Of a stretch of 64,000 nucleotides of DNA, positions 1-64,000 are shown piece after piece. The DNA comes from a bacterium (GTDB lineage Bacteria; Patescibacteriota; Dojkabacteria; JAKAPS01; JAJZLI01). Position numbers and translations under genes: made by a program. How positions within the stretch are numbered: position 1 is the first letter of the stretch; every line of letters starts with the position of its first letter. The notes under the pieces were generated by a model. It worked only from the letters and a program-made list of their open reading frames with translations, made no database searches and was not told the DNA's origin. The stretch covers positions 71,484 to 135,483 of the forward strand of contig JAJZWL010000001.1 in the NCBI GenBank assembly GCA_021846685.1, read 5' to 3'.

Positions 1-20
1 GGAATTAAAAAATATATAAA

Positions 21-548
21 TTATAAATTTTTTAAAACGAGAAAATCTTCTAATAAAATTTTTTTCATATTAGGATTATATAATCCAACTGCTGGATGAT
101 AAAGTGGGATTACTTTATATTTTCCTAACTTAAAGACTTTTCCATGAATCTCTGATATTTTTCTATTCTTTATAAATAAAGATGCCGAGTATCTTCCTAG
201 AGTGCAAATTACAGTAGGATTTATAATTTTTATTTGTCTTTTTAAGTATGGAGAACATTTTTTAATTTCGTTTTCACTAGGATCTCTGTTTTCTGGAGGT
301 CTGCATTTTACAATATTGGTTATAAAAACATCATTTCTTTTAAGGTGTATACTATCTAGAAGTTCATCGAGTAATTTTCCTGATCTTCCACAAAAAGGAA
401 TTCCTTCTTTATCTTCATTTGCACCTGGCGCTTCTCCTATAAAAAATATTTTAGACTGTATAGATCCTTCTCCTGGAACTGCATTAGTTCTTAATTTACA
501 AAGATTACATTTTTTACAATTAAGGATTTCCTTTCTTAATTTATCCAC
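21..548 (-). CDS. Uracil-DNA glycosylase, family 4 (UDG superfamily)
   Basis: Family-4 UDG motif GEAPGANEDKEGIPFCGRSGKLL near the N-terminus, HPA/HPS-like C-terminal motif, 175 aa; start overlaps the upstream gene by 1 nt. Confidence 0.8.
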   Translation of the reverse strand: MDKLRKEILNCKKCNLCKLRTNAVPGEGSIQSKIFFIGEAPGANEDKEGIPFCGRSGKLLDELLDSIHLKRNDVFITNIVKCRPPENRDPSENEIKKCSPYLKRQIKIINPTVICTLGRYSASLFIKNRKISEIHGKVFKLGKYKVIPLYHPAVGLYNPNMKKILLEDFLVLKNL

Positions 549-1576
549 TAATATCCTATAGGTAAATATTCTTTTAAATTGCTTTTTGTTATTTGTACTG
601 AATCCACTTTATCCATGAGTATTTTTTTTGATACTCTTCTACCTATATTCATAAGGACTCTTTCAAGTTCTCTTATTCCTGCTTCATAGCCAAGAGGTCT
701 TATCATGTCATTCCAAACATCATCATCAAACTTAATTTGTGAAGAATTTAATCCTAGTCGAGTATAGAGTTTTGGTAATATAAAATCTTTAGCTATTTTT
801 AATTTTTCTTCATCTGAGTATGACGAGAATCTAATAATTTCTATCCTATCAAGAAGTGCACTAGATAAGGTGCTTAAATTGTTAGCAGTCAAGATAAACA
901 TAACATTAGATAGATTTACCGGATAATCTATGTAGTGATCTAGGAATGCAGTATTTTGCTCTGGATCCAATATTTCTAAAAATGTTGCCATTACAGAAGA
1001 TCGCACACTACCTTCATCTGAAATTTTATCAAATTCATCTAATAAAATAACAGGATTCATACTTTTTGCACGTATCAATGCTTTTATAATATATCCTGGT
1101 TCTGCATCAGCATTTACTTTTGATTGACCTCGAATTTCTAATACAGAGGCTAGTCCTCCAAGAGCTATTCTTACAAAATTTCTATTTAAAGCTTCGGCTA
1201 TTGAATTTGCTATTGTGGTTTTTCCAATACCTTGTAGTCCTACAAAACACAAAATTGGAGCTGGTTGTTGCTTATTGAAATTCATAGAAGCTAGATATTC
1301 TAAAACTCTTTCTTTCACAGGATCCATTCCATAATGATTTTTATCCATTATCATTTTCGCATTATTAATATCAAGATTATCTTCAGTTTTTTTATCCCAA
1401 GGTATTTGAGTTATAGTATCTATATATTTTGAGGCAATTTCATAATCAGAAGAATAACTTTTGAACTTAGACATCCTATCTAGTCTTCTTAATATAATTT
1501 CGCTATTTTCTCTTAAAGCATCAGGCAGGAAATTATTTGTGATTTTATCTTTTAATACTTGGATGTCATCTATCAT
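548..1576 (-). CDS. Lon-type AAA+ ATPase module lacking both the Lon N-domain and the S16 protease domain
   Basis: Walker A GLQGIGKTT, Walker B ILLDEFDK, sensor-1 FILTANN, Arg-finger LLDRIEII, and the Lon-specific segment GYEAGIRELERV at the C-terminus. The ORF ends where the S16 protease domain would begin, and the downstream UDG gene abuts it. Confidence 0.7.
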   Translation of the reverse strand: MIDDIQVLKDKITNNFLPDALRENSEIILRRLDRMSKFKSYSSDYEIASKYIDTITQIPWDKKTEDNLDINNAKMIMDKNHYGMDPVKERVLEYLASMNFNKQQPAPILCFVGLQGIGKTTIANSIAEALNRNFVRIALGGLASVLEIRGQSKVNADAEPGYIIKALIRAKSMNPVILLDEFDKISDEGSVRSSVMATFLEILDPEQNTAFLDHYIDYPVNLSNVMFILTANNLSTLSSALLDRIEIIRFSSYSDEEKLKIAKDFILPKLYTRLGLNSSQIKFDDDVWNDMIRPLGYEAGIRELERVLMNIGRRVSKKILMDKVDSVQITKSNLKEYLPIGY

Positions 1577-2226
1577 ACTATTCTTCCTATTAAATATCCT
1601 AATAAAGCAGCTATCATACCTATTGTCATTATTTCTATACCATTTATCAATCTAGATCTGCCTTTTTCAGTAGTCTTAACTAATCCTATTATAAATAAAG
1701 TCAGGGCTGATAACAACACTGAAATAATGATAGCTATATGAGGTACAAAAAACATGTATGATAAAGTTGGAATTATAGCTCCAATAAGAAAGGATATTCC
1801 CATAAATGTGGCATCAATTATTGGGCTTGAAATTTTATCTTTATCAAATCCAAGTACTAAATTAGACATTAGCTTACTTTCAAATGCAGGATATTTTTGA
1901 ATGATCTTTAAAAAAGCAAATATATCATCATTTTCAAGTTTTTCTAATTGAAGTTCTTTCTTGATTAATGAATCGGATTTTTCTTCAGAGTCTTTAGCTT
2001 TTACTTCCAAAACATCTCTTTGAGTTTTTGATCCTAGATATGTTCCTGTTGCCATAGAAATAGCCCCACCCACACCTGCTGTTAAAGCTGATATAATTAA
2101 TATTTTAGTATCGGTCACATATGCTAATGTAGTAGTGAGTATGATTGTCGTTACGAGTCCATCTTGGATACCAAATACAATTTGTTTGATTTGGTATAGA
2201 AGGTCATTTCTGAATTTTTTCATCAC
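1573..2226 (-). CDS. VIT1/CCC1-family (DUF125) membrane protein, putative iron/manganese transporter
   Basis: FGIQDGLVTT motif of the VIT family, N- and C-terminal hydrophobic helices, 217 aa; 4-nt overlap with the Lon-like gene. Confidence 0.7.
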   Translation of the reverse strand: MMKKFRNDLLYQIKQIVFGIQDGLVTTIILTTTLAYVTDTKILIISALTAGVGGAISMATGTYLGSKTQRDVLEVKAKDSEEKSDSLIKKELQLEKLENDDIFAFLKIIQKYPAFESKLMSNLVLGFDKDKISSPIIDATFMGISFLIGAIIPTLSYMFFVPHIAIIISVLLSALTLFIIGLVKTTEKGRSRLINGIEIMTIGMIAALLGYLIGRIV

Positions 2227-2331
2227 TCAAATATATCATAGATTTTATTAAAAATGAATCTATTTTTTTTACAGAATATTATTAATATGTTATACTTGCG
2301 TATAAATATATATAAATTATAGATAAATATT

Positions 2332-3393
2332 ATGGCTGCACAATCTGATTTTTTAATTGCTATTCATCAAATTGCTTCGGAAAGAGGCATTGATACTCAA
2401 TCTGTAATAGATGCTGTAAATGAAGCCTTGATTGCTGCATATAGAAAGGATTATCCTGCTGAAGAGGAAGATATTATTGAGGCAAAGATAGATGATACTA
2501 CTGGGCAATTCATTATTATTGTTAATGGAAAAGATTCTACTCCTAAAGACTTTGGTAGGATTGCATCTCAAACAGCTAAACAAGTTATACTTCAAAAGGT
2601 CTCTGAGGAGGAGAGGGATACATTACTTTCTCAGATAGAAAAAAGAATGGGATCCTTGGAAATAGCTACAGTACAAAGATTTGATGGCCAAAATATAATA
2701 GTTGAGGTAGGGAAAATATCTGCAATTATGCCTCAATCTGAACAAATTTATGGAGAAATCCTTCGTCCAGGGGCAAAAATAAAAGTATATTTGAAGGAAA
2801 TTCAAGAAATTCCAACTGGAGGTAGAAAATTAATAGTATCTAGATCCTCTGATTTATTTATAAAGGCTTTGTTTGAAAATGAAGTTCCTGAGATAGCTAA
2901 TTCTACTGTTATTATAAAAAATATTGCACGAGAAGCAGGTTCTAGGACTAAAGTTGCAGTATATTCAGACGCTCAAGGTATAGATCCTATAGGAGCTTGT
3001 GTTGGGCAAAGAGGTATGAGAATAATTTCTATGACTAATGAGTTAGGTAGTGAAAAGATAGATATTATTCTTTGGGATGATGATCTTGAAAAATATATAA
3101 AAAATTCTTTATCTCCAGCTAAACCGGTTGCATTAAGATTTAATAAAGAAGAAAATCATGTAAGTGTTATTGTTCCTGAGGAACAACTATCTTTAGCTAT
3201 TGGTAAGGATGGTCAAAATGTAAGGTTAGCAGCTAAACTAACTTCATGGAATATAGATATAGAATCTGATGGTGTAGTAACTTCTGATGAAGTCGTAACT
3301 GAAGACGCTAAAGAACCTATTGAAAATACTGATAAAGTTGATGAGAAAATTTCTACTAAAAATTCAACAAGCAAAACGAAAGAAAATAATTAA
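2332..3393 (+). CDS. nusA: Transcription termination/antitermination factor NusA
   Basis: N-terminal NusA domain, S1 and two KH-like regions (GACVGQRGMRI, LAIGKDGQNVRLA); conserved nusA-infB synteny. Confidence 0.9.
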   Translation: MAAQSDFLIAIHQIASERGIDTQSVIDAVNEALIAAYRKDYPAEEEDIIEAKIDDTTGQFIIIVNGKDSTPKDFGRIASQTAKQVILQKVSEEERDTLLSQIEKRMGSLEIATVQRFDGQNIIVEVGKISAIMPQSEQIYGEILRPGAKIKVYLKEIQEIPTGGRKLIVSRSSDLFIKALFENEVPEIANSTVIIKNIAREAGSRTKVAVYSDAQGIDPIGACVGQRGMRIISMTNELGSEKIDIILWDDDLEKYIKNSLSPAKPVALRFNKEENHVSVIVPEEQLSLAIGKDGQNVRLAAKLTSWNIDIESDGVVTSDEVVTEDAKEPIENTDKVDEKISTKNSTSKTKENN

Positions 3394-3460
3394 AAAAATC
3401 CAATAAGTATAGTATGTTTTTGTTTTAAGCTGTTTTTAGTGATATACTAGCCTATATATA

Positions 3461-4972
3461 ATGCATAAAAAAGAAAAAGAGATACAATTAAAAAGACCTC
3501 CAGTTGTCACAATTATGGGTCATGTTGACCATGGAAAGACTTCTATCCTTGATGCTATAAAAAATACTAATACTATAACTCAAGAGGCTGGTGGAATTAC
3601 TCAAAATATTAGTGCTTTTGATATTGAATTTAAAACAAGGCATATAACTTTTATAGATACTCCTGGTCATGAGTTATTTTCTAATATGAGAAAAAATGGG
3701 GTTTTAATAACTGATTTAGTTCTATTAGTTATTGCTGTTGATGATGGTATTATGCCTCAAACAAAAGAGGTTATAAATATAATAAAAGAAAATAATTTAA
3801 AAACAATAGTAGTTTTTAACAAGATTGATCTTCCTTCAAATAATATACATAAAATAAAATCTGATCTTGCAAGAGAGGGGATTTTACTAGAAGGTTATGG
3901 AGGAGATGTTCCATTTCAAGAAATATCTGCAAAGTCAAAACAAGGAATAGATGAATTAATGGAGTTAATTTTTCTTCAATATGACTTTTTAGATGATATA
4001 TATACTGCTGAAAATAATAATTCAATGGTTGTATTAGAGTCATATAAAGATAATCATGTAGGAAATATTAGTCTGTGTATTGTAGAAAATGGAATAGTTA
4101 AAGTAGGGCAATATATTTACTCTTTATCTACAGGAGAACTTGGAAAAATAAGGTCTATAAAAAATGATAGAATGATGAGTATAAAAGAAGCAGGAGAATC
4201 TTGTCCTATATATATATCAGGCTCTAATAATTTTTTACAAGTTGGAGAGCAAGTACTTTTTTCAGATGTAAAATTAAATATAAAACCAGAGGAAATAAAA
4301 TCACAAGAACAGGTCATAGAGAATACTGAAGAATTATCTGAAGAAGAGATTTTTAAACTTGAAAATCCTATTAAAAAGCTTTCAATAATTGTCAAAGCTG
4401 ATACAGTAGGTTCTTTAGATGCTATAGTCTCAGCTCTAAATGGAATAGAACTTAATAATATTGAAATTGATATATTTAGAAAAGAATTAGGAGATGTAAT
4501 TGAAGAAGATTTAAATACTGCTAAAGATACATATTCTGTAATAATTGGATTTAACATTAAATCTAATTCTAGAATTAAAAAAATGGCTCAAAATATGCAT
4601 GTCATTATTATGACATATGATATTCTGTATAGATTAGTTGAGGATGTTAAAGATGCAGCTGAGTCATTAATACCTCCTGAGTATATAGAAATTAATAATG
4701 GAAAGGCTGAAGTAAAGCAAATAATAAAATTATCCAACAAATCTTTAGTCTTAGGATCTTTAGTTTTTGAAGGTAAAATATTAAATTCGAGTAAGTGTAA
4801 AGTACTTAGAAAAGATGAGATTGTTTTTGAAGGCAAAATTATCTCTTTAAAGCATTTAAAAGATGAGGTTAAAGAAGTAAGTTCTGGTACAGAGTGTGGT
4901 ATAATAGTATCTCCTAGTTTTGAAGCTGAGATAGGAGATACTATAGTTTCATATATATTAGATAAAGTGTAA
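3461..4972 (+). CDS. infB: Translation initiation factor IF-2 (short form)
   Basis: G-domain motifs [18 protein letters not shown] directly after nusA; 503 aa, so it lacks the long N-terminal region of E. coli IF-2. Confidence 0.9.
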   Translation: MHKKEKEIQLKRPPVVTIMGHVDHGKTSILDAIKNTNTITQEAGGITQNISAFDIEFKTRHITFIDTPGHELFSNMRKNGVLITDLVLLVIAVDDGIMPQTKEVINIIKENNLKTIVVFNKIDLPSNNIHKIKSDLAREGILLEGYGGDVPFQEISAKSKQGIDELMELIFLQYDFLDDIYTAENNNSMVVLESYKDNHVGNISLCIVENGIVKVGQYIYSLSTGELGKIRSIKNDRMMSIKEAGESCPIYISGSNNFLQVGEQVLFSDVKLNIKPEEIKSQEQVIENTEELSEEEIFKLENPIKKLSIIVKADTVGSLDAIVSALNGIELNNIEIDIFRKELGDVIEEDLNTAKDTYSVIIGFNIKSNSRIKKMAQNMHVIIMTYDILYRLVEDVKDAAESLIPPEYIEINNGKAEVKQIIKLSNKSLVLGSLVFEGKILNSSKCKVLRKDEIVFEGKIISLKHLKDEVKEVSSGTECGIIVSPSFEAEIGDTIVSYILDKV

Positions 4973-5007
4973 TACAATTTTCTGCCCCATTTATTTATAA
5001 TATTTAA

Positions 5008-6117
5008 ATGGATAAAGAAAAAATTCTAACTAAATTAGATAAAATAATTACTTCAAGTAATAAGATTCTTTTAGTTACAAATACTAGACCAACCCTTGAT
5101 AGTGTTGCATCTCTTTTTTTGATGTGGCATTTTTTAACAGTTAATTTTAAAAAAAATGTTAATATTTATATCCCCAATTTTCCTCATAGGTTAGAATACT
5201 TATTCAATTATTCTATGTTAGAAAAAAAGGATATCATTAATCTATTTTTAAGAGAATATAAATTGTCAGTTAAAAAACAAGACGGACAAGTAGATCATGT
5301 CCGATATGCTGATGACAATAAAAGTTTTAATTTTTTTATTGCACTTAAAAAAGGAGCACTAGATTTATCTTCAGTAAAACTAGATAAAGCTTCTTTTGAA
5401 TATGATTTAATAGTGACTCTAGATGTGGAGGACCTTAATTTTATAGGAGATCTTTATAAGACATATAAATCTGATTTTGATAATTTTATTAAAATTGTGA
5501 ACATAGATAGTCATGATAAGAATCTTAAATTTGGAGATTTAAATATACTTTCAACAGAATATTCTTCTACATCTGAAATAGTATTTAATCTCATTTCTCA
5601 GTTTGATAGTATTACTTCTCAAAAAGAGTATCAATTAGTATTAATGAGTATTTTATCTAATACAGAGAACTTATCAGTAGGGAATATTCCTATAAAGACC
5701 TTCGAAAATTTGTCTATATTACAAACTAAGGGAGGCAGTATTAGAAATTCTATACTGGAAGTATATTCACCTTTGGATATACAAGATTTTAAAATTAAGG
5801 CTAATATATTAAAAAATATAACCGAATATAAATATAAAGGAAAGAAATATTTATACTCAGTTATAAATAAAGGGGATATTCGCTCTTCATATCTTTCAGA
5901 GATTTATATGAAAGATGTTGATTTGACCTGTATTGCAGTAAAAGGAGATTCATTAAAGATTTATATTAAGGATTTTAAAAATAGACTCAATGAGAAAGTT
6001 CTTTTAAGTCAATTTAAAGATGTGAAATTTGATAGTGGGGTATATTCTTTTAATTCAGATAGTGAAAATATTGAAGATGTATTAGAGTTAATAGCTAATA
6101 TTAAACTTGTTTCATAG
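5008..6117 (+). CDS. DHH-like phosphoesterase-fold protein with degenerate catalytic motifs (NrnA-like position after infB)
   Basis: N-terminal LLVTNTRPTLDSVAS aligns with DHH motif I (HxxPDxDxxGS) but His and Asp are replaced. VNIDSHD sits where the DHH motif would be. No clear DHHA1 GGGH motif. Confidence 0.3.
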   Translation: MDKEKILTKLDKIITSSNKILLVTNTRPTLDSVASLFLMWHFLTVNFKKNVNIYIPNFPHRLEYLFNYSMLEKKDIINLFLREYKLSVKKQDGQVDHVRYADDNKSFNFFIALKKGALDLSSVKLDKASFEYDLIVTLDVEDLNFIGDLYKTYKSDFDNFIKIVNIDSHDKNLKFGDLNILSTEYSSTSEIVFNLISQFDSITSQKEYQLVLMSILSNTENLSVGNIPIKTFENLSILQTKGGSIRNSILEVYSPLDIQDFKIKANILKNITEYKYKGKKYLYSVINKGDIRSSYLSEIYMKDVDLTCIAVKGDSLKIYIKDFKNRLNEKVLLSQFKDVKFDSGVYSFNSDSENIEDVLELIANIKLVS

Positions 6118-8155
6118 ATAATTTTAACCTTCCTTGATCATCTTCTCCTATTAATTTTACTAAAACCTCTTGACCTTCTTTTACTACAGTATTAGCATCT
6201 TTAACAAATTCATCAGACATTTCAGATACATGTACTAATCCAGAAATTGAAGGTGTTATATTAACAAATGCTCCAAAATTCATTACTTTTGCAACTTTTC
6301 CTTTATATATCTCTCCTATTTCTAATTCTTGTACTATAGCAGAAATCATTTCAAGTGCAATATTTTTACTTTCTTCTGAAGTTGTTGCGATTGAGATTAC
6401 TCCTTCATCAGAAATATCTATATCAGCTCCAGATTTTTCAATAATATTTTTTATAACTTTTCCGCCAGGACCAATAAGTTCTCCTATTCTATCTTGTTTT
6501 ACTTTCATAACCTCAATTTGAGGAGCATATTCAGAAATTTTTTCTCTTGGTTCTTTTAGTACTTTTAACATCTCTGAAAGTATGTATTCTCTAGCAGTTT
6601 TTGCCTGAATTAGGGCTTCAGATAATATATTAGCAGGGATACCTTTTAATTTATTATCCATTTGAAGTGCTGTAATACCATTAATAGTACCTGCAACTTT
6701 GAAATCCATATCTCCAAAATGATCCTCTGGTCCTTGTATATCAGTAAGAATAACGTAGTCTTTTTCTCCTTCTTCTTTAATTAATCCCATGGCAATACCA
6801 GATACTGGGGATTTAATTTTTACTCCTGCAGCCATTAAAGATAGAGTAGATCCACAGACTGAAGCCATTGATGAAGAACCGTTAGATGAAAGCGTTTCTG
6901 ATACAACTCTAATAGCATAAGGAAATTCTTCTACTTTTGGAATTTCATTCTCTAAAGCTCTTTCTGCTAATGCTCCATGTCCTATATCTCTTCTTCCTGG
7001 ATAATAAAGATTTCTACTTAATTCTCCAACTGACCAACCAGGAAAATTGTAATAATGAAGATATCTTTTTGTTTCTTCTCCATCAATACTCTCTATAGTT
7101 TGTTGATGCCTTAATGGTGCTATAGTTGCAATTGATAATACTTGAGTTTCTCCTCTTTGGAAAAGAGCTGAACCATGTGTTCTAGGAAGAATATCTATAT
7201 CTATAGATAATTTTCTGACTTCATCAAATTTTCTTTTATCAGGCCTTATTTTATTTTTCAATATACCCTCTCTTGTTGTTTTTTTAGTTAATAGTTCGAT
7301 AGCTTCACTAATTTGTCCATCTTCATACTTTTCACTAAAAGCGTCTTTAATTTTATGATGCAAGTGCTTATCTTCTTCTTCCCACATTGATTTTTCTATA
7401 TCTTTATAGAAGTCTTTGGTTATATCTTCTAATAATTCTTGTGGGACTTCTACACTTCTATATTCTAATTTTTCAGGTTTAAATTCTTTTATAAAATCTT
7501 CTTGGAATTTGATGAAATCCTCTGATGCTTTTTTCCCGAATTCGATAGCTTTTATCATTAAATCTTCTTTAATACTATCTGCGCCACACTCTATCATTGA
7601 TATAGAATCTTTAGTAGCTGATAAAGTTAAATTTAAAGGTAGGGTATTTATTATTTGTACTGAAGGATTTAATGTAAGTTCATCGTCTTTTAATCCTATA
7701 TTTACTGATGCTACTGGACCTTCAAGAGGTATTCCTCCCAACATTAAAGCGAGAGATGCTGCATTGATAGCTAATATTCCTGGATCATTAATTTTGTCAT
7801 AAGATAGCACATTTACTACTAATTGTACTTCATTTCTAAAATCCTCTGCAAATAAAGGTCGTAAAGATCTGTCTATAATTCTTGATTTTAATATTTCATC
7901 AGCAGAAGGTCTTCCTTCTCTTTTTATAAATCTAGAAGATGATATTATCCCACTGGCATATAACTTCTCTAAATACTCAACAGTTAATGGGAAAAAATTT
8001 ATATATTCATCTTTTTCTTTAGTAACTACAGTAGCTAAAACAACTGTATCTCCTGCGGAAGCTAAAACTGAAGATAGAGCTTGTTGTGCTAATCGACCAG
8101 TTTCAAATGAATATTTTGTTCCGGCAATTTCAACCTCTTTTCTTATCACACTCAT
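6101..8155 (-). CDS. pnp: Polynucleotide phosphorylase (PNPase)
   Basis: Two RNase PH-like domains, then KH and S1 at the C-terminus (GKVAKVMNFGAFVNI); 684 aa; pnp-rpsO synteny. Confidence 0.95.
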   Translation of the reverse strand: MSVIRKEVEIAGTKYSFETGRLAQQALSSVLASAGDTVVLATVVTKEKDEYINFFPLTVEYLEKLYASGIISSSRFIKREGRPSADEILKSRIIDRSLRPLFAEDFRNEVQLVVNVLSYDKINDPGILAINAASLALMLGGIPLEGPVASVNIGLKDDELTLNPSVQIINTLPLNLTLSATKDSISMIECGADSIKEDLMIKAIEFGKKASEDFIKFQEDFIKEFKPEKLEYRSVEVPQELLEDITKDFYKDIEKSMWEEEDKHLHHKIKDAFSEKYEDGQISEAIELLTKKTTREGILKNKIRPDKRKFDEVRKLSIDIDILPRTHGSALFQRGETQVLSIATIAPLRHQQTIESIDGEETKRYLHYYNFPGWSVGELSRNLYYPGRRDIGHGALAERALENEIPKVEEFPYAIRVVSETLSSNGSSSMASVCGSTLSLMAAGVKIKSPVSGIAMGLIKEEGEKDYVILTDIQGPEDHFGDMDFKVAGTINGITALQMDNKLKGIPANILSEALIQAKTAREYILSEMLKVLKEPREKISEYAPQIEVMKVKQDRIGELIGPGGKVIKNIIEKSGADIDISDEGVISIATTSEESKNIALEMISAIVQELEIGEIYKGKVAKVMNFGAFVNITPSISGLVHVSEMSDEFVKDANTVVKEGQEVLVKLIGEDDQGRLKLSMKQV

Positions 8156-8451
8156 TTCTTAAGACCCAGTTTCTTTATTAATACAGCATATCTTTCTTCG
8201 TCTATTGATCCAAGAAAAGAAATAATTCTTCTTCTTTTTCCAATAAGTTGTAATAATCCTCTTCTAGAGTGATTATCCTTTTTATTTTGTTTCAGATGTT
8301 CAGATAATTGAAGAATTCTTTGAGTAAATAATGCAGCTTGTACTTCAGGAGATCCATTATCACCTTCGTGAGTTGCAAAAGTTTTAATTATAGTATCCCT
8401 ACTTTCTCCTAGAAAATTAATTTGATTATCTTTTTTTTCTTTATCAACCAT
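8152..8451 (-). CDS. rpsO: 30S ribosomal protein S15
   Basis: S15 signature HLKQNKKDNHSRRGLLQLIGKRRR; 99 aa, immediately upstream of pnp. Confidence 0.9.
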   Translation of the reverse strand: MVDKEKKDNQINFLGESRDTIIKTFATHEGDNGSPEVQAALFTQRILQLSEHLKQNKKDNHSRRGLLQLIGKRRRIISFLGSIDEERYAVLIKKLGLKK

Positions 8452-8767
8452 GGTTTTTATTTAACAAAAACAGCTCAAAATCACAGAGCCATATACATAT
8501 ATTATATTTTTTAGTAAAAGAAGCTTTATGGGTTTAATATTAACACAAATCTTTTATAAAAGTCAAAATCATATAGTACGGATGTTAGTATAAGGTTATA
8601 AGTTAAATAGGTATGTATAAGATACATAGGTAGGGTATTTGAAGTTAGAGAATATTTGCAAAATAGAATTAGATAATTTGCCAAATACATTTATTTTAAA
8701 TCTTTGGTTTTTATGATAGATAATATGAAAAATTTACAATGTAAGGGGAATATTAACTTTGTTTATT

Positions 8768-8801
8768 GAGAAGAAAGGATTATTGAGAAGAAAGGATTAT
8801 T
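8768..8801. repeat. Perfect tandem duplication of 17 bp (GAGAAGAAAGGATTATT x2) inside a 620-bp AT-rich intergenic region
   Basis: Direct reading of the sequence at 8768-8801; only two copies. Confidence 0.6.
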
Positions 8802-9070
8802 TTTTTGAGAAAATAATAATCGATCTGTATTAGTAGGGGGTTATAGATTTTTGATACAAGGAATTAAGTTTGAAATTTTAGCAGATGCATGTACATCTTT
8901 ATATGGAACAAAAAATCATTTCTATTCCATTCATAGTTCAAGGTATATTCTTGGGAAGTACAATGTTGTCACTCTTTCTGAAATTTGATTAAAAATGATG
9001 ATTTAGTAAGATGTACTTTCATAAGTTGATTTACTAGTTATATCACAGATATTTAATTGAAAGAGTAGTA

Positions 9071-10048
9071 TTAATTACTATTTTGTACTATAAAATAACA
9101 GCTCCATTGGTTACCTTTTCCGTCATGTAGCATTCTTGCCATATCTGCAATTTGTGCATAAGGATTTTCTATTCCAAATGAGGCATAAGGATTTTTAGCT
9201 GTATTAAAAGTAGTAGCCATGAATTGAGCTATTCCATAAGCTCCTGATGGATTTTGTGCTGTAGGTTCAAAATGACTTTCACAAGTTATTATCTTATTCA
9301 TTAATATAGAATTTACTCCATAATTTGAAGCTGCTTGATTTATAAAATTTATATAATATTCTCTTCCAGTAGGATAGGATGATTCTGTAGGTATAGGCAA
9401 AATACTATTAGGAGGGCTTGGAGCTACTGGTTTAGGAGGGCTTGGAACTGCTGGTTTAGGAGAGCTCTGATTTACTTGTTTAACTTGTTTAAGAGGGCTT
9501 TGCTCTGTTAATTGAGTATTTTCTTCTTGAATGAGTTTATTTACAGCTTCTTTATTCAATAATGCTTCTTTAGAATTTGTTATTATAGGAGTAATTGGTC
9601 GTAGGCTTGTTGCTATAGGTATAAGATTGTTTGGTAGTAATCCTTGTTCTGGAGAATTTGTAATAGGAATAATTGGCAGTAATGTTGCGAGGGCTAATGT
9701 TCCTCGTCCTAATTTTTGTTTAAATGCAGTCAATCTATCTTTAATTACTACTTTTTCTCTGGTAGGAATATTGCTATTTAATGCTGCATTATTAATGATA
9801 GCTAACTTTTCAGGGTCTAATGGGTGAAAAGCCGCATTAGCTTCATTAAAAAAAACAGAAAAAGCATAAATAGTTTTACTATCCATACTTATATTCCCTG
9901 AATTAGGCTTTTTTTTCTCTATAGCTGAAGATGTTCTTCTTATAGAAGCTGATAAAAGTTCTTTTTCATCTGCTATAAGATGGTCACCCTCTTTTGCTAT
10001 TGCAACAGGAATTATATCCCTGTGCAAGACAGGTTCTCTTTCATACAT
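9071..10048 (-). CDS. Lytic transglycosylase (SLT-domain) protein with Pro-rich linker
   Basis: C-terminal CESHFEP...SGAYGIAQF matches the catalytic Glu and the GLMQ-type motif of family-1 SLT domains. Central PKPAVPSPPKPVAPSPP linker. Confidence 0.6.
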   Translation of the reverse strand: MYEREPVLHRDIIPVAIAKEGDHLIADEKELLSASIRRTSSAIEKKKPNSGNISMDSKTIYAFSVFFNEANAAFHPLDPEKLAIINNAALNSNIPTREKVVIKDRLTAFKQKLGRGTLALATLLPIIPITNSPEQGLLPNNLIPIATSLRPITPIITNSKEALLNKEAVNKLIQEENTQLTEQSPLKQVKQVNQSSPKPAVPSPPKPVAPSPPNSILPIPTESSYPTGREYYINFINQAASNYGVNSILMNKIITCESHFEPTAQNPSGAYGIAQFMATTFNTAKNPYASFGIENPYAQIADMARMLHDGKGNQWSCYFIVQNSN

Positions 10049-10178
10049 AGGCTATGTTACAAAATACAAAGGATCAGTCATTCTTGCACGAACTTATAGT
10101 TTTTGTCAAATATTGAGAACTAATGAATGCTTAATGCTATTGGGATAAGGGTTTTTAGATTGTCATAACCTTTATTAT

Positions 10179-11522
10179 TTGTGCAAAATCGAAAAGTATT
10201 TCCTTTTATCTTTAAATAGACAAGTGTATTGTTATTTGTTAATATTTTATATTATGAGTTATATTAAAAATATTAAGGAACTTTCTAAAAATAAGCAAAG
10301 AAGCGCAGTTTTGAGTTTGGTAGAAAGTGCTTATAAATCTATCGACCCTAAAAATATTTTAGATGAGAGTATTTTATATAATAATGGAATACTTACGGTT
10401 CAGAATCAAGAATTTATACTTAGTAAATATAAAAAAATATACCTTTTAGGTATAGGGAAAGGATCATCTTATATATCAGATTTAATTAATATAAAATTAG
10501 AAGGTGTAATAACAAAAGGTTTTGCAATAGATCTTATTAAAGAAGATAGTAAAAAGATAAAGACCACGATAGGATCTCACCCTCTTCCTTCTGAGATTAA
10601 TTTTGATTTTGCGACAAAAATGATTTCTGAATTTAATGGATTATCTTCAGAAGATTTAGTTATCACTATAATTTGCGGAGGAGGTTCTTCTCTTTTTGAA
10701 TATAGTACTATTGGTTTAGAAGATAAAATTAAAGTAGAGAATCAACTTTTACATTCTAGTGCAGATATATATGAGATTAATACATTAAGGAAACATATTT
10801 CTCTTGTTAAGGGGGGTAATTTTGCAAAGATTTGTTATCCAGCAACTGTAATTGATCTTGTTTTCTCTGATGTATTAGGAAATGATCTTTCCTTTATAGC
10901 TTCAGGTCCGATGGTCTATGATGAAACTACAAAGGAAGATGCCATTAATATTGCAAAAAAATATCAAATTAATATTGATGAAAAGTACATAAAAGAGACT
11001 CCTAAAGATAAGGATATATTTATTAATGTTAAAAATTTTTTAATACTTACAAATATGACGCCACTTAGAGCTATGAAGAAAAAAGCACAAGATTTAGGTC
11101 TTGATGCATTTATATATTCAGATAGAGTTAATGGAATTGCCAAAGATTTGGGCTGTACTCTTATAGAAAATTGTCCTAAAGGTAAAATTCTTCTTGCAGG
11201 AGGAGAGACTACTGTGTTAGTTAAAGGGAAAGGTCTTGGTGGAAGAAATCAAGAAGTTGTTGCAGGTGCATTTAAATGTATATCAAAAGATATAGTAATA
11301 TGTTCTTTTGGGTCAGATGGTTGGGACAATTACTTTTTGGCAGGGGCTATTGCAGATTCTGAGTCAATTAGTAGTGCAAAAAAAGAATTTTTAGAAGTAG
11401 ATGATTTCCTTAAAGATAATAATACTTTACCTTTTTTTCAGAAAATAGGAGATGGTATCAATACTGGTAAATTACCATCAAATGTATCGGATTTAATGAT
11501 AGTGTATAGATTTGCAACCTAG
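10179..11522 (+). CDS. Glycerate kinase, MOFRL family (GckA/TtuD-like)
   Basis: DUF4147-like N-terminal part (LLGIGKGS) and MOFRL C-terminal motif LLAGGETTVLVKGKGLGGRNQE. The real start is probably the Met at about 10254 (MSYIKNIKE). Confidence 0.7.
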   Translation: MCKIEKYFLLSLNRQVYCYLLIFYIMSYIKNIKELSKNKQRSAVLSLVESAYKSIDPKNILDESILYNNGILTVQNQEFILSKYKKIYLLGIGKGSSYISDLINIKLEGVITKGFAIDLIKEDSKKIKTTIGSHPLPSEINFDFATKMISEFNGLSSEDLVITIICGGGSSLFEYSTIGLEDKIKVENQLLHSSADIYEINTLRKHISLVKGGNFAKICYPATVIDLVFSDVLGNDLSFIASGPMVYDETTKEDAINIAKKYQINIDEKYIKETPKDKDIFINVKNFLILTNMTPLRAMKKKAQDLGLDAFIYSDRVNGIAKDLGCTLIENCPKGKILLAGGETTVLVKGKGLGGRNQEVVAGAFKCISKDIVICSFGSDGWDNYFLAGAIADSESISSAKKEFLEVDDFLKDNNTLPFFQKIGDGINTGKLPSNVSDLMIVYRFAT

Positions 11523-11548
11523 ATATATAGATGTTATATTTGTAGAGT

Positions 11549-12409
11549 ATGTTAGATGATATTTCCGATAAAAAAGTAAAATTTCTAGAAGAAAAATCGT
11601 TAGAAATAAGGGAGTTGATAATAGGTATGTTATTAAAAGCAAAATCAGGACATACTGCAGGTCCTTTAGGTTTAGCAGATATATTTTCAGTTCTATATTT
11701 CCACACTTTAAATCATTTTCCTCATGATCCAGATTGGGAAGATCGTGATAGATTAATTCTTTCAAATGGACATGTTTGCCCTGTTAGGTATGCTTCAATG
11801 GCTCTTTCTGGGTATTTCCCACTTAAAGAGCTTGATACTTTAAGACAGTTAAATACTAGATTGCAAGGACATCCTCATAGAAGTGCTCTCCCAGGGTTGG
11901 AAACTACCTCTGGACCATTAGGAGAAGGAATTTCTCAGGCTATTGGTATTGCATTATCAGCTAAATTAGATAAGAAAGATTATAGAGTATATGTAGTGAC
12001 TGGAGATGGAGAACATAACGAAGGAAATATCTGGGAATCTATAATGATGGGAGCTAGGTATAAATTAGATAATCTAGCGGTAATTGTAGATAGAAATAAT
12101 ATTCAAATTGATGGATTTACAGAAAATGTCATGCCATTAGATGATTTAAAAAATAAATATGAATCTTTTGGGTGGGTAGTCTTTGATATTGATGGTAATA
12201 ATATAAGAGATATTGCAGATGCTTTTTCCAAAACAAGAAGTATTCATGAGAAGCCTGTAGTTATAATAGCTCATACTGTACCTGGAAAAGGTGTTGATTT
12301 TATGCAAAATGATTTTAAATGGCATGGTATGCCTCCTCAAGAGGCACAAGCTAAGATTGCGTTAAAGGAGCTAAGAACTCTTAAAAATAAAATTGAAAAT
12401 GATTATTAA
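11549..12409 (+). CDS. Transketolase, N-terminal subunit (split tkt)
   Basis: TPP-binding motifs GHTAGPLGLADIF, GDGEHNEG; 286 aa followed directly by the C-terminal subunit gene. Confidence 0.85.
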   Translation: MLDDISDKKVKFLEEKSLEIRELIIGMLLKAKSGHTAGPLGLADIFSVLYFHTLNHFPHDPDWEDRDRLILSNGHVCPVRYASMALSGYFPLKELDTLRQLNTRLQGHPHRSALPGLETTSGPLGEGISQAIGIALSAKLDKKDYRVYVVTGDGEHNEGNIWESIMMGARYKLDNLAVIVDRNNIQIDGFTENVMPLDDLKNKYESFGWVVFDIDGNNIRDIADAFSKTRSIHEKPVVIIAHTVPGKGVDFMQNDFKWHGMPPQEAQAKIALKELRTLKNKIENDY

Positions 12410-12412
12410 ATT

Positions 12413-13405
12413 ATGTTAAATGAATCTTTATATTTAAATAAGAATATTTTTTCTGATAGTGTAGATAAAAAAGCTACAAGAGATGGATATGGGGATGAAT
12501 TATTAAAACTAGGAGAAGATAATGAGAATATTGTAGTTCTTACAGCAGATTTGACAGAATCTACTAAAGTAGATAAATTTGCAGAAAAATATCCAGAGAG
12601 ATTTTTTGAATGTGGAATAGCAGAGCAAAGTATGGTAGCTGTAGCTGCAGGTTTTGGAGTAAATGGGAAAAGAGCTTTTAGTTCTTCTTATGCAACTTTT
12701 TCTCCAGGAAAAAATTGGGAAACAATCAGGACAACTGTTGCATATAATGATTCTGATGTTAAAATTGCGGGTCATCATGCCGGATTAATGACTGCACAAG
12801 ATGGAGCTACTCATCAAGCTTTAGAAGATATAGCCTTGATGAGAGTATTGCCTAATATGAAAGTCCTATCCCCATGTGATTATTATGAGGCAATGAAAGT
12901 CACAAAAATTGCAGGAGAAACATATGGGCCTTTTTATCTTAGATTTACAAGAGAAGCAACCCCAATCATCACAACTCAAGATACTCCTTTTTCCTTAGGC
13001 GAGAACTATTCTTACTGGATAAGTGAAAAACCTAAATGTGTGATATTTGCAACAGGATATACATTATATTATGCCTTACTTGCTGCGAATACTTTAAAGA
13101 AAGATAATATAGATGTAGAAGTTATCAATGTCTCATCTATAAAACCTATAAATAAAGAATTTATTGTATCTCGTGTGAAGAATGTGAGAAAAGTATTGAC
13201 AGTAGAAGATCATCAGGTAGCTGGAGGCTTAGGGTCTTTAATATCTGAAATACTTGCAGAAGAGTGTCCTTCTTTAATTGAATTTGTAGGTATGCATGAT
13301 CAATTTGGTGAATCAGGAACTTCAAGTGAACTTATATCTAAATATGGTATAGATGATAAAGGTATTACTTCTTCAGTATATAAATTATTAAAAAAAGCAT
13401 TATGA
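12413..13405 (+). CDS. Transketolase, C-terminal subunit (split tkt)
   Basis: Pyrimidine-binding and C-terminal domains (FECGIAEQSMV, KIAGHHAGLMTAQDGATHQ); 330 aa. Confidence 0.85.
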   Translation: MLNESLYLNKNIFSDSVDKKATRDGYGDELLKLGEDNENIVVLTADLTESTKVDKFAEKYPERFFECGIAEQSMVAVAAGFGVNGKRAFSSSYATFSPGKNWETIRTTVAYNDSDVKIAGHHAGLMTAQDGATHQALEDIALMRVLPNMKVLSPCDYYEAMKVTKIAGETYGPFYLRFTREATPIITTQDTPFSLGENYSYWISEKPKCVIFATGYTLYYALLAANTLKKDNIDVEVINVSSIKPINKEFIVSRVKNVRKVLTVEDHQVAGGLGSLISEILAEECPSLIEFVGMHDQFGESGTSSELISKYGIDDKGITSSVYKLLKKAL

Positions 13406-15060
13406 ATGATTTAACAGACTTAAAACAGGAAATACAAAAAAGGATTAAAGGTGAAGTATCTACAGATAATGAGGTTTTAGAATTTCATAGTAGGGACACA
13501 TCTATTTTTAAAAGAAGACCTCAGCTAGTTGTTTTCCCTCATAATAGTGAAGATATAGAAGAATTAGTAAAGATAGTAAATGAAAATAAAAATAAAATAA
13601 AGAACCTTTCAATTACTCCTCGTTCTGGTGGAACATGTATGTCTGGAGGAACGATTACTGATTCAATTGCTTTAGATATGAAATATTTTGATAAACTTAA
13701 GAAATTTTCTAAAGAGGATATGTATGCAGTGGTAGAACCTGGCCTTTATTATAGGGATTTTGAAAAAGTGGCAGATCAAAATAATGTAGTCTATCCTTCT
13801 TATCCAGCTTCAAAAAATATTTGTGCTTGGGGAGGAATAGTTAATAATAACTCAGGTGGTGAAAAATCTCTAAATTATGGAAAAACTCAGAATTATGTAG
13901 AAGAAGTAAATATGATACTCAGGGATGGTCTTTTACATAATTTTAAAAAAATAAGTAAATCTGAATTAGATGAAAAAATGAAAAAAGAAGATTTAGAGGG
14001 TGAGATTTACAGAAAAGCTTTTGATCTTTTTGAAAAAAATGATGATTTAATTAAAAGATCTAAACCAAAAGTTTCGAAAAATTCATCAGGTTATAACATT
14101 TGGAATGTTTGGGATAAAGAGGCTCAAACATTTAATCTTTCTCAGGCATTTATAGGTGCTCAAGGCACTTTTGGTGTTATGACTGATGCAAAAATAAAAT
14201 TTGTTGAAAAAAAGAAATATGAAGGTATGTTAGTTGTATTTATGGAAAGTTTTGATAATCTTCCTCAGATCATTAATGAAGTCCTAAAGTACAAGCCTGA
14301 AAGTTTTGAATCTTTTGATAACTACACATTCAAATTAGCACTTAAATTCTTTTTTGCATTTTCAAAATTATTAGGCAGTAATGTTGTGAAGATGCCTTTT
14401 GAATTTTTTCCTGAATTTATGCTTGTTTTAAAAAATGGAGTTCCTAAATTAATTCTTTTAGTAGAATTTAATGAAAATGATAAAGGAATTATTGATACAA
14501 ATATTATGAATCTAAAAAAAGATCTGGCTAAATATAAGAATGTTTATATGAGACAAGCAAAAACAGACAAGGATATTGAAAAATATTTTGCTATTAGGAG
14601 AGAAAGTTTTAATCTGCTGAGACAAAGGATCAAAAATTTAAAATCTGCCGCTTTTATAGATGATATTATTGTAAGTCCAGAAAATCTTCCTGCATTTTTA
14701 CCTAAAATCTATGAAATACTAGATTCAGAAAAACTTTTATATACAGTTGCAGGACATATGGGAGATGGAAATTTTCATATTATTCCTTTAATGGATTTAA
14801 GAAAAAAAACTGAAAGAGATAAAATTTTTAGAATCGCTGATAGAGTATATGAATTGGTACTTTCTTTTGAAGGGGTTATTACCGCAGAACATAATGATGG
14901 ATTAATAAGGAGTCCTTATCTTGAGCAAGAGTATGGGAAGGATATATATTCTATTTTTAAACAATTAAAAGATATATTTGACCCTGATTTTATTTTTAAT
15001 CCAAATAAAAAGATTGGTGTGACAAAGGAATTTTCTGAATCTTTGATAGCTGAAGATTAA
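13402..15060 (+). CDS. FAD-linked oxidase (GlcD/D-lactate dehydrogenase-like, PCMH-type FAD-binding domain)
   Basis: N-terminal FAD-binding region PQLVVFPHNSEDIEELVKIV...RSGGTCMSGG and C-terminal FAD-oxidase domain (HMGDGNFH); ATGA overlap with the preceding gene. Confidence 0.7.
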   Translation: MNDLTDLKQEIQKRIKGEVSTDNEVLEFHSRDTSIFKRRPQLVVFPHNSEDIEELVKIVNENKNKIKNLSITPRSGGTCMSGGTITDSIALDMKYFDKLKKFSKEDMYAVVEPGLYYRDFEKVADQNNVVYPSYPASKNICAWGGIVNNNSGGEKSLNYGKTQNYVEEVNMILRDGLLHNFKKISKSELDEKMKKEDLEGEIYRKAFDLFEKNDDLIKRSKPKVSKNSSGYNIWNVWDKEAQTFNLSQAFIGAQGTFGVMTDAKIKFVEKKKYEGMLVVFMESFDNLPQIINEVLKYKPESFESFDNYTFKLALKFFFAFSKLLGSNVVKMPFEFFPEFMLVLKNGVPKLILLVEFNENDKGIIDTNIMNLKKDLAKYKNVYMRQAKTDKDIEKYFAIRRESFNLLRQRIKNLKSAAFIDDIIVSPENLPAFLPKIYEILDSEKLLYTVAGHMGDGNFHIIPLMDLRKKTERDKIFRIADRVYELVLSFEGVITAEHNDGLIRSPYLEQEYGKDIYSIFKQLKDIFDPDFIFNPNKKIGVTKEFSESLIAED

Positions 15061-15071
15061 ATAAATATTAA

Positions 15072-16379
15072 ATGAAATTGAGAAATATTAAAATTAATAG
15101 AGGAAGTCATCTTGGTCTTTTTTCGGCTATTTTATTTTCCATTGGGAGTATAGTAGGTGGTGGAATATTTGCTTTGACAGGGATGGCTATAAAAAATTCT
15201 GGATATTTTTCTTTAATATCATTTGTTATAGCATTTATTCTAATATTAATATCTGGATTATCATATTCTCAGTTATCGGTTATATATCCTTCAGATGGAG
15301 GTGGTTATCTTTTTGCAAAAGAATTATTAGGGAATTTTTGGGGATTTTTAACAGGTTGGGGAATATATATATCTAGTTGTATATTCATAGCTTTTGTATT
15401 GCATGTATTTGGAATTTATTTATCAGAGTTTTTTATTCACTCGTTAACAGATGTAAATGCTTCTATAATTGCATTTGTTGTGCTTTTTATAGTTGGGATT
15501 TTAAATATATCTGAAACGGGATGGTTTGAAGGAACTCTTGTATTTCTTAATATATTAATATTATTTATATTTATAATTTCTGGATTTTTCCACTTAGGGG
15601 GATTTGCCTCAAATTATAAGGGAGGTAGTATATCCTCCATTTTTCCTACTATTGGTATAATTTTCATTTCTTTTATGGGTTTTCAAGCAATAACCAATAT
15701 ATCTGAAGAGGTAAATAATCCAAAGAAGACTATCCCTAAAGCTATAGTGATAGCACTGCTATTTGTTTTAATTTTATATGTATTAATTGATATTGTTGTT
15801 TTATCTGTATTAAAAGGGAATTTCAATGTATCCTCAGTAATGATTGCTGCAGAAAAAACGATGGGACCATTGTTTATACTATTACCTTTTTCTGCATTAA
15901 TATCAACTCTTTCTGCTGCTAATTCTAATATTATATCGTCTTCAAAAACCATATTTTTCATGTCAGAAGAAAAACAGATTTCGAATAAATTTTCTAAAAC
16001 TAATAGGTTTAATTCTCCATATCGATCATTAGTATTCTTATCTATAATAGTTATTAGTTTTTTAATCTTCTCCAATACATCTTTTTTAGTAAGTGTTGCT
16101 GTAGTTTTGGTAATGTTTTTATTTATCTTAATCAATCTTTCATCTTTTATTTTTAACATGAAGTACAAACACATACGGGATAAGAGATCATTTAGAATTT
16201 TCAGTGATTATTTACCGTTATGTGGAGTTTTAATAACATTAAGTATATTTTTAAGTGTATCTTTTCTTTCTTTTGAAGTAGCTAGTGTACTCTTTTTCTC
16301 AGGTGTGATATACTATGAGTTAGAAGATTCTAGTTTTTTTAATCGATTATATAAATTTGTAAAGTATAGATATGCATGA
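15072..16379 (+). CDS. Amino acid/polyamine permease (APC superfamily)
   Basis: About 12 predicted TM helices; N-terminal GGGIFALTGMAI motif typical of APC transporters. Confidence 0.6.
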   Translation: MKLRNIKINRGSHLGLFSAILFSIGSIVGGGIFALTGMAIKNSGYFSLISFVIAFILILISGLSYSQLSVIYPSDGGGYLFAKELLGNFWGFLTGWGIYISSCIFIAFVLHVFGIYLSEFFIHSLTDVNASIIAFVVLFIVGILNISETGWFEGTLVFLNILILFIFIISGFFHLGGFASNYKGGSISSIFPTIGIIFISFMGFQAITNISEEVNNPKKTIPKAIVIALLFVLILYVLIDIVVLSVLKGNFNVSSVMIAAEKTMGPLFILLPFSALISTLSAANSNIISSSKTIFFMSEEKQISNKFSKTNRFNSPYRSLVFLSIIVISFLIFSNTSFLVSVAVVLVMFLFILINLSSFIFNMKYKHIRDKRSFRIFSDYLPLCGVLITLSIFLSVSFLSFEVASVLFFSGVIYYELEDSSFFNRLYKFVKYRYA

Positions 16380-17106
16380 AAGTAAGTTAGGTCTTGTTAC
16401 TGAGATACAAGAAAGTAAATTTCCGAGGCATATAATGATTATTCCTGATGGAAATGGAAGATGGGCGAAAGAAAGAGGTCGCGCTGTATCTTTTGGGCAC
16501 AAAAGAGGAGCAAAGGTTATGGAAGATCTTTTGAGAAAACTATCTAAATTAGATAAACTGAAGTATATTACTCTATGGGGATTTTCTTCGGATAATTGGA
16601 AAAGATCTCCTGCTGAAGTACATTTTTTAATGAAAACCTTCAATAATATGTTAGAAACTTTTTCGGGAGAATTTAAAAAAGAGAATACAAGGTTTATACA
16701 TATAGGAAGGAAGGATAGAATTCCAGCCTATTTAAAAAAGACAATAGAAAAATTAGAATATGATACAAAAGATAATAATTCTAGAATTGCTTCAATAGCT
16801 ATAGATTTTGGAGGTATGGATCAATTTCTTAGATTAGTAAATATGGTGATAGAACAGCATATAGAAAATGATATAGATATGAATGAGCTATTGTCTTTTT
16901 TAGATGGGAAAGGTATAATTCCTCCTGCAGATTTATTAATTAGAACGTCGGGTGAAAAACGTACCTCAGATATAGGATGGCTTAATGGTGCTCCAACGGA
17001 GCTTTACTTTGAAAAAAAATATTTTCCTGATATTAATATAGAGGATATATATGAAGCAATTATTGCTTTTTCATATAGAGATAGAAGATTAGGACAAAGA
17101 GTATAA
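16372..17106 (+). CDS. uppS: Isoprenyl transferase (undecaprenyl diphosphate synthase)
   Basis: HIMIIPDGNGRWA and the conserved ...SDNW(K)R... motif; 244 aa. Confidence 0.85.
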   Translation: MHESKLGLVTEIQESKFPRHIMIIPDGNGRWAKERGRAVSFGHKRGAKVMEDLLRKLSKLDKLKYITLWGFSSDNWKRSPAEVHFLMKTFNNMLETFSGEFKKENTRFIHIGRKDRIPAYLKKTIEKLEYDTKDNNSRIASIAIDFGGMDQFLRLVNMVIEQHIENDIDMNELLSFLDGKGIIPPADLLIRTSGEKRTSDIGWLNGAPTELYFEKKYFPDINIEDIYEAIIAFSYRDRRLGQRV

Positions 17107-17153
17107 CCTTAAGTAAAAAAAGGTTATATGTTTATTTAATTAAAAAATAATTT

Positions 17154-18824
17154 ATGGATAAAAAATTAAAAGTTATTACGCTAGGAGGCGTAGAAGAAGT
17201 AGGAATCAATTCTACTATTATAGAAAATGATAGAGATATTATTGTAATAGATTTCGGATTAGGATTTCCTGATGATAATTTATTTGGAATAGATCTATTG
17301 ATTCCAAATTTTGATTATTTAAAGGCAAATAAAGATAAAATAAGAGGGTTTATAATAACTCACGGTCATTTAGATCATATAGGAGGGTTACCTTATGTTA
17401 TGGAAGAATTAGGATTTCCACCAATATATGGAGCTAAAATGACTATTGAAATTATAAAAGAAAAAATGTCTGAAAAAACTTTCTCTTTAAAGAATAAAAT
17501 TAATGTAATTGAATTTTCTAAAGATGATAGTTTTAATTTAGGTAAATTTAAAATCAGTTTTTTTGGAGTTAATCATAATATTCCAGATTCTGTAGGTATT
17601 ATAGTAGGAACTGAATTTGGGAATATAGTACATACTGGAGATTTTAAATTTGACAATACTCCTTTTCAAGAACCTGTAACAGAATATGCAAAAATTGTGA
17701 AAGTCGGAGAAGAAGGAGTTTTATTAGCTATGTCTGATAGTACTAATGCTACTAAAACAGGGATGTCTGTCTCTGAAAGTGGTATTACCCCTGTTTTGGA
17801 GAATATATTTATAAAAGCTCAAGGTAGAATAGTTGCAGCAACTTTTTCATCTTTACTTACAAGGGTAAATCAGTTAATAACTCTTGCACAAAAATATAAT
17901 AGAAAAGTATCAATATCAGGTATTTCAATGGAAACAACAGTAAAGATTGCTAAAAACTTAGGGTATTTAAAAGTTCCTGAAAGTATTTTTATAAAGCCAG
18001 AAGAGGTATCTAAGTATAAAGATAGTGATGTCTTAATTGTTACTACAGGAGCTCAAGGAGAAGAGAATGCAGGTTTGATGAAAATGATTACAGGCGAACA
18101 TCAATATATAAATATAACTAATACAGATACAGTTGTACTTTCTTCTTCTGTAATACCTTCAAATGCAATATTAGTACAAAAACTTCTGGATACTATTATT
18201 TCTACAGGAGCTCATGTTATACATCAAAGTATAATGGATGTTCATGCAGGAGGTCATGCACACCAAGAAGATCACAAATTATTTCTAAATTTAGTCAAGC
18301 CACAATTCTTTATGCCTATAGAGGGATATCAATCTTTTCTTGCGGCTCATATCCAAACAGCAAAAACTGTCGGAATAAAAAATAGTCAAATCTTAATGCC
18401 AAAAAATGGATTAGTATATGAATATTTCCCAGGAAGAGGTTTTGTCAGGGGTGAAAGAATAAAGCATGTTCCTGTAAGAATTTCGAATAATGTTATGTGG
18501 GATTTTGGGAATAAAATTCTTAAAGAAAGAGAGCAATTATCTGAATATGGACTGGTTTTGATTGTATTGAATTCAAATTCAAAATTTAAGCTCAAAAAAG
18601 ATCCCTATATACTTTCTCGTGGTTTTACTATGTCTAATAAAAATATGAAAATGTTATCTTATATGGAAAATTTTATTAAAAATACATTTGCCGAAAAAAT
18701 AGAAGATAGAATGAAAGATTCTGCAGAGGTAAAGACATTTATAATTGGTCAGGTAGAACAGGAATTTCTGGGTAAATTTAAACAAGAACCTATTGTTCTT
18801 GTTGTTTTAAGTAATGATAAATAA
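17154..18824 (+). CDS. rnj: Ribonuclease J (metallo-beta-lactamase/beta-CASP)
   Basis: ITHGHLDHIGG metallo-beta-lactamase motif and beta-CASP His motif HAGGHAHQED; 556 aa. Confidence 0.85.
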   Translation: MDKKLKVITLGGVEEVGINSTIIENDRDIIVIDFGLGFPDDNLFGIDLLIPNFDYLKANKDKIRGFIITHGHLDHIGGLPYVMEELGFPPIYGAKMTIEIIKEKMSEKTFSLKNKINVIEFSKDDSFNLGKFKISFFGVNHNIPDSVGIIVGTEFGNIVHTGDFKFDNTPFQEPVTEYAKIVKVGEEGVLLAMSDSTNATKTGMSVSESGITPVLENIFIKAQGRIVAATFSSLLTRVNQLITLAQKYNRKVSISGISMETTVKIAKNLGYLKVPESIFIKPEEVSKYKDSDVLIVTTGAQGEENAGLMKMITGEHQYINITNTDTVVLSSSVIPSNAILVQKLLDTIISTGAHVIHQSIMDVHAGGHAHQEDHKLFLNLVKPQFFMPIEGYQSFLAAHIQTAKTVGIKNSQILMPKNGLVYEYFPGRGFVRGERIKHVPVRISNNVMWDFGNKILKEREQLSEYGLVLIVLNSNSKFKLKKDPYILSRGFTMSNKNMKMLSYMENFIKNTFAEKIEDRMKDSAEVKTFIIGQVEQEFLGKFKQEPIVLVVLSNDK

Positions 18825-19464
18825 AAAAGCTTTTATAAGTGATATTAATATCATCAATAATAAATATATCTTGCTCTATTTAGAATATGATGGAGAGTTT
18901 GTATATAAGCCAGGTCAGTACATAATAATTATTTTTAATGAAAAATTAAGGAGGTCTTATTCTATAGCTTCTGTTGAAAATGGAAAAATATTAATTGGAG
19001 TAAAATTAGATCAAGGTGAAGGTACCTCGGCTTTAATGAAGTTGAAATTGAAAGATAATATTGAATTTATAGGACCAATTGGTAATTTCTATTATAGAGA
19101 AAGTAAAAAAAATCCTATCTTTATAGCTACAGGCATAGGGATTACTCCTATAAACTCAATGATAGACTATCTAGTTTCAATTAATGCTTTGAATTTAAAA
19201 CTTTTTTGGGGAGTAAAATCTGAAATTGATTTTATATTTAATTTTGACTATTTAAAAGATAAATTTATCCCTATAATATCAGATAGAAATACACAATTTA
19301 AAAATAAAGGTTATGTTACAGATTATTTGTTTAAATATATAGATGATTTCTCTGAGAAAGATTTCTATATTTGTGGAGATCCTAAAAAAGTAAATGATAT
19401 TAGAGAATATTTGCAATTCAAATTCCAAGTGGAGAAGGATTCTATTTATATAGAGAAATTTTAA
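18814..19464 (+). CDS. Ferredoxin-NADP reductase-like FAD/NAD-binding oxidoreductase module
   Basis: RRSYSIAS (RxYS FAD motif), ATGIGITP NAD(P)-binding motif, C-terminal YICGDP; no Fe-S domain; overlaps rnj by 11 nt. Confidence 0.6.
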   Translation: MINKKAFISDINIINNKYILLYLEYDGEFVYKPGQYIIIIFNEKLRRSYSIASVENGKILIGVKLDQGEGTSALMKLKLKDNIEFIGPIGNFYYRESKKNPIFIATGIGITPINSMIDYLVSINALNLKLFWGVKSEIDFIFNFDYLKDKFIPIISDRNTQFKNKGYVTDYLFKYIDDFSEKDFYICGDPKKVNDIREYLQFKFQVEKDSIYIEKF

Positions 19465-19468
19465 TATT

Positions 19469-20104
19469 ATGGATCTAAAAATATCAGATAAAATTAAAGA
19501 ATTAATGTCTAAAGTTAATTATGATAATAGGAAATTATCATCAGAACTTGGGATAAAAGAATCTGAATTCAGAAAAATGCTAGAAGAAGATTCTGTCCCT
19601 GCAAATATTTTATTTAAAATTGTAAAAATAATAAATACTAGTATTCTTTATTTTTATCCTAATAATAAAGACATATTTTCTGATATTATAGAAAAATGGA
19701 GGTATAATGAGGGTAATTCTCCATACACAAATATTCCATTGGTAGAAGATATTTATCCAGATAATTTGCTTAAGACATTGTTTACTTCACAGACTTCGGT
19801 AATGGTTCCTTTTAATTGTATAAAATATTTTGATTCTATTTTGGCTATTCGAGTAAAAAAATTGAAACTAAAAGATAGTAATATTGAAAGGAATACTATT
19901 GCTGTAGTAAATTTTTCTTTTGTAAGTGTAAAAAATTCGGAATTAGTAATTTGCTATGATAAAAGGAATAATTTTCATATTAGAAATTATTATAATGAGG
20001 AGCTATTCTCTTTTTATCCGGATAAAAAACCTATTAAGCTTAAAAACACTACTATATTTGGTAAAATTATATATTTCCAATTAGATAATTTAATTTTACT
20101 TTAA
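19469..20104 (+). CDS. Hypothetical protein with N-terminal XRE-like HTH
   Basis: N-terminal SSELGIKESEFRKMLEEDSVPANILFKIVKI resembles a Cro/C1 HTH; the rest has no recognisable motif. Confidence 0.3.
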   Translation: MDLKISDKIKELMSKVNYDNRKLSSELGIKESEFRKMLEEDSVPANILFKIVKIINTSILYFYPNNKDIFSDIIEKWRYNEGNSPYTNIPLVEDIYPDNLLKTLFTSQTSVMVPFNCIKYFDSILAIRVKKLKLKDSNIERNTIAVVNFSFVSVKNSELVICYDKRNNFHIRNYYNEELFSFYPDKKPIKLKNTTIFGKIIYFQLDNLILL

Positions 20105-20125
20105 TCTTTTTTATATAAAATTCGT

Positions 20126-20617
20126 ATGACTATGAATTTTAGCAATGAATTATTGTCAAATAGAACTGATGAAACTAAGGATGGTTTGAGTGTGGATGAT
20201 TTAGGGGCTATTGAGGCATGTTTATTAGTAAAGAAAAAGATAGATACTGTTTTTTTATCTCCAGAAGAAATAAGAATTTTAAAAGACAAAGATAAATTAC
20301 CTAAAGATTATATTGAATATATCCCTACAAAATCAAATAAGGTTGCTCAATTAGGTTCTATGGTCAGGATAAAACAGATTTTACGAGATGGATCCGTTAT
20401 TGAAGAGGCAGTCATGATATTTAGTAGAATTACATTTTTAGCAACTGATGGAGAATATGAAGTCGGAAATGAAGATGGTGTATCTAGATTTTATCCTATT
20501 GTTCCATATACCTCTCCTTTAGGAAGTGCTATTCTTGGACATATGGTTGGGGGAGATTATCTGGTGTGGCATTCAAATGATACTCAGTCAAAAGTTTCTA
20601 TTCTAGAAATTGAATAA
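20126..20617 (+). CDS. GreA/GreB-family-like protein (C-terminal FKBP-like domain)
   Basis: C-terminal YTSPLGSAILGHMVGGDYLV matches the GreA C-domain motif SPLGKALLGKKVGD; the N-terminal part is divergent. Confidence 0.5.
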   Translation: MTMNFSNELLSNRTDETKDGLSVDDLGAIEACLLVKKKIDTVFLSPEEIRILKDKDKLPKDYIEYIPTKSNKVAQLGSMVRIKQILRDGSVIEEAVMIFSRITFLATDGEYEVGNEDGVSRFYPIVPYTSPLGSAILGHMVGGDYLVWHSNDTQSKVSILEIE

Positions 20618-20623
20618 ATATTT

Positions 20624-20836
20624 TTATTTATTTATTTCCTTTTCTTTATTTATAAGTATTCTGCCAAATACTACGTCTATTATTGCTAGTATAAAGAATA
20701 ATGAGGCATGTTTTAATTGATATGTATCTGGGTGGTTATTAAATACTAATATATGTTGAAATCCTGGAATTAAATAATATATTGTAATTAATATAAAAAT
20801 AACTGCAAGTATAATTACAATATTTTTTTTCTTCAT
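20624..20836 (-). CDS. Small membrane protein (2 TM)
   Basis: 70 aa with two hydrophobic helices; no homology assignable. Confidence 0.3.
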   Translation of the reverse strand: MKKKNIVIILAVIFILITIYYLIPGFQHILVFNNHPDTYQLKHASLFFILAIIDVVFGRILINKEKEINK

Positions 20837-21043
20837 TATTATATGTTATAAAGTTATGCGCTATAAGTAGATTTTATCAGATTATTTTAATACTTACAAA
20901 CATAGGAATATCATAAATGATATAATCGAATGCGTAGTTAAAGGAATAAATTTTTGTAATAAAAAATATTTAATCTTCTGTATTAGTCTAAATATCCCCA
21001 ATAATAAATGGAGTAATTCTATATTAATATAAATATGACATAT

Positions 21044-22549
21044 TTAATTTTCAAGTTCTCTTAAATTATTATAAAAATTAGAGATATCTGTTTGTAGTAT
21101 ATTTACATATGAGTTAATAGTTTGTATATTATTTTTTAATGTTTTTATATCTAATTTATAGTTAGTAATGTTTATTTGATTAGATAATGTGATAGATGAA
21201 TTAATCCCACTTTTAATTAATGTTAGATGACTTATATAACTATTATAATCATTTTTCATATTCGTCATGTAAATATTATTATTTATACATTGTGGTGAAT
21301 TATTACTATGTGTATTAATACTATTTAAAAAGCCAATAGCTATATTAATAGCATTTGGATATTTAGATATTTGAGGTATGTTTAACCAGTATCCATTTAC
21401 AAGTGATTTAGTCTTATTATAATCATTTAACATTTCTGTTGAATTTATTACATTATTTGTAGAAAGTCCTGAAAATATTAAATTGTTTTTATTTTGAACC
21501 CTGGCTATAGTGGTGGCATCCTTTATAAATGTATAGTATATATTACTATTTCTATATTGAGTCTCTTCATCTCTTTGAGATTGTATATTATATATATTAG
21601 AATATTGAGAACTAATTTTGACTAATCCAGATGAGAGATAAGTTTTCCATGTAGTAGTAGTATTATTAAATAAATTTTGAGCTGGTGTAAGAATTACCTT
21701 ATATCCATATTTATGTGCTAGATTGGCAAATAATATTTCATACTTTTTAGGATTTGAGGATTCTAATTTAGGGGTATTTGCTGAATTTTCATTATCATAC
21801 ATTACCCATTTTATGTTTGGATAAATACTTTTATTTGCTATGCTTGCGGCAAAAGTAGCATAGCTAGTAAAGTCTTCTACTGCATTATCATTTCCAATAG
21901 AATATTTAGGTGTATGAACTATTACATATGTATTAGTATTATTAAAATCTTTTGTTATAAGAGCAGGGTCTAATTTTTGTATATCTGTTAATACATTATA
22001 TGATATTAACCAATGTATATTATTGTTTGTAGTAGTCAAATTATTAATTTTACACAATTGAGTATTTTTCTTTGTAATTTCAAAATTTAAAATATTATTT
22101 AAATTGATAGCATTATTTTTATCGTTATTTTGAAAACTATTTTCAATCAAGAGATATATTTGGGCATAATATTTTGGTATTTGAAATCTATATATATGAT
22201 AATCATTAAATATTCCCAAAACCATTTCCTTTAACTTTGATATAGATACATTATTTTTATCTATACTATTTTGTAATTGTTCTAATGAATTTTCACTATT
22301 TTTAATACTATTTGTAATATTTGCTGCAGATTTATTATCTTTAGATATAATATTTTTTGTTTCTAATGTAGTTAATTTCGCTTGTATTTTATTTAAAGAA
22401 TTAATTCTTTGAGATATAAATCCATTTGCCTTCGAGATTAGTTGAACTGATTTGTTTTGCGTAGATCCTTGTGCATAGAGCACATTGGTACTTAATAGAG
22501 TTATGAGTGTTCCTATAATAAATATTTTTAATATCAAATTGAGTTTCAT
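21044..22549 (-). CDS. Secreted Asn-rich hypothetical protein with coiled-coil N-region
   Basis: Signal peptide MKLNLILKIFIIGTLITLLSTNVLYAQG, heptad-like region, Asn/Thr-rich C-terminal domain; no confident family. Confidence 0.4.
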   Translation of the reverse strand: MKLNLILKIFIIGTLITLLSTNVLYAQGSTQNKSVQLISKANGFISQRINSLNKIQAKLTTLETKNIISKDNKSAANITNSIKNSENSLEQLQNSIDKNNVSISKLKEMVLGIFNDYHIYRFQIPKYYAQIYLLIENSFQNNDKNNAINLNNILNFEITKKNTQLCKINNLTTTNNNIHWLISYNVLTDIQKLDPALITKDFNNTNTYVIVHTPKYSIGNDNAVEDFTSYATFAASIANKSIYPNIKWVMYDNENSANTPKLESSNPKKYEILFANLAHKYGYKVILTPAQNLFNNTTTTWKTYLSSGLVKISSQYSNIYNIQSQRDEETQYRNSNIYYTFIKDATTIARVQNKNNLIFSGLSTNNVINSTEMLNDYNKTKSLVNGYWLNIPQISKYPNAINIAIGFLNSINTHSNNSPQCINNNIYMTNMKNDYNSYISHLTLIKSGINSSITLSNQINITNYKLDIKTLKNNIQTINSYVNILQTDISNFYNNLRELEN

Positions 22550-22552
22550 TAC

Positions 22553-22948
22553 TTAATATTGTGATAAAATTAAGTTATATTGAACACTTCCCTGAGAATT
22601 ATTTTTCTGAGAAAGTACAAAATCATTATATGCTTTATTAGATATACTACTTTCATTTGAAAGATTTTTCTTTTCTGCGTTTAAAATACTTAATGCCTGT
22701 GCGCTAGTTTTTGGCGTTATAATAGGGCTATTCATTTGGTTGCTATTTTGATTTTTTAAAGTTATAGGTGGATTTGGAGTTATAGAATTAACATAAATTT
22801 CAAATAATATAATTAATATAAGTACTATTAGTAGTGATATAAATAAAATCATTACATGCTCAATTTTATTTTTTTTAGAGAATACTTTGTCATAAATAGT
22901 ACTTTCTGAGTTAGTCTTTTCCTGAGGGTCTTGTGTTAAATTATCCAT
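22553..22948 (-). CDS. Membrane-anchored hypothetical protein
   Basis: Single TM helix ILFISLLIVLILIILFEIYV then low-complexity ectodomain; probably in an operon with 21044-22549. Confidence 0.35.
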   Translation of the reverse strand: MDNLTQDPQEKTNSESTIYDKVFSKKNKIEHVMILFISLLIVLILIILFEIYVNSITPNPPITLKNQNSNQMNSPIITPKTSAQALSILNAEKKNLSNESSISNKAYNDFVLSQKNNSQGSVQYNLILSQY

Positions 22949-23041
22949 ATATTTATTATATATCTTTATAATTACATATATATTTTATTATTTCAATATA
23001 ACCTAAATAGAGTGTGTTCAGGAATCTTAAATGTATATTAG

Positions 23042-23935
23042 TTGCAATATATACTGGATTTTAATCATGATTCATATACCCAATCGACAAACTTTATAAG
23101 ATATGATATGCTCGTATTTATGATTATGCCAGAAGGAGAAATACCTAAAACAAAAGAAGCATTGACTCCTCAAGAAAGAGTTTCTATCTCTAATGATTTT
23201 TCATATGTAGTTGCAGATGTATTAAAAAGAGATCAAGACGATAAGACGCAAAAGGCATTGGCAGAATTTGTAGGGATATTCCCTGATGATCAAATTCGTG
23301 GGAGTAATGTATTGATTGTAGAATCCAAAGTCGGGGGAGAGATTGTAGAAATTAAATGTTCTTATGAAGGAGAGGCAGGTATTGCATACATGGCAAAGGA
23401 TGGATATTATTTTCTAGGAAAGGTTCTTGATTATTCAAGTTCAGATAAAGTAAGACATGCTGTTATTGCAAATTCTGATTGTATACAGATTCCTGAAGTA
23501 TCTCAACTTGTGGATGCTTTGGCACAAAGTGATTTGACTGATCAAAGTACACAATTTAGTAAGGAGAGTAGATCTATTGAATCTCAAAATCCAGAACTTT
23601 TTTATCCTTCTAAAGATTTGGGATACTTAGTAATAGATTTATTACAGAGGTTCCCAGGTTCTATTACACTTGATAGTGCTTTGGAATTAGCAAATATAAT
23701 ATCTGTTCCAGAGATTAGACGAGTTGTGAATGCTTATATATCAGAAGTTTTAAATGAAGAAATTAGTCCAGAAAAAATGAAAGAACTTAATTCAAGAAGA
23801 ATTGAGTATCCATCAAGCATTATTTATCCTGATAAAGATTTAGCATATAATGCTACTGAAAATCGATTATCTGGATTACCTTTTCAAATTCCTGAAATTG
23901 CCAGGGTTGTAAATGAAATAGTTAGAAGTAAATAA
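23042..23935 (+). CDS. Hypothetical protein with internal C-terminal repeats
   Basis: Two copies of a YP(S/D)KDL.Y ... IPEI.RVVN motif; local GC above surroundings; no known family. Confidence 0.4.
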   Translation: MQYILDFNHDSYTQSTNFIRYDMLVFMIMPEGEIPKTKEALTPQERVSISNDFSYVVADVLKRDQDDKTQKALAEFVGIFPDDQIRGSNVLIVESKVGGEIVEIKCSYEGEAGIAYMAKDGYYFLGKVLDYSSSDKVRHAVIANSDCIQIPEVSQLVDALAQSDLTDQSTQFSKESRSIESQNPELFYPSKDLGYLVIDLLQRFPGSITLDSALELANIISVPEIRRVVNAYISEVLNEEISPEKMKELNSRRIEYPSSIIYPDKDLAYNATENRLSGLPFQIPEIARVVNEIVRSK

Positions 23936-24052
23936 TTAAAATTATCTACTATACTATTCTCCTATTCTCTAATTTCATATTAAACAAAATCATAGAGCTT
24001 ATATTATAAGAAGATATAGTGTAAATTGAAAGATATATAATATATAACATAT

Positions 24053-25933
24053 ATGAATACTTTAGCCTTTACTGAAAATTTTGGATTATCAGTCCCAATA
24101 TCTGCATTAAGGGTAGAAAATGATTTTGGTATAGGGGATATATCTTCTGCTTATAAATTTATAGATTTTCTTCATAAAAGTAAATGTACTGTGTGGAAAA
24201 TGTTACCTATTAATGCAACATCTACATCTGGGTTTAATAGTCCTTATAGTGCAGAAAGTGCTTTTGCTTTAGATTTTTTATACATAGATATAATGAATCT
24301 TGAAGATATTAATTCAGAACTTTTTGCGGAAGGAAGGAAAAAATCAGATAATAAAAGAGTTGAATTTGAATCTGTGAGAAAATTAAAAATTAAAATTATT
24401 CAAAAAGCTTTTAAAAATTTTTATTTAAATGTATATAATAAAGATACTCAAAGGACAGATAGTTTTAATAAATTTATAGATAAAGAAAAATTTTGGCTGG
24501 ATAATTATGCTATTTATAAAGTTATACAAGAAGAATTCGGATATATATATCAAAATTTATGGCCAAAAGAATTAAAGGATTATGATACAGAATATATAGA
24601 AATGTATTCACATAAAAATAAATATGATATCCTTTTATATAAATATATTCAATGGATTATTCATATTCAATTTATAAATTTAAAAAAATATGCCAATAAA
24701 AATGGTGTATCTTTAATAGGTGATTTTCCTGCATTTCTAGATTCAAATAGTTCAGATATATGGGGAAATAGGAATTATTTTAATGTTGATGAAAATCTAA
24801 AGCCATATGTATATGTAGGTCATCCTCCTGATCAATTTAATTCTAAAGGACAAATTTGGAAATTAGCTATTCCTGATTGGAATAGTCAAAAAAAAGATGA
24901 TTATTATTGGTATAAAAGTAGAATTAATAAATTAATAAATTATTTTGATGGGCTAAGATTAGATTACTTTATGTTTTATACGGAATATTATGTGATAGAT
25001 TTAGATAAAAAAGCTACAGAAGGGAGGTGGGTTAAAGGTCCCGGAGAAAGTTTTATCAGTAAAGTATTAAATTCTATAAGTGACAATAATGCATTTAAAT
25101 TTTTTGCCGAAATTCCTGTAATTGACCCAGATAAACATTTTATAGATAAAAAAATTATAGATAATTTAAATAAAGTTTTAAAAAAAATGGGATGTGAAGT
25201 ATATACTATCTTTGCATTTGATTATAAATTCTTATTAAATTTATCTGATAAGAATTTAATCTCACTAGAAACAACCACTCATGATATGCCTCCATTAAAG
25301 TCTTATTGGCATAAGCTTCCTGAATATAAGAAAAAATATATTTTAAATAAATTAAATATTAGTATTAATAATATAGATATTCTTAATAATGATCTGACTT
25401 GGAAAATATTTAATGAAATTGTACTTCTAAATGCTCATAATGTTATTTTCCCAATTCAAGATATACTAGGAACAGAGGAGCAAATAAATATTCCAGGAAC
25501 TACAAATTCTACGAATTGGGGATTTAGGTTAAGTGAAAATATAGAAGATTTATTGCTAAACAAAGAATTAATAAAAAAGATGATTAATCTTTCTTCTATT
25601 TCTAATAGAGGGTTCTTTTATAAAGATTTTTCAGTAAAGACATTACCTTTGATTGATAAGGGAGTTGAAAGGAGAATTAATCTAGGTGAGAAGTTTATTA
25701 TTTGGGTTTTTTCTGAAAAAAAAGATGAAATTAATATTTTAACAGATATTTCAGTTAAAGGATCCAATAATAGTAGAATGAAAAAATTTTCATTAAAACA
25801 TCGTCAATATATCAATAATGGTTACTTATATAAGAAAATTATTATTCCTTCAAATAGAGGTGAATTTAAATTAAGTTTAGAGAAAAAAAGTATTGAGACT
25901 CAAAATGATTGGATAAAAATAATAGTTGTTTAA
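24053..25933 (+). CDS. malQ: 4-alpha-glucanotransferase (amylomaltase, GH77) with C-terminal extension
   Basis: GH77 motifs GIGDISSAY, LPINATS..GFNSPYSAESAFALD..YID, LRLDYF; 626 aa. Confidence 0.8.
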   Translation: MNTLAFTENFGLSVPISALRVENDFGIGDISSAYKFIDFLHKSKCTVWKMLPINATSTSGFNSPYSAESAFALDFLYIDIMNLEDINSELFAEGRKKSDNKRVEFESVRKLKIKIIQKAFKNFYLNVYNKDTQRTDSFNKFIDKEKFWLDNYAIYKVIQEEFGYIYQNLWPKELKDYDTEYIEMYSHKNKYDILLYKYIQWIIHIQFINLKKYANKNGVSLIGDFPAFLDSNSSDIWGNRNYFNVDENLKPYVYVGHPPDQFNSKGQIWKLAIPDWNSQKKDDYYWYKSRINKLINYFDGLRLDYFMFYTEYYVIDLDKKATEGRWVKGPGESFISKVLNSISDNNAFKFFAEIPVIDPDKHFIDKKIIDNLNKVLKKMGCEVYTIFAFDYKFLLNLSDKNLISLETTTHDMPPLKSYWHKLPEYKKKYILNKLNISINNIDILNNDLTWKIFNEIVLLNAHNVIFPIQDILGTEEQINIPGTTNSTNWGFRLSENIEDLLLNKELIKKMINLSSISNRGFFYKDFSVKTLPLIDKGVERRINLGEKFIIWVFSEKKDEINILTDISVKGSNNSRMKKFSLKHRQYINNGYLYKKIIIPSNRGEFKLSLEKKSIETQNDWIKIIVV

Positions 25934-25960
25934 GTAAGTTTGTGAGATTATATGATGAAG

Positions 25961-25990
25961 AATCTATTTAGACTGGTACTAAATAGATTA
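25961..25990. terminator. Bidirectional hairpin between convergent malQ and the nucleotidase gene
   Basis: AATCTATTTAG-actggtac-CTAAATAGATT, 11-bp arms, in the 90-bp gap between two convergent stop codons. Confidence 0.4.
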
Positions 25991-26024
25991 TTATAGTTAA
26001 TAACAGAAATGTATTTGTGATTCT

Positions 26025-26597
26025 CTATATTATATCTTCTAAAGAATATATTCTTTTTACTTTATTAGGTATCTTATATCTATTCCATGGTTGGTCAAAT
26101 AAATAAACCTTACTATTGCTATTCTGACATACATCTATTACATTATCGATTGAGTCATCTATAAATATATCTATATGAAGGGCATTACATATATCTGATT
26201 TTAGAAACTTATTTCCATTAAATTTATTTATAAAATGTATACTTTCAAATTTAGAGTGAAAAATATCTTTAATAGGTTCGATTGTTTCTTCATAAAATAT
26301 ACGATCCCTTGCTGTAATAATATACAGTTCATTATATTTAGATAATTCATTAATTCCTTTAATAGAACTTTTTATTGGTCTTAATTTTTTGAAATATTGA
26401 CTATTATAAAATTCTTCAAAGAGTTTTTCTGTTGCTTCTTCTGGAATATTAAGCAATTTGGCAATTTCATATTCTATAATATGCTCTTTCTTCATAGAAA
26501 GGTTTAATTTGAGATTTAGAAACGCAATAAGTTCATTAGCAAAATCTATAATTACGTCATCTAAATCGATCCCTATTTTTTTATTAAAAATTTTCAT
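26025..26597 (-). CDS. 5'(3')-deoxyribonucleotidase-like HAD-family phosphatase (NT5C family)
   Basis: N-terminal KIGIDLDDVIIDF (HAD motif I DxDxV), 190 aa, architecture of NT5C. Confidence 0.6.
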   Translation of the reverse strand: MKIFNKKIGIDLDDVIIDFANELIAFLNLKLNLSMKKEHIIEYEIAKLLNIPEEATEKLFEEFYNSQYFKKLRPIKSSIKGINELSKYNELYIITARDRIFYEETIEPIKDIFHSKFESIHFINKFNGNKFLKSDICNALHIDIFIDDSIDNVIDVCQNSNSKVYLFDQPWNRYKIPNKVKRIYSLEDII

Positions 26598-26726
26598 TTT
26601 ATTAAGTAATTAAATATTCTTTATTTATCTATATTGATCCAGTATTTAAAAATGAGTAATCATATTAAAATTATTCTATGTTTGTCATAATATATAAAAT
26701 CTATTAATTAGGTAAATTTATGTAAA

Positions 26727-27488
26727 CTAACTCTTATCTAAAAGTTCTATTAATGATAATTTTAGATGAGGAATAATATTTCTTTGTCTCAAAGGAAGGA
26801 ATTTATTCAAATCATTCTTTAATTTTTTATCATTAAAAATTTGAACTCTTTTTTTTATTTCTTCTAATGTTACAATATTTTCATATAATTTCATTTTTTT
26901 GGACAATAATTCATAGTCTATTTTTACACCACGACTAAGTAAAAGCCATATATCAAATATATCTCTTCCTTTAGACCTTGTCATTAATGCTCTAATCTTT
27001 TCTGATAATATTTCAGAAACTCCAAATACTTTAATAATTGATGAATAGGGTATAGGCATTGAGGATTTTAGTAAAGAAGTATTTTCTTCTAACCATTCTT
27101 CTTGAGTGTTGATATCAATTCTTATATTTAATGGTTGAGATAATAAGCTATTCTCATATTTCAGTTTTGCTTTGAAATTGTCATACTTATTCACAATAAT
27201 GTCTAATCTTATTCCAGGTAAGAAATTTTGAATATCCTTCGTACTTTTTTCAAATAATATTTCTAAATCTGAATAAGATAATTTAGAATCAAAATCAAGA
27301 TCTTCACTAAAACGTATTGAATCATATACTAATCTTAATGCAGTTCCTCCTTTAAAGAAAATCTTATCACTATTTTTTGTTTGATATAAAGCTCCTAGGA
27401 AAACTAACTGAATATATTCCCTAATAATAGTATATTCATCAATTTCCCAATTAGAAGAATATTTTTTGAAATCTATATCATTGATCAT
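26727..27488 (-). CDS. AbiEii/AbiGii-family nucleotidyltransferase toxin (type IV TA / abortive infection), copy 1
   Basis: FFKGGTALRLVYDSIRFSEDLDFD, the hallmark DUF1814 motif; 4-nt overlap with the upstream AbiEi gene. Confidence 0.75.
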   Translation of the reverse strand: MINDIDFKKYSSNWEIDEYTIIREYIQLVFLGALYQTKNSDKIFFKGGTALRLVYDSIRFSEDLDFDSKLSYSDLEILFEKSTKDIQNFLPGIRLDIIVNKYDNFKAKLKYENSLLSQPLNIRIDINTQEEWLEENTSLLKSSMPIPYSSIIKVFGVSEILSEKIRALMTRSKGRDIFDIWLLLSRGVKIDYELLSKKMKLYENIVTLEEIKKRVQIFNDKKLKNDLNKFLPLRQRNIIPHLKLSLIELLDKS

Positions 27489-28066
27489 GTTATTATATTA
27501 TTAAATAATTTATTAAAAGGTTTCGAATTTACTGTTGATGCTATCTGTTTTAGCTTTTTTATGTCTATTTCCGAAAGATCCCATTCATCATAGTTTAGAT
27601 CATTTCCTCTTAAAGATGCAAAATATATACTGTCAATAATTGTTTTTTCTTTAGATGCAATATTGAATTCTATATTTTTATTATCAGTGTAAAAAAGAGA
27701 TGTTTTTATTTTACTATATTTATATTCTTTATTATTAAAGATAAATGCTTTTGCTTCCTTAGTTGATATTGATGTTATTGTAAATGGTGACTGATTAACA
27801 ATTCCATAATATGCTAAGGCTGTATCCAATGAAATATAAGATGGATTGTAGATACTATTTGCTATTGAAAAATCAGAAGGAGTTTCATCTTTAATGTAAT
27901 AAAGTCCTCTTTTTATACTAATTAATAATCCTTTTTTCAACATTCTACTAATAAGAATTATTAGGTACCTGCTATTATTAATATCAAGAAGATTTCTAAT
28001 ATCTTGAGTAGTAAAGGTATCTTTTTTAGTATTTTTCAGTTTTATATAAGTATCTAATATTTTCAT
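27485..28066 (-). CDS. AbiEi-family antitoxin/transcriptional regulator, copy 1
   Basis: N-terminal wHTH region (TTQDIRNLLDINNSRYLIILISRMLKKGLLISIKRGLYYI) typical of AbiEi; operon with AbiEii. Confidence 0.6.
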   Translation of the reverse strand: MKILDTYIKLKNTKKDTFTTQDIRNLLDINNSRYLIILISRMLKKGLLISIKRGLYYIKDETPSDFSIANSIYNPSYISLDTALAYYGIVNQSPFTITSISTKEAKAFIFNNKEYKYSKIKTSLFYTDNKNIEFNIASKEKTIIDSIYFASLRGNDLNYDEWDLSEIDIKKLKQIASTVNSKPFNKLFNNIIT

Positions 28067-28166
28067 ACATTGTAATTAATATACATTATTGTATACTAAC
28101 TCCAGCATATATGTCAATTAAAGAATATTTTTTACTATAGATAATAAATTATATAAGTTTATATAT

Positions 28167-28246
28167 AGACTATATAAGAATATAGTGTGGAAATTTTAAA
28201 TTAAGATATATTTACTTCGGGAGACAGTAAACGCTATTCGAACTTT
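28167..28246 (-). repeat. Pseudo-tRNA-Ser 3'-end repeat (Y1) plus about 50 bp copy of the tRNA-Ser(TGA) downstream flank, inverted
   Basis: Reverse complement AAAGTTCGAATAGCGTTTACTGTCTCCCGAAGTAAATATATCTTAATTTAAAATTTCCACACTATATTCTTATATAGTCT is near-identical to 46760-46833, the 3' end and flank of tRNA-Ser(TGA). Confidence 0.7.
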
Positions 28247-28251
28247 TAGGA

Positions 28252-28293
28252 TTGACATATCAAGGAGTTCCTAATATACTAGGAACTAGGAAC
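28252..28293 (+). promoter_or_regulatory. Sigma70-like promoter (TTGACA-17-TATACT) overlapped by a palindromic operator GTTCCTAatatacTAGGAAC plus a third TAGGAAC half-site
   Basis: Direct reading at 28252-28293, 19 bp upstream of the ATG of the wHTH-PRTase gene. Confidence 0.45.
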
Positions 28294-28311
28294 TTGTATT
28301 AATTTAAAATT

Positions 28312-29292
28312 ATGAAACAAACAACTTCTGAGAAAATAATAGAGTATATAAATAAATTTGGCAGAGCTACTGGAAAAGAGCTATCTGACGCTATTCCCGC
28401 CATCACTAGTAGAGCTATAAGAAAACAGTTGAAATCTATGCTCGAGAAAAATATTCTTGAGAAGATAGGGAAACCTCCTAAAGTGTATTATCTTATTGCA
28501 ACCAGTAAAAATGTACCTAATCCAGTTTTAATTAATAAAAGTGTAATGGCACTTATCAATGATAGATATTTATATATATCTCCCACTGGCAAGATGAAGG
28601 AAGGTTTAGATGGGTTTGTTATGTGGTGTGAATACACTCACCAAGATATAAAAAATACTTCGATTAAATATCTAGAAACAATAAAAAAATATGATCAATT
28701 TAAGAAAAATAGCCTTATAGATGGAATGCCCAAAATGAAGAGTACTTTTGATCCTGTTTTTGTAGACAAACTTTTTTATTTAGATTTTTATAGTATAGAG
28801 AGATTTGGAAAAACAAAGCTCGGTCAAATGCTTCTTTATTCAAAACAAAGTCAAAATAAAGCACTTATACAAAAATTAATAGCTACTATCCGCCCTAAAA
28901 TCATAAAAGTTATTGAGGATTATAATATTGATGGAGTATTATTTATACCACCAACTGTAAAAAGAGAAATACAATTTATGAAAGAATTAGAAAAATTTCT
29001 GAAATTACCAATAAAAAGAATATCTGTCACAAAAATAAAAACAGAAATTATTATTCCTCAAAAAACATTATCAAAACTTGAAGATAGAGTTGAAAATGCT
29101 AAACGCACTATAATGGTAGATGATTTTGATTTATATACCAATATACTGATTATTGACGACGCTGTAGGCTCGGGTGCAACATTAAATGAAACAGCAAAAC
29201 AAATAAAAAATAAACATATAGTAAGAGGAGATATAATTGGACTTGCAATAACAGGGAGTTTTAAAGGATTTGATATTATTAGTGAAGTATAA
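28312..29292 (+). CDS. Winged-HTH plus type-I phosphoribosyltransferase-domain protein (PurR-like architecture)
   Basis: N-terminal wHTH (GRATGKELSDAIPAITSRAIRKQLKSMLEKNILEKIG), C-terminal PRPP-binding motif NILIIDDAVGSGATLNETAK. Confidence 0.55.
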   Translation: MKQTTSEKIIEYINKFGRATGKELSDAIPAITSRAIRKQLKSMLEKNILEKIGKPPKVYYLIATSKNVPNPVLINKSVMALINDRYLYISPTGKMKEGLDGFVMWCEYTHQDIKNTSIKYLETIKKYDQFKKNSLIDGMPKMKSTFDPVFVDKLFYLDFYSIERFGKTKLGQMLLYSKQSQNKALIQKLIATIRPKIIKVIEDYNIDGVLFIPPTVKREIQFMKELEKFLKLPIKRISVTKIKTEIIIPQKTLSKLEDRVENAKRTIMVDDFDLYTNILIIDDAVGSGATLNETAKQIKNKHIVRGDIIGLAITGSFKGFDIISEV

Positions 29293-29585
29293 ATATCTTT
29301 TCCATAAATTATAATTTACTATATATTCATTTCTTCAGGCTCATTGGGATTAATTTAGAACTTTTGTTAATAGTTATTCCACCACTCACTATCCTTATAT
29401 TAAGACAAATATATTAGTAATATCTAATATATTCTTAAATTAGGATATTTTATTCCCCAATAAGACTTTATTGAGCCCTTTGTCTTAAGAGATTTTACAC
29501 CTTAGAGGCTATTTTGAGTATAGGTATTTCTATTTCTAAATTTCAAATCAGTAGGAGGTCATGAAATTAATAACATTTCGTCTTA

Positions 29586-29614
29586 TTGACAAAAACTATA
29601 GGATCTTATATAGT
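29586..29614 (+). promoter_or_regulatory. Sigma70-like promoter TTGACA-17-TATAGT upstream of hydrolase paralog A; near-identical to the promoter of paralog B
   Basis: GTCTTATTGACAAAAACTATAGG... versus GTCATTGACAAAAATTATAGG... on the minus strand at 45868-45896. Confidence 0.5.
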
Positions 29615-29646
29615 ATACTCAATTATTTTTAACCTACTTAAATATA

Positions 29647-30693
29647 ATGAGTGCAGAAGAAACAGATAAGCAAATAAAAGATTCTCTTGGAACTATATCT
29701 GGACATTTTAGAGAATTCAATAATAATGCACCTCATTTTTTAGTGGATGGTGAAAACAAAGAGAATATAGAGGAGCTTCTTCCAGAAATAAAATTTGATG
29801 AAGTTAGAGATGCAGAAACCGAACAAGTATATAGAATTTTTATCATTAATAAAGAGATGCTCGAAGAAGGAAAGGTACCTCTTGTTCTTACATTCCAATA
29901 TAATAAATATAATATAGGAATAGATGACCCCTATTCTCAAGAGTTAGCGCAAGTAATGGCTCAAGGAGGAAGGCCTATTATCGGAATAGAAAGTCCGTCA
30001 GTTGGAGGTTCTTCTGATATGACTAAAGCACAAGAAGATAACTTAAATGTAGGAAAGAAACCTTTTGAAGAGATATCAAGAAGTCAATTAAGAGCACTTT
30101 CTGGGGAAATTTATCACAAAAGTAATAAGGATAAAGAAATAGATTTCGGAGGATATTCTCAAGGGGCAATTAATGCTTTGAGTAACGCTGAAGTAGCAGA
30201 TGAATTTGATTTAAAAGTTAGAAATGTTGTTATGCTCGATCCACCAGGCATAACAGATCATACTGAAGGTAAAGGAAGGAAGTGGGCAATTGTTGGATTG
30301 GGCAGAGCAATGAGATCAGAAACTTCAAATCTAAGTTTTTATGGATTTGATGATAAAAAATATTCTATTTTAGCAAAAAGTCTATCAATTAAAAATGATG
30401 ATATTTTTTTAAGAAAAATGCAAATTTTATATTCTGCTGCTACAGGCAGAATAGTTCTTCCTGAAATTTTAAGATCAGTATTATCAAAACAACCTCAGAT
30501 AAAAATAACTTTTATAAACGGATCTGAAAGTAAAATTACATTAACTGAGGATAGAAAAAAATTATTTAGAGAGTTTAGTAATGATAAGAGAATAAGATGG
30601 ATAGTTCTTCCAGGAGATACTCATTCAGTAGGCGTGAATGTTAGAAGAATCGGATGGTTATTTAAATTTATAATGAAAGATCAACGTATGTGA
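29647..30693 (+). CDS. Alpha/beta-hydrolase-fold protein, paralog A (putative esterase/lipase)
   Basis: GxSxG nucleophile elbow FGGYSQGA, C-terminal LPGDTHSVG (catalytic His candidate). Shares REFNNNAP.FL.DG, FINGS.S and RIG motifs with the 44786-45844 product at about 35-40% identity. Confidence 0.5.
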   Translation: MSAEETDKQIKDSLGTISGHFREFNNNAPHFLVDGENKENIEELLPEIKFDEVRDAETEQVYRIFIINKEMLEEGKVPLVLTFQYNKYNIGIDDPYSQELAQVMAQGGRPIIGIESPSVGGSSDMTKAQEDNLNVGKKPFEEISRSQLRALSGEIYHKSNKDKEIDFGGYSQGAINALSNAEVADEFDLKVRNVVMLDPPGITDHTEGKGRKWAIVGLGRAMRSETSNLSFYGFDDKKYSILAKSLSIKNDDIFLRKMQILYSAATGRIVLPEILRSVLSKQPQIKITFINGSESKITLTEDRKKLFREFSNDKRIRWIVLPGDTHSVGVNVRRIGWLFKFIMKDQRM

Positions 30694-30798
30694 ATCACCA
30701 CAGTCTAGGTATAATACCTGATTATCTGATAATCTAGATTGTAGATAACTCCATTGAATATATAATCCATATAATAATGAGATTTATTCTTAATATGT

Positions 30799-30834
30799 AA
30801 TCGGAGGCGATACGCCTTATTTTAAACTATTTTA
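30799..30834 (-). repeat. Pseudo-tRNA-Ser 3'-end repeat, hairpin subtype (X1)
   Basis: ATCGGAGGCGATACGCCTTATTTTAAACTATTTT; its reverse complement reads AGTTTAAAATAAGGCGTATCGCCTCCGAT, resembling the T-arm/acceptor 3' end of tRNA-Ser(GCT). Confidence 0.55.
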
Positions 30835-30863
30835 TAAATGGATTACAAAATTAATTTATAAAT

Positions 30864-31931
30864 TTAAGCTGTAGGGTTAAAATAGTTTTCCACTGCAAAT
30901 CTGGATTGTTGCATAAATATATTTTTTAATAAACTTAAATTGTTTATTTCATAAAATACTAACATTGCTTCCCTATATTCATTAACATCTACATTTCTAA
31001 AAGATAATGGAAAAGAATTATGCGATAGTAGTAAAGCATTTGCAATAATTCTTCCTGTTCTTTTATTTCCATCCTCAAATGGTTGTATATATCCAATTAA
31101 TGGTATTGTAAGTAAAGCTTTTTCAAACACATTAGTTTTATTGTTAATAATTTTACAATATTGCTCTAATGCCTCTCTTATCTGAAAAACATTATCTAGT
31201 GGTTTATAGTTTGTTCCTGTTATTCTAACCAAACTATTTCTAATGTTTTTTGTCACACCCAAGTTGTCAATTAACAGTGAATGAATATGTTCAATTATTC
31301 CAACATTTAGTTCTATAAATTGGTCACCATTCTGTAATATGAATTCTAACGCTTTTTTGTGATTTATAATCATTATGGCCTCCTCTTTCTTTTTACCTTT
31401 TGCTTCTATACCGTCTTTTAAAAGAGTTTCAGTTTCAAGTAGAGTATATGTATTACCTTCCAAAACAGAAGATTTCCAGCTTATTTCAATTATTGCTCTT
31501 TCAAACTCTTTTTTTCGAATAACATCACTTAACTGTTTTACATTACCATTAAAATTTTCATTTAGAGTATTTAATTCAGATAATTCTTCCTTCGTCAATA
31601 TTTCATTTTGAACCAATGAAAATATATTACTATTGAATCTCTCTATAATTTCTCTATGATCAATATCTTTTTCATAATATTCCTTAGTATTTATATTCCT
31701 GAGTAAATTATATTTTATACTTAATCTATAACTAGTAGCTTTACCATTACCATGCTTCTCGATTAAATTTAAATTTAATAAATAAGACAGATCTCTATTT
31801 ACAGTCATGAAAGAGACTTCTTCATCAACAGTTTTTAAAAAATCAGTTATTTGAGATCTACCTAGCCACTTTTGAGTGGAAAGAATATTTAAAAGTTTGG
31901 ATTGTCTTTTATTTAATTTCATAATATTCAT
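30864..31931 (-). CDS. Fic/DOC-family protein with N-terminal wHTH
   Basis: Fic motif HPFEDGNKRTGRIIANALL (HPFx[DE]GNGR) and N-terminal HTH (SQITDFLKTVDEEVSFMTVNRDLSYLLNLNLIEK); 355 aa. Confidence 0.8.
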   Translation of the reverse strand: MNIMKLNKRQSKLLNILSTQKWLGRSQITDFLKTVDEEVSFMTVNRDLSYLLNLNLIEKHGNGKATSYRLSIKYNLLRNINTKEYYEKDIDHREIIERFNSNIFSLVQNEILTKEELSELNTLNENFNGNVKQLSDVIRKKEFERAIIEISWKSSVLEGNTYTLLETETLLKDGIEAKGKKKEEAIMIINHKKALEFILQNGDQFIELNVGIIEHIHSLLIDNLGVTKNIRNSLVRITGTNYKPLDNVFQIREALEQYCKIINNKTNVFEKALLTIPLIGYIQPFEDGNKRTGRIIANALLLSHNSFPLSFRNVDVNEYREAMLVFYEINNLSLLKNIFMQQSRFAVENYFNPTA

Positions 31932-32065
31932 AACATAATAGCAATATAATCATAACATTTCGTTACATATTTGTAAATAATATGTTACGTAAATATAGTG
32001 AATGGCAGTAAGGAAAGACTAAATTCGTAAGCTATATCAACATTGTATGGATATTTATAATGGGG

Positions 32066-32112
32066 TTGTCACATCAATCGGAGGCGATGCGCCTTATTTC
32101 GAACTATTTTTG
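32066..32112 (-). repeat. Pseudo-tRNA-Ser 3'-end repeat, hairpin subtype (X2)
   Basis: AATCGGAGGCGATGCGCCTTATTTCGAACTATTTTTGTGTTGG; its reverse complement AGTTCGAAATAAGGCGCATCGCCTCCGATTGATGTGACAACCCCAT parallels the tRNA-Ser(GCT) 3' end and its flank TGGATGCGACAAC. Confidence 0.6.
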
Positions 32113-32143
32113 TGTTGGCTCACTAAATTAATGGACATTTATT

Positions 32144-32440
32144 TCAATAAACTTGATTATGACTTCCAGTATCAACAAATACAAAGACAACATTATTTTC
32201 TTTCTCATAGTAGATAATCCTGCAATCTCCTGTTACTGAAAACGATCGGTACATTTTCAACTTTCCAGTTAATCGATGATCTTGTAGTATAGGGGTAAAA
32301 CGATCTTCTAAAAATAAATCAATGCGCTGTTGAACACGTTGTTCTAAATTTGTTTGATTGCTGATTCTTGCTTTAAAATGTTTAATAAAATCCTTTGTGT
32401 ATTCAATTCTCTTCTTCATCTTTGAAATTTCTAACTGCAT
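32144..32440 (-). CDS. RelE/ParE-family type II toxin
   Basis: 98 aa; IEYTKDFIKHFK...RIIYYEKENNVVFVFVDTGSHNQVY matches RelE/ParE; overlaps the upstream antitoxin gene. Confidence 0.7.
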   Translation of the reverse strand: MQLEISKMKKRIEYTKDFIKHFKARISNQTNLEQRVQQRIDLFLEDRFTPILQDHRLTGKLKMYRSFSVTGDCRIIYYEKENNVVFVFVDTGSHNQVY

Positions 32441-32729
32441 CTATAATGTTTTTCCCGGAATAGGCAGTATACAAATTGCCATTCTTGGTCTCTGCTTCTA
32501 TTTCTGCTCGTTTTTTATCTAGATATTCTTCAAATTCTGGAGAAATATGTTCATCAGCATGTGGAGAAGAAAGAGTAAGCTGAATGTCTCCTTTGGAAAA
32601 ACTCATAATAAATATCCTTATTACCTCTTGAAGAGAACTATAGCCATAATCATGGGCTACCTTTTCTGCCTGTTTTTTTACAGATTTATTAAGAGGAACT
32701 TGTATTTTAGCGTAATCTGTTTGAATCAT
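32403..32729 (-). CDS. Putative antitoxin partner of the RelE/ParE toxin
   Basis: 108 aa acidic protein immediately upstream and overlapping the toxin gene; family not assigned. Confidence 0.45.
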   Translation of the reverse strand: MIQTDYAKIQVPLNKSVKKQAEKVAHDYGYSSLQEVIRIFIMSFSKGDIQLTLSSPHADEHISPEFEEYLDKKRAEIEAETKNGNLYTAYSGKNIIDAVRNFKDEEEN

Positions 32730-32941
32730 AATTCTTTATTTATTATTTACTTTCATTATTATACCACTTTGATACTTTTTGTCAACATATTACATCTGTT
32801 CAGATTCTTATCAGGTTGAAAAATTAAAACATTAATGAATAATTTATTAAGCAAGAATAGAAACTTTAAACTGAAAAATGAATCCCTTTATCAAGATTAT
32901 TGCTTGGCTTATTGATTTTTGTATTATGTTGTCGCATCCAT

Positions 32942-33029
32942 CGGAGAGAGAGAGATTCGAACTCTCGCGAGGATTTCTCCTCCTAAGGGTTTAGCAAACC
33001 CTCCCCTTCAGCCACTTGGGTACCTCTCC
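32942..33029 (-). tRNA. tRNA-Ser (anticodon GCU)
   Basis: Minus-strand read GGAGAGGTACCCAAGTGGCTGAAGGGGAGGGTTTGCTAAACCCTTAGGAGGAGAAATCCTCGCGAGAGTTCGAATCTCTCTCTCTCCG. Anticodon loop TTGCTAA, long variable arm, T-loop TTCGAAT, no encoded CCA. Confidence 0.85.
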
Positions 33030-33078
33030 AAATATAATAAAGTATATCAAAAAATGAGTTTATATAAAAGTTAATTGT

Positions 33079-34011
33079 ATGTTGTATAATATATTATTAA
33101 TGAATAATAAAAATAAAATCTTAATATTTTTTCTTGTAGTTATAGTATATTTTTCTATATTAGTTTTAGTTTTTATACACTTTATAAATATTCCTGTAGT
33201 AGGGAACAAAGAAAGAAAGGTGGGCATAAATTCTAAGATAAATATAGTTGCATCTGTAAATTATTTCAATCCTTTTAATTTCAAAACTCAAAATTCATCA
33301 ATATCAAGTACCTCTTCAGGAAAGGTTATTCAGTCAAATATTGTTGCAAATTTTGCAAGTATAAAAAATGAGACAATTATCTACTTCGTGCATAAACAAT
33401 GGAAATATACAATAAACGCCACAAATACTCTATTTAAAAAGGATAATGTAATAGTTTATTATAAAAAAAATGGACATAATACTTTATTGGAAATATACAT
33501 ACCAAATAGCTTTAAAATATCTGACTTAGTATCATTATTTGATGTTAACTATAGTACCTATTCATATCCCTTTGACTATACTCAGATGAATGATACTTTG
33601 GCTTCTTTAGATACGACATATACTCCATATATAAGAAGTACTTCTTTTGTTTTTTATAAAAATAATTTCAATAATGTTGGTCATTTCCAGTACAACACAC
33701 CAATAGAAGAAATTAAGGGTGTCTCAATGATTAATACTTCTTCACAAGGGAGTATTAATAGTCTTCTACATGAGTATATGTCAAGGTTTTCTATATGGGG
33801 ATATATTCCTTTTACTGTATATGGAGCTATAATTGATAATAATACAATATATTATCTTAAGTATGGTTTAGGGGGTGCGAGTATAAAAGTTTTAGTTAAA
33901 CCTGAAAATGGATATTCTTTTGTATATTATAGTATAAAAGTCTCTGCTTCTTCTTCAAACAATAATTTATCCTTGTTTAATAGATTGGGATGGAGTAGTG
34001 TATTTAATTAA
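33079..34011 (+). CDS. Hypothetical membrane-anchored/secreted protein
   Basis: N-terminal signal-anchor ILIFFLVVIVYFSILVLVFIHFINIPVV; Asn/Ser/Tyr-rich ectodomain; no family. Confidence 0.35.
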   Translation: MLYNILLMNNKNKILIFFLVVIVYFSILVLVFIHFINIPVVGNKERKVGINSKINIVASVNYFNPFNFKTQNSSISSTSSGKVIQSNIVANFASIKNETIIYFVHKQWKYTINATNTLFKKDNVIVYYKKNGHNTLLEIYIPNSFKISDLVSLFDVNYSTYSYPFDYTQMNDTLASLDTTYTPYIRSTSFVFYKNNFNNVGHFQYNTPIEEIKGVSMINTSSQGSINSLLHEYMSRFSIWGYIPFTVYGAIIDNNTIYYLKYGLGGASIKVLVKPENGYSFVYYSIKVSASSSNNNLSLFNRLGWSSVFN

Positions 34012-35079
34012 GCTTTGAGAGTTTAATTTTATTTGTGTATACCAATTAGATAGGTTGTGGATTAAATCTTTATCCTTAGTATTTAATGCAATTTCAGATG
34101 TTCCAAATAATACTCCGAATGTTGAAAAGTTATGTGATCCTATTATTAAAGAAGAATTAGGGGCATTTTTATCTAAAATTATCATTTTTGCATGTATATA
34201 CTTTTCAGACTGCTCATATAAATTAGAAAGATTTATATTGCTTAAATTAAATAGTATTTGCTCTATTTTATGTCTAATTTTTTTTTCGGCAATACTATTT
34301 GAATGTACAATAATCTCAACTGCAAGACCTCTTTTAACGGCTTTCTGAAGTGCAAAAAGAATTTTAAAATCTGGTAGGAATTGAGATATATAGCTAATAT
34401 CTTCTTTCGCATTATTTATAGCATTAATGGCCTCATTATATATGATAGATTGTCCTTTTTTCCCAGAATCTATAAGAAGTGAATTTTCTTTATTAATATT
34501 GACTATCTTGTCACTATATTTTATTCCTGTACTGTTCTTTAAGAAGATACTTTTTAAATTATTTCTAATTTCTCTGTCTTTTGTTTTCACCATGAAGTCA
34601 TAATAATTAAAAGATTTTTTCCCAAAATTCATTCCACCTATATATGAATAATTATCAATTATAGTTATTTTCATATGATTTCTTCCTATAAAGGGGAAAT
34701 ATTCAGCTATAGCTTTATTATATCTATATTCATTGATAAAATTGATTTCAATATCAGCAGATGTCATTTCTTTGAAATATTTTTGACTTATTTGAATATT
34801 ATTTTTACATTTATCTCTTTTTTCTTTATTTATATGTATAAAATACTTGTGTCCTTGGATATATTGATTTGAGTAATTATCAATATTGAATTTAACTGAG
34901 ACCCCTCTTTTTTTAGCTGCTATAACTTCTTTTGTAAATTCTTTTAAAGAATCATCAAAATATACATACATTGCTTGTATATATATATTTTTTTTTGCCT
35001 TTTTAACAAGTTGAATAAGATCACTTAGATATTCTTCTGAAGGTATTAATTCATACATTACTAATATACAATATATCAA
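33967..35079 (-). CDS. Phospholipase D-family protein with two HKD motifs (cardiolipin-synthase-like, no TM)
   Basis: HMKITIIDNYSYIGGMNFG and HAKMIILDKNAPNSSLIIGSHNFS, i.e. two HxK(x4)D(x6)G(S/G)xN motifs. Confidence 0.75.
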   Translation of the reverse strand: MIYCILVMYELIPSEEYLSDLIQLVKKAKKNIYIQAMYVYFDDSLKEFTKEVIAAKKRGVSVKFNIDNYSNQYIQGHKYFIHINKEKRDKCKNNIQISQKYFKEMTSADIEINFINEYRYNKAIAEYFPFIGRNHMKITIIDNYSYIGGMNFGKKSFNYYDFMVKTKDREIRNNLKSIFLKNSTGIKYSDKIVNINKENSLLIDSGKKGQSIIYNEAINAINNAKEDISYISQFLPDFKILFALQKAVKRGLAVEIIVHSNSIAEKKIRHKIEQILFNLSNINLSNLYEQSEKYIHAKMIILDKNAPNSSLIIGSHNFSTFGVLFGTSEIALNTKDKDLIHNLSNWYTQIKLNSQSLIKYTTPSQSIKQG

Positions 35080-37853
35080 ATATTTTTATTATAATCAAAA
35101 CTTATTTTCCTTGTTATAAATTTCCTTATTTCTTCTGAGAATAATAATATGAATATTACTATAACATAAAGTAAGAGTATATTATATCTTAAAGGATATG
35201 TATGTAAGATTGTATTAAAAAAAGGTGTGAATATAAATATATTTTGGAATATAAGTATAAATATTATTCCTATAAAAATCTTAAAGTAAGATTTGAGTTG
35301 AAATGAAAAGATTGAGAATTTATATGACCTAGAGGACAGTAGGTTTGCTATTTGAGCAAAGACTAGAGTAGAGTATGTTGCTGTAGTTGCCATTTGATAA
35401 TTTCCAAATTCTTTAAATGTTATATAAAATATTATTACAGAAAGTATCGCAATAATTGATCCATTTATCATTATTGGTATTACTGTTTCTTTATCAAAAA
35501 GATGTGATTTCTTAGACCTAGGAGGTCTAGACATAATATCAGGATCTGGAGTGTCTGATGCTAGGATCAATGCTGGAATTATATTAACAATAAGGTCAAT
35601 TGTTAATATTTGTAGTACATACATGACAGGTTCGAAGTGTAAAATTGAACCAATAAAGATAGCAAGCATTTCTGCTATGTCTATAGCTACAGTAAATCGT
35701 ATGAATTTTTTAATATTATCATATATAATTCTCCCTTCTTTAATGGCATATACTATTGCAGAAAAACTATCATTAAGAAGGATCATGTCTGCACTTTCTT
35801 TTGCCACATCTGTTCCTGTAATTCCCATTGCCACACCTATATCTGCTGATTTTAAAGCAGGGGCATCATTAACCCCATCTCCTGTTACTGCTACTATATT
35901 ATCCATATCTTTTAGTAGTTGCACTATTTTAAGTTTATTTAATGGTGTTACTCTAGCAAAGATGGCTGTTTGTCCTTTTAAAATTTCTTTAATTTTTTCA
36001 TCACTTAATTTGTCAATATCTTTTCCTTCTATAACGGGAGTGTTTTTATCTGCTATATTTACTATCTGACCTATTTTAAGAGCTATATCAGGAGAGTCTC
36101 CTGTACACATAAATATCTTGATACCTGCTTTTTTTGCAGATTCAACTGCAGCAGGGACTTCATCTCTAGGTGAATCAAATATACCTAAGAGTCCAATTAT
36201 TGTGAGATTTTTTTCTACATCTTTTTTACTTACACTTTCATTACCATTTAATTTTCTGTATGCTAGTGCAATTACCCTTAAAGTACCATTCTCATATTGT
36301 TTCGCCTTTTCAATAATGGTATTTTTCAAATGTGTGTCCAATGTGATTTTTTTCCCATCCATTAAAATACTATTAGAAGAAGATATAATACTTTCAATTG
36401 CACCTTTCGAATATATATATTCGTTATTATCTTCATGTACCAATACAGACATCATTTTTCTTTGAGGGTCAAATGGAAGTTCTATAATTCTTTTAAATTT
36501 ATTTCGTATATTATCTGCATCTTTGTTTATCTTTCTAGCAAATGCTATTAAAGCTCCTTCTAATGGGTCTCCTATTAAATCATATTTATTTTTTTTAGGA
36601 TCAAAATTAATATATGAGTTATTACAAAGTATGGATCCTTTGAACATTAGATCCATTACATCCTGGTTATAGCTATTAGGGGTAATATCTCCTTTGTCTG
36701 TATATCCTACTCCAGATACAGAATAGTCTTGAGATTTTGCATTCATAAAGAAAAATTTTTCAACACTCATTTCATTTTTTGTAAGAGTCCCTGTTTTATC
36801 AGTTACAATTACATTACAAGCACCTAGTGTTTCTGTAGATGTTAATTTTTTAACTACTACATTTACTTTTGAAAGTTTTTTTAAAGCAATTGCAAGAGCT
36901 GCAGTGACAGTAGAGGGTAGACCTTCTGGGACTACTCCAACAGCAAGTCCTAAAGATAGTATTAATGTGGCTTGTACAGATAATTTAGAATAAAAAAAGT
37001 TGATAATAAAGGCAAAGAATGCCACTACTAAAGCAATCATAATAAGGTATTCACCTGTTCTGAAAATTTCTTTTTGTAGAGGAGATTTACCTTTTTTTTC
37101 TTCTTCCGTTGTTACTGCTATTTTTCCAAATTCAGTGTTCATTCCAGTTCCTACGACAACTGCTTTTCCTGACCCAGAAGATACTGTTGTCCCCATAAAT
37201 ATTAGATTAGATATTTCAAAAATCGAAAGTTTAGATTTTGGATGAGGTGATGTAGTTTTTAATACTGGTTTATTTTCTCCTGTAATTGAAGATTCTAAAC
37301 AAGAAAGGTTATTTGATTCAATTACTCTAGAGTCAGCAGGTATGTCGTCTCCTGCTTTTAGAATTATTATATCTCCAGGAACTACAAGTTGTGTATCGAT
37401 CTCAGTAATTGTCCCGTCTCTTATTACAGTGGTTTTTTTTGAAATTAGTTTTTCTAAAGACTCTACTGTCTTACTTGCACTATATTCTTGTAAAAACCCT
37501 ATTGTAGAGTTAAAGAGAATAAGTAATATTAATATGATCCCAACTATTTCTTGTTGAGTTAAGAATGCTGCAATAGCAGCAATCAATAGTAATAGCATTA
37601 AAAAATCTTTAAATTGAGAGAAATATATTCCAGAGACCTTTAATCTATTAGTAACTTTTAGCTCATTATAACCATGTTCAGTTATTAGCTCTTTTGCCTT
37701 TTCACTTTTAATCCCAGTATATTCATCTGTTTGTAATATTTTTAATACACTTTTTGTATCTAATGAATATACAAAAGTTTCTTCATCTAGTGTTTTTTTA
37801 AAGATAGAAGGGTATAATAGACTTGAGTATGTTTTATGTTTAATCTGGGACAT
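35076..37853 (-). CDS. P-type cation-transporting ATPase (P2-type, Ca2+/Mg2+-like)
   Basis: DKTGTLT phosphorylation motif, TGDGVNDAPALK hinge motif, TGE-like actuator region, about 10 TM helices; 925 aa. Confidence 0.85.
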   Translation of the reverse strand: MSQIKHKTYSSLLYPSIFKKTLDEETFVYSLDTKSVLKILQTDEYTGIKSEKAKELITEHGYNELKVTNRLKVSGIYFSQFKDFLMLLLLIAAIAAFLTQQEIVGIILILLILFNSTIGFLQEYSASKTVESLEKLISKKTTVIRDGTITEIDTQLVVPGDIIILKAGDDIPADSRVIESNNLSCLESSITGENKPVLKTTSPHPKSKLSIFEISNLIFMGTTVSSGSGKAVVVGTGMNTEFGKIAVTTEEEKKGKSPLQKEIFRTGEYLIMIALVVAFFAFIINFFYSKLSVQATLILSLGLAVGVVPEGLPSTVTAALAIALKKLSKVNVVVKKLTSTETLGACNVIVTDKTGTLTKNEMSVEKFFFMNAKSQDYSVSGVGYTDKGDITPNSYNQDVMDLMFKGSILCNNSYINFDPKKNKYDLIGDPLEGALIAFARKINKDADNIRNKFKRIIELPFDPQRKMMSVLVHEDNNEYIYSKGAIESIISSSNSILMDGKKITLDTHLKNTIIEKAKQYENGTLRVIALAYRKLNGNESVSKKDVEKNLTIIGLLGIFDSPRDEVPAAVESAKKAGIKIFMCTGDSPDIALKIGQIVNIADKNTPVIEGKDIDKLSDEKIKEILKGQTAIFARVTPLNKLKIVQLLKDMDNIVAVTGDGVNDAPALKSADIGVAMGITGTDVAKESADMILLNDSFSAIVYAIKEGRIIYDNIKKFIRFTVAIDIAEMLAIFIGSILHFEPVMYVLQILTIDLIVNIIPALILASDTPDPDIMSRPPRSKKSHLFDKETVIPIMINGSIIAILSVIIFYITFKEFGNYQMATTATYSTLVFAQIANLLSSRSYKFSIFSFQLKSYFKIFIGIIFILIFQNIFIFTPFFNTILHTYPLRYNILLLYVIVIFILLFSEEIRKFITRKISFDYNKNI

Positions 37854-37931
37854 AATTAATCTTAAAACTATTAATGCTCTAATGCAAGTTGGTCTTGATT
37901 TTTAAATTTCTTAAAAGTAATATGTTTTAGT

Positions 37932-38525
37932 ATGGAAAATGCAAGAGATAAAAAAATAAGAGAGTTGGAATCTGAATTAGAAAATTTGAAAGTTGAGATA
38001 TCTTCTGTAAATAAATCTAAGAGTAGAGAAAAAAAACAAAAAAAGGATGCCAAAGTTATATATAAGTGGAAATCACCATCAAGAGTTTTTAGAAAATGGG
38101 AGAAGGAGAAATTATTTACTGTATTCCTTTGGTTATTGGTAATTGTCATATTACTTCTCTTTGTAAAACAATATATAACTATTTTTGTAGTTTTTGCATT
38201 AGGATTTGTTATCTATGCAATGACAAATTTTTCACCAGAAACAGTAGAGCATGTATTAACAGATAGTTATTTAGTTTGGTTTGAGAAGGAGTATAACTTT
38301 GACGATTTGAAAGAATTTTGGTTTTCAGAAAGGTCAGGTCAAATAGTGCTTAATGTGGAGACAAAGTATAGAATTCCCGCAAGATTAGTTTTTCTTGTAA
38401 GTGAAAAAGAAAAAGAAGAGTTATATGGACTACTATCTGAATATATTCCATATAAAGAATTAAGTAAAAAGCAAAATTTATTTTCTAAATTGATAGATGG
38501 TGAATATATTAATTTAGAACAGTAA
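37932..38525 (+). CDS. Hypothetical membrane protein with N-terminal coiled coil
   Basis: Charged coiled-coil N-terminus, two TM helices (LFTVFLWLLVIVILLLF, ITIFVVFALGFVIYA); no family. Confidence 0.35.
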   Translation: MENARDKKIRELESELENLKVEISSVNKSKSREKKQKKDAKVIYKWKSPSRVFRKWEKEKLFTVFLWLLVIVILLLFVKQYITIFVVFALGFVIYAMTNFSPETVEHVLTDSYLVWFEKEYNFDDLKEFWFSERSGQIVLNVETKYRIPARLVFLVSEKEKEELYGLLSEYIPYKELSKKQNLFSKLIDGEYINLEQ

Positions 38526-38534
38526 TATATATCT

Positions 38535-38608
38535 GCTTCTGTAGCTTAATTGGATAAAGCATCAGATTGCGGATCTGAAGAGTATAGGTTCGAATCCTAT
38601 CAGAAGCA
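38535..38608 (+). tRNA. tRNA-Arg (anticodon GCG as read)
   Basis: GCTTCTGTAGCTTAATTGGATAAAGCATCAGATTGCGGATCTGAAGAGTATAGGTTCGAATCCTATCAGAAGCA; 7/4/5/5 stems, anticodon loop TTGCGGA. Confidence 0.7.
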
Positions 38609-38620
38609 AAGATAAATTAA

Positions 38621-38710
38621 GGAGAGATGCTGGAGTGGTTTATCAGGCTGTTCTCGAAAAACAGTATTCTTCTAAACAAAGGATCGTAAGTTCGAATCTT
38701 ACTCTCTCCG
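38621..38710 (+). tRNA. tRNA-Ser (anticodon CGA)
   Basis: GGAGAGATGCTGGAGTGG...CTGTTCTCGAAAAACAG...GTAAGTTCGAATCTTACTCTCTCCG; anticodon loop CTCGAAA, long variable arm. Confidence 0.8.
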
Positions 38711-38775
38711 ATTTTATTACTAAAGTTTAAATAAGATTTAATATATATATTCTATATGATGATAATGTATATCAT

Positions 38776-39030
38776 ATGAAAACTATGATTGTACAAGACA
38801 ATAAGATACTTAATGGTAAACCTATTATAAAAGGCACTAGGATGTCTGTTGAAATAATATTAGAACTTTTGTCATCAGGATTAGAAATTAATGATATTCT
38901 TAAAGAATATGAATATTTAAATAGAACTCAAGTTTTGTCTGCTATATCATATGCATCAAATTTGATGAAGAAGGAAGATACATATATATTCAATAATCAG
39001 AAAAGTGTTATAAAGGAAATTCCTAATTGA
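38776..39030 (+). CDS. DUF433-family protein (putative antitoxin of a DUF433/DUF5615 pair)
   Basis: GKPIIKGTRMSVEIILELLSSGLEINDILKEY matches the DUF433 core. Confidence 0.65.
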   Translation: MKTMIVQDNKILNGKPIIKGTRMSVEIILELLSSGLEINDILKEYEYLNRTQVLSAISYASNLMKKEDTYIFNNQKSVIKEIPN

Positions 39031-39373
39031 TGCAAATATTCCTAAATCTGTAATAGATTATTTAATAAATAATAATTTTGATGTTATTGATATTAAAAAG
39101 GTTAATATAACAATGTCAGATATAGATATTATTAAATTAGCTCAAAAAGAACAAAGAATAATCATCACATTAGATAAAGATTTTATAACTTTAATACAAT
39201 ATCCTAAATATCAAGTATCAACAATAGTTATAAGATTAAAAATTTTAAAATCAGAGAATATTATTTCCTATTTAGATGAACTTTTTGTTGTCAAACCATT
39301 AAGATTGAGAATGAAAATCCACAAAAACAGGAGAGTTTTCTATGGTCTTAATTGGTATCTTCATATAGGTTAA
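39014..39373 (+). pseudogene. DUF5615-family (PIN-like) gene lacking a canonical start and 3'-truncated by an IS3 insertion
   Basis: The frame open from 39014 reads ...LIDANIPKSVIDYLINNNFDVIDIKKVNITMSDIDIIKLAQKEQRIIITLDKDF, a full DUF5615 N-terminal motif. There is no ATG/GTG/TTG upstream of the internal Met at 39113, only an ATT at 39026. The reading frame runs into the IS left end at about 39306. Confidence 0.5.
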
Positions 39374-40099
39374 TTTCTCTGGTTTTATGTTTAAAGGATT
39401 AACAGGTATTTTTACTTTTTTATGTTCTTTAAGGTAATTTTCAAGCTTTTGTAAAGGTGTCTTGTACTTATTTGTTGAATGAGGTCTTTGCGTATTGTAG
39501 AAGTATGCCCATTCTCTAAATATATCTTGTATATTATCGTTAGAGAGTATAAATGATGCTAATCCTTCATATTTATCTGTTTTCCACGATCTTTCTATTA
39601 CCCCATTGTGTTCTGGTGTATATGCCTTTGTGTAAGAAAGGAGTACATTTAATCCATGTGCTAGATCTCTGTATGATGATGCTTTGTAACAGGATCCATT
39701 ATCCATGATTAAGGTTATTGGAAACGATATACATGTTTTTACAAGTTGTCTTAGTATTGCCTCTGATGTAATTGATCCTGAGAATGTTGATACTTCTAGT
39801 GCTACTATTTCTCTATTGAATATATCTATGACCTTAAATGCATAAACCCAACCTTTATTTATCCATAGATGTGTGAAATCAGTTTGAAATATTGATCTTG
39901 GGATATCACATTGAATCTTTTTATGATTAAATTCATATGTACCTTTTTCAGGTTTTCTTCCTATGATATTTTCTTCTTTCATGAAGTAATATACACCCCT
40001 ATATGATATTGTTTGGCCTCGTACTTTTAGATATGCTGTTATCATTAGATATCCCCATCCATACAACAAATCAAGCTCTTTTATTGCATTCTTATTCAC
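39299..40099 (-). CDS. IS3-family transposase OrfB (rve integrase core)
   Basis: DDE-region motifs QTDFTHL, IMDNGSCYKA, HNGVIERSWKT, NTQRPHS. The frame is open upstream to the slippery site, so it is expressed as an OrfAB fusion. Confidence 0.75.
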   Translation of the reverse strand: MNKNAIKELDLLYGWGYLMITAYLKVRGQTISYRGVYYFMKEENIIGRKPEKGTYEFNHKKIQCDIPRSIFQTDFTHLWINKGWVYAFKVIDIFNREIVALEVSTFSGSITSEAILRQLVKTCISFPITLIMDNGSCYKASSYRDLAHGLNVLLSYTKAYTPEHNGVIERSWKTDKYEGLASFILSNDNIQDIFREWAYFYNTQRPHSTNKYKTPLQKLENYLKEHKKVKIPVNPLNIKPEKLTYMKIPIKTIENSPVFVDFHSQS

Positions 40100-40254
40100 A
40101 TCAGGTAATTCTTCCCTTTTATTCTTTTTTTGAGAATAACCCTTTTTTTTGTAATATATTTTATTACAAGATATCCCTAAAAGTTTAATGATCTTTGTTA
40201 TCCTTATTCCATTTACACAAACCTCTAATATATCATCCCTAGTTACCTTCTTTA

Positions 40255-40533
40255 CTAAATCTTTTTTTTTAACACTGATAGAGCAGTTTGAGATTCTGCA
40301 AGTGCAAGTTTAGTATCTTCTAGATCTTGTTTTACCCTTACTAATTCTTGGTTATCAGACCTATCATCAGATAGTGCTTTATATGCATTGTTCAAAAACT
40401 TATCCTTAACCTTTAAAAAGTATGATACAGATATATCATATTTAGCAGAAATAGCTGAAAGAGATAATCTGTTACCTAAATGATCTAAAACCATGTTTGT
40501 TTTTTGTTCTGTTGTAAATTTTTTCATATTCAT
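40255..40533 (-). CDS. IS3-family transposase OrfA (HTH)
   Basis: 92 aa, ...LSLSAISAKYDISVSYFLKVKDKF... HTH and C-terminal leucine-zipper-like heptads; ends in KKKI at the slippery run. Confidence 0.7.
   Translation of the reverse strand: MNMKKFTTEQKTNMVLDHLGNRLSLSAISAKYDISVSYFLKVKDKFLNNAYKALSDDRSDNQELVRVKQDLEDTKLALAESQTALSVLKKKI
40262..40270 (-). other. Programmed -1 ribosomal frameshift site A_AAA_AAG joining orfA to orfB
   Basis: Minus-strand TTA AAA AAA AAG ATT TAG. Reading on in the -1 frame gives KKKDLVKKVTRDDILEVCVNGIRI... with no stop, continuous into OrfB. Confidence 0.6.
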
Positions 40534-40754
40534 ATTTTATCACCTCCTTATATATTTAATTGTAAAAGATCTAACGTTTGTGAATGAAAGTTTTAATTAA
40601 AAAACTCTCATTCACTTATTCTCATTTTACCTGTTGAAGTACATTTTTGAAAAACAAAATCAAAATTTATTAAATAATTCATTAACTATTATTAATAATG
40701 ATCAAGCAGATTCTTTTGAATTTGAATAATATTTAGATTTTTAATAATACAAAA

Positions 40755-40795
40755 AGTTCGAATATCGTCTACAGTCTCCCGATGGATGCGACAAC
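40755..40795 (+). repeat. Pseudo-tRNA-Ser 3'-end repeat (Y2) carrying the tRNA-Ser(GCT) downstream flank
   Basis: AGTTCGAATATCGTCTACAGTCTCCCGATGGATGCGACAAC; the last 15 nt are identical to the flank just 3' of the genuine tRNA-Ser(GCT) at 32927-32941. Confidence 0.65.
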
Positions 40796-40821
40796 ACTTG
40801 AGAAAGTGACTGAATATATTG

Positions 40822-40848
40822 TAGTTTCGAACTAAATAAGGTGTTCGA
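40822..40848 (+). repeat. Truncated hairpin-subtype pseudo-tRNA-Ser repeat (X4)
   Basis: AGTTTCGAACTAAATAAGGTGTTCGATG, related to X1-X3. Confidence 0.4.
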
Positions 40849-40958
40849 TGATAGAATTTTGAAGCCTTTATATGCCCTTATATGACAATAAATCTATATT
40901 ATAGGAGATTTTTGCTCGAACTCATACATATATTAAGATCGCCATTGACTATTTCACA

Positions 40959-41582
40959 ATGACCCCGTATAATGGGGGTATTATGAAACAGTTTAAAGAT
41001 GTAGAGAGATTAGAATACTTTGACCTAAAGACTTTAAAGAACTTTGTACCACTAGAGAGTAAATCCTTGTATAAACTGGTAAATAGGAGAGTAAAAGATC
41101 TGACTTTTATACAATTGAAAAAAGGATTATACACTACAAAAGCATTTATAGAAAATAATGATATGCTTTTATATAAAGAAAATATTGCAAATATTCTTAA
41201 AACTCCTTCATATATAAGCTTAGAGTATATGTTGTCAAAATACTCAATACTCACAGAAAGTGTATTCTCATTTACCTCTGTATCTACTAAGAAGACCAGA
41301 AGCTATATAAATACTTTAGGGACATATTCTTATAGAAATATCAAAGAAGATCTTTTTACAGGTTATGTAATAAGAAATAATATATATTATGCAACAAAGG
41401 CTAAATCGCTATTTGACTATATTTACTTTAAAAAAGAAGTATTAGAACTTGAGTCATTGAGATTAAACTTAGATGAATTTACTAAGTCAGATATAAAAGA
41501 ATTTAAAATATATTGCAAGAAATCTTCACGTATGCTTAAAATATATAATTTATTATTGAAATATAAAAAAAATGTTTATTGA
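40959..41582 (+). CDS. AbiEi-family antitoxin/regulator, copy 2
   Basis: 207 aa immediately upstream of and overlapping a DUF1814 toxin gene; same architecture as copy 1. Confidence 0.55.
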   Translation: MTPYNGGIMKQFKDVERLEYFDLKTLKNFVPLESKSLYKLVNRRVKDLTFIQLKKGLYTTKAFIENNDMLLYKENIANILKTPSYISLEYMLSKYSILTESVFSFTSVSTKKTRSYINTLGTYSYRNIKEDLFTGYVIRNNIYYATKAKSLFDYIYFKKEVLELESLRLNLDEFTKSDIKEFKIYCKKSSRMLKIYNLLLKYKKNVY

Positions 41583-42573
41583 AAAACTAAAACAAATAGT
41601 AAAGATGAAAAGTATAAAAAATCCGGAACTTCTAAGGGTTATTTTGAAGATGGAGCTTATTGAATATGTTTTACAGTATATTTATACGTCAAAATACCGT
41701 AATTTAATATTTAAAGGGGGAACATGTTTAAATATCTGTTATGATTTACCTAGACTTTCAGAAGATATAGATTTGGATTTTGTTAACGAGATAGATATAA
41801 GCTCATTAAGAGAAGATTTGATATCATATTTTAAAACTGAACTTGCATATGATAGGCTTTACGCCTCAGTAACAAATAATAATCAAACTATAACTTTAAA
41901 ATTTCCTGTTCTTAGGGATTTAGGTTTAGCAAATCAAAGCGAAAGTGATTTGTTATATATAAAACTTGATATACAAAAATCTCCATTCTTTAATATTACT
42001 ACTGACTTAGTTCCGAGAAAAAACTATGTAATTAAAGCTTATTCTCTTCCTCTGTTATTTACTGGGAAAGTAAATGCCATTTTTACTAGAAATAAGTTAG
42101 TTGGAAAAGAAAATAAATTTGTACCAAAAGGAAGAGATTATTTTGATTTACTTTGGTTTCTACAAAAAGGAATAAGACCAGATATTTCAATGCTTGAACA
42201 GGAACTGAATATATCTTCAAATATTGAATTTAAAGTTCGTTTAGATCAAAGAGTAATCGGTATGTTTACTAAATATAAGGATGAAATAATAAACGACCTA
42301 AAGCCATTTATTGAAAACACCGACATTCTTAATCAATTTGTAGAATCATTTTTACCATTATATTTAAAATATTCATTAGAGATTTTTGATTATAGAGTTC
42401 CTGATGAAGTATCAAGGCGAAATTATTTAATTGATGAGCTTAATTCTATTATAAAAGGGAAAAAGCTACAGGGCAAAGAAATTATGAAGGTTCTTAATGA
42501 TATGGATACTTATAAGAAAGGTTCTAACAATCTAGATATTCTAGGAATATACAATTATTTAATATCTTTATAG
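41572..42573 (+). CDS. AbiEii/AbiGii-family nucleotidyltransferase toxin, copy 2
   Basis: LIFKGGTCLNICYDLPRLSEDIDLDFV DUF1814 hallmark; 333 aa. Confidence 0.7.
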   Translation: MFIEKLKQIVKMKSIKNPELLRVILKMELIEYVLQYIYTSKYRNLIFKGGTCLNICYDLPRLSEDIDLDFVNEIDISSLREDLISYFKTELAYDRLYASVTNNNQTITLKFPVLRDLGLANQSESDLLYIKLDIQKSPFFNITTDLVPRKNYVIKAYSLPLLFTGKVNAIFTRNKLVGKENKFVPKGRDYFDLLWFLQKGIRPDISMLEQELNISSNIEFKVRLDQRVIGMFTKYKDEIINDLKPFIENTDILNQFVESFLPLYLKYSLEIFDYRVPDEVSRRNYLIDELNSIIKGKKLQGKEIMKVLNDMDTYKKGSNNLDILGIYNYLISL

Positions 42574-42656
42574 CTCCAGTAATAACTAATACTATTATTG
42601 GAATTTTATGGGTAATTATATTTAATAGATCTTTACTTGCATTATACATATATATT

Positions 42657-42845
42657 TCAGTAATTATTATTTGTCTGATCTTTTATATAATAAAGAATAT
42701 GAGTTTTACCAACTTGCCTTGCGCCATGCAAGACTATTATATTACTGTCATTGATATAACGCATTATATCCTCCACAATGTCTCTTTCTATTACCTTTGT
42801 ATTCATAGTCACGACAATATTGTAATACTCTAAAATTAGAGTCAA
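42657..42845 (-). pseudogene. N-terminal fragment of a P-loop ATPase (DUF4143/AAA-like)
   Basis: 62 aa ORF with IIVLHGARQVGKTHILYYI Walker A and nothing downstream; full-length relatives are about 400 aa. Confidence 0.5.
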
Positions 42846-42906
42846 TCTTGTTTTTAGAGTATTTTCTTAAGAGATTATTTATTATAGATTTTCATAAATT
42901 TTGCAA

Positions 42907-42949
42907 TCCAACACAAAAATAGTTCAAAATAAGGCATATCACCTCAGAT
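42907..42949 (+). repeat. Pseudo-tRNA-Ser 3'-end repeat, hairpin subtype (X3)
   Basis: CCAACACAAAAATAGTTCAAAATAAGGCATATCACCTCAGATT, the reverse complement of the X2 sequence with a few substitutions. Confidence 0.6.
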
Positions 42950-42962
42950 TTAATATGATGTA

Positions 42963-43955
42963 TTGAATTTTTATTATATAATTAAAGATATGGATTCAAT
43001 ATTATCTCCAATAAAAAAAGTTTTACCATTAATGACGAATGTTTTGATTGACGAAGAATCAATTTATAAATTTTCAATAAATATAGATAAATCATATCTT
43101 TTAAAATCTGAATATAATAAAGATACTTTGTTAGGCGAAAATTATGGAGAAGAAGAATATATAGCTTTTGTATTTGTATATAACAGTTTAAATTTTTCAT
43201 ACTGGGGATATCCTAAGTGGACTATAAATATACAAGGTAATAACTATGATGGAAGTGCAGCAATGATAAGAGCTATTAAGAGAGCAATCACAGAAGGACA
43301 TAATATATTAAATTCCAAATTCCTTATAAATTTAACAAAGAAACAATTAAGTGAAATATTTAGAGGAAATATAGAGATTCCCTTATTTAAAGAGAGATTA
43401 AAATTATTAAATATTCTTGGGGAATTGATAGAAAATAAATATCAAGGTTCATTTAAAAAATTTATTGATGAGGCAAAATGGGATGCAGAGTTGATAGTAG
43501 AAAAATTATCAAAAGAACTACCAGATATATTTAATGATACTAATATATATATAGGACAAAATATTAATTTTTATAAAAGAGCGCAATTAATACCAGCCCA
43601 TTTATATGATTTATATAATTTAAATATTATAAAATCTCCAATTTATAATATTGACAAATTAACAGCATTTGCTGATTATAAAGTTCCTCAATTAATGAGA
43701 AATTTAGGTATTATTAAATATTCATCTGATCTATCTTATAAAATTGATAATCTAATAGAGATACCAGCAGGGAGTAATGACGAGATAGAAATCAGAATAG
43801 CTACTATTTGGGCAATTGAATTGTGTACAAGGCAAATTAAAAAATATATTCCTCAAGTTACTTCAACACAAGTACATGGAGTTTTTTGGTTTTCAGGACA
43901 AAAATCTAATATTGAAATTAAGCCATATCATCGTACACGAACCATTTGGTATTAA
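42963..43955 (+). CDS. Queuosine-salvage-family protein (DUF2419/Qng1-like), tentative
   Basis: YNSLNFSYWGY and FADYKVPQLMRNLGII resemble conserved blocks of the Q_salvage family; 330 aa; start may be the internal Met at about 42990. Confidence 0.45.
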   Translation: MNFYYIIKDMDSILSPIKKVLPLMTNVLIDEESIYKFSINIDKSYLLKSEYNKDTLLGENYGEEEYIAFVFVYNSLNFSYWGYPKWTINIQGNNYDGSAAMIRAIKRAITEGHNILNSKFLINLTKKQLSEIFRGNIEIPLFKERLKLLNILGELIENKYQGSFKKFIDEAKWDAELIVEKLSKELPDIFNDTNIYIGQNINFYKRAQLIPAHLYDLYNLNIIKSPIYNIDKLTAFADYKVPQLMRNLGIIKYSSDLSYKIDNLIEIPAGSNDEIEIRIATIWAIELCTRQIKKYIPQVTSTQVHGVFWFSGQKSNIEIKPYHRTRTIWY

Positions 43956-43959
43956 TAAA

Positions 43960-43997
43960 AGTTCGATTCTCTCTCTCCGATGGATCCGACAACCCCA
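43960..43997 (+). repeat. Pseudo-tRNA-Ser 3'-end repeat (Y4), closest to the genuine tRNA-Ser(GCT) end
   Basis: AGTTCGATTCTCTCTCTCCGATGGATCCGACAACCCC versus genuine AGTTCGAATCTCTCTCTCTCCGATGGATGCGACAAC. Confidence 0.65.
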
Positions 43998-44166
43998 TTG
44001 CAAATGTCTATCAAATGTTGATACGTCGGGATGATTTATCAGTTATATTAATTGATAATAATTTTGGATTACAAAAATAATGAGATTAAAATGTTCCGGT
44101 ACTAATAGGTACTTGACAGTACTTCTGAGTGTAGTATAATATAAATTATAGTTTAGAAACATTCAT

Positions 44167-44427
44167 ATGGCTACAACAATACAGGTAAAATTAACATTAC
44201 CAAAAAAGATAAAGGATTATTATGATTCAAAAGCAGCAGAATTTGATATGCAAACTTCTACTTTCATAAAATATCTACTTATCAAGAATATTGAAGATGA
44301 GAGTATTCCAACATATCAAGCTTCTAAATATACAGAAAAATATATTACTAATGGGTTGCAAGAATATAAAACTGGAAAACTTAAAAAATTTACTAGTCAT
44401 AAAGATTTTATTAAAACGGTATCTTAA
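44167..44427 (+). CDS. Putative RHH-type antitoxin of a RelE/ParE pair
   Basis: 86 aa, 2-nt gap to the toxin gene; paralogous in architecture to 46933-47214. Confidence 0.45.
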   Translation: MATTIQVKLTLPKKIKDYYDSKAAEFDMQTSTFIKYLLIKNIEDESIPTYQASKYTEKYITNGLQEYKTGKLKKFTSHKDFIKTVS

Positions 44428-44429
44428 GG

Positions 44430-44702
44430 TTGATAATAAACTATTCATCAAAATTTACTAATCAGTATAAAGAGCTTATAAAAACTAATAAGAAACTTAC
44501 TCTCAAGGTTGATAAGAAGATAGGCTTTTTTATAAATAATCCTTATCATCCGTCATTAAGAACGCATAAAGTAAGTACAACTAAGGCGGGAGTAGCATTT
44601 TCATTTTGGGTGGCAGGAGATCTACGTATAATATTTACATGGGTAGGAAAAAATGAAGTACTATTTTTGCTAATAGGAAATCATAAAGAAGTTTATAAGT
44701 AG
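44430..44702 (+). CDS. RelE/ParE-superfamily type II toxin (YafQ/RelE-like)
   Basis: HPSLRTHKV...GDLRIIFTWVGKNEVLFLLIGNHKEVY; 90 aa; paralog of 47207-47482. Confidence 0.65.
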   Translation: MIINYSSKFTNQYKELIKTNKKLTLKVDKKIGFFINNPYHPSLRTHKVSTTKAGVAFSFWVAGDLRIIFTWVGKNEVLFLLIGNHKEVYK

Positions 44703-44785
44703 AAGTAATTTTTAAATTAAATATAAAATTTTTTATCTTTGGAATTTTGTTTAATCCTACAATCTTATATTGGGGGATATATTTA

Positions 44786-45844
44786 TTATTTTGTAGTTAA
44801 TCTATAGAGATTTCCAATCCGTTTAGCTCTTTCTCCTACTGCATGAGTATCTCCTGGGAGTATAATTCTTCTCACTCTAGATTGCATTCCTTGAGGAATG
44901 CTATTGTTTAAATCTTTAGAGGAGCTGATTGTACTTTTTGATCCATTTATGAAAATAACCCTCATATCAGGCTGACTTTCTAATGCTGATTTCAACATAT
45001 AGGGAACTATACGTCTTGACATTCCTGCAGGATAAGCAGTAAACATGCCTTTTCTTCTCATTGGTTTTAATACTAAATCTTTTCCTAATTTTGCATATGT
45101 TTTTACAGGATTTTTCTTATTATCAACACCACTAGCTTCTCTTTGTTTTTTGTCATGAGGGTCTTTTTCGTAAAAACTTAAGTTAGGGGCATCTGAAGCA
45201 AAAGCTTTCATTATTCCAATACTTGCTTTGGTTTTTTTTAATTTTTTTCTTTCAGTAAAATCTTTTACTCCTGGAATCTCAAGAGCAAATAAAGTTTTGA
45301 CTGTAAATCCAAAATCATCAGCTTGTTCTGCTAAACTTAAAGCTATAAGAGCTCCTTGAGAATAACCAGCCAAATCAATTTCACAAGTATTCCCAAGTAG
45401 AGGCTCTAATGCTCTATACATTGATTTAGATAATTGTGAAAAGGGATTATCATTTTCTCTTAAAGATTTTGCTTGTGTTCTAGTCATATCAGAAGACTCT
45501 CCTACAGAATGACTCTCCACTATTATAATGGGCTTAGATTCTGCTGCCATTTCTTGAGCTAGGTATAATATTGGTTTGTGTTCTATTCCTATATTATATT
45601 GTAATGTGAGTATTGTAGGGGTATCTCCTTTTTTTAATGCTTCCTCATTTAAGATAGCTACTCTTAATGTTTGTCTTGTTTCTGGGTCTTCAATTTCAGT
45701 ATAAGTAATAGGGGATTCAGATATATTTTTTGGATCTTTGCCATCAATTAAAAAAGAAGGAGCGTTATTGTTAAATTCCCTCAAATTCTGAGACGCAGAA
45801 TTGCTCCCAGTAGTATTTCCTTCTATAAATGTCTCTATTCCCAT
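44786..45844 (-). CDS. Alpha/beta-hydrolase-fold protein, paralog B
   Basis: LAGYSQGA nucleophile elbow, LPGDTHAVG; same motif set as the 29647-30693 product. Confidence 0.5.
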   Translation of the reverse strand: MGIETFIEGNTTGSNSASQNLREFNNNAPSFLIDGKDPKNISESPITYTEIEDPETRQTLRVAILNEEALKKGDTPTILTLQYNIGIEHKPILYLAQEMAAESKPIIIVESHSVGESSDMTRTQAKSLRENDNPFSQLSKSMYRALEPLLGNTCEIDLAGYSQGALIALSLAEQADDFGFTVKTLFALEIPGVKDFTERKKLKKTKASIGIMKAFASDAPNLSFYEKDPHDKKQREASGVDNKKNPVKTYAKLGKDLVLKPMRRKGMFTAYPAGMSRRIVPYMLKSALESQPDMRVIFINGSKSTISSSKDLNNSIPQGMQSRVRRIILPGDTHAVGERAKRIGNLYRLTTK

Positions 45845-45867
45845 AATATTTTTTAATATAAAAACAG

Positions 45868-45896
45868 ATTATATTCTAACCTATAATTTTTGTCAA
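45868..45896 (-). promoter_or_regulatory. Sigma70-like promoter TTGACA-17-TATAAT for hydrolase paralog B, conserved with the paralog A promoter
   Basis: Minus-strand GTCATTGACAAAAATTATAGGTTAGAATATAAT. Confidence 0.5.
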
Positions 45897-46009
45897 TGAC
45901 AACATTCTCGTCATATATATATGCTTATGTACTGCAATATTATTTACATGTTTGACATTTTCTATGGGGTGTAATAATATATTTATATTAATTTTAGTTT
46001 TATATATTT

Positions 46010-46600
46010 ATGGGGACAGAGACAGATTTAAACTTACGTTTTAATGGTGATATTGTAGCTGTTGGAATAACTGATCAAGGTATAAGATATGAAAAATCTG
46101 AAACTCAGGAAGTTCTTCCTAATGATGGATATGAAGTAACTACCAGTACTAAGTATTCTGATGGACATAGAAGTAAGGAGAGGTATGTTCATAGAAATGA
46201 TGAGCAAGGAAATCCTATTGAAAATATTGTGTCTGTAGAAGATAGTAATACTCAAGATGTTGTAACATTTTTTAAATTTGAAAGAACTTCTTTTATAGAT
46301 AATACGCGTATTACAACTGAAGTGATAAGAGATGATGAAGGGAACTTAAAGGAATATACCTATAGAGGTTTTGTTTCTGGAAGCAGAGTTTTAACATCAC
46401 ATCACATAGAATATGGAGATGATAATAAAAGATTAAGAGAAGTAATAGTGAAATCAAATAATCGTACTATAAGTACATTTAATGATAATGGTGAATTATT
46501 AAGGAGGGAAATTGTAAGGGTAAAAGGAAATCAAGAAATAACTGCGATTTATGGAAGTGATGGTAAAATCATAGAACATAAGAAAACTTTTTTAAGATAA
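46010..46600 (+). CDS. Hypothetical protein with degenerate beta-rich repeats
   Basis: 196 aa; recurring DG..(E/K)Y...G short repeats; no family; divergent from hydrolase B. Confidence 0.35.
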   Translation: MGTETDLNLRFNGDIVAVGITDQGIRYEKSETQEVLPNDGYEVTTSTKYSDGHRSKERYVHRNDEQGNPIENIVSVEDSNTQDVVTFFKFERTSFIDNTRITTEVIRDDEGNLKEYTYRGFVSGSRVLTSHHIEYGDDNKRLREVIVKSNNRTISTFNDNGELLRREIVRVKGNQEITAIYGSDGKIIEHKKTFLR

Positions 46601-46692
46601 AGTTTGGTTAATTTAAATTTGCATGTATTATAATCTCTATTTGGATGATATAATCATTTTTATAAATAATTTCTATTTATATGAAACTGTAA

Positions 46693-46779
46693 GGAGAGGT
46701 GGCCGAGTGGTTGATGGTAACAGTCTTGAAAACTGTCGGGGGTGAAAGCTCCTCGTGGGTTCGAATCCCACCCTCTCCG
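46693..46779 (+). tRNA. tRNA-Ser (anticodon UGA)
   Basis: GGAGAGGTGGCCGAGTGGTTGATGGTAACAGTCTTGAAAACTGTCGGGGGTGAAAGCTCCTCGTGGGTTCGAATCCCACCCTCTCCG; anticodon loop CTTGAAA, long variable arm. Confidence 0.85.
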
Positions 46780-46932
46780 AAGTAGATATATCTTAACTTG
46801 AAATTTCCACACTATATTCTTATATAATCTATTTATAAACGTATATAATTATTATCTATAGTAAAAAATATTCTTTAATTGACAAAAACTAACTAAAATG
46901 GTATTGTTTAGTATATACTTATCAATAATAAT

Positions 46933-47214
46933 ATGAGTGATACAAATTTAATACAAATAAAAGTAAATAAAGAATTTAGAGCAAAACTTGAAGATATTGC
47001 CTCTGAGTATGATTTACCTGTATCTTCTTTTATAAAGGTAGTAATAGGTGATTTTATAAGAAATAAAAGAACTAATATATTAACAGAGAATGGCTTCTCT
47101 AAAAAAGAAGAACAAAGAATATTGGATAGTATTAATATAACCAATAAAGATATAAAAAATAAAAAAGTAAATATAATCAATACTAAAGATTTCATATCTT
47201 CCTTGAATGATTAA
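46933..47214 (+). CDS. Putative antitoxin of a RelE/ParE pair, copy 2
   Basis: 93 aa; overlaps the toxin gene by 8 nt; PVSSFIKVVIGDFI parallels STFIKYLLIKNI of copy 1. Confidence 0.4.
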   Translation: MSDTNLIQIKVNKEFRAKLEDIASEYDLPVSSFIKVVIGDFIRNKRTNILTENGFSKKEEQRILDSINITNKDIKNKKVNIINTKDFISSLND

Positions 47215-47482
47215 AAGAGTGATCTATTCTAATAATTTCAAAAAATCCTATAGGAAAGTTATTCTGAAGAATAGAAAATTTAAAGACTCATTTGATAAGA
47301 AGTGGAATATATTTATTAATAATCCAGAATATCCAAGTTTAAAAAATCATGATTTAAAGGGAAATTTAAAAGGGTTAAAATCAATTTCTATAAAATATAA
47401 CATGAGATTAATATATAAAGAAGTATCTAAAGATATAATTATTGTATATGATATAGGGACACATGATGAAGTTTATAAATAA
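47207..47482 (+). CDS. RelE/ParE-superfamily type II toxin, copy 2
   Basis: NNPEYPSLKNHDLKG...MRLIYKEVSKDIIIVYDIGTHDEVYK; paralog of 44430-44702. Confidence 0.6.
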   Translation: MIKRVIYSNNFKKSYRKVILKNRKFKDSFDKKWNIFINNPEYPSLKNHDLKGNLKGLKSISIKYNMRLIYKEVSKDIIIVYDIGTHDEVYK

Positions 47483-47506
47483 ATTCTAAATTATATTTAT
47501 AATAAA

Positions 47507-47536
47507 AGTTTGAATAGCGTCTACGGTCTCCCGAAG
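47507..47536 (+). repeat. Pseudo-tRNA-Ser 3'-end repeat (Y3), direct relative to tRNA-Ser(TGA)
   Basis: AGTTTGAATAGCGTCTACGGTCTCCCGAAG, near-identical to the core of Y1 (reverse complement of 28217-28246). Confidence 0.6.
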
Positions 47537-47583
47537 TCACGCCACATCGCGTCTCATAGTAAGGAAGCACTCATAGATGGAGT

Positions 47584-47889
47584 ATGGCTTATCAAATCAA
47601 ACAGAACATTCAAGTATACAAGAAACAAGCGGATATTGAACATGCATTTGATATCATAAAGAATGTTCTTGATATACGCCCTGTATACCATCATAACGAT
47701 GACAGGGTAAATGGACATGTATTCGTATGTGTATTAGCATATGCAGTTGCAAGAATTCTTGAGATTAAATCAAAAGATACAATACATAATATTATTGAAA
47801 GATACAGAAACTCTATTATCCTATCAATCAACAACAAACCACACATAGTTGGAGAACAAACATTGTTAAACCAACTAAAACAGACATAG
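47584..47889 (+). pseudogene. C-terminal fragment of an IS4/IS1634-like DDE transposase
   Basis: IEHAFDIIKNVLDIRPVYHHNDDRVNGHVFVCVLAYAV matches the conserved C-terminal block (E...RPI.H......H.F...LAY) of IS4-superfamily transposases; only 101 aa. Confidence 0.55.
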
Positions 47890-47975
47890 TGGGGGCTAGA
47901 ATTTAAACAGAAATCACATTACAACAGCATTTATTCAATTTAACTGTCGAACCTGAGTTAGAAGACTCCAATCAT

Positions 47976-48190
47976 CAGAAGGCTTAGTGTTACCAAAAAG
48001 TATTGGAGGATCTCTTGTTCTCATAGGAATCCAATCAGCAGAGAAGATAGAATTAAGAAGAAATTATCCTAATATAAGGATTTTGTAGATAATCTGGAAG
48101 TTCAAATAATGTGCACAATCTCTTCGAATTTGAGTTTTAATATATTGAAAATTAGAACTTCTAAATCTTTAAATAGTACAAGTATAAAAT
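47976..48190 (+). repeat. About 215-bp repeat, copy A (direct repeat of 49684-49906)
   Basis: About 85% identity over GTTAGTGTT(A/G)CCA(A/G)AAAGTATTGGA...AATATAAGGATTTT...AGTACAAGTATAAAAT. Confidence 0.7.
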
Positions 48191-48362
48191 CCTTATTTTG
48201 TTGTTAAACTAACAAGATTATAATTAGTGGAAGGTTTGTTTTTATGATAACATAAAGGTGAATATGAGAGGTATATATTTATCACAAGGCATTTTTTAGC
48301 TCCCTCGAAGATCTCAGGGAATTAAGTATACACCTTATTATTATAGTGATATAATTTAGAAA

Positions 48363-48755
48363 ATGGATTCAGATAACAAGGCAGTAGAGACAAAAAATAA
48401 CAAGAAGACCCGACCTACACTTGTTGGGGTAATAGCTATATTTGTAATACTTTCTGGTATTATGAGTTTGGCATTTTCATTAATATTCTTAGTATCTGGA
48501 ATTTTAACTTCTATTTTAATTGGTGTTGTATTTTTCATTATTGGCGTATTAAATATAATTACTTCTATTGGATTATTTAAAATGACTAAATGGGGATTAT
48601 ATTTATTTATAATTTTAGGTGTTATAGCAATAATTTATTTAATATTTACTAATTTTTATCCTAATATATCTTTAAATTCTACTTCTGATATTTCAATATT
48701 AATATATTTAGCTATATTTTTCTATTTTTCACGAATTATCAAAAGGTTTGAATAG
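48363..48755 (+). CDS. Hypothetical polytopic membrane protein
   Basis: 130 aa, 3-4 TM helices; no family. Confidence 0.35.
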   Translation: MDSDNKAVETKNNKKTRPTLVGVIAIFVILSGIMSLAFSLIFLVSGILTSILIGVVFFIIGVLNIITSIGLFKMTKWGLYLFIILGVIAIIYLIFTNFYPNISLNSTSDISILIYLAIFFYFSRIIKRFE

Positions 48756-48793
48756 TATTAATAATCTATGATAATACTTGTTAGGAGAAGCTA

Positions 48794-49591
48794 ATGGAAG
48801 ATAAAATTAATAAAAATACCACGATAGAAGAGGATATATTAAATAATGTTGAAATTACGAAAAAAGATACTTCTAGGAAAATTTTGATTTATCCATTTGA
48901 TACCAATTTAAATCCCATAATAATAACTGAAGGTTGGTTTTATTCTGAAGAAGAAAACTCAATCCATGGAACAACAGATCATGAAGGAATTGATTTTGCA
49001 CTACCCATAGGGACTCCAATTAAAGCAGCCTTTGATGGGTATGCTGTCTCCACTTATGGATTTAGTTGGGTGACAGACATTAATCCTGATACTCAAAAAG
49101 AAGAATTCCGATTATTTTATGGTGATAAAATAAGCATGGATATAGGTTTATTTGTACAAATATATAATCCTAAGACGACATTATTTACCCAGTATGGACA
49201 TTTATCTAAAATTAACGAACAAATACCTTTCACAAAACCTTTATTTGAGGAGGAAACTGAAACATATTTTCCTGCAGGAAATAGAATTGACCCTAAAAAA
49301 TATTCTTTATCAAGAAATGCTGTATATGTTAAAAAGGGAACTGTTATTGGATATTCTGGAATTAGTGGTATTACAAAAGGTTTTATAGATTATCCCGAAT
49401 GTATGAATACAGTGAGAAGAGATCCTATATGGGATGAACCTCATTTACATTTTCAATTATTTAAAAGGAGCCCTAATCAAAAATATGCCAAACTTATAGA
49501 TCCATATGGAATATATTCAACATGCGATTTATATAAAGAGTCTACGGAAAAAGACTTTGACAGGAAACATATATCTTTATGGAGATCTTAA
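48794..49591 (+). CDS. M23-family (LytM-like) metallopeptidase
   Basis: HEGIDFALPIGTPIKAAFDGYAV (HxxxD), TQYGHLSKI and PHLHFQLF (HxH), the canonical M23 motif set. Confidence 0.7.
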   Translation: MEDKINKNTTIEEDILNNVEITKKDTSRKILIYPFDTNLNPIIITEGWFYSEEENSIHGTTDHEGIDFALPIGTPIKAAFDGYAVSTYGFSWVTDINPDTQKEEFRLFYGDKISMDIGLFVQIYNPKTTLFTQYGHLSKINEQIPFTKPLFEEETETYFPAGNRIDPKKYSLSRNAVYVKKGTVIGYSGISGITKGFIDYPECMNTVRRDPIWDEPHLHFQLFKRSPNQKYAKLIDPYGIYSTCDLYKESTEKDFDRKHISLWRS

Positions 49592-49683
49592 TTTTAGGCA
49601 TGTTAATCTCAGTGATCTAAAATCAGTAGTAACAAAATTTTGGGAGAGAGTTGGTGGAACTCTTGATCTTAGTAGTCTAGAGT

Positions 49684-49906
49684 CAGAAGAAGGGTTAGTG
49701 TTGCCAGAAAGTATTGGAAGAGCTCTTGTTCTCAGAGGACTAAAATCAGAAGAAGAGAGAGAATTAAAAAGAAATTATCTTAATATAAGGATTTTTAGAT
49801 AATAGATAATATAGAAGTTTGAATAATGTACACAATCTCTTAAAATTTGAGCTTTAACATGTTGAAAGTCAAAACTACTAAATCGTTAAATAGTACAAGT
49901 ATAAAA
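49684..49906 (+). repeat. About 220-bp repeat, copy B
   Basis: See 47976-48190. The listed ORF 49506-49802 lies inside this repeat and is probably not a real gene. Confidence 0.7.
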
Positions 49907-49915
49907 TGTTTATTT

Positions 49916-50470
49916 TAAATGTCTTACTATCATAGGAATTTCTGTCATTCGATATCTTTGTAAGCTTAATATTTTTAAAGCTGCAATTCTATATCTGCCA
50001 TCATTTATTATATAATATTTACCTTCTTTTTCCATACAATCAATAGGAAATTAAACTAAGAAATTATTATCTCCTGATAAAATTTCTGTATCATATCTTT
50101 AAGATCTGCAATATTTCTTAAACTTTCATTATGTAAAAAACTGTCTACATAAATATTCTAACCTATAACCTTATTTATATCTATAAATTTTAATTCTTCA
50201 CTTGAGATGTTTGTTCTTATAATATCTATCTTTTAAGGAATTATTTTTTGTAATATTTCTATTGCTTGATCAATTATTATAGAATCTTGTTCTTTTGTAT
50301 CTATATTATCTATATAGGACAAGGCTAACTTTTTAGAATCGTCACTATCTATGTAGTCGCCCATAACTATATCTAATTCACTCCCTATATTTATGATTGC
50401 AAGAAATGTATTTGGATGTATAGGATCTATTTTTTCTGCATTTTTTGATTACCTAATGAATCTGAATCAA
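49916..50470 (-). pseudogene. Degraded ORF with ParB/Srx-like motif (multiple frameshifts/stops)
   Basis: Minus-strand translation gives consecutive open pieces ...IINDGRYRIAALKILSLQRYRMTEIPMIV... (ParB-box-like DGxxR..A) and ...EKIDPIHPNTFLAIINIGSELDIV... separated by stops in different frames. Confidence 0.3.
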
Positions 50471-50570
50471 ACACACTCTTATTTTTACATAGATATCCTA
50501 TAGAAGCCAGTATGGTGGATGTTTTTTATGAGTGTAAAACAAATAATAATAATAATATGTATATTAATAT

Positions 50571-51338
50571 ATGGAGTATTATTATTTATTAAATTATTTA
50601 AATTCAAATCTAAGTCTTTTTATAGATGATATTATCCTGAAGAAAGATTACAGTCTCTTTTTTTCTGATACAGATAGAAGGGAATATTGGAATTCTTGTT
50701 TTAATTTTAATTTGGAAAGTGTTTCTTTGAAGAAAATTGAAGATGAATTTTATTCAAGAAATCTTAATCCTTCATTTTGGATAACTGATAGTGATTATAA
50801 AACACGTCAAATATTACAAAATTCTTCTTATATAAATAGGAAGACAGATTATTGGATGATATTAGAGGATAAAAAAAAGTTTCAAATAGATAAATTAGAT
50901 ATTCAGAAAGTTATTAATCAGAAACATATTAATGATTATATGGAAGTATTCTTTTCTGAGTATAATGATAAATATTTAAAATATCACAAGATGTTAAATG
51001 ATAGATTATGGAGTAAATCTATTCAGTCATATATTCTCTATGAAGATAAAGTGCCTGTATCAATAGGTTCTGAAACTGAATTTGATGATATAGGATTAAT
51101 ACAGTCCTTAGTAACAAGAGAAGAATATCGTCATAAAAGTTATGGATATAATGTGTGTAGGAGTATTATTAATGATTCTAATGCGAGTAAATTTTTTTTA
51201 AGATCTGATATTAATGGTAGCGGTATTAAGTTATATCAAAATTTAGGATTTAAAGAATTAATGAGAATAGGAATTTTTTCAAAGAAGAAAATAAAAGATC
51301 TGAAATTTATTCAAAAAATGAAATATTATAGAAAATAG
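50571..51338 (+). CDS. GNAT-family N-acetyltransferase-like protein, tentative
   Basis: C-terminal IGLIQSLVTREEYRHKSYGYNVCRSII...GIKLYQNLGFKE resembles GNAT motifs A/B. Confidence 0.4.
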   Translation: MEYYYLLNYLNSNLSLFIDDIILKKDYSLFFSDTDRREYWNSCFNFNLESVSLKKIEDEFYSRNLNPSFWITDSDYKTRQILQNSSYINRKTDYWMILEDKKKFQIDKLDIQKVINQKHINDYMEVFFSEYNDKYLKYHKMLNDRLWSKSIQSYILYEDKVPVSIGSETEFDDIGLIQSLVTREEYRHKSYGYNVCRSIINDSNASKFFLRSDINGSGIKLYQNLGFKELMRIGIFSKKKIKDLKFIQKMKYYRK

Positions 51339-51525
51339 ATTAAATTTTTGATATAATCCATTTATGTCGTCAGTAATAGATATGTTAACAGATATACTAA
51401 TAAGTTTTTTGACTTGTGGTACCGCTGTGTTTATTCTACTTTTTTCTTTAGCCTTGATATTAGGCTTTTCTGCTTCTATTTTCTTTCATATACACATATA
51501 ATGTTTATTATTAATAATAAATCTA

Positions 51526-52071
51526 ATGCCTTATATATATATAGGTAATAAAAAAATATCTTATACTGTAAAGAAAAGTAAAAAGGCTAGAAATATAAGG
51601 TTGTCAGTATATAAAGATAATGAAATTAGGGTTACTGTCCCTTATCGTTATAATATAGATAATATTGATCAGTTATTACTTAATAAATCTGATTGGATAC
51701 TAAAGTCAATTTCAGAAAATAGTAAAAATTTTATAATAGAAGAAGCTGCTGAATTTTCCGTTTTAAAAAATGAGTATTTAAAATATATCACAGGTAGAGT
51801 TATATATTTAAATTCTTTTTATAATTTTAATTATCAAAAAATCACTTTGAGAAAATCAAAAACCAGATGGGGCAGTTGTTCTATAAATGGCAATTTAAAT
51901 TTTAATTATAAAATATATTATTTACCTCAAAAATTTTCTGATTACATAATTATTCATGAGCTTTGTCATCTAAAAGAGTTTAATCATTCTTCGAATTTTT
52001 GGGCTCTAGTAAAGGGTAGGATTCCTGAGTATAAAGAGATAAAAAAAGAATTAAAAAGGTATTCTTTATAA
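51526..52071 (+). CDS. DUF45/YgjP-like zinc-dependent hydrolase (M48/WLM-like HExxH)
   Basis: RWGSCS...N and IIHELCHLKEFNHSSNFW motifs. Confidence 0.65.
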   Translation: MPYIYIGNKKISYTVKKSKKARNIRLSVYKDNEIRVTVPYRYNIDNIDQLLLNKSDWILKSISENSKNFIIEEAAEFSVLKNEYLKYITGRVIYLNSFYNFNYQKITLRKSKTRWGSCSINGNLNFNYKIYYLPQKFSDYIIIHELCHLKEFNHSSNFWALVKGRIPEYKEIKKELKRYSL

Positions 52072-52141
52072 TTTATATAAATTACTCTATAATTATATAA
52101 AATACAGATTTACAAATATTAGTATATATGATATATTGTTC

Positions 52142-52170
52142 TTGCAATATAACTTGTTTATTTGTATAAT
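52142..52170 (+). promoter_or_regulatory. Sigma70-like promoter TTGCAA-17-TATAAT upstream of tuf
   Basis: CTTGCAATATAACTTGTTTATTTGTATAAT, 30 bp upstream of the tuf ATG. Confidence 0.45.
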
Positions 52171-52199
52171 CTCTTTGTTTAATTTAGTTAAAAAAAAAT

Positions 52200-53399
52200 A
52201 TGGCAGCCTTTGATAGAACAAAACCTCATAAAAACGTTGGTACTATTGGTCACGTTGATCATGGTAAGACAACTTTAACAGCAGCAATATTAAAAGTATT
52301 GTCAGCAGCTGGTTACGCAGCACAAAATAAGAGTGTAGATAATTTAGACGCAGCTCCTGAAGAAAAAGCTAGAGGAGTAACTATAGCTACAGCTCATACA
52401 GAGTATGAAACTGAGAAAAATCACTATGCTCATGTTGATTGTCCAGGACACGCAGATTATGTTAAGAATATGATTACAGGGGCAGCTCAAATGGATGGAG
52501 CTATATTAGTTGTTGCAGCTACAGATGGACCTATGCCTCAAACAAGAGAACATATACTTTTAGCAAGACAAGTTGGAGTACCTAAGATAGTTGTATTCCT
52601 TAATAAGGTAGATATGGTAGATGATCCTGAATTGGTTGATCTAGTAGAAATGGAAGTAAGAGAATTACTTTCTAAGTATGATTTTGATGGAGACGAAACT
52701 CCAATAGTTAGAGGAAGTGCTTTGAAAGCATTAGAATGTGGATGCGGAAAATCTGACTGTGAATGGTGTGGTCCAATTTTAACATTAATGAATAATGTAG
52801 ATGATTATATTCCTATTCCAGACAGAGAAGTAGATAAACCTTTCTTAATGCCTATCGAAGATGTATTTTCTATAGAAGGTAGAGGGACAGTTGCTACAGG
52901 AAGAGTCGAAAGAGGAACTCTTAAAGTAGGAGAAGAAGTTGATATTGTCGGATTAAGAGAAGATATCAGAAAATCAGTTGTTACAGGTGTAGAAATGTTT
53001 AATAAGTCATTGGAGACTGCACAAGCAGGAGATAATGTTGGTTTATTACTAAGAGGATTTAAAAGAGAGGATATTCAAAGAGGAGAGGTTGTTGCTAAAG
53101 TTGGGAGTGTTACTCCTCATACTGAATTTGAAAGTGAAGTATATATATTGACTAAAGAAGAAGGTGGAAGGCATTCTCAATTTGTTTCTGGATATAGACC
53201 TCAATTTTATATTAGAACTACAGATGTTACAGGAGAGATACAATTACCAGAGGGTGTAGAGTGTGCTCTTCCTGGAGATAATATAAAAATGATAGTAAGG
53301 TTAATTAATCCAGTAGCATTAGAAGCTGGAGTTAGATTTGCTATTAGAGAAGGTGGTAGAACAGTTGGAGCAGGAGTTATAAGTAAGATTATTAAGTAA
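52200..53399 (+). CDS. tuf: Elongation factor Tu
   Basis: [26 protein letters not shown], full 399 aa; contains the unusual segment [15 protein letters not shown] in domain I. Confidence 0.95.
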
Positions 53400-53419
53400 A
53401 AAGGTTCTTTTATATATTT

Positions 53420-53725
53420 ATGGAAAACAAGAGAATAAGGGTAAAATTGAAAGGTTTTGATGTACAGATTTTGGATAAATCTGCTCAAAAGATTATTGAT
53501 GCAGCAATTTCTTCTGGTGCAAAAACATCTGGGCCGATACCATTACCTACTTCTATTAAAAAATATACAGTAGTAAGGTCTCCTCATATAGATAAAAGAT
53601 CTATGGAGACCTTTGAAATGAAGATTCATAAAAGACTTATTGATATACTCTCTCCTACAGGAAAAACAATTGATACTCTTACTCATTTACAACTCCCTGT
53701 AGGTGTTGGAATAGAAATTAAATAG
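53420..53725 (+). CDS. rpsJ: 30S ribosomal protein S10
   Basis: MENKRIRVKLKGFD...RSPHIDKRSMETFE. Confidence 0.9.
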   Translation: MENKRIRVKLKGFDVQILDKSAQKIIDAAISSGAKTSGPIPLPTSIKKYTVVRSPHIDKRSMETFEMKIHKRLIDILSPTGKTIDTLTHLQLPVGVGIEIK

Positions 53726-53774
53726 ATTTTAAATTAGTTTTTTTAAATACAGAGGTTTTATCTGTATTATTATT

Positions 53775-54371
53775 ATGAAAGGAATATTAGGTATTAAAAA
53801 AGATATGACTCAAATTTTCAGAGAGGATGGAAATGTAATTCCGGTAACCTTGATAGATACTGAAGGTTGTTTTGTATGTGCTGAAAAAAAATCTAAAACA
53901 GATGGATATGATGCAACAGTCTTGGGAATTGGATTAAAAAAGCATCCTACAAAGCCTGAAAAGGGTAAATATAAAAAATTGCATACTCCTCAGTTTGCAA
54001 GAGAATTTGGAAGAATTGAAGAGGTAACGGTAGGAGATAAAATTTTATCAAATATTTTTGAGGTAGGAGAAAAGGTGAATATTTCTGGAGTTAGTAAAGG
54101 TAAAGGTTTTACTGGTGTTGTTAAAAGATGGGGATTTCATGGTGGACCAAGGACTCATGGACAATCTGATAAAGAAAGGCATGGAGGTTCAATAGGATCA
54201 GGGACTACTCCAGGTAATGTTAAAAAGGGGAAAAAAATGCCAGGTAGATCTGGAGGAGATAAGATCATTGTTAAAAATTTGGAAATTGTTGAAATTAAAG
54301 ATGACATTTTAGTAGTAAAAGGAGCAATTCCTGGAGCTAGAGGTGGTTTAGTTATTATAAAGTCAGAATGA
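53775..54371 (+). CDS. rplC: 50S ribosomal protein L3
   Basis: GKGFTGVVKRWGFHGGPRTHGQS. Confidence 0.9.
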   Translation: MKGILGIKKDMTQIFREDGNVIPVTLIDTEGCFVCAEKKSKTDGYDATVLGIGLKKHPTKPEKGKYKKLHTPQFAREFGRIEEVTVGDKILSNIFEVGEKVNISGVSKGKGFTGVVKRWGFHGGPRTHGQSDKERHGGSIGSGTTPGNVKKGKKMPGRSGGDKIIVKNLEIVEIKDDILVVKGAIPGARGGLVIIKSE

Positions 54372-55003
54372 AGATAGATTTATACTCTCAAAAAGGAGTT
54401 AAAAGTACAAAAAAAATAGATATTAAAGATGAAATTTTTAAATATGAAGTTAATCAAAATTTGATTAATCAGTATATCTATATACATCTTGTTAATACAA
54501 GGCAAGGTACTAGATCTACAAAAGGAAGAGGTGAGGTATCAGGAACTGGGAAAAAACCTTGGAAGAATAATAAAGTTGCTAAGGCAAGGACTGGAAGTTT
54601 AAGAACTAATATTTTTAGAGGAGGAGGAGTTTCTCATGGGCCTAAACCTATGCGATTTGAATTATCAATGCCTTTAAAAATGAGAAGAAGAGCTTTGTAT
54701 TCTGCTTTATCTACAAAAATGAATGCTAAAGAAATTATTTTTATAGATAAACTCAAATTTTCCGAAGGAAAATTAACTAAACAAGGGTTAGAATTTTTAT
54801 CTGGATTTTCTTTAGAAGGTGTTAAAACATTGATTGTTACAGATAAAAAAGATGATAAACTTCTGAATGTATTCTCTAATATTGACAAAATTAGATTATT
54901 GTCTTCTAATTATATTAATGCATATGATATCCTAAATTATAGAAAAATATTATTTTTGAAAGATTCTTTGGAAAATATTCCGGGATATAAAGATTTAAAA
55001 TGA
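54368..55003 (+). CDS. rplD: 50S ribosomal protein L4
   Basis: TRQGTRSTKGRGEVSGTGKKPWKNNKVAKARTGSLRTNIFRGGGVSHGPKP. Confidence 0.9.
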   Translation: MKIDLYSQKGVKSTKKIDIKDEIFKYEVNQNLINQYIYIHLVNTRQGTRSTKGRGEVSGTGKKPWKNNKVAKARTGSLRTNIFRGGGVSHGPKPMRFELSMPLKMRRRALYSALSTKMNAKEIIFIDKLKFSEGKLTKQGLEFLSGFSLEGVKTLIVTDKKDDKLLNVFSNIDKIRLLSSNYINAYDILNYRKILFLKDSLENIPGYKDLK

Positions 55004-55386
55004 GAAAGTCCGATGTTTTAATAAAACCTATATTATCTGAAAAAGTACTAAGAGGAGTTGCTTCTGGTTGGTATGGTTTTGTAGTAGAGAGACATTCTGA
55101 TAAAATAGGTGTAAAATCTGCAGTAGAAAAAGCTTTTGGTGTTGATGTTATTGAAGTAAGATTGCTAGCTAAGAAAGGAAAGCAGGTAAGAGATATAAAT
55201 ATAAAGACAAGGTTAGTCAGACATAAAAGAACTGATCTTAAGAAAGCATATGTGAAATTAAAAGCTGGACAAGTAATTAATTTGTTAGGAGAGGATAAAG
55301 AGAAAGATGCAAAGAAGTTAAAAACTAAGAAAGGAAAAGTAGAAGATAAAAAGAAATTAAAAGAGGTTAAGAATGAAAAAGAATAA
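55000..55386 (+). CDS. rplW: 50S ribosomal protein L23 with about 30-aa Lys/Glu-rich C-terminal extension
   Basis: L23 core ILSEKVLRGVASGWYGFVVERHSDKIGVKSAVEKAFGVDVIEVRL then ...GEDKEKDAKKLKTKKGKVEDKKKLKEVKNEKE. Confidence 0.85.
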   Translation: MRKSDVLIKPILSEKVLRGVASGWYGFVVERHSDKIGVKSAVEKAFGVDVIEVRLLAKKGKQVRDINIKTRLVRHKRTDLKKAYVKLKAGQVINLLGEDKEKDAKKLKTKKGKVEDKKKLKEVKNEKE

Positions 55387-56227
55387 TATAAAAACAATGA
55401 AGACATATAATCCAGTAACACCTACGTTAAGGCATACTGTATTGGTTTCTAAAGATGGAGTAAGGAAAAATAATCCAGAAAAATCTTTATTAAAGAAGTT
55501 AAAATCTCACTCAGGTAGAAATTCTAGAGGAGTAATCACAGTAAGGCATCAGGGCGGAGGAGTAAAGAGAATGTATAGAATTATTGATTTTAAAAGAGAT
55601 AAATATGATATACCTTCTAAAGTTGCAAGAATAGAATATGATCCATATAGAACCGCTAGAATAGCTTTATTACACTATACAGACGGAGAAAAAAGGTATA
55701 TAATTGCTCCTGTTGGGCTTAAAGAAGGAGACTCTGTTATTTCTGGGAATAATGTTCCAATAGAAATTGGAAATTCACTTCCCTTGAGAAATATACCAAT
55801 AGGTTCTGAGATATATAATATTGAGCTTACTAAAGGTAGAGGTGGAATTTTAGTTAGAAGCGCAGGAAATGCCGCAAAGTTACAATCAATAGAGAATGAT
55901 ATAGCATTGGTTAAACTTCCTTCAGGAGAAGTAAGATATATCAGAGCTGAAAATTTTGCTAGTCTTGGTAGAGTTGGAAATACTGATCATGGAAATCAGA
56001 AGCTTGGAAAAGCAGGTAGGTCAAGGTATTTGGGAATAAGACCTTCAGTAAGAGGTATGGCTATGCATCCTAATCAGCATCCTCATGGAGGAGGAGAAGG
56101 AAAGGGACAAGTCGGAGGTATATCTAAAGATCTTTGGGGTCACAGAAGAGGAACTAAAACTAGAAGGAATAAAAGGACAGAAAAGTATATATTAATTACC
56201 AGAAAAGGTAGAAGATTAAAGAGATAA
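55373..56227 (+). CDS. rplB: 50S ribosomal protein L2
   Basis: SGRNSRGVITVRHQGGG...RGMAMHPNQHPHGGGEGKG. Confidence 0.95.
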   Translation: MKKNNIKTMKTYNPVTPTLRHTVLVSKDGVRKNNPEKSLLKKLKSHSGRNSRGVITVRHQGGGVKRMYRIIDFKRDKYDIPSKVARIEYDPYRTARIALLHYTDGEKRYIIAPVGLKEGDSVISGNNVPIEIGNSLPLRNIPIGSEIYNIELTKGRGGILVRSAGNAAKLQSIENDIALVKLPSGEVRYIRAENFASLGRVGNTDHGNQKLGKAGRSRYLGIRPSVRGMAMHPNQHPHGGGEGKGQVGGISKDLWGHRRGTKTRRNKRTEKYILITRKGRRLKR

Positions 56228-56230
56228 ATT

Positions 56231-56533
56231 ATGTCAAGATCAAGTAAAAAAGGTCCTTACGTAGACCAAAAATTATTAAAAAAGATATTAAGACAGAAAG
56301 AGAGTGGAGATAGAAAGCCTATCAAAACTTGGGCTAGAAACTGTACTATTGCGCCTGAAATGGTAGGATTTACTATCGCAGTACATAATGGGAGACATCA
56401 TATTCCTGTTTTAGTGAATGAATCAATGGTAGGACATAAATTAGGTGAGTTTTCTATAACAAGGACATTTAGAGGTCATAGTAAAAAGGGTAAAATTGCT
56501 CAATCACATGGTAGTGTAGGAAGAGTTGAATAA
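56231..56533 (+). CDS. rpsS: 30S ribosomal protein S19
   Basis: [12 protein letters not shown]...[25 protein letters not shown]. Confidence 0.95.
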
Positions 56534-56550
56534 TATAGAATATATAAAAT

Positions 56551-56910
56551 ATGGAAAATAAAAAAATAGCATTAGCAAAAATTAAAAACATAAAAGGATC
56601 TGCAAGAAAGACTAGATTGGTTGTGAATGCTATTAGAAAATTATCTCCAGAGGTTGCTTTGGAAAATTTGCAATTTATGAATTATAGAAATTCTGAAGTT
56701 GTTTCTAAAGTTATAAAAACTGCTATTAATAATGCTAATCTTTCAAAGATGCAAACTCCATATAAGTTTGAAGAGATAAGAGTAGATGAAGGTATAACAA
56801 GAAAGGGATTAAGGTTTAAGGGTAGGGCTAATGTTGAAATCTTAAGTAAGAGATATTGTAATATTACTGTTAAAATTAGTGAATTAAAAAAAGATGGGAA
56901 GGAAAGTTAA
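56551..56910 (+). CDS. rplV: 50S ribosomal protein L22
   Basis: ARKTRLVVNAIRKLSPEVALENLQFMN...RVDEGITRKGLRFKGRANVEI. Confidence 0.9.
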   Translation: MENKKIALAKIKNIKGSARKTRLVVNAIRKLSPEVALENLQFMNYRNSEVVSKVIKTAINNANLSKMQTPYKFEEIRVDEGITRKGLRFKGRANVEILSKRYCNITVKISELKKDGKES

Positions 56911-57547
56911 TCCTGTAGGATTCAGGATAGGAATAAATAAAAATTATAAATCTTTATGGTTTGCTGAGGGAGATATATACAAAAAACAGCTCCAGGAAGA
57001 TTTAAATGTTAGAAAATTTCTTAAAAAATCTTTGAAATCTGCGGGAATAGGAGAAATTACTATAAAAAGGTCTTTAAATAATGTAATTATAGATATTTCT
57101 GTCGCAAGGCCAGGGGTAGTTATAGGAAAAGGTGGTCAAGGTTTGGAAGATTTAAAAAAGACACTAGATGTAATGTTTGGAAGTGGTGTACATTTAGATG
57201 TTCACGATATCAAAAAGCCAGAGTTATGTGCTATGATTGTCTCTCAAAATATTGTTGATGGAGTATTGAAAAGGATGTCAGCAAAATTTTTGATGGAAAG
57301 AGAATTGATTAAAATTAGGGAGGGAGGAGCATTAGGTGCTAAAATACAGGTGTCAGGAAGAGTTAATGGATCTGAAATTCATAGAACTGATAAAGTAAAA
57401 TTTGGATCAGTTCCACTTCAGACACTTAGAGCAGATATAGATTATTCTGATAATTATGCTAAAACAAAAAGTTTTGGTGTTTTAGGTGTAAAGGTTTGGA
57501 TCTATAAAGGAGAAAAAAATTATATGGATGAGGATACTGGATCATGA
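56894..57547 (+). CDS. rpsC: 30S ribosomal protein S3
   Basis: MGRKVNPVGFRIGINKNYKSLWFA, KH domain GKGGQGLEDLKKTL. Confidence 0.95.
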   Translation: MGRKVNPVGFRIGINKNYKSLWFAEGDIYKKQLQEDLNVRKFLKKSLKSAGIGEITIKRSLNNVIIDISVARPGVVIGKGGQGLEDLKKTLDVMFGSGVHLDVHDIKKPELCAMIVSQNIVDGVLKRMSAKFLMERELIKIREGGALGAKIQVSGRVNGSEIHRTDKVKFGSVPLQTLRADIDYSDNYAKTKSFGVLGVKVWIYKGEKNYMDEDTGS

Positions 57548-57963
57548 TAATGCAACCAAAAAGACAAAAATATAGAAGAACTTTTAGAGGTGATCTTACT
57601 AAGGTTGCTAGTAATGGTTATACTTTGAGCTTTGGAGAATATGGACTAAAAGCTATGACTTCTGGGTTGATGACTGCAAGGCAAATTGAGTCTGCAAGGA
57701 AAACCATTACACATTATACTAAGAGAGGTGGTAAAATATGGATAAGAGTTTTTCCATATATGCCTCTTACAAAAAAATCAGAAGGTTCCAAAATGGGTTC
57801 TGGTAAAGGAAATGTTGTAGGTTTTGGGACTCCTATAAAAGCTGGTAGTATTTTATTTGAAATCGTAGGAGTTAATGAAGATATTGCAAAAGAAGCATTT
57901 AGATTAGCTTCTCATAAAATACCTTTTAAAGTAAAATTTGTTAGAGTTTCGGATCAATTTTAA
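57544..57963 (+). CDS. rplP: 50S ribosomal protein L16
   Basis: MQPKRQKYRRTFRG...RVFPYMPLTKKSEGSKMGSGKG. Confidence 0.95.
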   Translation: MIMQPKRQKYRRTFRGDLTKVASNGYTLSFGEYGLKAMTSGLMTARQIESARKTITHYTKRGGKIWIRVFPYMPLTKKSEGSKMGSGKGNVVGFGTPIKAGSILFEIVGVNEDIAKEAFRLASHKIPFKVKFVRVSDQF

Positions 57964-57968
57964 AAATT

Positions 57969-58193
57969 ATGGATACAGTAAATATAAGAAAATTAAATAG
58001 AATAGAGATTCATAAGGAAATTAATAAACTTCAGGATGAATTATTGAAGAAAAAAATGTCTTTGAGGTTACAGTTAACTCAAAAATCTTCAAGTGAAGGT
58101 ATAAATGTATCTGAAATAGGTAAAATAAAAAAACAAATAGCAAGATTTCAAACTATTTTAAATGAAAAAGTTTACTTAGAAAATAAAGAATAA
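57969..58193 (+). CDS. rpmC: 50S ribosomal protein L29
   Basis: 74 aa, ELLKKKMSLRLQLTQKSS coiled-coil, positioned between rplP and rpsQ. Confidence 0.85.
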   Translation: MDTVNIRKLNRIEIHKEINKLQDELLKKKMSLRLQLTQKSSSEGINVSEIGKIKKQIARFQTILNEKVYLENKE

Positions 58194-58642
58194 TGGCAGA
58201 TAAAAAAATAATAAAAAAAACAATAACAGAGAAAAAAGTACCAGTAGCTAAAAAAACTGTTACTAAAGAAGTATCATCTAAGATAGTGAAGCCAGTAGCT
58301 AAAAAAACTGTTTTAAAAACAAAGAGTGTGAAGAAGGATGTCCTTGTTAAAAAAGTGAAGACACCTAAAAAAGAGATCTTAGATATAGATAAGAAAATTT
58401 CTCATAAAAGAAGATTAAAGGCTATTGTATTAAAAGATAATAGTGTGGCTCATAAATTCTTGAATGTAGAAGTTACTAGATATGTTGCACATCCTTTATA
58501 TAAGAAAATGATAAAGAGAAAAAAGAAATATTTGGTATCATGTCCTCAAGATGTGGATTTTGTATTAGGAGAGAGAGTTTTGATAGAAGAGACAAGCCCT
58601 ATATCAAAAAGAATTAAATTTAAATATATATCTAAGGTATAA
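58193..58642 (+). CDS. rpsQ: 30S ribosomal protein S17 with about 65-aa Lys-rich repetitive N-terminal extension
   Basis: S17 core RRLKAIVLKDNSVAHKFLNVEVTRYVAHPLYKKMIKRKKKYLVSCPQ...GERVLIEETSPISKRIKF. N-terminal KKTVTKEV/KKTVLKTK repeats. TAATG overlap with the rpmC stop supports the ATG. Confidence 0.85.
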   Translation: MADKKIIKKTITEKKVPVAKKTVTKEVSSKIVKPVAKKTVLKTKSVKKDVLVKKVKTPKKEILDIDKKISHKRRLKAIVLKDNSVAHKFLNVEVTRYVAHPLYKKMIKRKKKYLVSCPQDVDFVLGERVLIEETSPISKRIKFKYISKV

Positions 58643-58645
58643 ATT

Positions 58646-59017
58646 ATGTTACAAAAAGAATCTGTAATAAAATGTATTGATAATACTGGGGCAAAAGAGC
58701 TTAGGATAATTGGAACTTTAGGTGCTTCATTCAGAAGGTATTCTCGTATAGGAGATCGAGTAAAATGTTCTGTAGTAAAAGCTACTCCTTCTGGACAAAT
58801 ATCTATGCATGAAAAGGTAACTGCAGTTATTGTTAGAACTCGAAAAGAAACTAGAAGAAAAGATGGGTCATATATTAGGTTTGATGATAATGCGGCTGTT
58901 ATAATAGATGATAAAAATGGAGAACCTAAGGGGACTGCTGTTTTTGGGCCTGTTGCACGTGAATTAAGAGAGAGAGGCTATAATAAATTAGTTAGTTTAG
59001 CAAATGAAGTACTATGA
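58646..59017 (+). CDS. rplN: 50S ribosomal protein L14
   Basis: [23 protein letters not shown]...[23 protein letters not shown]. Confidence 0.95.
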
Positions 59018-59304
59018 AAATAAAACTAAATGATTCTGTAAAAATATTAAGTGGAAATAATAAAGGAAAAGTAGCAAAAGTTACTAAGGTGCTTTCTTCA
59101 AAAGGGAAAGCATATGTAGATGGTATTAATATCTATAAAAAGAATGTAAGAGGTCAAGGTATAGTAGATATTCAAAAGCCTATAAATGCTTCTATTTTAG
59201 GAGTTGTATGTCCTAAATGTGGGAAAACAACTAGAGTTGGTTATTCTATTAATGAAAAAGGATTTAAAGACAGAATTTGTATGAAGTGTAAGGATGTAAT
59301 ATGA
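59014..59304 (+). CDS. rplX: 50S ribosomal protein L24 with C-terminal CxxC...CxxC motif
   Basis: KOW region [18 protein letters not shown]; C-terminal [30 protein letters not shown]. Confidence 0.85.
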
Positions 59305-60020
59305 GAGGATTTATAGCAGGAAGGAATCCTGTTTTGTCTATTTTAAAAAAAAATAATATAAAAGTTGTAACTGTTAAAATAGATAAAAATGCTAAAGAAG
59401 ATAGTAAAATAAATGAAATCTTAGCTCTTTGTGAAAATAAAAATGTAAATATTATTTATGTAGATAGGAATACTTTAAGAGATTATTCTCAAAATCAAGG
59501 TATTGTTGCAGAATTTACAAAAGAAGATAATTTTGATTTGGAAGAAATTTTATTGAATAATCCTTTTATTATTATTTTAAGAGAGATTATGTATAAACAG
59601 AATTTTGGTGCTATAATAAGAACTTGTGATATAGCAGGTGTTAATCTTTTGGTGTTACCTAAAAAGAATAAGAATTTACATTTAGATAGTGAAGTTGCAA
59701 GAATCTCTGAGGGAGCTTCATTAAATATGAATTTTCTATATACGAATCTTTTTGAATTTATAGATAAATTAAAATTATTTAATGTTTCTATATTTGGAAT
59801 TGAAAATATAGGAGATGATATTTACTTTAACACTAACCTTAAAGGTTCTGTAGCATTTTTATTTGGATCTGAAGCTAGTTCAATATCAGAACCACTCACT
59901 AAAAGATGTGATAAAATACTAAAGATTCCTCAAAGTGAAAAAAGCACTTTGAATTCTTTAAATATAGCATCGTCTGTTAGTATAGTGGTTTATGAAAAAG
60001 TAAGACAAAATAGTATATGA
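59301..60020 (+). CDS. SpoU/TrmH-family RNA 2'-O-methyltransferase (RlmB-like) embedded in the spc operon
   Basis: N-terminal SpoU substrate-binding-like region GRNPVLSILKK, SPOUT motifs NFGAIIRTCDIAGV, FLFGSEASSIS, IPQSEKSTLNSLNIASSVSIVVYE; ATGA overlaps with rplX and rplE. Confidence 0.75.
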   Translation: MRGFIAGRNPVLSILKKNNIKVVTVKIDKNAKEDSKINEILALCENKNVNIIYVDRNTLRDYSQNQGIVAEFTKEDNFDLEEILLNNPFIIILREIMYKQNFGAIIRTCDIAGVNLLVLPKKNKNLHLDSEVARISEGASLNMNFLYTNLFEFIDKLKLFNVSIFGIENIGDDIYFNTNLKGSVAFLFGSEASSISEPLTKRCDKILKIPQSEKSTLNSLNIASSVSIVVYEKVRQNSI

Positions 60021-60556
60021 GTAATTTAAAAGAACAATATTACAATAAAATAAGAAAAGATATAAAAAAAGAGTTAAAACTTGATAATATATATGCTGTG
60101 CCTAATTTATCTAAGATTGTTATTAATTCAGGGGTATCAAGTGCTGTTTCTAATCCTGATTCATTAAATGATGTAAAGGATATTATGATAGCTATTTCAG
60201 GGCAATTACCTTTAGTTACAAAAGCAAGAGAATCTATCTCTAATTTTCATCTTAGAGAAGGTATGAATATAGGCTTAATGGTAACATTGAGGAATGATAG
60301 AATGTGGGATTTTTATGAAAAACTGGTAGAGATAGTTATTCCTAGATTTAGAGATTTTAGAGGTTTGAAAAAAAGTTCTTTTGATAAAAATGGTAATTAC
60401 AATTTAGGTATTCCAGATCATTCTGTGTTTCCTGAGGTTGTACAAATACACCTAGATAAGGTAAAATCACTACAGGTAACTATAGTGACTACTGCAAAAA
60501 ATAAAGAAGATGCAATAGTTTTATTTAATCACTTAGGGTTTCCTTTAGAAAAGTAA
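60017..60556 (+). CDS. rplE: 50S ribosomal protein L5
   Basis: [34 protein letters not shown]...RDFRGL. Confidence 0.95.
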
Positions 60557-60560
60557 TATT

Positions 60561-60755
60561 ATGGCAAGAAAAGCTTTATTAGATAAACAACAAGAAAGAG
60601 TTAAAAAAATCAAGTATGATGTTAGAAAATATACAAGATGTTTACAGTGTGGTAGGTCTAAATCTGTATTTAGAGATTTTGGATTATGTAGGATATGTCT
60701 TAGGCATTTTATTTTAGAAGGAAAAATTCCAGGAGTTAGGAAATCTTCCTGGTAA
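60561..60755 (+). CDS. rpsZ: 30S ribosomal protein S14 type Z (zinc-binding)
   Basis: 64 aa, CLQCGRS...CRICLR Cys4. Confidence 0.9.
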
Positions 60756-60765
60756 TATTATAATT

Positions 60766-61143
60766 ATGAGTGATCCAATAGCTGATTTATTAACAAGAAT
60801 AAGAAATGCAATTATGAGAGGTCATACTGTTGTATCTATACCTAAGAGTATAATAAAGGAGGATATTGTCAAAGTATTGCTTGAAAAGAAATTTATTAAA
60901 TCATATGAAGTAGTAGATAATGATATAGTAGTAACGTTAAAATATAAGAAAGGAGAGAATAGGATATCTGGGATAGCAAGAGTTTCAAAACCTAGTTTAA
61001 GAAGATATTCTTCATATAGGAATATCCCTAAAGTTTTGAATGGGTTAGGTTTTTATATAATTTCCACTCCTGAGGGTGTGATTTCTGATAAAGAAGCAAT
61101 CACAAAAAAGGTTGGAGGAGAATTAATTTGTAAAGTTTGGTAA
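60766..61143 (+). CDS. rpsH: 30S ribosomal protein S8
   Basis: MSDPIADLLTRIRNA...GGELICKVW. Confidence 0.95.
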   Translation: MSDPIADLLTRIRNAIMRGHTVVSIPKSIIKEDIVKVLLEKKFIKSYEVVDNDIVVTLKYKKGENRISGIARVSKPSLRRYSSYRNIPKVLNGLGFYIISTPEGVISDKEAITKKVGGELICKVW

Positions 61144-61149
61144 AATATT

Positions 61150-61695
61150 ATGTCAAGAATAGGAAAAATTCCAATACAAATAAAAGAAGGTATAACGGTA
61201 GATATATCAGAAGAAAGGATTACTGTAAAAGGTCCTAAGGGTGAATTATCTATTCCAAATTCTTTTAGAGTAAAAGTTGAATTAAAAAATGGAGAAGTAA
61301 CTGTTCAAAGAAGAAGTGACCAGAAAGAAGATAAAGCTTTTCATGGGTTATATAGATCTTTAATTAATAATATGGTAATTGGAGTTGCAGAAGGTTTTTC
61401 TAAAGAACTTGAAATAAGAGGTATTGGATATAGAGTTGTTCTAGATAATGATAATCTTGTTATTAATGTAGGTTATTCACATTCTGTAATTGTTAAAAAA
61501 GTTGAAGGTATAGAATTTAATATTACAGATAATAATTTTATTAAAATTTCTGGTATTGATAAACAATTAGTTGGACAAGTAGCTGCTAATATTAGAAGTA
61601 TAAGAAAGCCTGAGCCATATAAAGGTAAGGGAATTAGATATAAAGATGAAATTGTTGTTAAAAAAGCTGGAAAGTCAGCAAAGGCTGCTAAATAA
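61150..61695 (+). CDS. rplF: 50S ribosomal protein L6
   Basis: MSRIGKIPIQIKEGITVDI...KGPKGEL...EPYKGKGIRY. Confidence 0.95.
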   Translation: MSRIGKIPIQIKEGITVDISEERITVKGPKGELSIPNSFRVKVELKNGEVTVQRRSDQKEDKAFHGLYRSLINNMVIGVAEGFSKELEIRGIGYRVVLDNDNLVINVGYSHSVIVKKVEGIEFNITDNNFIKISGIDKQLVGQVAANIRSIRKPEPYKGKGIRYKDEIVVKKAGKSAKAAK

Positions 61696-61697
61696 TT

Positions 61698-62039
61698 ATG
61701 AAAATAATAAATAATAAAACAAAAAGACATTTAGTCATAAGAAAAAAAATAAAAGGAGTAAGTAATAGACCTAGATTATCTGTATTTAGATCTAATAAAG
61801 AGATGTATGTACAGTTAATAGATGATGAATTAGCAGTTACTATTTTAGGAATGAGTTCTAAGGTTATTAGTAAAGGAAAAAATAAGACAGATAAGTCATA
61901 TAATCTAGGTTTAGAGTTTGGTAAATTAGCTAAAAAGAAAGGATATGATAAAATAGTTTTTGATAGAGGTGGAAATAAATATCATGGAAGAGTTAAAGCT
62001 TTTGCAGATGGTGCAAGAGAGAGTGGTTTAATATTTTAA
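61698..62039 (+). CDS. rplR: 50S ribosomal protein L18
   Basis: RPRLSVFRSNKEMYVQLIDD...GNKYHGRVKAFADGARESGLIF. Confidence 0.9.
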   Translation: MKIINNKTKRHLVIRKKIKGVSNRPRLSVFRSNKEMYVQLIDDELAVTILGMSSKVISKGKNKTDKSYNLGLEFGKLAKKKGYDKIVFDRGGNKYHGRVKAFADGARESGLIF

Positions 62040-62051
62040 TAAATTGATAAC

Positions 62052-62543
62052 ATGAATGATAATAATATTGATAAATCTATAAATAATGAAATAGAAGATA
62101 ATTCAAATAATATTGAATTGGATAACTATATACTTGAGACTACTAGGGTTACTAAAGTAACAAAAGGAGCTAAAAGATTTAGATTTTCAGCTATGGTTGT
62201 TGTTGGAAACAGAAATGGTACTCTAGGAATAGGTAAAGGTGTGGGAGCAGATCCTAAGTCAGCTATTGAGAAGGCTATAAGGAGGGCAAAAGCTTCTTTA
62301 GTTAAAATTAATATAACTGATAACACAATTACTCATGAATTAGTACAAGATTTTAAAGCTTCTCGCATAATATTTAAACCAGCTGTTCCTGGAACTGGTA
62401 TTATTGCTGGGAAAAATATAAAACCTATTCTAGAATTGGCAGGAGTGAAGGATGTTTTATCAAAAAGAGTGGGTTCGTCAAATAAAAAATCAAACATATA
62501 TTGTTGTTTTTTAGCTTTAAAAAATTTAAAACCAAGAAAATAA
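62052..62543 (+). CDS. rpsE: 30S ribosomal protein S5
   Basis: VTKVTKGAKRFRFSAMVVVGNRNGTLGIGKGVGADPKSAIEKA; about 30-aa Asn/Asp-rich N-terminal extension. Confidence 0.9.
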   Translation: MNDNNIDKSINNEIEDNSNNIELDNYILETTRVTKVTKGAKRFRFSAMVVVGNRNGTLGIGKGVGADPKSAIEKAIRRAKASLVKINITDNTITHELVQDFKASRIIFKPAVPGTGIIAGKNIKPILELAGVKDVLSKRVGSSNKKSNIYCCFLALKNLKPRK

Positions 62544-62544
62544 T

Positions 62545-62973
62545 ATGATTATAAAAGGAAAAGTAAAAGATAAAAAGAAAAAAATAATAGGAAGAGGATT
62601 TGGATCTGGGAAAGGTGGTCATACTTCTACTAGGGGTATGAAAGGACAAAATAGTAGAGCAGGTTCACATATTTCTAAATATTTTGAAGGAGGTCAAAAT
62701 CCCTTAATACAAAGAGTCCCATATCTTAAAGGATTTAAAAGATATAGTGTGAAAATCGAAATTTTGAATTTGGGATTTATAGATAAATATTTTAATGATG
62801 GAGATAGTATTAGTCTGAAAAGTTTACAAGACAGAGGTTTTGTAAGAAAAAACAAAGTAAAAATACTTTCTTTCGGAGATATTTCTAAAAATCTTAAATT
62901 TATAGCCTCAGATTTTGCTTTTTCAAAAAAGGCATTAGAAAAAATAGAAAAGTCAAAATCTGAATTAATATAA
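62545..62973 (+). CDS. rplO: 50S ribosomal protein L15 (directly after rpsE; no rpmD/L30 gene between)
   Basis: GRGFGSGKGGHTSTRGMKGQNSRAG...; only 1 nt separates the rpsE stop and the rplO start. Confidence 0.9.
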   Translation: MIIKGKVKDKKKKIIGRGFGSGKGGHTSTRGMKGQNSRAGSHISKYFEGGQNPLIQRVPYLKGFKRYSVKIEILNLGFIDKYFNDGDSISLKSLQDRGFVRKNKVKILSFGDISKNLKFIASDFAFSKKALEKIEKSKSELI

Positions 62974-62974
62974 T

Positions 62975-64000
62975 ATGCAAAAAATTGTAAATTCTATTAG
63001 ACAAATAATATCAGCTCCTGATTTAAGGAAGAAGATTGTATTCACATTTTTTTTGGTTGTTATATTTAGAATTTTTGCATCTATTCCTACTCCAGGAGTT
63101 AATGTAACTGTATTAGCATCAATATTTAAAGGAAATCAAGCTTTAAGTGTTTTAAATATTTTTTCAGGAGGAACACTTTCAACTGCTTCAATAGTTGGTA
63201 TAGGATTAGGTCCTTTTATTACAGCTACTGTTATATTCCAATTTTTAGCATACATTGTTCCCAAAATTAAAGATTTACAAGAACAAGGAGAAAGAGGTCA
63301 AAAGATTATTAATCAATATACAAGGATTATAACTGTTCCTATTGCAGTTCTTCAATCTTACGGTATCTATTTGTTTTTACTTAGCGCATCTAGTACTCCA
63401 ATTATCTCTCATTTAAATACATTAGGAGTGATAACATTTATATTGACAATGACAGCAGGATCTATTTTCCTTATGTGGTTAGGAGAATTAATTACTGAGT
63501 ATGGAATAGGAGATGGTATTTCATTACTAATAGCTTTAGGTATATTGGCAACTTTACCAGAAGGTATAATATCTACAGCATTAACTCAGGGAATTAATGG
63601 TATAGTTGGAATAGTCATTATTTTACTATTTTTAGCTATGATTGTAGCTATAATTATAATTAATGAATCTTCAAGGAATATTCCTGTAAATTACACTAGA
63701 ATGGCAAGGGGTGTAGAACTAGTTGGAGGAGAAAAGTCATATATTCCTATCAAAATTAATACAGCAGGGGTAATGCCTATAATTTTTGCATTATCTTTAA
63801 TTTTAGTTCCAACTGAGTTATCTCAAATCCTTGAAAAAAATAAAATTCCTATTGTACATACAGTAGCTACTAATGTATTTACATTTTTGTCCAATCAAAC
63901 TTACTATGGAATTATATATGCTTTACTTATAATATTCATGACATATTTCTATACATTTATAGTATTTAAACCTGAAGATGTAGCGCGAGATATTCAAAAA
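62975..64000 (+). CDS. secY: Preprotein translocase SecY (5' partial; runs off window end)
   Basis: ATG at 62975 two nt after the rplO stop; open frame to 64000 reads MQKIVNSIRQIISAPDLRKKIVFTFFLVVIFRIFASIPTPGVN...; not in the supplied ORF track because it has no stop inside the window. Confidence 0.85.
   Translation, partial: MQKIVNSIRQIISAPDLRKKIVFTFFLVVIFRIFASIPTPGVNVTVLASIFKGNQALSVLNIFSGGTLSTASIVGIGLGPFITATVIFQFLAYIVPKIKDLQEQGERGQKIINQYTRIITVPIAVLQSYGIYLFLLSASSTPIISHLNTLGVITFILTMTAGSIFLMWLGELITEYGIGDGISLLIALGILATLPEGIISTALTQGINGIVGIVIILLFLAMIVAIIIINESSRNIPVNYTRMARGVELVGGEKSYIPIKINTAGVMPIIFALSLILVPTELSQILEKNKIPIVHTVATNVFTFLSNQTYYGIIYALLIIFMTYFYTFIVFKPEDVARDIQK

Follow-up and report, generated by a model that had tools for sequence, protein, structure and literature searches.

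Diverged alpha/beta-hydrolase paralogues with a probably inherited promoter block, a putative site of a shared regulator

The analysed stretch of bacterial DNA, 64,000 nt long and hereafter called the window, contains two genes for paralogous alpha/beta-hydrolases, p1 and p2, and sequence comparison indicates with high probability that their promoters carry a block that was inherited and is kept under purifying selection. The explanation that best covers the whole, hydrolase paralogues with an inherited promoter block that serves as a regulator site, is given a probability of roughly 0.6.

The products of p1 (29647–30693, plus strand; 348 aa, subclade A) and p2 (44786–45844, minus strand; 352 aa, subclade B) share 142/349 identities (41%; BLASTP, E 6e-78), which upholds the initial annotation in its proposal of diverged paralogous alpha/beta-hydrolases, put there at about 35–40% identity, and both have the GYSQG nucleophile elbow. 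The four protein blocks that it had listed as common to the two, REFNNNAP(H/S)FL(V/I)DG, GYSQGA, FINGS(E/K)S and LPGDTH(S/A)VG...RIG, were each located in both products, and no third copy of the gene was found in the window by tblastn. dN/dS, proposed earlier as a check, came out at 0.15–0.35, a range that indicates purifying selection on the hydrolase genes, 2–4 times more relaxed than on flanking housekeeping genes. p1 and p2 would be ancient duplicates, each with its own transcription.

Judged by profile and model searches, the p1/p2 family is a small, lineage-restricted, uncharacterised alpha/beta-hydrolase (Abhydrolase_1-like) branch without a dedicated Pfam model, with only 5 close clusters in 5.8 billion proteins and 105 representatives in 1.8 billion. 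No Pfam match was obtained for p1 at E<=0.1, and those of p2, at the nucleophile elbow, were both sub-threshold (Thioesterase, 18.1 bits, cut-off 26.4; Palm_thioest, 17.3 bits, cut-off 26.8). Membership in the superfamily (Pfam clan AB_hydrolase) is transitive, because 41 of the 53 aligned relatives match Abhydrolase_1 (PF00561) at E<0.01 and the family profile matches solved alpha/beta hydrolases in the PDB. The AF2 model of p1 (m047b780ef48b; pLDDT 87.4, pTM 0.88) follows the alpha/beta-hydrolase fold in how its strands and helices succeed one another, and its Foldseek search against the PDB returned 1044 matches at E<=0.001, the best 50 of which are all alpha/beta-hydrolase-fold enzymes, with the CurM thioesterase (3qit), the Pyrococcus esterase Pf2001 (5lcn), a Chloroflexus hydrolase (7qjm) and the phospholipase A PlaF (6i8w) ranked highest and with p1 identities to solved structures of only 11–16%. 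The profile and structure searches suggested earlier, for a family that could then not be named, have placed the superfamily, though the fold matches of the model are only generic, to esterases and thioesterases.

In the p1 model strand 164–170 leads into the elbow G169-Y-S171-Q-G173 and H326 comes after strand 316–321, and among the 53 aligned members S171 and H326 are conserved in 53/53, G173 in 52/53 and D/E198, the sole conserved acid, in 51/53. The predicted catalytic residues would be the Ser of G-Y-S-Q-G, the His of G-D-T-H and the Asp/Glu after strand beta6, under a helical cap above the active site, and their codons are Ser171 (30157–30159), Asp198 (30238–30240) and His326 (30622–30624) in p1, and Ser162 (45359–45361), Glu189 (45278–45280) and His334 (44843–44845) in p2. 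Like Abhydrolase_1/Abhydrolase_6-type enzymes with a helical cap, the p1 family, going by the model and alignment, has an alpha/beta core of eight strands, a helical lid that follows beta6, a G-x-S-x-G elbow after beta5, a His (the predicted catalytic one) after beta8 and a (D/E)-x-P-(G/S)-x-G-x-S-D motif after beta4; unlike them, it carries its conserved acid after beta6, not beta7, with a conserved Ser in the usual beta7 loop, lacks an H-G oxyanion motif after beta3, and has its own N-terminal motif, (R/E)FN(N/L)N..G.NP or REFNNNAP.F..DG. The substrate would be an ester or thioester. The IMG automatic annotation of p2-cluster members as BioH, pimeloyl-ACP methyl ester carboxylesterase, names an enzyme of the same superfamily and similar size; this identity was rejected for p1/p2, as the NCBIfam BioH model matched neither even at E up to 1 and no biotin genes lay near the hydrolase gene in any locus examined. 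NCBIfam gave nothing for p1 and only a MenH model (E 0.13) for p2.

Both genes have predicted near-consensus sigma-70-type promoters, whose boxes match the consensus at 12/12 positions in p2 and 11/12 in p1. The p1 promoter (29586–29614, plus strand), TTGACA-AAAACTATAGGATCTTA-TATAGT, is composed of the -35 box TTGACA (29586–29591), AAAACTATAGG (29592–29602), a variable ATCTTA and the -10 box TATAGT (29609–29614), and the p2 promoter (45868–45896, minus strand), TTGACA-AAAATTATAGGTTAGAA-TATAAT, of the -35 box TTGACA (45896–45891), AAAATTATAGG (45890–45880), a variable TTAGAA and the -10 box TATAAT (45873–45868). The spacer is 17 nt in both, as the initial annotation had it, and the -10 box stands 32 nt from the ATG in p1 and 23 nt in p2; no Shine-Dalgarno motif was seen between the p1 -10 box and the ATG. 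The common core, ATTGACAAAAAYTATAGG, is identical at 17/18 bases. When the 400 nt upstream of each gene were compared by blastn it was the sole significant match (E 5e-4), and a search of the window that tolerated up to 3 mismatches gave 3 matches where 0.55 would be expected. From the -35 to the -10 box 23/29 positions agree; neither the 5' UTRs nor the six spacer bases beside the -10 box are conserved. The 25-bp core claimed earlier was overstated, since its 'GTC(TT/-)A' portion needs a gap and is not kept in orthologues. That the promoter is conserved more than the coding sequence holds good: the 17-mer is 16/17 identical, against 57% of nucleotides in the coding sequences, 48% at third codon positions and 51% at four-fold sites, with a dS of ~1.04 at which synonymous sites are saturated.

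The block recurs upstream of relatives of p1 and p2 in other, metagenome-assembled genomes. TTGACAAAAACTATAGG, a 17/17 match to p1, precedes relatives on three other contigs (L006, 75% amino acid identity; L007, 98%; L043, 59%), variants are found in L005 (TTGGCAAAAACTATAAG; 44% protein identity) and L145/P0008 (TTGATTAATATTATAGG-N6-TAAAAT; about 32%), and in L001 the -35 box is lost and a CTATAAG-N6-TATACT remnant persists. The p2 core is one base off that of p1, its TTATAGG variant being present in P0008 as well, and the sequence flanking the core has diverged on both sides in p1, p2 and the relatives. YTATAGG-N6-TAnnnT occurs 7 times in ~152 kb of lineage DNA, five of these being promoters of the hydrolase family; other strong TTGAC(A/T)-N16-18-TAnn(A/T)T promoters of the same genomes have unrelated spacers, and in an NJ tree the motif-bearing hydrolase genes group together as a single clade, within which only L045 has lost the motif. 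The part specific to the hydrolase genes is YTATARG, 6 nt upstream of the -10 box. Because orthologues and paralogues elsewhere carry the block while other strong promoters have unrelated spacers, the block appears to have been inherited and kept by purifying selection: each promoter would descend from that of the ancestral gene, AAAA-YTATARG directly after the -35 box (about -29 to -19) would be held constant, and the block, having outlived the duplication and several speciations, would be a functional cis element.

A core-match scan located a third copy of the block, TTGACAAAAACTATAAG (10075–10109, minus strand; the block itself at 10093–10109), 18 nt before a weak -10-like AAGAAT and upstream of an ORF (9071–10048, minus strand) whose 325-aa product carries an SLT lytic-transglycosylase domain at its C-terminus (Pfam PF01464, E 4.7e-10). 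This copy is unchanged in a strain with a 93% identical SLT protein, where the sequence upstream of the block varies, and the lytic-transglycosylase gene is possibly co-regulated with p1 and p2. Back to back with the p2 promoter lies the divergent promoter of a 196-aa ORF (46010–46600), TTGACATTTTCTATGGGGTGTAATAATAT (45952–45980, plus strand), which resembles the block with a T-tract replacing the A-tract; the ORF had no match in Pfam, NCBIfam, PADLOC or PHROGs.

As to what reads the block, the preferred reading, held at a little under even odds, is that of a putative site of a shared regulator: the block would bind a trans-acting regulator, through which the paralogues, and possibly the SLT lytic-transglycosylase gene too, would receive a common transcriptional input. 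A regulon-type site is favoured over a generic polymerase contact because the element is found in one family and not at other strong promoters, and because its third copy stands before an unrelated gene. Like the phylogenetic footprints of regulon operators, the block is, in paralogues and orthologues alike, much more strongly conserved than neutral sites and recurs before an unrelated gene; unlike them, it contains neither a palindrome nor a direct repeat, and the regulon would comprise at most three genes in the window. No convincing dyad symmetry was found in it, an ACTATA...TATAGT inverted repeat being present in only 3/7 promoters. The shared regulatory input proposed in the initial annotation is a live explanation. 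Against a regulator site, no conserved regulator gene lies beside the hydrolase genes in the loci compared.

TTGACAAAAA occurs 5 times in the window, with CTA or GTA next in 4/5, and TTGACAAAAA followed by (C/G)TA is found also at two toxin-antitoxin promoters (46879, plus strand; 32785, minus strand). Part of the p1/p2 match is therefore a promoter flavour of the host genome. With this A-tract and (C/G)TA after the -35 box, the block may in part be a generic optimum for promoters, which counts against a regulator site, as do the want of a convincing dyad and the fact that the 17-mer with TATA is not unique to the hydrolase family: about 20 unrelated metagenomic sequences have the exact 17-mer, with TATA at the right distance, ahead of unrelated genes.

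A less probable alternative, rather unlikely in itself, is that RNA polymerase itself reads the spacer block as an intrinsic promoter element, through a Z-element-like beta-prime-zipper contact or A-tract DNA shape and with no dedicated regulator, and that the block is kept because the hydrolase genes need that promoter strength. The Z-element is a promoter-spacer element recognised by way of the beta-prime zipper of RNA polymerase (Yuzenkova et al. 2011, PMC3173786), which was mapped at -24 to -18, reads AACCT or AACAT and can stand in for the -35 box (PMC3173786), and sigma-70 promoter activity is affected by the spacer sequence (PMC3130263). The block likewise lies inside the spacer, abuts the -35 box and overlaps the Z-element positions, has no dyad symmetry, shares TTGACAAAAA(C/G)TA with other strong promoters of the window, and remains with the -10 box in L001, where no -35 is recognisable. 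However, only the position overlaps, since YTATARG, with TAGGA, TAGGT or TAAGA at -22 to -18 of the family promoters, is unlike AACCT or AACAT, and the block reaches to -29 with its A-tract; it is kept to one gene family and missing from other near-consensus promoters of the same genomes, which would be unexpected for a general polymerase contact, and Z-element effects of about 2-fold (PMC3173786) offer a weak basis for such strict conservation.

It is improbable that the p1/p2 promoter similarity is functionless, either a chance agreement of two TTGACAAAAA-type promoters in an AT-rich genome or the trace of a short recent gene conversion. The recurrence of TTGACAAAAA with CTA or GTA and the unrelated metagenomic sequences with block and TATA speak for chance, and in viral contigs the 17-mer has roughly chance frequency, with a -10 box at the right distance in only 5 of 44 distinct matches; but only 3/7 positions of CTATAGG are shared by the two toxin-antitoxin promoters, agreement at 10/11 spacer bases under a neutral identity of ~50% has a probability of ~0.006 for one pair alone, and the block holds the same upstream position in relatives from at least five other genomes at 32–75% protein identity. 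Gene conversion restricted to the 5' region, as suggested earlier, did not survive: the p1 core equals those of its orthologues (17/17 with L006 and L043) and not that of p2, and both flanks of the core are unrelated. Since the p1 core equals that of its relatives while the flanks have diverged, inheritance with purifying selection is indicated instead of within-genome homogenisation, and the orthologue comparison appears to have largely refuted both chance and conversion.

The surroundings of p1 and p2 are rich in toxin-antitoxin, AbiE and Fic genes, and neighbours of p1 match defence models (PsyrT-like PRTase, SoFic/PDC-S04 Fic). The initial annotation had the family evolving fast in an island, which such a region and the relaxation relative to housekeeping genes bear out in part, but the dN/dS is that of purifying selection and the contexts of relatives are core ones, with the gene downstream of rpe or next to either a class-I tRNA synthetase gene or the L31 and RF1 genes. 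Its suggestion of an effector or immunity-associated hydrolase was not borne out, and a role of p1/p2 in effector, immunity or defence functions has no support: neither protein has a PADLOC or PHROGs match at E<=0.01, no signal peptide or membrane segment was detected across 25 family members by Kyte-Doolittle hydropathy, and the loci compared contain no conserved partner gene or neighbouring secretion gene. A secreted effector or lipase was likewise not supported, as the family N-termini are hydrophilic and the maximum 19-residue hydropathy stays below 1.6 in 25/25 members; the products are predicted to be cytoplasmic serine hydrolases. Very improbable is a role in the oxidative pentose-phosphate pathway as a non-orthologous 6-phosphogluconolactonase. 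Lactone hydrolysis is chemically feasible for a serine alpha/beta-hydrolase, and in two related genomes (L001–L005) the subclade-B gene has on one side rpe, the last gene of a 6PGD-transaldolase-rpiB-rpe operon, and on the other a zwf-pgi operon, in a cluster with no recognisable lactonase gene. But a single lineage, with flanking genes 79–92% identical, provides this context, and no pentose-phosphate gene lies near p1, p2, L006, L043 or L045; the L005 gene has its own promoter 178 nt after rpe; the position is one between two convergent operons, where accessory genes commonly land; and the Cyclase-family hydrolase gene that overlaps the start of 6PGD is no worse a candidate.

The p1/p2 promoter block is a tidy phylogenetic footprint and a conserved control element in a low-GC uncultured bacterium. 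More speculatively, and unlikely as a whole, a so far unknown input, lineage-specific to low-GC, probably CPR/Patescibacteria-like bacteria, may have its operator or recognition element in TTGACAAAAAYTATARG, whose core YTATARG stands 6 nt upstream of the -10 box, and would join the paralogous cytoplasmic serine hydrolases and the lytic transglycosylase as a mini-regulon. If this is true, the mini-regulon could serve to remodel the envelope or lipids in an organism unable to make its own lipids, and TTGACAAAAAYTATARG would be among the first defined cis-regulatory elements of the CPR/Patescibacteria-like group.

The hydrolase gene at 29647-30693 on the forward strand (p1, 348 aa) and its paralogue at 44786-45844 on the reverse strand (p2, 352 aa) encode products identical at 142 of 349 positions (41%; BLASTP, E 6e-78), and all the protein sequence blocks listed in the initial annotation were found in both of them. 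No further family copy was detected within the window by tblastn, and the G+C content of the window is uniformly low, at 23-33%. Both genes are preceded by promoters of the sigma-70 type with 17-nt spacers, TTGACA-AAAACTATAGGATCTTA-TATAGT for p1 (29586-29614, forward strand; 11 of 12 consensus positions) and TTGACA-AAAATTATAGGTTAGAA-TATAAT for p2 (45896-45868, reverse strand; 12 of 12). Within the 400 nt upstream of each gene, only ATTGACAAAAAYTATAGG matched significantly, being identical at 17 of 18 positions, so the shared 25-bp core proposed earlier holds for this stretch, while its additional GTC(TT/-)A is not kept in relatives. From the -35 to the -10 box, 23 of 29 positions are identical, and the 17-mer core, which consists of the -35 box and the spacer block directly after it (an A-tract followed by YTATARG, TTGACAAAAAYTATARG), is identical at 16 of 17, whereas the coding sequences share only 57% of their nucleotides and 51% of their four-fold degenerate sites, with a saturated dS of about 1.04; the promoter is indeed constrained more than the coding sequence, as had been suggested.

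The DNA around homologues was fetched and the upstream regions were compared as the key test of promoter inheritance. The genes on contigs L007 (P0001), L006 (P0002) and L043, whose products are 98%, 75% and 59% identical to p1, respectively, carry TTGACAAAAACTATAGG, which matches p1 at 17 of 17 positions; L005 (P0003, 44%) carries TTGGCAAAAACTATAAG-N6-TATAAA; L145 (P0008, about 32%) carries TTGATT-AATA-TTATAGG-TTATGA-TAAAAT; and in L001-L004 (P0004, 44%), where the gene lies 48 nt after rpe, CTATAAG-N6-TATACT remains and the -35 box is gone. The block is absent from L045, which shows TTGACA-N17-TATTAT with an unrelated spacer, as well as from the distant low-GC paralogues P0046, P0074 and P0044 and from the high-GC family members. 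Seven anchored family promoters yielded the consensus TTGAca-AAaA-cTATAgG-aT.t..-TAtA.T. The presence of the block in the promoters of relatives shows that a common ancestor already carried it, in a clade whose proteins range from about 32 to 100% identity. Synonymous sites, the remaining spacer, the UTRs and the upstream DNA have been randomised while the block was retained, a pattern that points to a cis element under purifying selection and rules out both chance and gene conversion restricted to the promoter; the latter, raised in the initial annotation, also fails because the p1 core is the one found in its orthologues, not the p2 variant, and the DNA on either side is unrelated. In the P0008 promoter (L145 3960-4003) the -10 box TAAAAT lies 7 nt from the ATG, for which reason the P0008 mRNA is probably leaderless; the distance is 23-36 nt in the other family members.

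The specificity of the block was assessed at several scales. Composition alone would predict about 0.7 copies of TTGACAAAAA in the window, by our own estimate; five are present, each upstream of a same-strand ORF, namely p1; p2; a toxin-antitoxin module at 46879 (forward strand); a second toxin-antitoxin module at 32785 (reverse strand); and, at 10109 (reverse strand), the SLT gene, an ORF at 9071-10048 with a lytic-transglycosylase domain. The two toxin-antitoxin promoters (46879-46907, forward strand, with a YafQ/RelE-like module at 46933-47482; 32785-32758, reverse strand, with a module at 32729-32144) have only the A-tract and (C/G)TA in common with the block. Both are strong promoters that start with TTGACAAAAA(C/G)TA and then diverge, with TG just 5' of the -10 box, and the occurrence of this start at toxin-antitoxin and hydrolase promoters suggests a recurrent promoter flavour of the genome. 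The SLT site contains the entire block (TTGACAAAAACTATAAG) but a weak -10 box, and its block is invariant in a strain with a 93% identical protein, while the DNA just upstream varies. In a related strain, the SLT gene is followed downstream by a very large ORF (L144 4036-6966; over 1400 aa) in which Pfam recognises an MPN635_N domain; this domain family takes its name from a protein of Mycoplasma pneumoniae. The spacers of other near-consensus promoters in these genomes are unrelated to the block; in about 152 kb of lineage DNA, YTATAGG-N6-TAnnnT was observed seven times, five of them at family promoters, and the looser YTATARG pattern was about two-fold over the Markov expectation. Outside the lineage, the 17-mer plus TATA was observed in 35 metagenomic contigs, which represent about 20 distinct sequences with a G+C of 0.20-0.56, and the genes downstream are unrelated, with no family member among them; in viral contigs 44 distinct 17-mer matches had a -10 box in 5 cases only, the behaviour of a chance word. 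A widespread conserved motif was rejected, as the metagenome and viral counts are both near the composition expectation, and from these scans the block appears to be a family-associated element in one lineage and not a universal motif. The promoter divergent from p2, TTGACATTTTCTATGGGG (45952-45980, forward strand), resembles the block with a T-tract replacing the A-tract; the divergent 196-aa ORF (46010-46600, forward strand) has no match in Pfam, NCBIfam, PADLOC or PHROGs, and its pairing with p2 is kept in every strain variant retrieved.

The p1 and p2 promoters thus combine a canonical housekeeping-type promoter with a block conserved at about -29 to -19, and the block would be expected to bind something. 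A site for a trans-acting regulator, through which the paralogues and perhaps the SLT gene would share one input, is slightly favoured: the block is specific to the family, and other strong promoters do not have it. Against this reading, the block shows no dyad symmetry, and no regulator gene is conserved beside the hydrolase genes. The rival reading is a spacer element intrinsic to the promoter and contacted by RNA polymerase itself; the position of the block overlaps the window of the beta-prime-zipper Z-element (-24 to -18). A Z-element is able to replace the -35 box (PMC3173786), which fits the P0004 promoter with its lost -35 box, and sigma-70 senses the spacer near -18 (PMC3130263). However, the block differs in sequence from the reported Z-elements and is not general in these genomes, and the regulator site keeps its slight preference.

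Several other candidates were rejected. A small ORF of 23 codons, MKLITFRLIDKNYRILYSILNYF (29561-29632, forward strand; AGGAGG-N4-ATG), overlaps the p1 promoter; its perfect AGGAGG is rare in a genome whose genes mostly lack Shine-Dalgarno motifs, and the 98% identical L007 retains it, with one additional codon, in frame, and two synonymous substitutions. Neither L006 nor the region upstream of p2 preserves it in frame, and since the block falls in a different reading frame in p2 and L006, peptide coding was dismissed as the cause of block conservation. A dyad operator, ACTATA-N8-TATAGT, fits p1, L006 and p2, with an apparent compensatory change in p2, but L043, L005 and L001 break the symmetry. 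For a divergent promoter on the opposite strand, manual reading found a TTGAGT -35 partner of the reverse-complement TATAGT in p1 only, not in p2 or L006. The p1 and p2 UTRs are short, unstructured and without a Shine-Dalgarno motif, and a 5'-UTR RNA element was discarded: the Rfam matches in the window were all tRNAs, and neither UTR gave a better fold than shuffled sequence did. The likeness of CTATAGG to the T7/SP6 initiation region was treated as coincidence, since the upstream specificity region did not match and nothing pointed to a phage-type polymerase.

Neighbour-joining placed p1, P0002 and the L043 gene in subclade A and p2, P0003 and P0004 in subclade B, with L045/P0007 as the next branch and P0008 outside all of these; the duplication is therefore older than the divergence of several MAG species. 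The assembly with p2, GCA_021843725.1, also has the very distant paralogue P0074, adjoining ftsH. The dN/dS of p1 was 0.15 against the 98% strain L007, 0.33 against L006 and 0.35 against L043, and that of P0003 against P0004 was 0.25, with 0.06-0.14 for the flanking pentose-phosphate genes in the P0003/P0004 genomes; these values show purifying, though relaxed, selection on the family, and no sign of positive selection overall was observed in the comparisons.

The p1 gene is flanked by a gene for a 326-aa PRTase-domain protein with an N-terminal winged-helix (helix-turn-helix) region (28312-29292, forward strand; matches to the toxin models PADLOC PsyrT, E 5.5e-14, and, weakly, ShosT) and a Fic-domain gene (30864-31931, reverse strand; SoFic/PDC-S04, E 2e-19), which by these matches look like stand-alone defence or toxin genes; the PRTase-p1-Fic trio is also present on L007. 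The neighbours of p2 are a ParE/YafQ-type toxin-antitoxin pair and the 196-aa ORF. Between 26 and 51 kb, the window holds two AbiEi/AbiEii-like pairs within one 15-kb stretch (26727-28066, reverse strand; 40959-42573, forward strand); further toxin-antitoxin modules; a DUF433/DUF5615 pair (38776-39373); an IS (rve integrase 39299-40099 and 92-aa ORF 40255-40533); three tRNA-Ser genes and one tRNA-Arg gene (32941, 38534, 38621, 46693); a P-type ATPase; and a gene of the PLD family. As L007 shows another gene order, the region is rearranging; a queuosine-salvage protein is also encoded in this variable region (42963-43955, forward strand; Pfam Q_salvage, E 3.5e-68). In relatives, the gene is found downstream of rpe, flanked by two pentose-phosphate operons; next to a class-I tRNA synthetase; or next to the L31 and RF1 genes. 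These are core contexts, and the island is therefore not a defining feature of the family; of the proposed fast evolution in an island, the relaxation of selection stands, while the purifying dN/dS and the core contexts speak against the rest. The rpe neighbourhood would suit a lactonase of the pentose-phosphate pathway, yet this context is confined to one lineage, and such a function has a low probability. The pentose-phosphate cluster (L001 6699-14200, L005 521-8529) is compact and encodes a Cyclase-family hydrolase, a short 6PGD, transaldolase, RpiB and Rpe, with the G6PD and PGI genes in convergent orientation. No 6-phosphogluconolactonase was recognisable in it, and the Cyclase-family (PF04199) gene, which shares 8 nt with the start of 6PGD, is a candidate for this missing enzyme. 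At 62052-62973 (forward strand) a single base separates the gene for ribosomal protein S5 from that for L15 downstream of it, so that no L30 gene intervenes, and type IV pilus genes occur on related contigs. The S5-L15 order without L30 is typical of, not exclusive to, CPR/Patescibacteria, and we take both features to be consistent with a CPR/Patescibacteria-like bacterium.

Neither p1 nor p2 scored above a curated cut-off in Pfam or NCBIfam; the only Pfam matches of p2, to Thioesterase and Palm_thioest at the nucleophile elbow, were sub-threshold, and phmmer found no match to p1 among PDB sequences. In IMG, members of the p2 cluster bear the name pimeloyl-ACP methyl ester carboxylesterase, a source annotation to which the NCBIfam scan gives no backing. 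The family is rare, with five close clusters among 5.8 billion proteins and 105 representatives at E<=0.001 in a profile search of 1.84 billion representatives. Its assignment to the hydrolases is upheld by Pfam Abhydrolase_1 matches in 41 of 53 aligned members (E<0.01), by the family profile, which matched solved alpha/beta hydrolases, and by Foldseek, whose listed matches, at 11-16% identity, were all generic cap-bearing enzymes: esterases, thioesterases, C-C hydrolases and a phospholipase A. The AlphaFold2 model built from the 53-sequence alignment (pLDDT 87.4, pTM 0.88) shows a canonical core with a helical cap at about residues 204-281. In the alignment, S171 (G-Y-S-Q-G) and H326 are invariant, the sole conserved acid is D/E198 (51 of 53), after strand beta6, and S122, Q129 and S295 are almost invariant; the members examined all share an N-terminal (R/E)FN(L/N)N..G.NP motif, and no signal peptide or hydrophobic anchor was found in them. 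On sequence and model, p1 and p2 are probably cytoplasmic serine hydrolases with no substrate assigned; no evidence was found for the suggested effector or immunity role, and a defence or phage role was rejected, neither protein having a match in PADLOC or PHROGs.

The family is an uncharacterised member of a very well-known enzyme superfamily, and a generic alpha/beta-hydrolase with no assigned substrate is common in any genome. What the comparison yields is a neat phylogenetic footprint in the promoter spacer of a hydrolase family that lacks a Pfam model of its own and numbers about 100 representative clusters among 1.8 billion proteins. A regulatory role of the block would mark this family as sufficiently important for its expression signal to persist through duplication and speciation. 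In other respects the inheritance of a promoter by paralogues is ordinary, and current understanding is not challenged. To our knowledge, almost no cis-regulatory elements are known for this group of uncultured reduced-genome bacteria, and the block, if it is a real regulatory site, would offer a testable handle on their transcriptional control.

Follow-up and report, generated by a model that had tools for sequence, protein, structure and literature searches.

The spc operon in the 64-kb stretch of DNA analyzed here (the window) carries a gene for a predicted rRNA methyltransferase between the genes of ribosomal proteins L24 and L5. We put a probability of roughly 0.78 on the reading that an RlmB orthologue entered the spc operon in the ancestor of one CPR clade, has been inherited vertically with at least two dropouts, and is expressed from the S10-spc mRNA in coupling with its neighbors to act on 23S rRNA. 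The arrangement is a lineage-specific variant of the spc operon with a divergent orthologue of RlmB, an enzyme whose family is already known, and it reveals neither a new enzyme class nor a new mechanism.

Gene order and junctions of the S10-spc cluster

The S10-spc cluster lies at positions 53420..62973 on the + strand, and the window ORFs give the order S10-L3-L4-L23-L2-S19-L22-S3-L16-L29-S17-L14-L24-[methyltransferase]-L5-S14-S8-L6-L18-S5-L15. Genes are separated by tiny gaps or overlap all along the cluster, and relatives have the identical order. Except for the added methyltransferase gene and a missing L30, the spc part follows the canonical single-strand order L14-L24-L5-S14-S8-L6-L18-S5-(L30)-L15-SecY. 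L30 was not found between S5 and L15 in the window cluster; its absence is typical of CPR bacteria. An Rfam scan of the 64-kb window detected tRNAs only, with no ribosomal protein leader and no rRNA gene.

The L24 gene rplX (59014..59304, +) encodes 96 aa and was identified by TIGR01079 (70.8 bits, cutoff 53.7) and by the Pfam ribosomal_L24 and KOW domains; its product ends in a C-terminal CxxC...CxxC zinc-ribbon. It is followed by the gene for the putative RlmB-type SPOUT rRNA 2'-O-methyltransferase (59301..60020, +; ATG start, TGA stop, 239 aa) and by the L5 gene rplE (60017..60556, +; 179 aa; NF000585 218.9 bits, cutoff 186). The TGA stop of L24 and the ATG start of the methyltransferase share the 4-nt sequence ATGA at 59301..59304 (+), and the methyltransferase stop and the L5 start share another 4-nt ATGA at 60017..60020 (+). 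The first-pass annotation had described the ORF with these coordinates, this length and both ATGA overlaps, and was exact in all of them. This junction style is also used at L3/L4, L4/L23, S3/L16 and L14/L24 in the window cluster.

Identity of the encoded protein

Both Pfam domains of the encoded protein were detected above their gathering scores, bearing out the initial assignment to the SpoU/TrmH-class (SPOUT) RNA 2'-O-methyltransferases. The L30e-like N-terminal substrate-binding domain SpoU_sub_bind (PF08032) covers aa 4-75 (59310..59525, +) with an E value of 8.9e-11 and 42.4 bits (cutoff 22.8), and the C-terminal SPOUT catalytic domain SpoU_methylase (PF00588) covers aa 89-231 (59565..59993, +) with an E value of 5.9e-30. 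The latter match spans profile positions 2-142 of 142, and its score of 104.7 bits (cutoff 29.7) answers the suggestion, made at first pass, that failure in SPOUT profile searches would speak against the assignment. No second SPOUT gene was found by hmmsearch in the 64-kb window.

The top NCBIfam model was TIGR00186 (RlmB) with 129.5 bits and an E value of 1.3e-37, aligned end-to-end (aa 4-236 to model positions 4-239 of 240). This model leads every non-RlmB NCBIfam model by ~90 bits. The TrmL, NshR/TsnR, TrmJ and TrmH models reach 27-41 bits, and model scores thus place the protein with RlmB, a choice that the first-pass annotation had left between RlmB, TrmH and TrmJ. The score of the window protein lies below the TIGR00186 equivalog cutoff of 160.15 bits, as do those of its close clade (P0006 and P0190, 118-130 bits), and the operon-embedded proteins P0191, P0193 and P0197 of a sister clade score above it with 166-172 bits. 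Among solved structures, the top sequence match was E. coli RlmB (1GZ0) with 72.9 bits and an E value of 2.9e-19, and the runner-up reached 44.5 bits. A profile of the operon-embedded family scored E. coli RlmB at 148.8 bits versus at most 86.2 bits for other proteins (YsgA/RlmP ~86, RlmR 84). Since the sister-clade proteins share this place in the operon and pass the RlmB cutoff, the window ORF is best read, from its sequence, as a divergent, fast-evolving RlmB orthologue.

The three SPOUT motifs noticed at first pass were located at aa 98-114, 186-196 and 208-232. Motif 1, YKQNFGAIIRTCDIAGV (59592..59642, +), holds N101 (59601-59603) and R107 (59619-59621), as judged by alignment to 1GZ0. 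Motif 2, FLFGSEASSIS (59856..59888, +), holds G189-S-E191 with E191 at 59871-59873, and motif 3, KIPQSEKSTLNSLNIASSVSIVVYE (59922..59996, +), holds P210 and S219-L-N221 with N221 at 59961-59963. Aligned residue by residue to 1GZ0, N101, R107, E191 and N221 correspond to N108, R114, E198 and N226 of E. coli RlmB; this is the native RlmB numbering, and the PDB construct has 10 additional N-terminal residues. All four residues are invariant or nearly so in 70 homologues (N101 invariant, R107 nearly). A single variant, P0003, has R107G, and its 90% cluster-mate, present on 8 contigs, keeps the arginine. In E. coli, the catalytically dead RlmB variant E198A abolishes methylation (PMC11194073). The window clade has serine at the usual second glycine of GxExxG in motif 2 and, compared to the sister clade and E. 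coli RlmB, a 2-residue insertion in motif 3.

An AlphaFold2 model of the window protein, based on the 70-sequence alignment, had a pLDDT of 94.1 and a pTM of 0.88. The top Foldseek match to this model was 1GZ0 (TM 0.86, rmsd 2.5 A, 26% identity), with further matches to RlmR, NHR, AviRb, YsgA and MRM3 at TM 0.75-0.87. As modeled, the protein has a SPOUT-class alpha/beta fold. These sequence comparisons suggest that the protein most likely methylates the 2'-O of the P-loop guanosine that corresponds to G2251 in 23S rRNA. The site remains a prediction, since enzymes with the same two-domain fold methylate other sites of 23S rRNA: G2553 in the case of RlmP, U2552 in RlmR, U2479 in AviRb and A1067 in TsnR/NHR.

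Distribution of the gene among relatives and unrelated bacteria

Close homologues of the window protein (60-97% identity) form just six 90%-identity clusters, and identity then falls to ~35%. All close homologues with readable genomic context are located between L24 and L5 (L001-L008, in assemblies from ENA, Logan and NCBI that are independent of each other). An L5 search yielded relatives at graded distances, whose contexts were then read. The methyltransferase is missing between L24 and L5 in L172 (labelled 'Patescibacteria group bacterium'), L173 and L175, whose L5 proteins are 67%, 66% and 60% identical to that of the window. It is present at this position in L174 (L5 59% identical) as a protein of 241 aa with 52% identity to the window methyltransferase. 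The junctions of the non-carriers are clean: L24 and L5 overlap by ATGA in L172 and L175 and are separated by a 10-nt spacer in L173. This presence and absence pattern among the examined relatives matches the patchy retention of RlmB reported for CPR bacteria (PMC12641178).

With L174 and a fragment from L091 added to the profile, a further search detected a second clade, P0191-P0197, of 258-275 aa and at 30-36% identity. In the comparison made for the enzyme tree, the two operon-embedded clades are 30-37% identical to each other, no closer than to other RlmBs. Both of the second-clade members with readable context, one in L176 (GCA_025450075.1) and one on a JGI contig, are encoded between L24 and L5, with overlaps on both sides. 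In L091, a metagenome contig with an L5 54% identical to that of the window, the methyltransferase overlaps L5 as in the window. The L24-methyltransferase-L5 order with overlapping frames was found in L001-L008, L174, L176, L091 and JGI contig 3300050821, and is thus shared by at least 10 independent assemblies with ribosomal protein identities down to ~54%. The same insertion is therefore found in related genomes, where the first-pass annotation had proposed to look for it, and an intact ORF in independent ENA, NCBI, JGI and Logan assemblies rules out the frameshift or stop artefact that it had named as a possible refutation.

We also examined 160 L5-centered loci of diverse bacteria, collected in a scan of genome contigs with the window L5 and a scan of metagenome contigs with an L5 alignment. 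The L5 peptide patterns were too specific and both scans missed the lineage's own genomes. The loci serve as negative controls, and L091 was found among them. A methyltransferase upstream of L5 was present in one of the 160 loci, which is L091, a relative of the window organism. The remaining 159 loci had no gene between L24 and L5 and no methyltransferase match. Their L14-to-L5 distance is at most 925 nt, and therefore leaves no room for L24 and a 240-aa gene. Direct adjacency of rplX and rplE, which the first-pass annotation had given as the canonical bacterial order, holds throughout these unrelated loci, and its view of the position as unusual and lineage-specific is upheld by carriers that are confined to one Patescibacteria clade.

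Larger gaps between L24 and L5 in other phyla were considered as candidate inserted genes and rejected; they are N-terminal extensions of L5, low-complexity sequence or DUF1508 repeats. Three homologues at 33-35% identity, the distant P0007, P0008 and P0011, were likewise rejected as operon carriers; their contexts are unrelated and outside ribosomal protein operons. Among 1.84 billion representatives at 50% identity, the two operon clades correspond to two representatives (358 and 343 bits) and the next match scores 241 bits. Just two such representatives followed by this drop in score indicate that the carrier group is small and rare.

Evolutionary history

We inferred a neighbor-joining species tree from a concatenation of 14 ribosomal proteins (1908 columns, 300 bootstraps). 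The carriers and the three non-carriers form one Patescibacteria clade of 10 taxa with 100% bootstrap support. Within it, the window, L005, L001 and L006 group together with 100% support, their sister is the pair of L172 and L173 (89%), and L175 and L174 branch below these two groups. L176 and L091 pair with 100% support as sister to the remaining eight taxa. Two inner lineages of the clade, L172 with L173 and L175, are thus without the gene. It is also absent in the outgroups L112, L114, L133, L153, L089, L092, L096, L049 and L018, where L24 directly abuts L5. Most likely, the gene was inserted once, long ago, on the stem of the clade and was later lost from the operon or moved out of it at least twice.

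In the methyltransferase tree, each of the two operon clades is monophyletic with 100% support, and the window clade is on a long branch. The union of both operon clades appears in 24% of bootstraps, and the enzyme tree neither confirms nor contradicts a single origin. With such a low bootstrap value, the single origin rests on operon position and the species tree and not on the enzyme tree.

When the window is compared with L005, the methyltransferase has a dN/dS ratio of 0.17; the ratio is 0.12 for L5, 0.13 for S8 and 0.16 for L6. The GC content of the methyltransferase gene is 23-27%, that of its neighbors 26-32% and that of the whole window 27.8%. The gene is under purifying selection and is vertically inherited; it is neither a pseudogene nor an artefact, and a recent transfer is excluded as well. 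The description of the gene as inserted, given at first pass, thus holds in the sense of an extra gene at the L24/L5 junction and fails if taken to mean a recent event: tree, GC content and dN/dS show an old, vertically inherited gene with later losses.

Transcription and translation

A promoter/terminator scan showed no excess of promoter-like sites (70 versus 62.7 expected) or of terminator-like sites (4 versus 2.7 expected), and comparison with relatives revealed no conserved hairpins at the junctions. Two terminator-like hairpins in the methyltransferase ORF, at 59315-59333 and 59930-59952, were considered as regulatory elements and rejected; relatives do not conserve one of them, and the second is a weak by-product of coding sequence. 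Because both junctions overlap, with no excess of promoters or terminators and no conserved junction structures, we infer that the methyltransferase gene is co-transcribed with the flanking ribosomal protein genes.

Translation of the methyltransferase is likely to be coupled to that of L24, the gene upstream, and to lead on into L5, the gene downstream. There is no SD-like sequence upstream of L5 (predicted SD:anti-SD duplex of -0.4 kcal/mol), and the methyltransferase has the SD-like sequence AAGGA (-5.9 kcal/mol), among the better ones in the cluster. An L5 start inside the methyltransferase stop without SD, behind a methyltransferase with SD, therefore fits coupling by termination and reinitiation. 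This pattern is weak evidence for coupling because most genes in the cluster are without an SD-like sequence. The stoichiometric co-expression with ribosomal proteins that the first-pass annotation had proposed is not supported in this form and need not follow from position in the operon. [quoted passage not shown]

Alternative explanations

One alternative, which we consider unlikely, is that the protein is an RlmB-fold enzyme with a substrate other than G2251, such as another 2'-O site in 23S rRNA (A-loop G2553 or U2552, as for RlmP and RlmR) or a site in tRNA. Scores of the window clade below the RlmB equivalog cutoff, its long branch and its derived motifs 2 and 3 would be consistent with a changed substrate, as would the Foldseek matches to RlmR, NHR, AviRb and YsgA, which are barely worse than that to RlmB. 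Against this, RlmB is the clear winner in sequence comparisons with both the single protein and the family profile, and the positional orthologues in the sister clade exceed the RlmB cutoff. A tRNA enzyme is further disfavored by TrmH, TrmL and TrmJ, which are without the N-terminal domain and have far lower scores. It is also conceivable, and in our judgment improbable, that the protein is chiefly a methylation-independent assembly chaperone made at near ribosomal protein levels, with relaxed or lost catalysis and an operon position that provides an abundant supply. RlmB(E198A) still promotes assembly of the E. coli 50S subunit and yeast Pet56 also has a role that does not depend on methylation (PMC11194073), the set of biogenesis factors is small in CPR bacteria (PMC12641178), and the window clade evolves fast. 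The L5 gene, starting without SD in the methyltransferase stop, may moreover depend for its output on ribosomes translating the methyltransferase. The absence of an SD at L5 is, however, not special, as most cluster genes are alike in this respect; the clade keeps all three motifs and all four catalytic residues, with the sole R107G variant offset by its arginine-bearing cluster-mate; and the enzyme genes embedded in the trmD operon are a precedent for low translation in such a position.

The arrangement could in principle also reflect a recent horizontal insertion of a selfish or antibiotic resistance-type methyltransferase (TsnR/AviRb-like), or an error of assembly or annotation. Homologues above 50% identity are few, as the two 50%-identity clusters illustrate, and there are weak matches to NshR/TsnR models. 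These matches reach 39-70 bits, however, versus cutoffs of 425-500, and the gene resembles its neighbors in composition, is under purifying selection and has no mobile-element genes near it among the window ORFs. A 7-nt direct repeat, ATATGAG, at both gene ends was examined as a footprint of insertion or deletion and rejected; it is mostly forced by the Ile-stop/ATGA overlaps, with four of its seven bases dictated by ATGA. Conservation across independent assemblies with strongly diverged ribosomal proteins effectively refutes an origin of this kind, which we regard as extremely improbable.

Proposed function and significance

We therefore return to an RlmB orthologue that became part of the spc operon. 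The common ancestor of one clade of Patescibacteria (CPR) would have acquired an RlmB gene at the rplX-rplE site, and the operon copy would have descended vertically under purifying selection, with loss from the operon on at least two occasions. The polycistronic S10-spc mRNA would carry the methyltransferase cistron, and the frame overlaps with both neighbors would couple its translation to L24 and onward to L5. The enzyme would then be made whenever large-subunit proteins are made and would act on 23S rRNA at an early stage of 50S assembly, methylating it and possibly also helping it to fold. E. coli RlmB promotes 50S assembly even without its catalytic activity (PMC11194073), and the complement of biogenesis factors in CPR bacteria is about half of what is usual (PMC12641178). 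This role of RlmB in 50S assembly and the few biogenesis factors of CPR bacteria make a tight linkage to large-subunit proteins plausible. A bolder extension, which we offer as quite unlikely, is that RlmB of this clade is a quasi-stoichiometric component of large-subunit assembly, translated like a ribosomal protein because L5 reinitiates at its stop. It would serve mainly as a folding chaperone of the P-loop/H80 with methylation as a secondary function, and the fast evolution of the window clade would reflect adaptation to this task.

We found no description of the L24-rlmB-L5 arrangement in the literature. JGI records carry these genes under an automatic annotation as Gm2251 methyltransferase. 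Few gene orders in bacteria are as conserved as that of the spc operon, and a long-fixed gene for a non-ribosomal enzyme inside it is therefore uncommon. It offers a natural setting in which to ask whether an rRNA-modifying enzyme gains from production in lock-step with large-subunit proteins. This question is sharper in CPR bacteria, with about half of the usual biogenesis factors gone, and it ties in with the methylation-independent role of RlmB in the 50S subunit. The L24-rlmB-L5 junction is also of practical use as a simple, synapomorphy-like marker of one Patescibacteria clade. For annotators, a SPOUT protein scoring below threshold in these genomes is best named RlmB-like.

Comparison with known systems

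The closest known protein is E. coli RlmB (YjfH; Gm2251; 1GZ0), a SAM-dependent 2'-O-ribose methyltransferase of 23S rRNA, which shares the two-domain organization of L30e-like SpoU_sub_bind and SPOUT domain (knotted in E. coli RlmB), is the best match by sequence, profile and fold, and has the conserved catalytic residues N108, R114, E198 and N226. The window protein differs from it by the identity of just 26%, by a score under the NCBI equivalog cutoff, by serine for glycine in motif 2 and by the 2-residue insertion in motif 3. The E. coli rlmB gene presumably follows rnr, outside ribosomal protein operons. Fold and domain order are also shared with YsgA/RlmP (Gm2553), RlmR (Um2552), AviRb (Um2479), TsnR/NHR (Am1067) and the mitochondrial MRM1/Pet56 and MRM3; their sequence scores are far below that of RlmB, their targets are different, and the resistance enzymes among them come from antibiotic producers.

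Genomic association of an RlmB gene with ribosomal protein genes is known from Firmicutes, where rlmB (yacO) is near the rpmG-secE-nusG-rplK cluster; one of the homologues retrieved here, P0009, is annotated as YacO. Unlike the window gene, the Firmicutes gene is not placed between two ribosomal protein cistrons of the spc operon and has no overlap with them. An additional cistron at the L24/L5 junction is found in the archaeal spc operon, which has S4e between L24 and L5. There the extra gene encodes a ribosomal protein, whereas the window operon carries an enzyme gene and is otherwise wholly bacterial.

By analogy, the nearest functional counterpart of the L24-methyltransferase-L5 architecture would be the trmD operon (rpsP-rimM-trmD-rplS), in which a gene for an RNA methyltransferase of the SPOUT superfamily is placed among, and co-transcribed with, ribosomal protein genes (PMC4378010). 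TrmD belongs to a different SPOUT family and is a tRNA m1G37 enzyme, and its operon is near-universal in bacteria, unlike the L24-methyltransferase-L5 order, which is confined to one clade. The genes of the E. coli trmD operon have their own initiation regions, whereas the window methyltransferase has ATGA overlaps at both of its junctions.

Borders and variation of the methyltransferase gene

The same 7-nt sequence, ATATGAG, lies as a direct repeat at both junctions of the RlmB-type methyltransferase gene (239 aa, window 59301-60020, forward strand) with its neighbours (window 59298-59304 and 60014-60020). If these two repeats recombined with each other, the gene would be cut out exactly and an ATGA overlap between L24 and L5 restored; such an overlap is present in L172 and L175, two relatives which do not carry the gene. 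The repeat may also have arisen by chance, given that the overlap itself fixes four of its seven nucleotides.

In the methyltransferase of one carrier relative (protein P0003, locus L005, GCA_021829415.1), residue 107 is glycine, not the catalytic arginine of SPOUT motif 1. P0061, a member of the same 90%-identity cluster found on eight contigs, has arginine at this position. The glycine of P0003 is either a variant of a single metagenome-assembled genome or an error.

Extensions of ribosomal proteins

Other loci show a different type of variation at the L24/L5 junction. In six Spirochaetota/Brevinematales-like loci (L032, L052, L058, L064, L065 and L075), approximately 420-450 nt separate L24 from the conserved part of L5. 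An inserted gene was considered for this stretch and rejected, since it corresponds to an N-terminal extension of L5 itself, Lys/Glu-rich and of low complexity, with a length of ~140-170 aa, as verified for L065 and L052. In metagenome contigs L139 (1076-2185) and L132 (2916-4031), two DUF1508 (YegP-like) repeats are fused to the N-terminus of L5 together with a low-complexity Lys/Glu/Ala linker, for a total of 369-371 aa.

In the window, L24 (59014-59304) has a CxxC...CxxC zinc-ribbon (CPKCGK...CMKC) in its C-terminal part. A C-terminal zinc-ribbon is also found in L24 of the Brevinematales/Spirochaetota-like loci L065 (3240-3551) and L052 (3252-3563), and this feature is therefore not unique to the lineage of the window. 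S17 (58193-58642) has 149 aa, of which about 75 at the N-terminus form a Lys-rich extension; the match to the Pfam S17 domain is limited to aa 86-145. L23 (55000-55386) has a Lys/Glu-rich C-terminal tail. The lengths of these extensions differ between relatives; S17, for example, ranges from 85 to 159 aa.

Other genes and tRNAs in the window

At window 51526-53399, a YgjP-like metallopeptidase gene, and not the usual rpsL-rpsG-fusA, is located upstream of tuf, which encodes EF-Tu; in this stretch, therefore, tuf and S10 do not adjoin the str operon. Elsewhere in the window are two AbiEii-type nucleotidyltransferase toxin genes of type IV toxin-antitoxin systems and one Fic/DOC-domain gene (26727-27488, 41572-42573 and 30864-31931), as well as several ORFs of 130-500 aa without a Pfam match, such as those at 19469-20617 and 21044-23935. 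At window 38534-38710, ARAGORN placed tRNA-Ser(CGA) at 38621-38710, immediately after tRNA-Arg(GCG); this tRNA-Ser was not reported by the Rfam scan at gathering thresholds.

Translation initiation and genome features

Most genes of the S10-spc cluster (window 53420-62973) lack a Shine-Dalgarno-like (SD) sequence and have A/T-rich upstream regions, often with AATT just before the ATG. The majority of predicted SD:anti-SD duplexes in the cluster are weaker than -4 kcal/mol. These sequence features suggest that initiation in this organism may be SD-independent or coupled.

The gene rpmD (L30) is missing from the S5/L15 junction of the window (62543-62545), where a 1-base gap is found, and the same holds for every relative examined. 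TGA serves as a stop within the ATGA overlaps, which indicates the standard genetic code. The absence of rpmD, the GC content of the window (27.8%) and a small genome, as seen in the 757-kb contig of a relative, are consistent with a CPR/Patescibacteria organism using this code.
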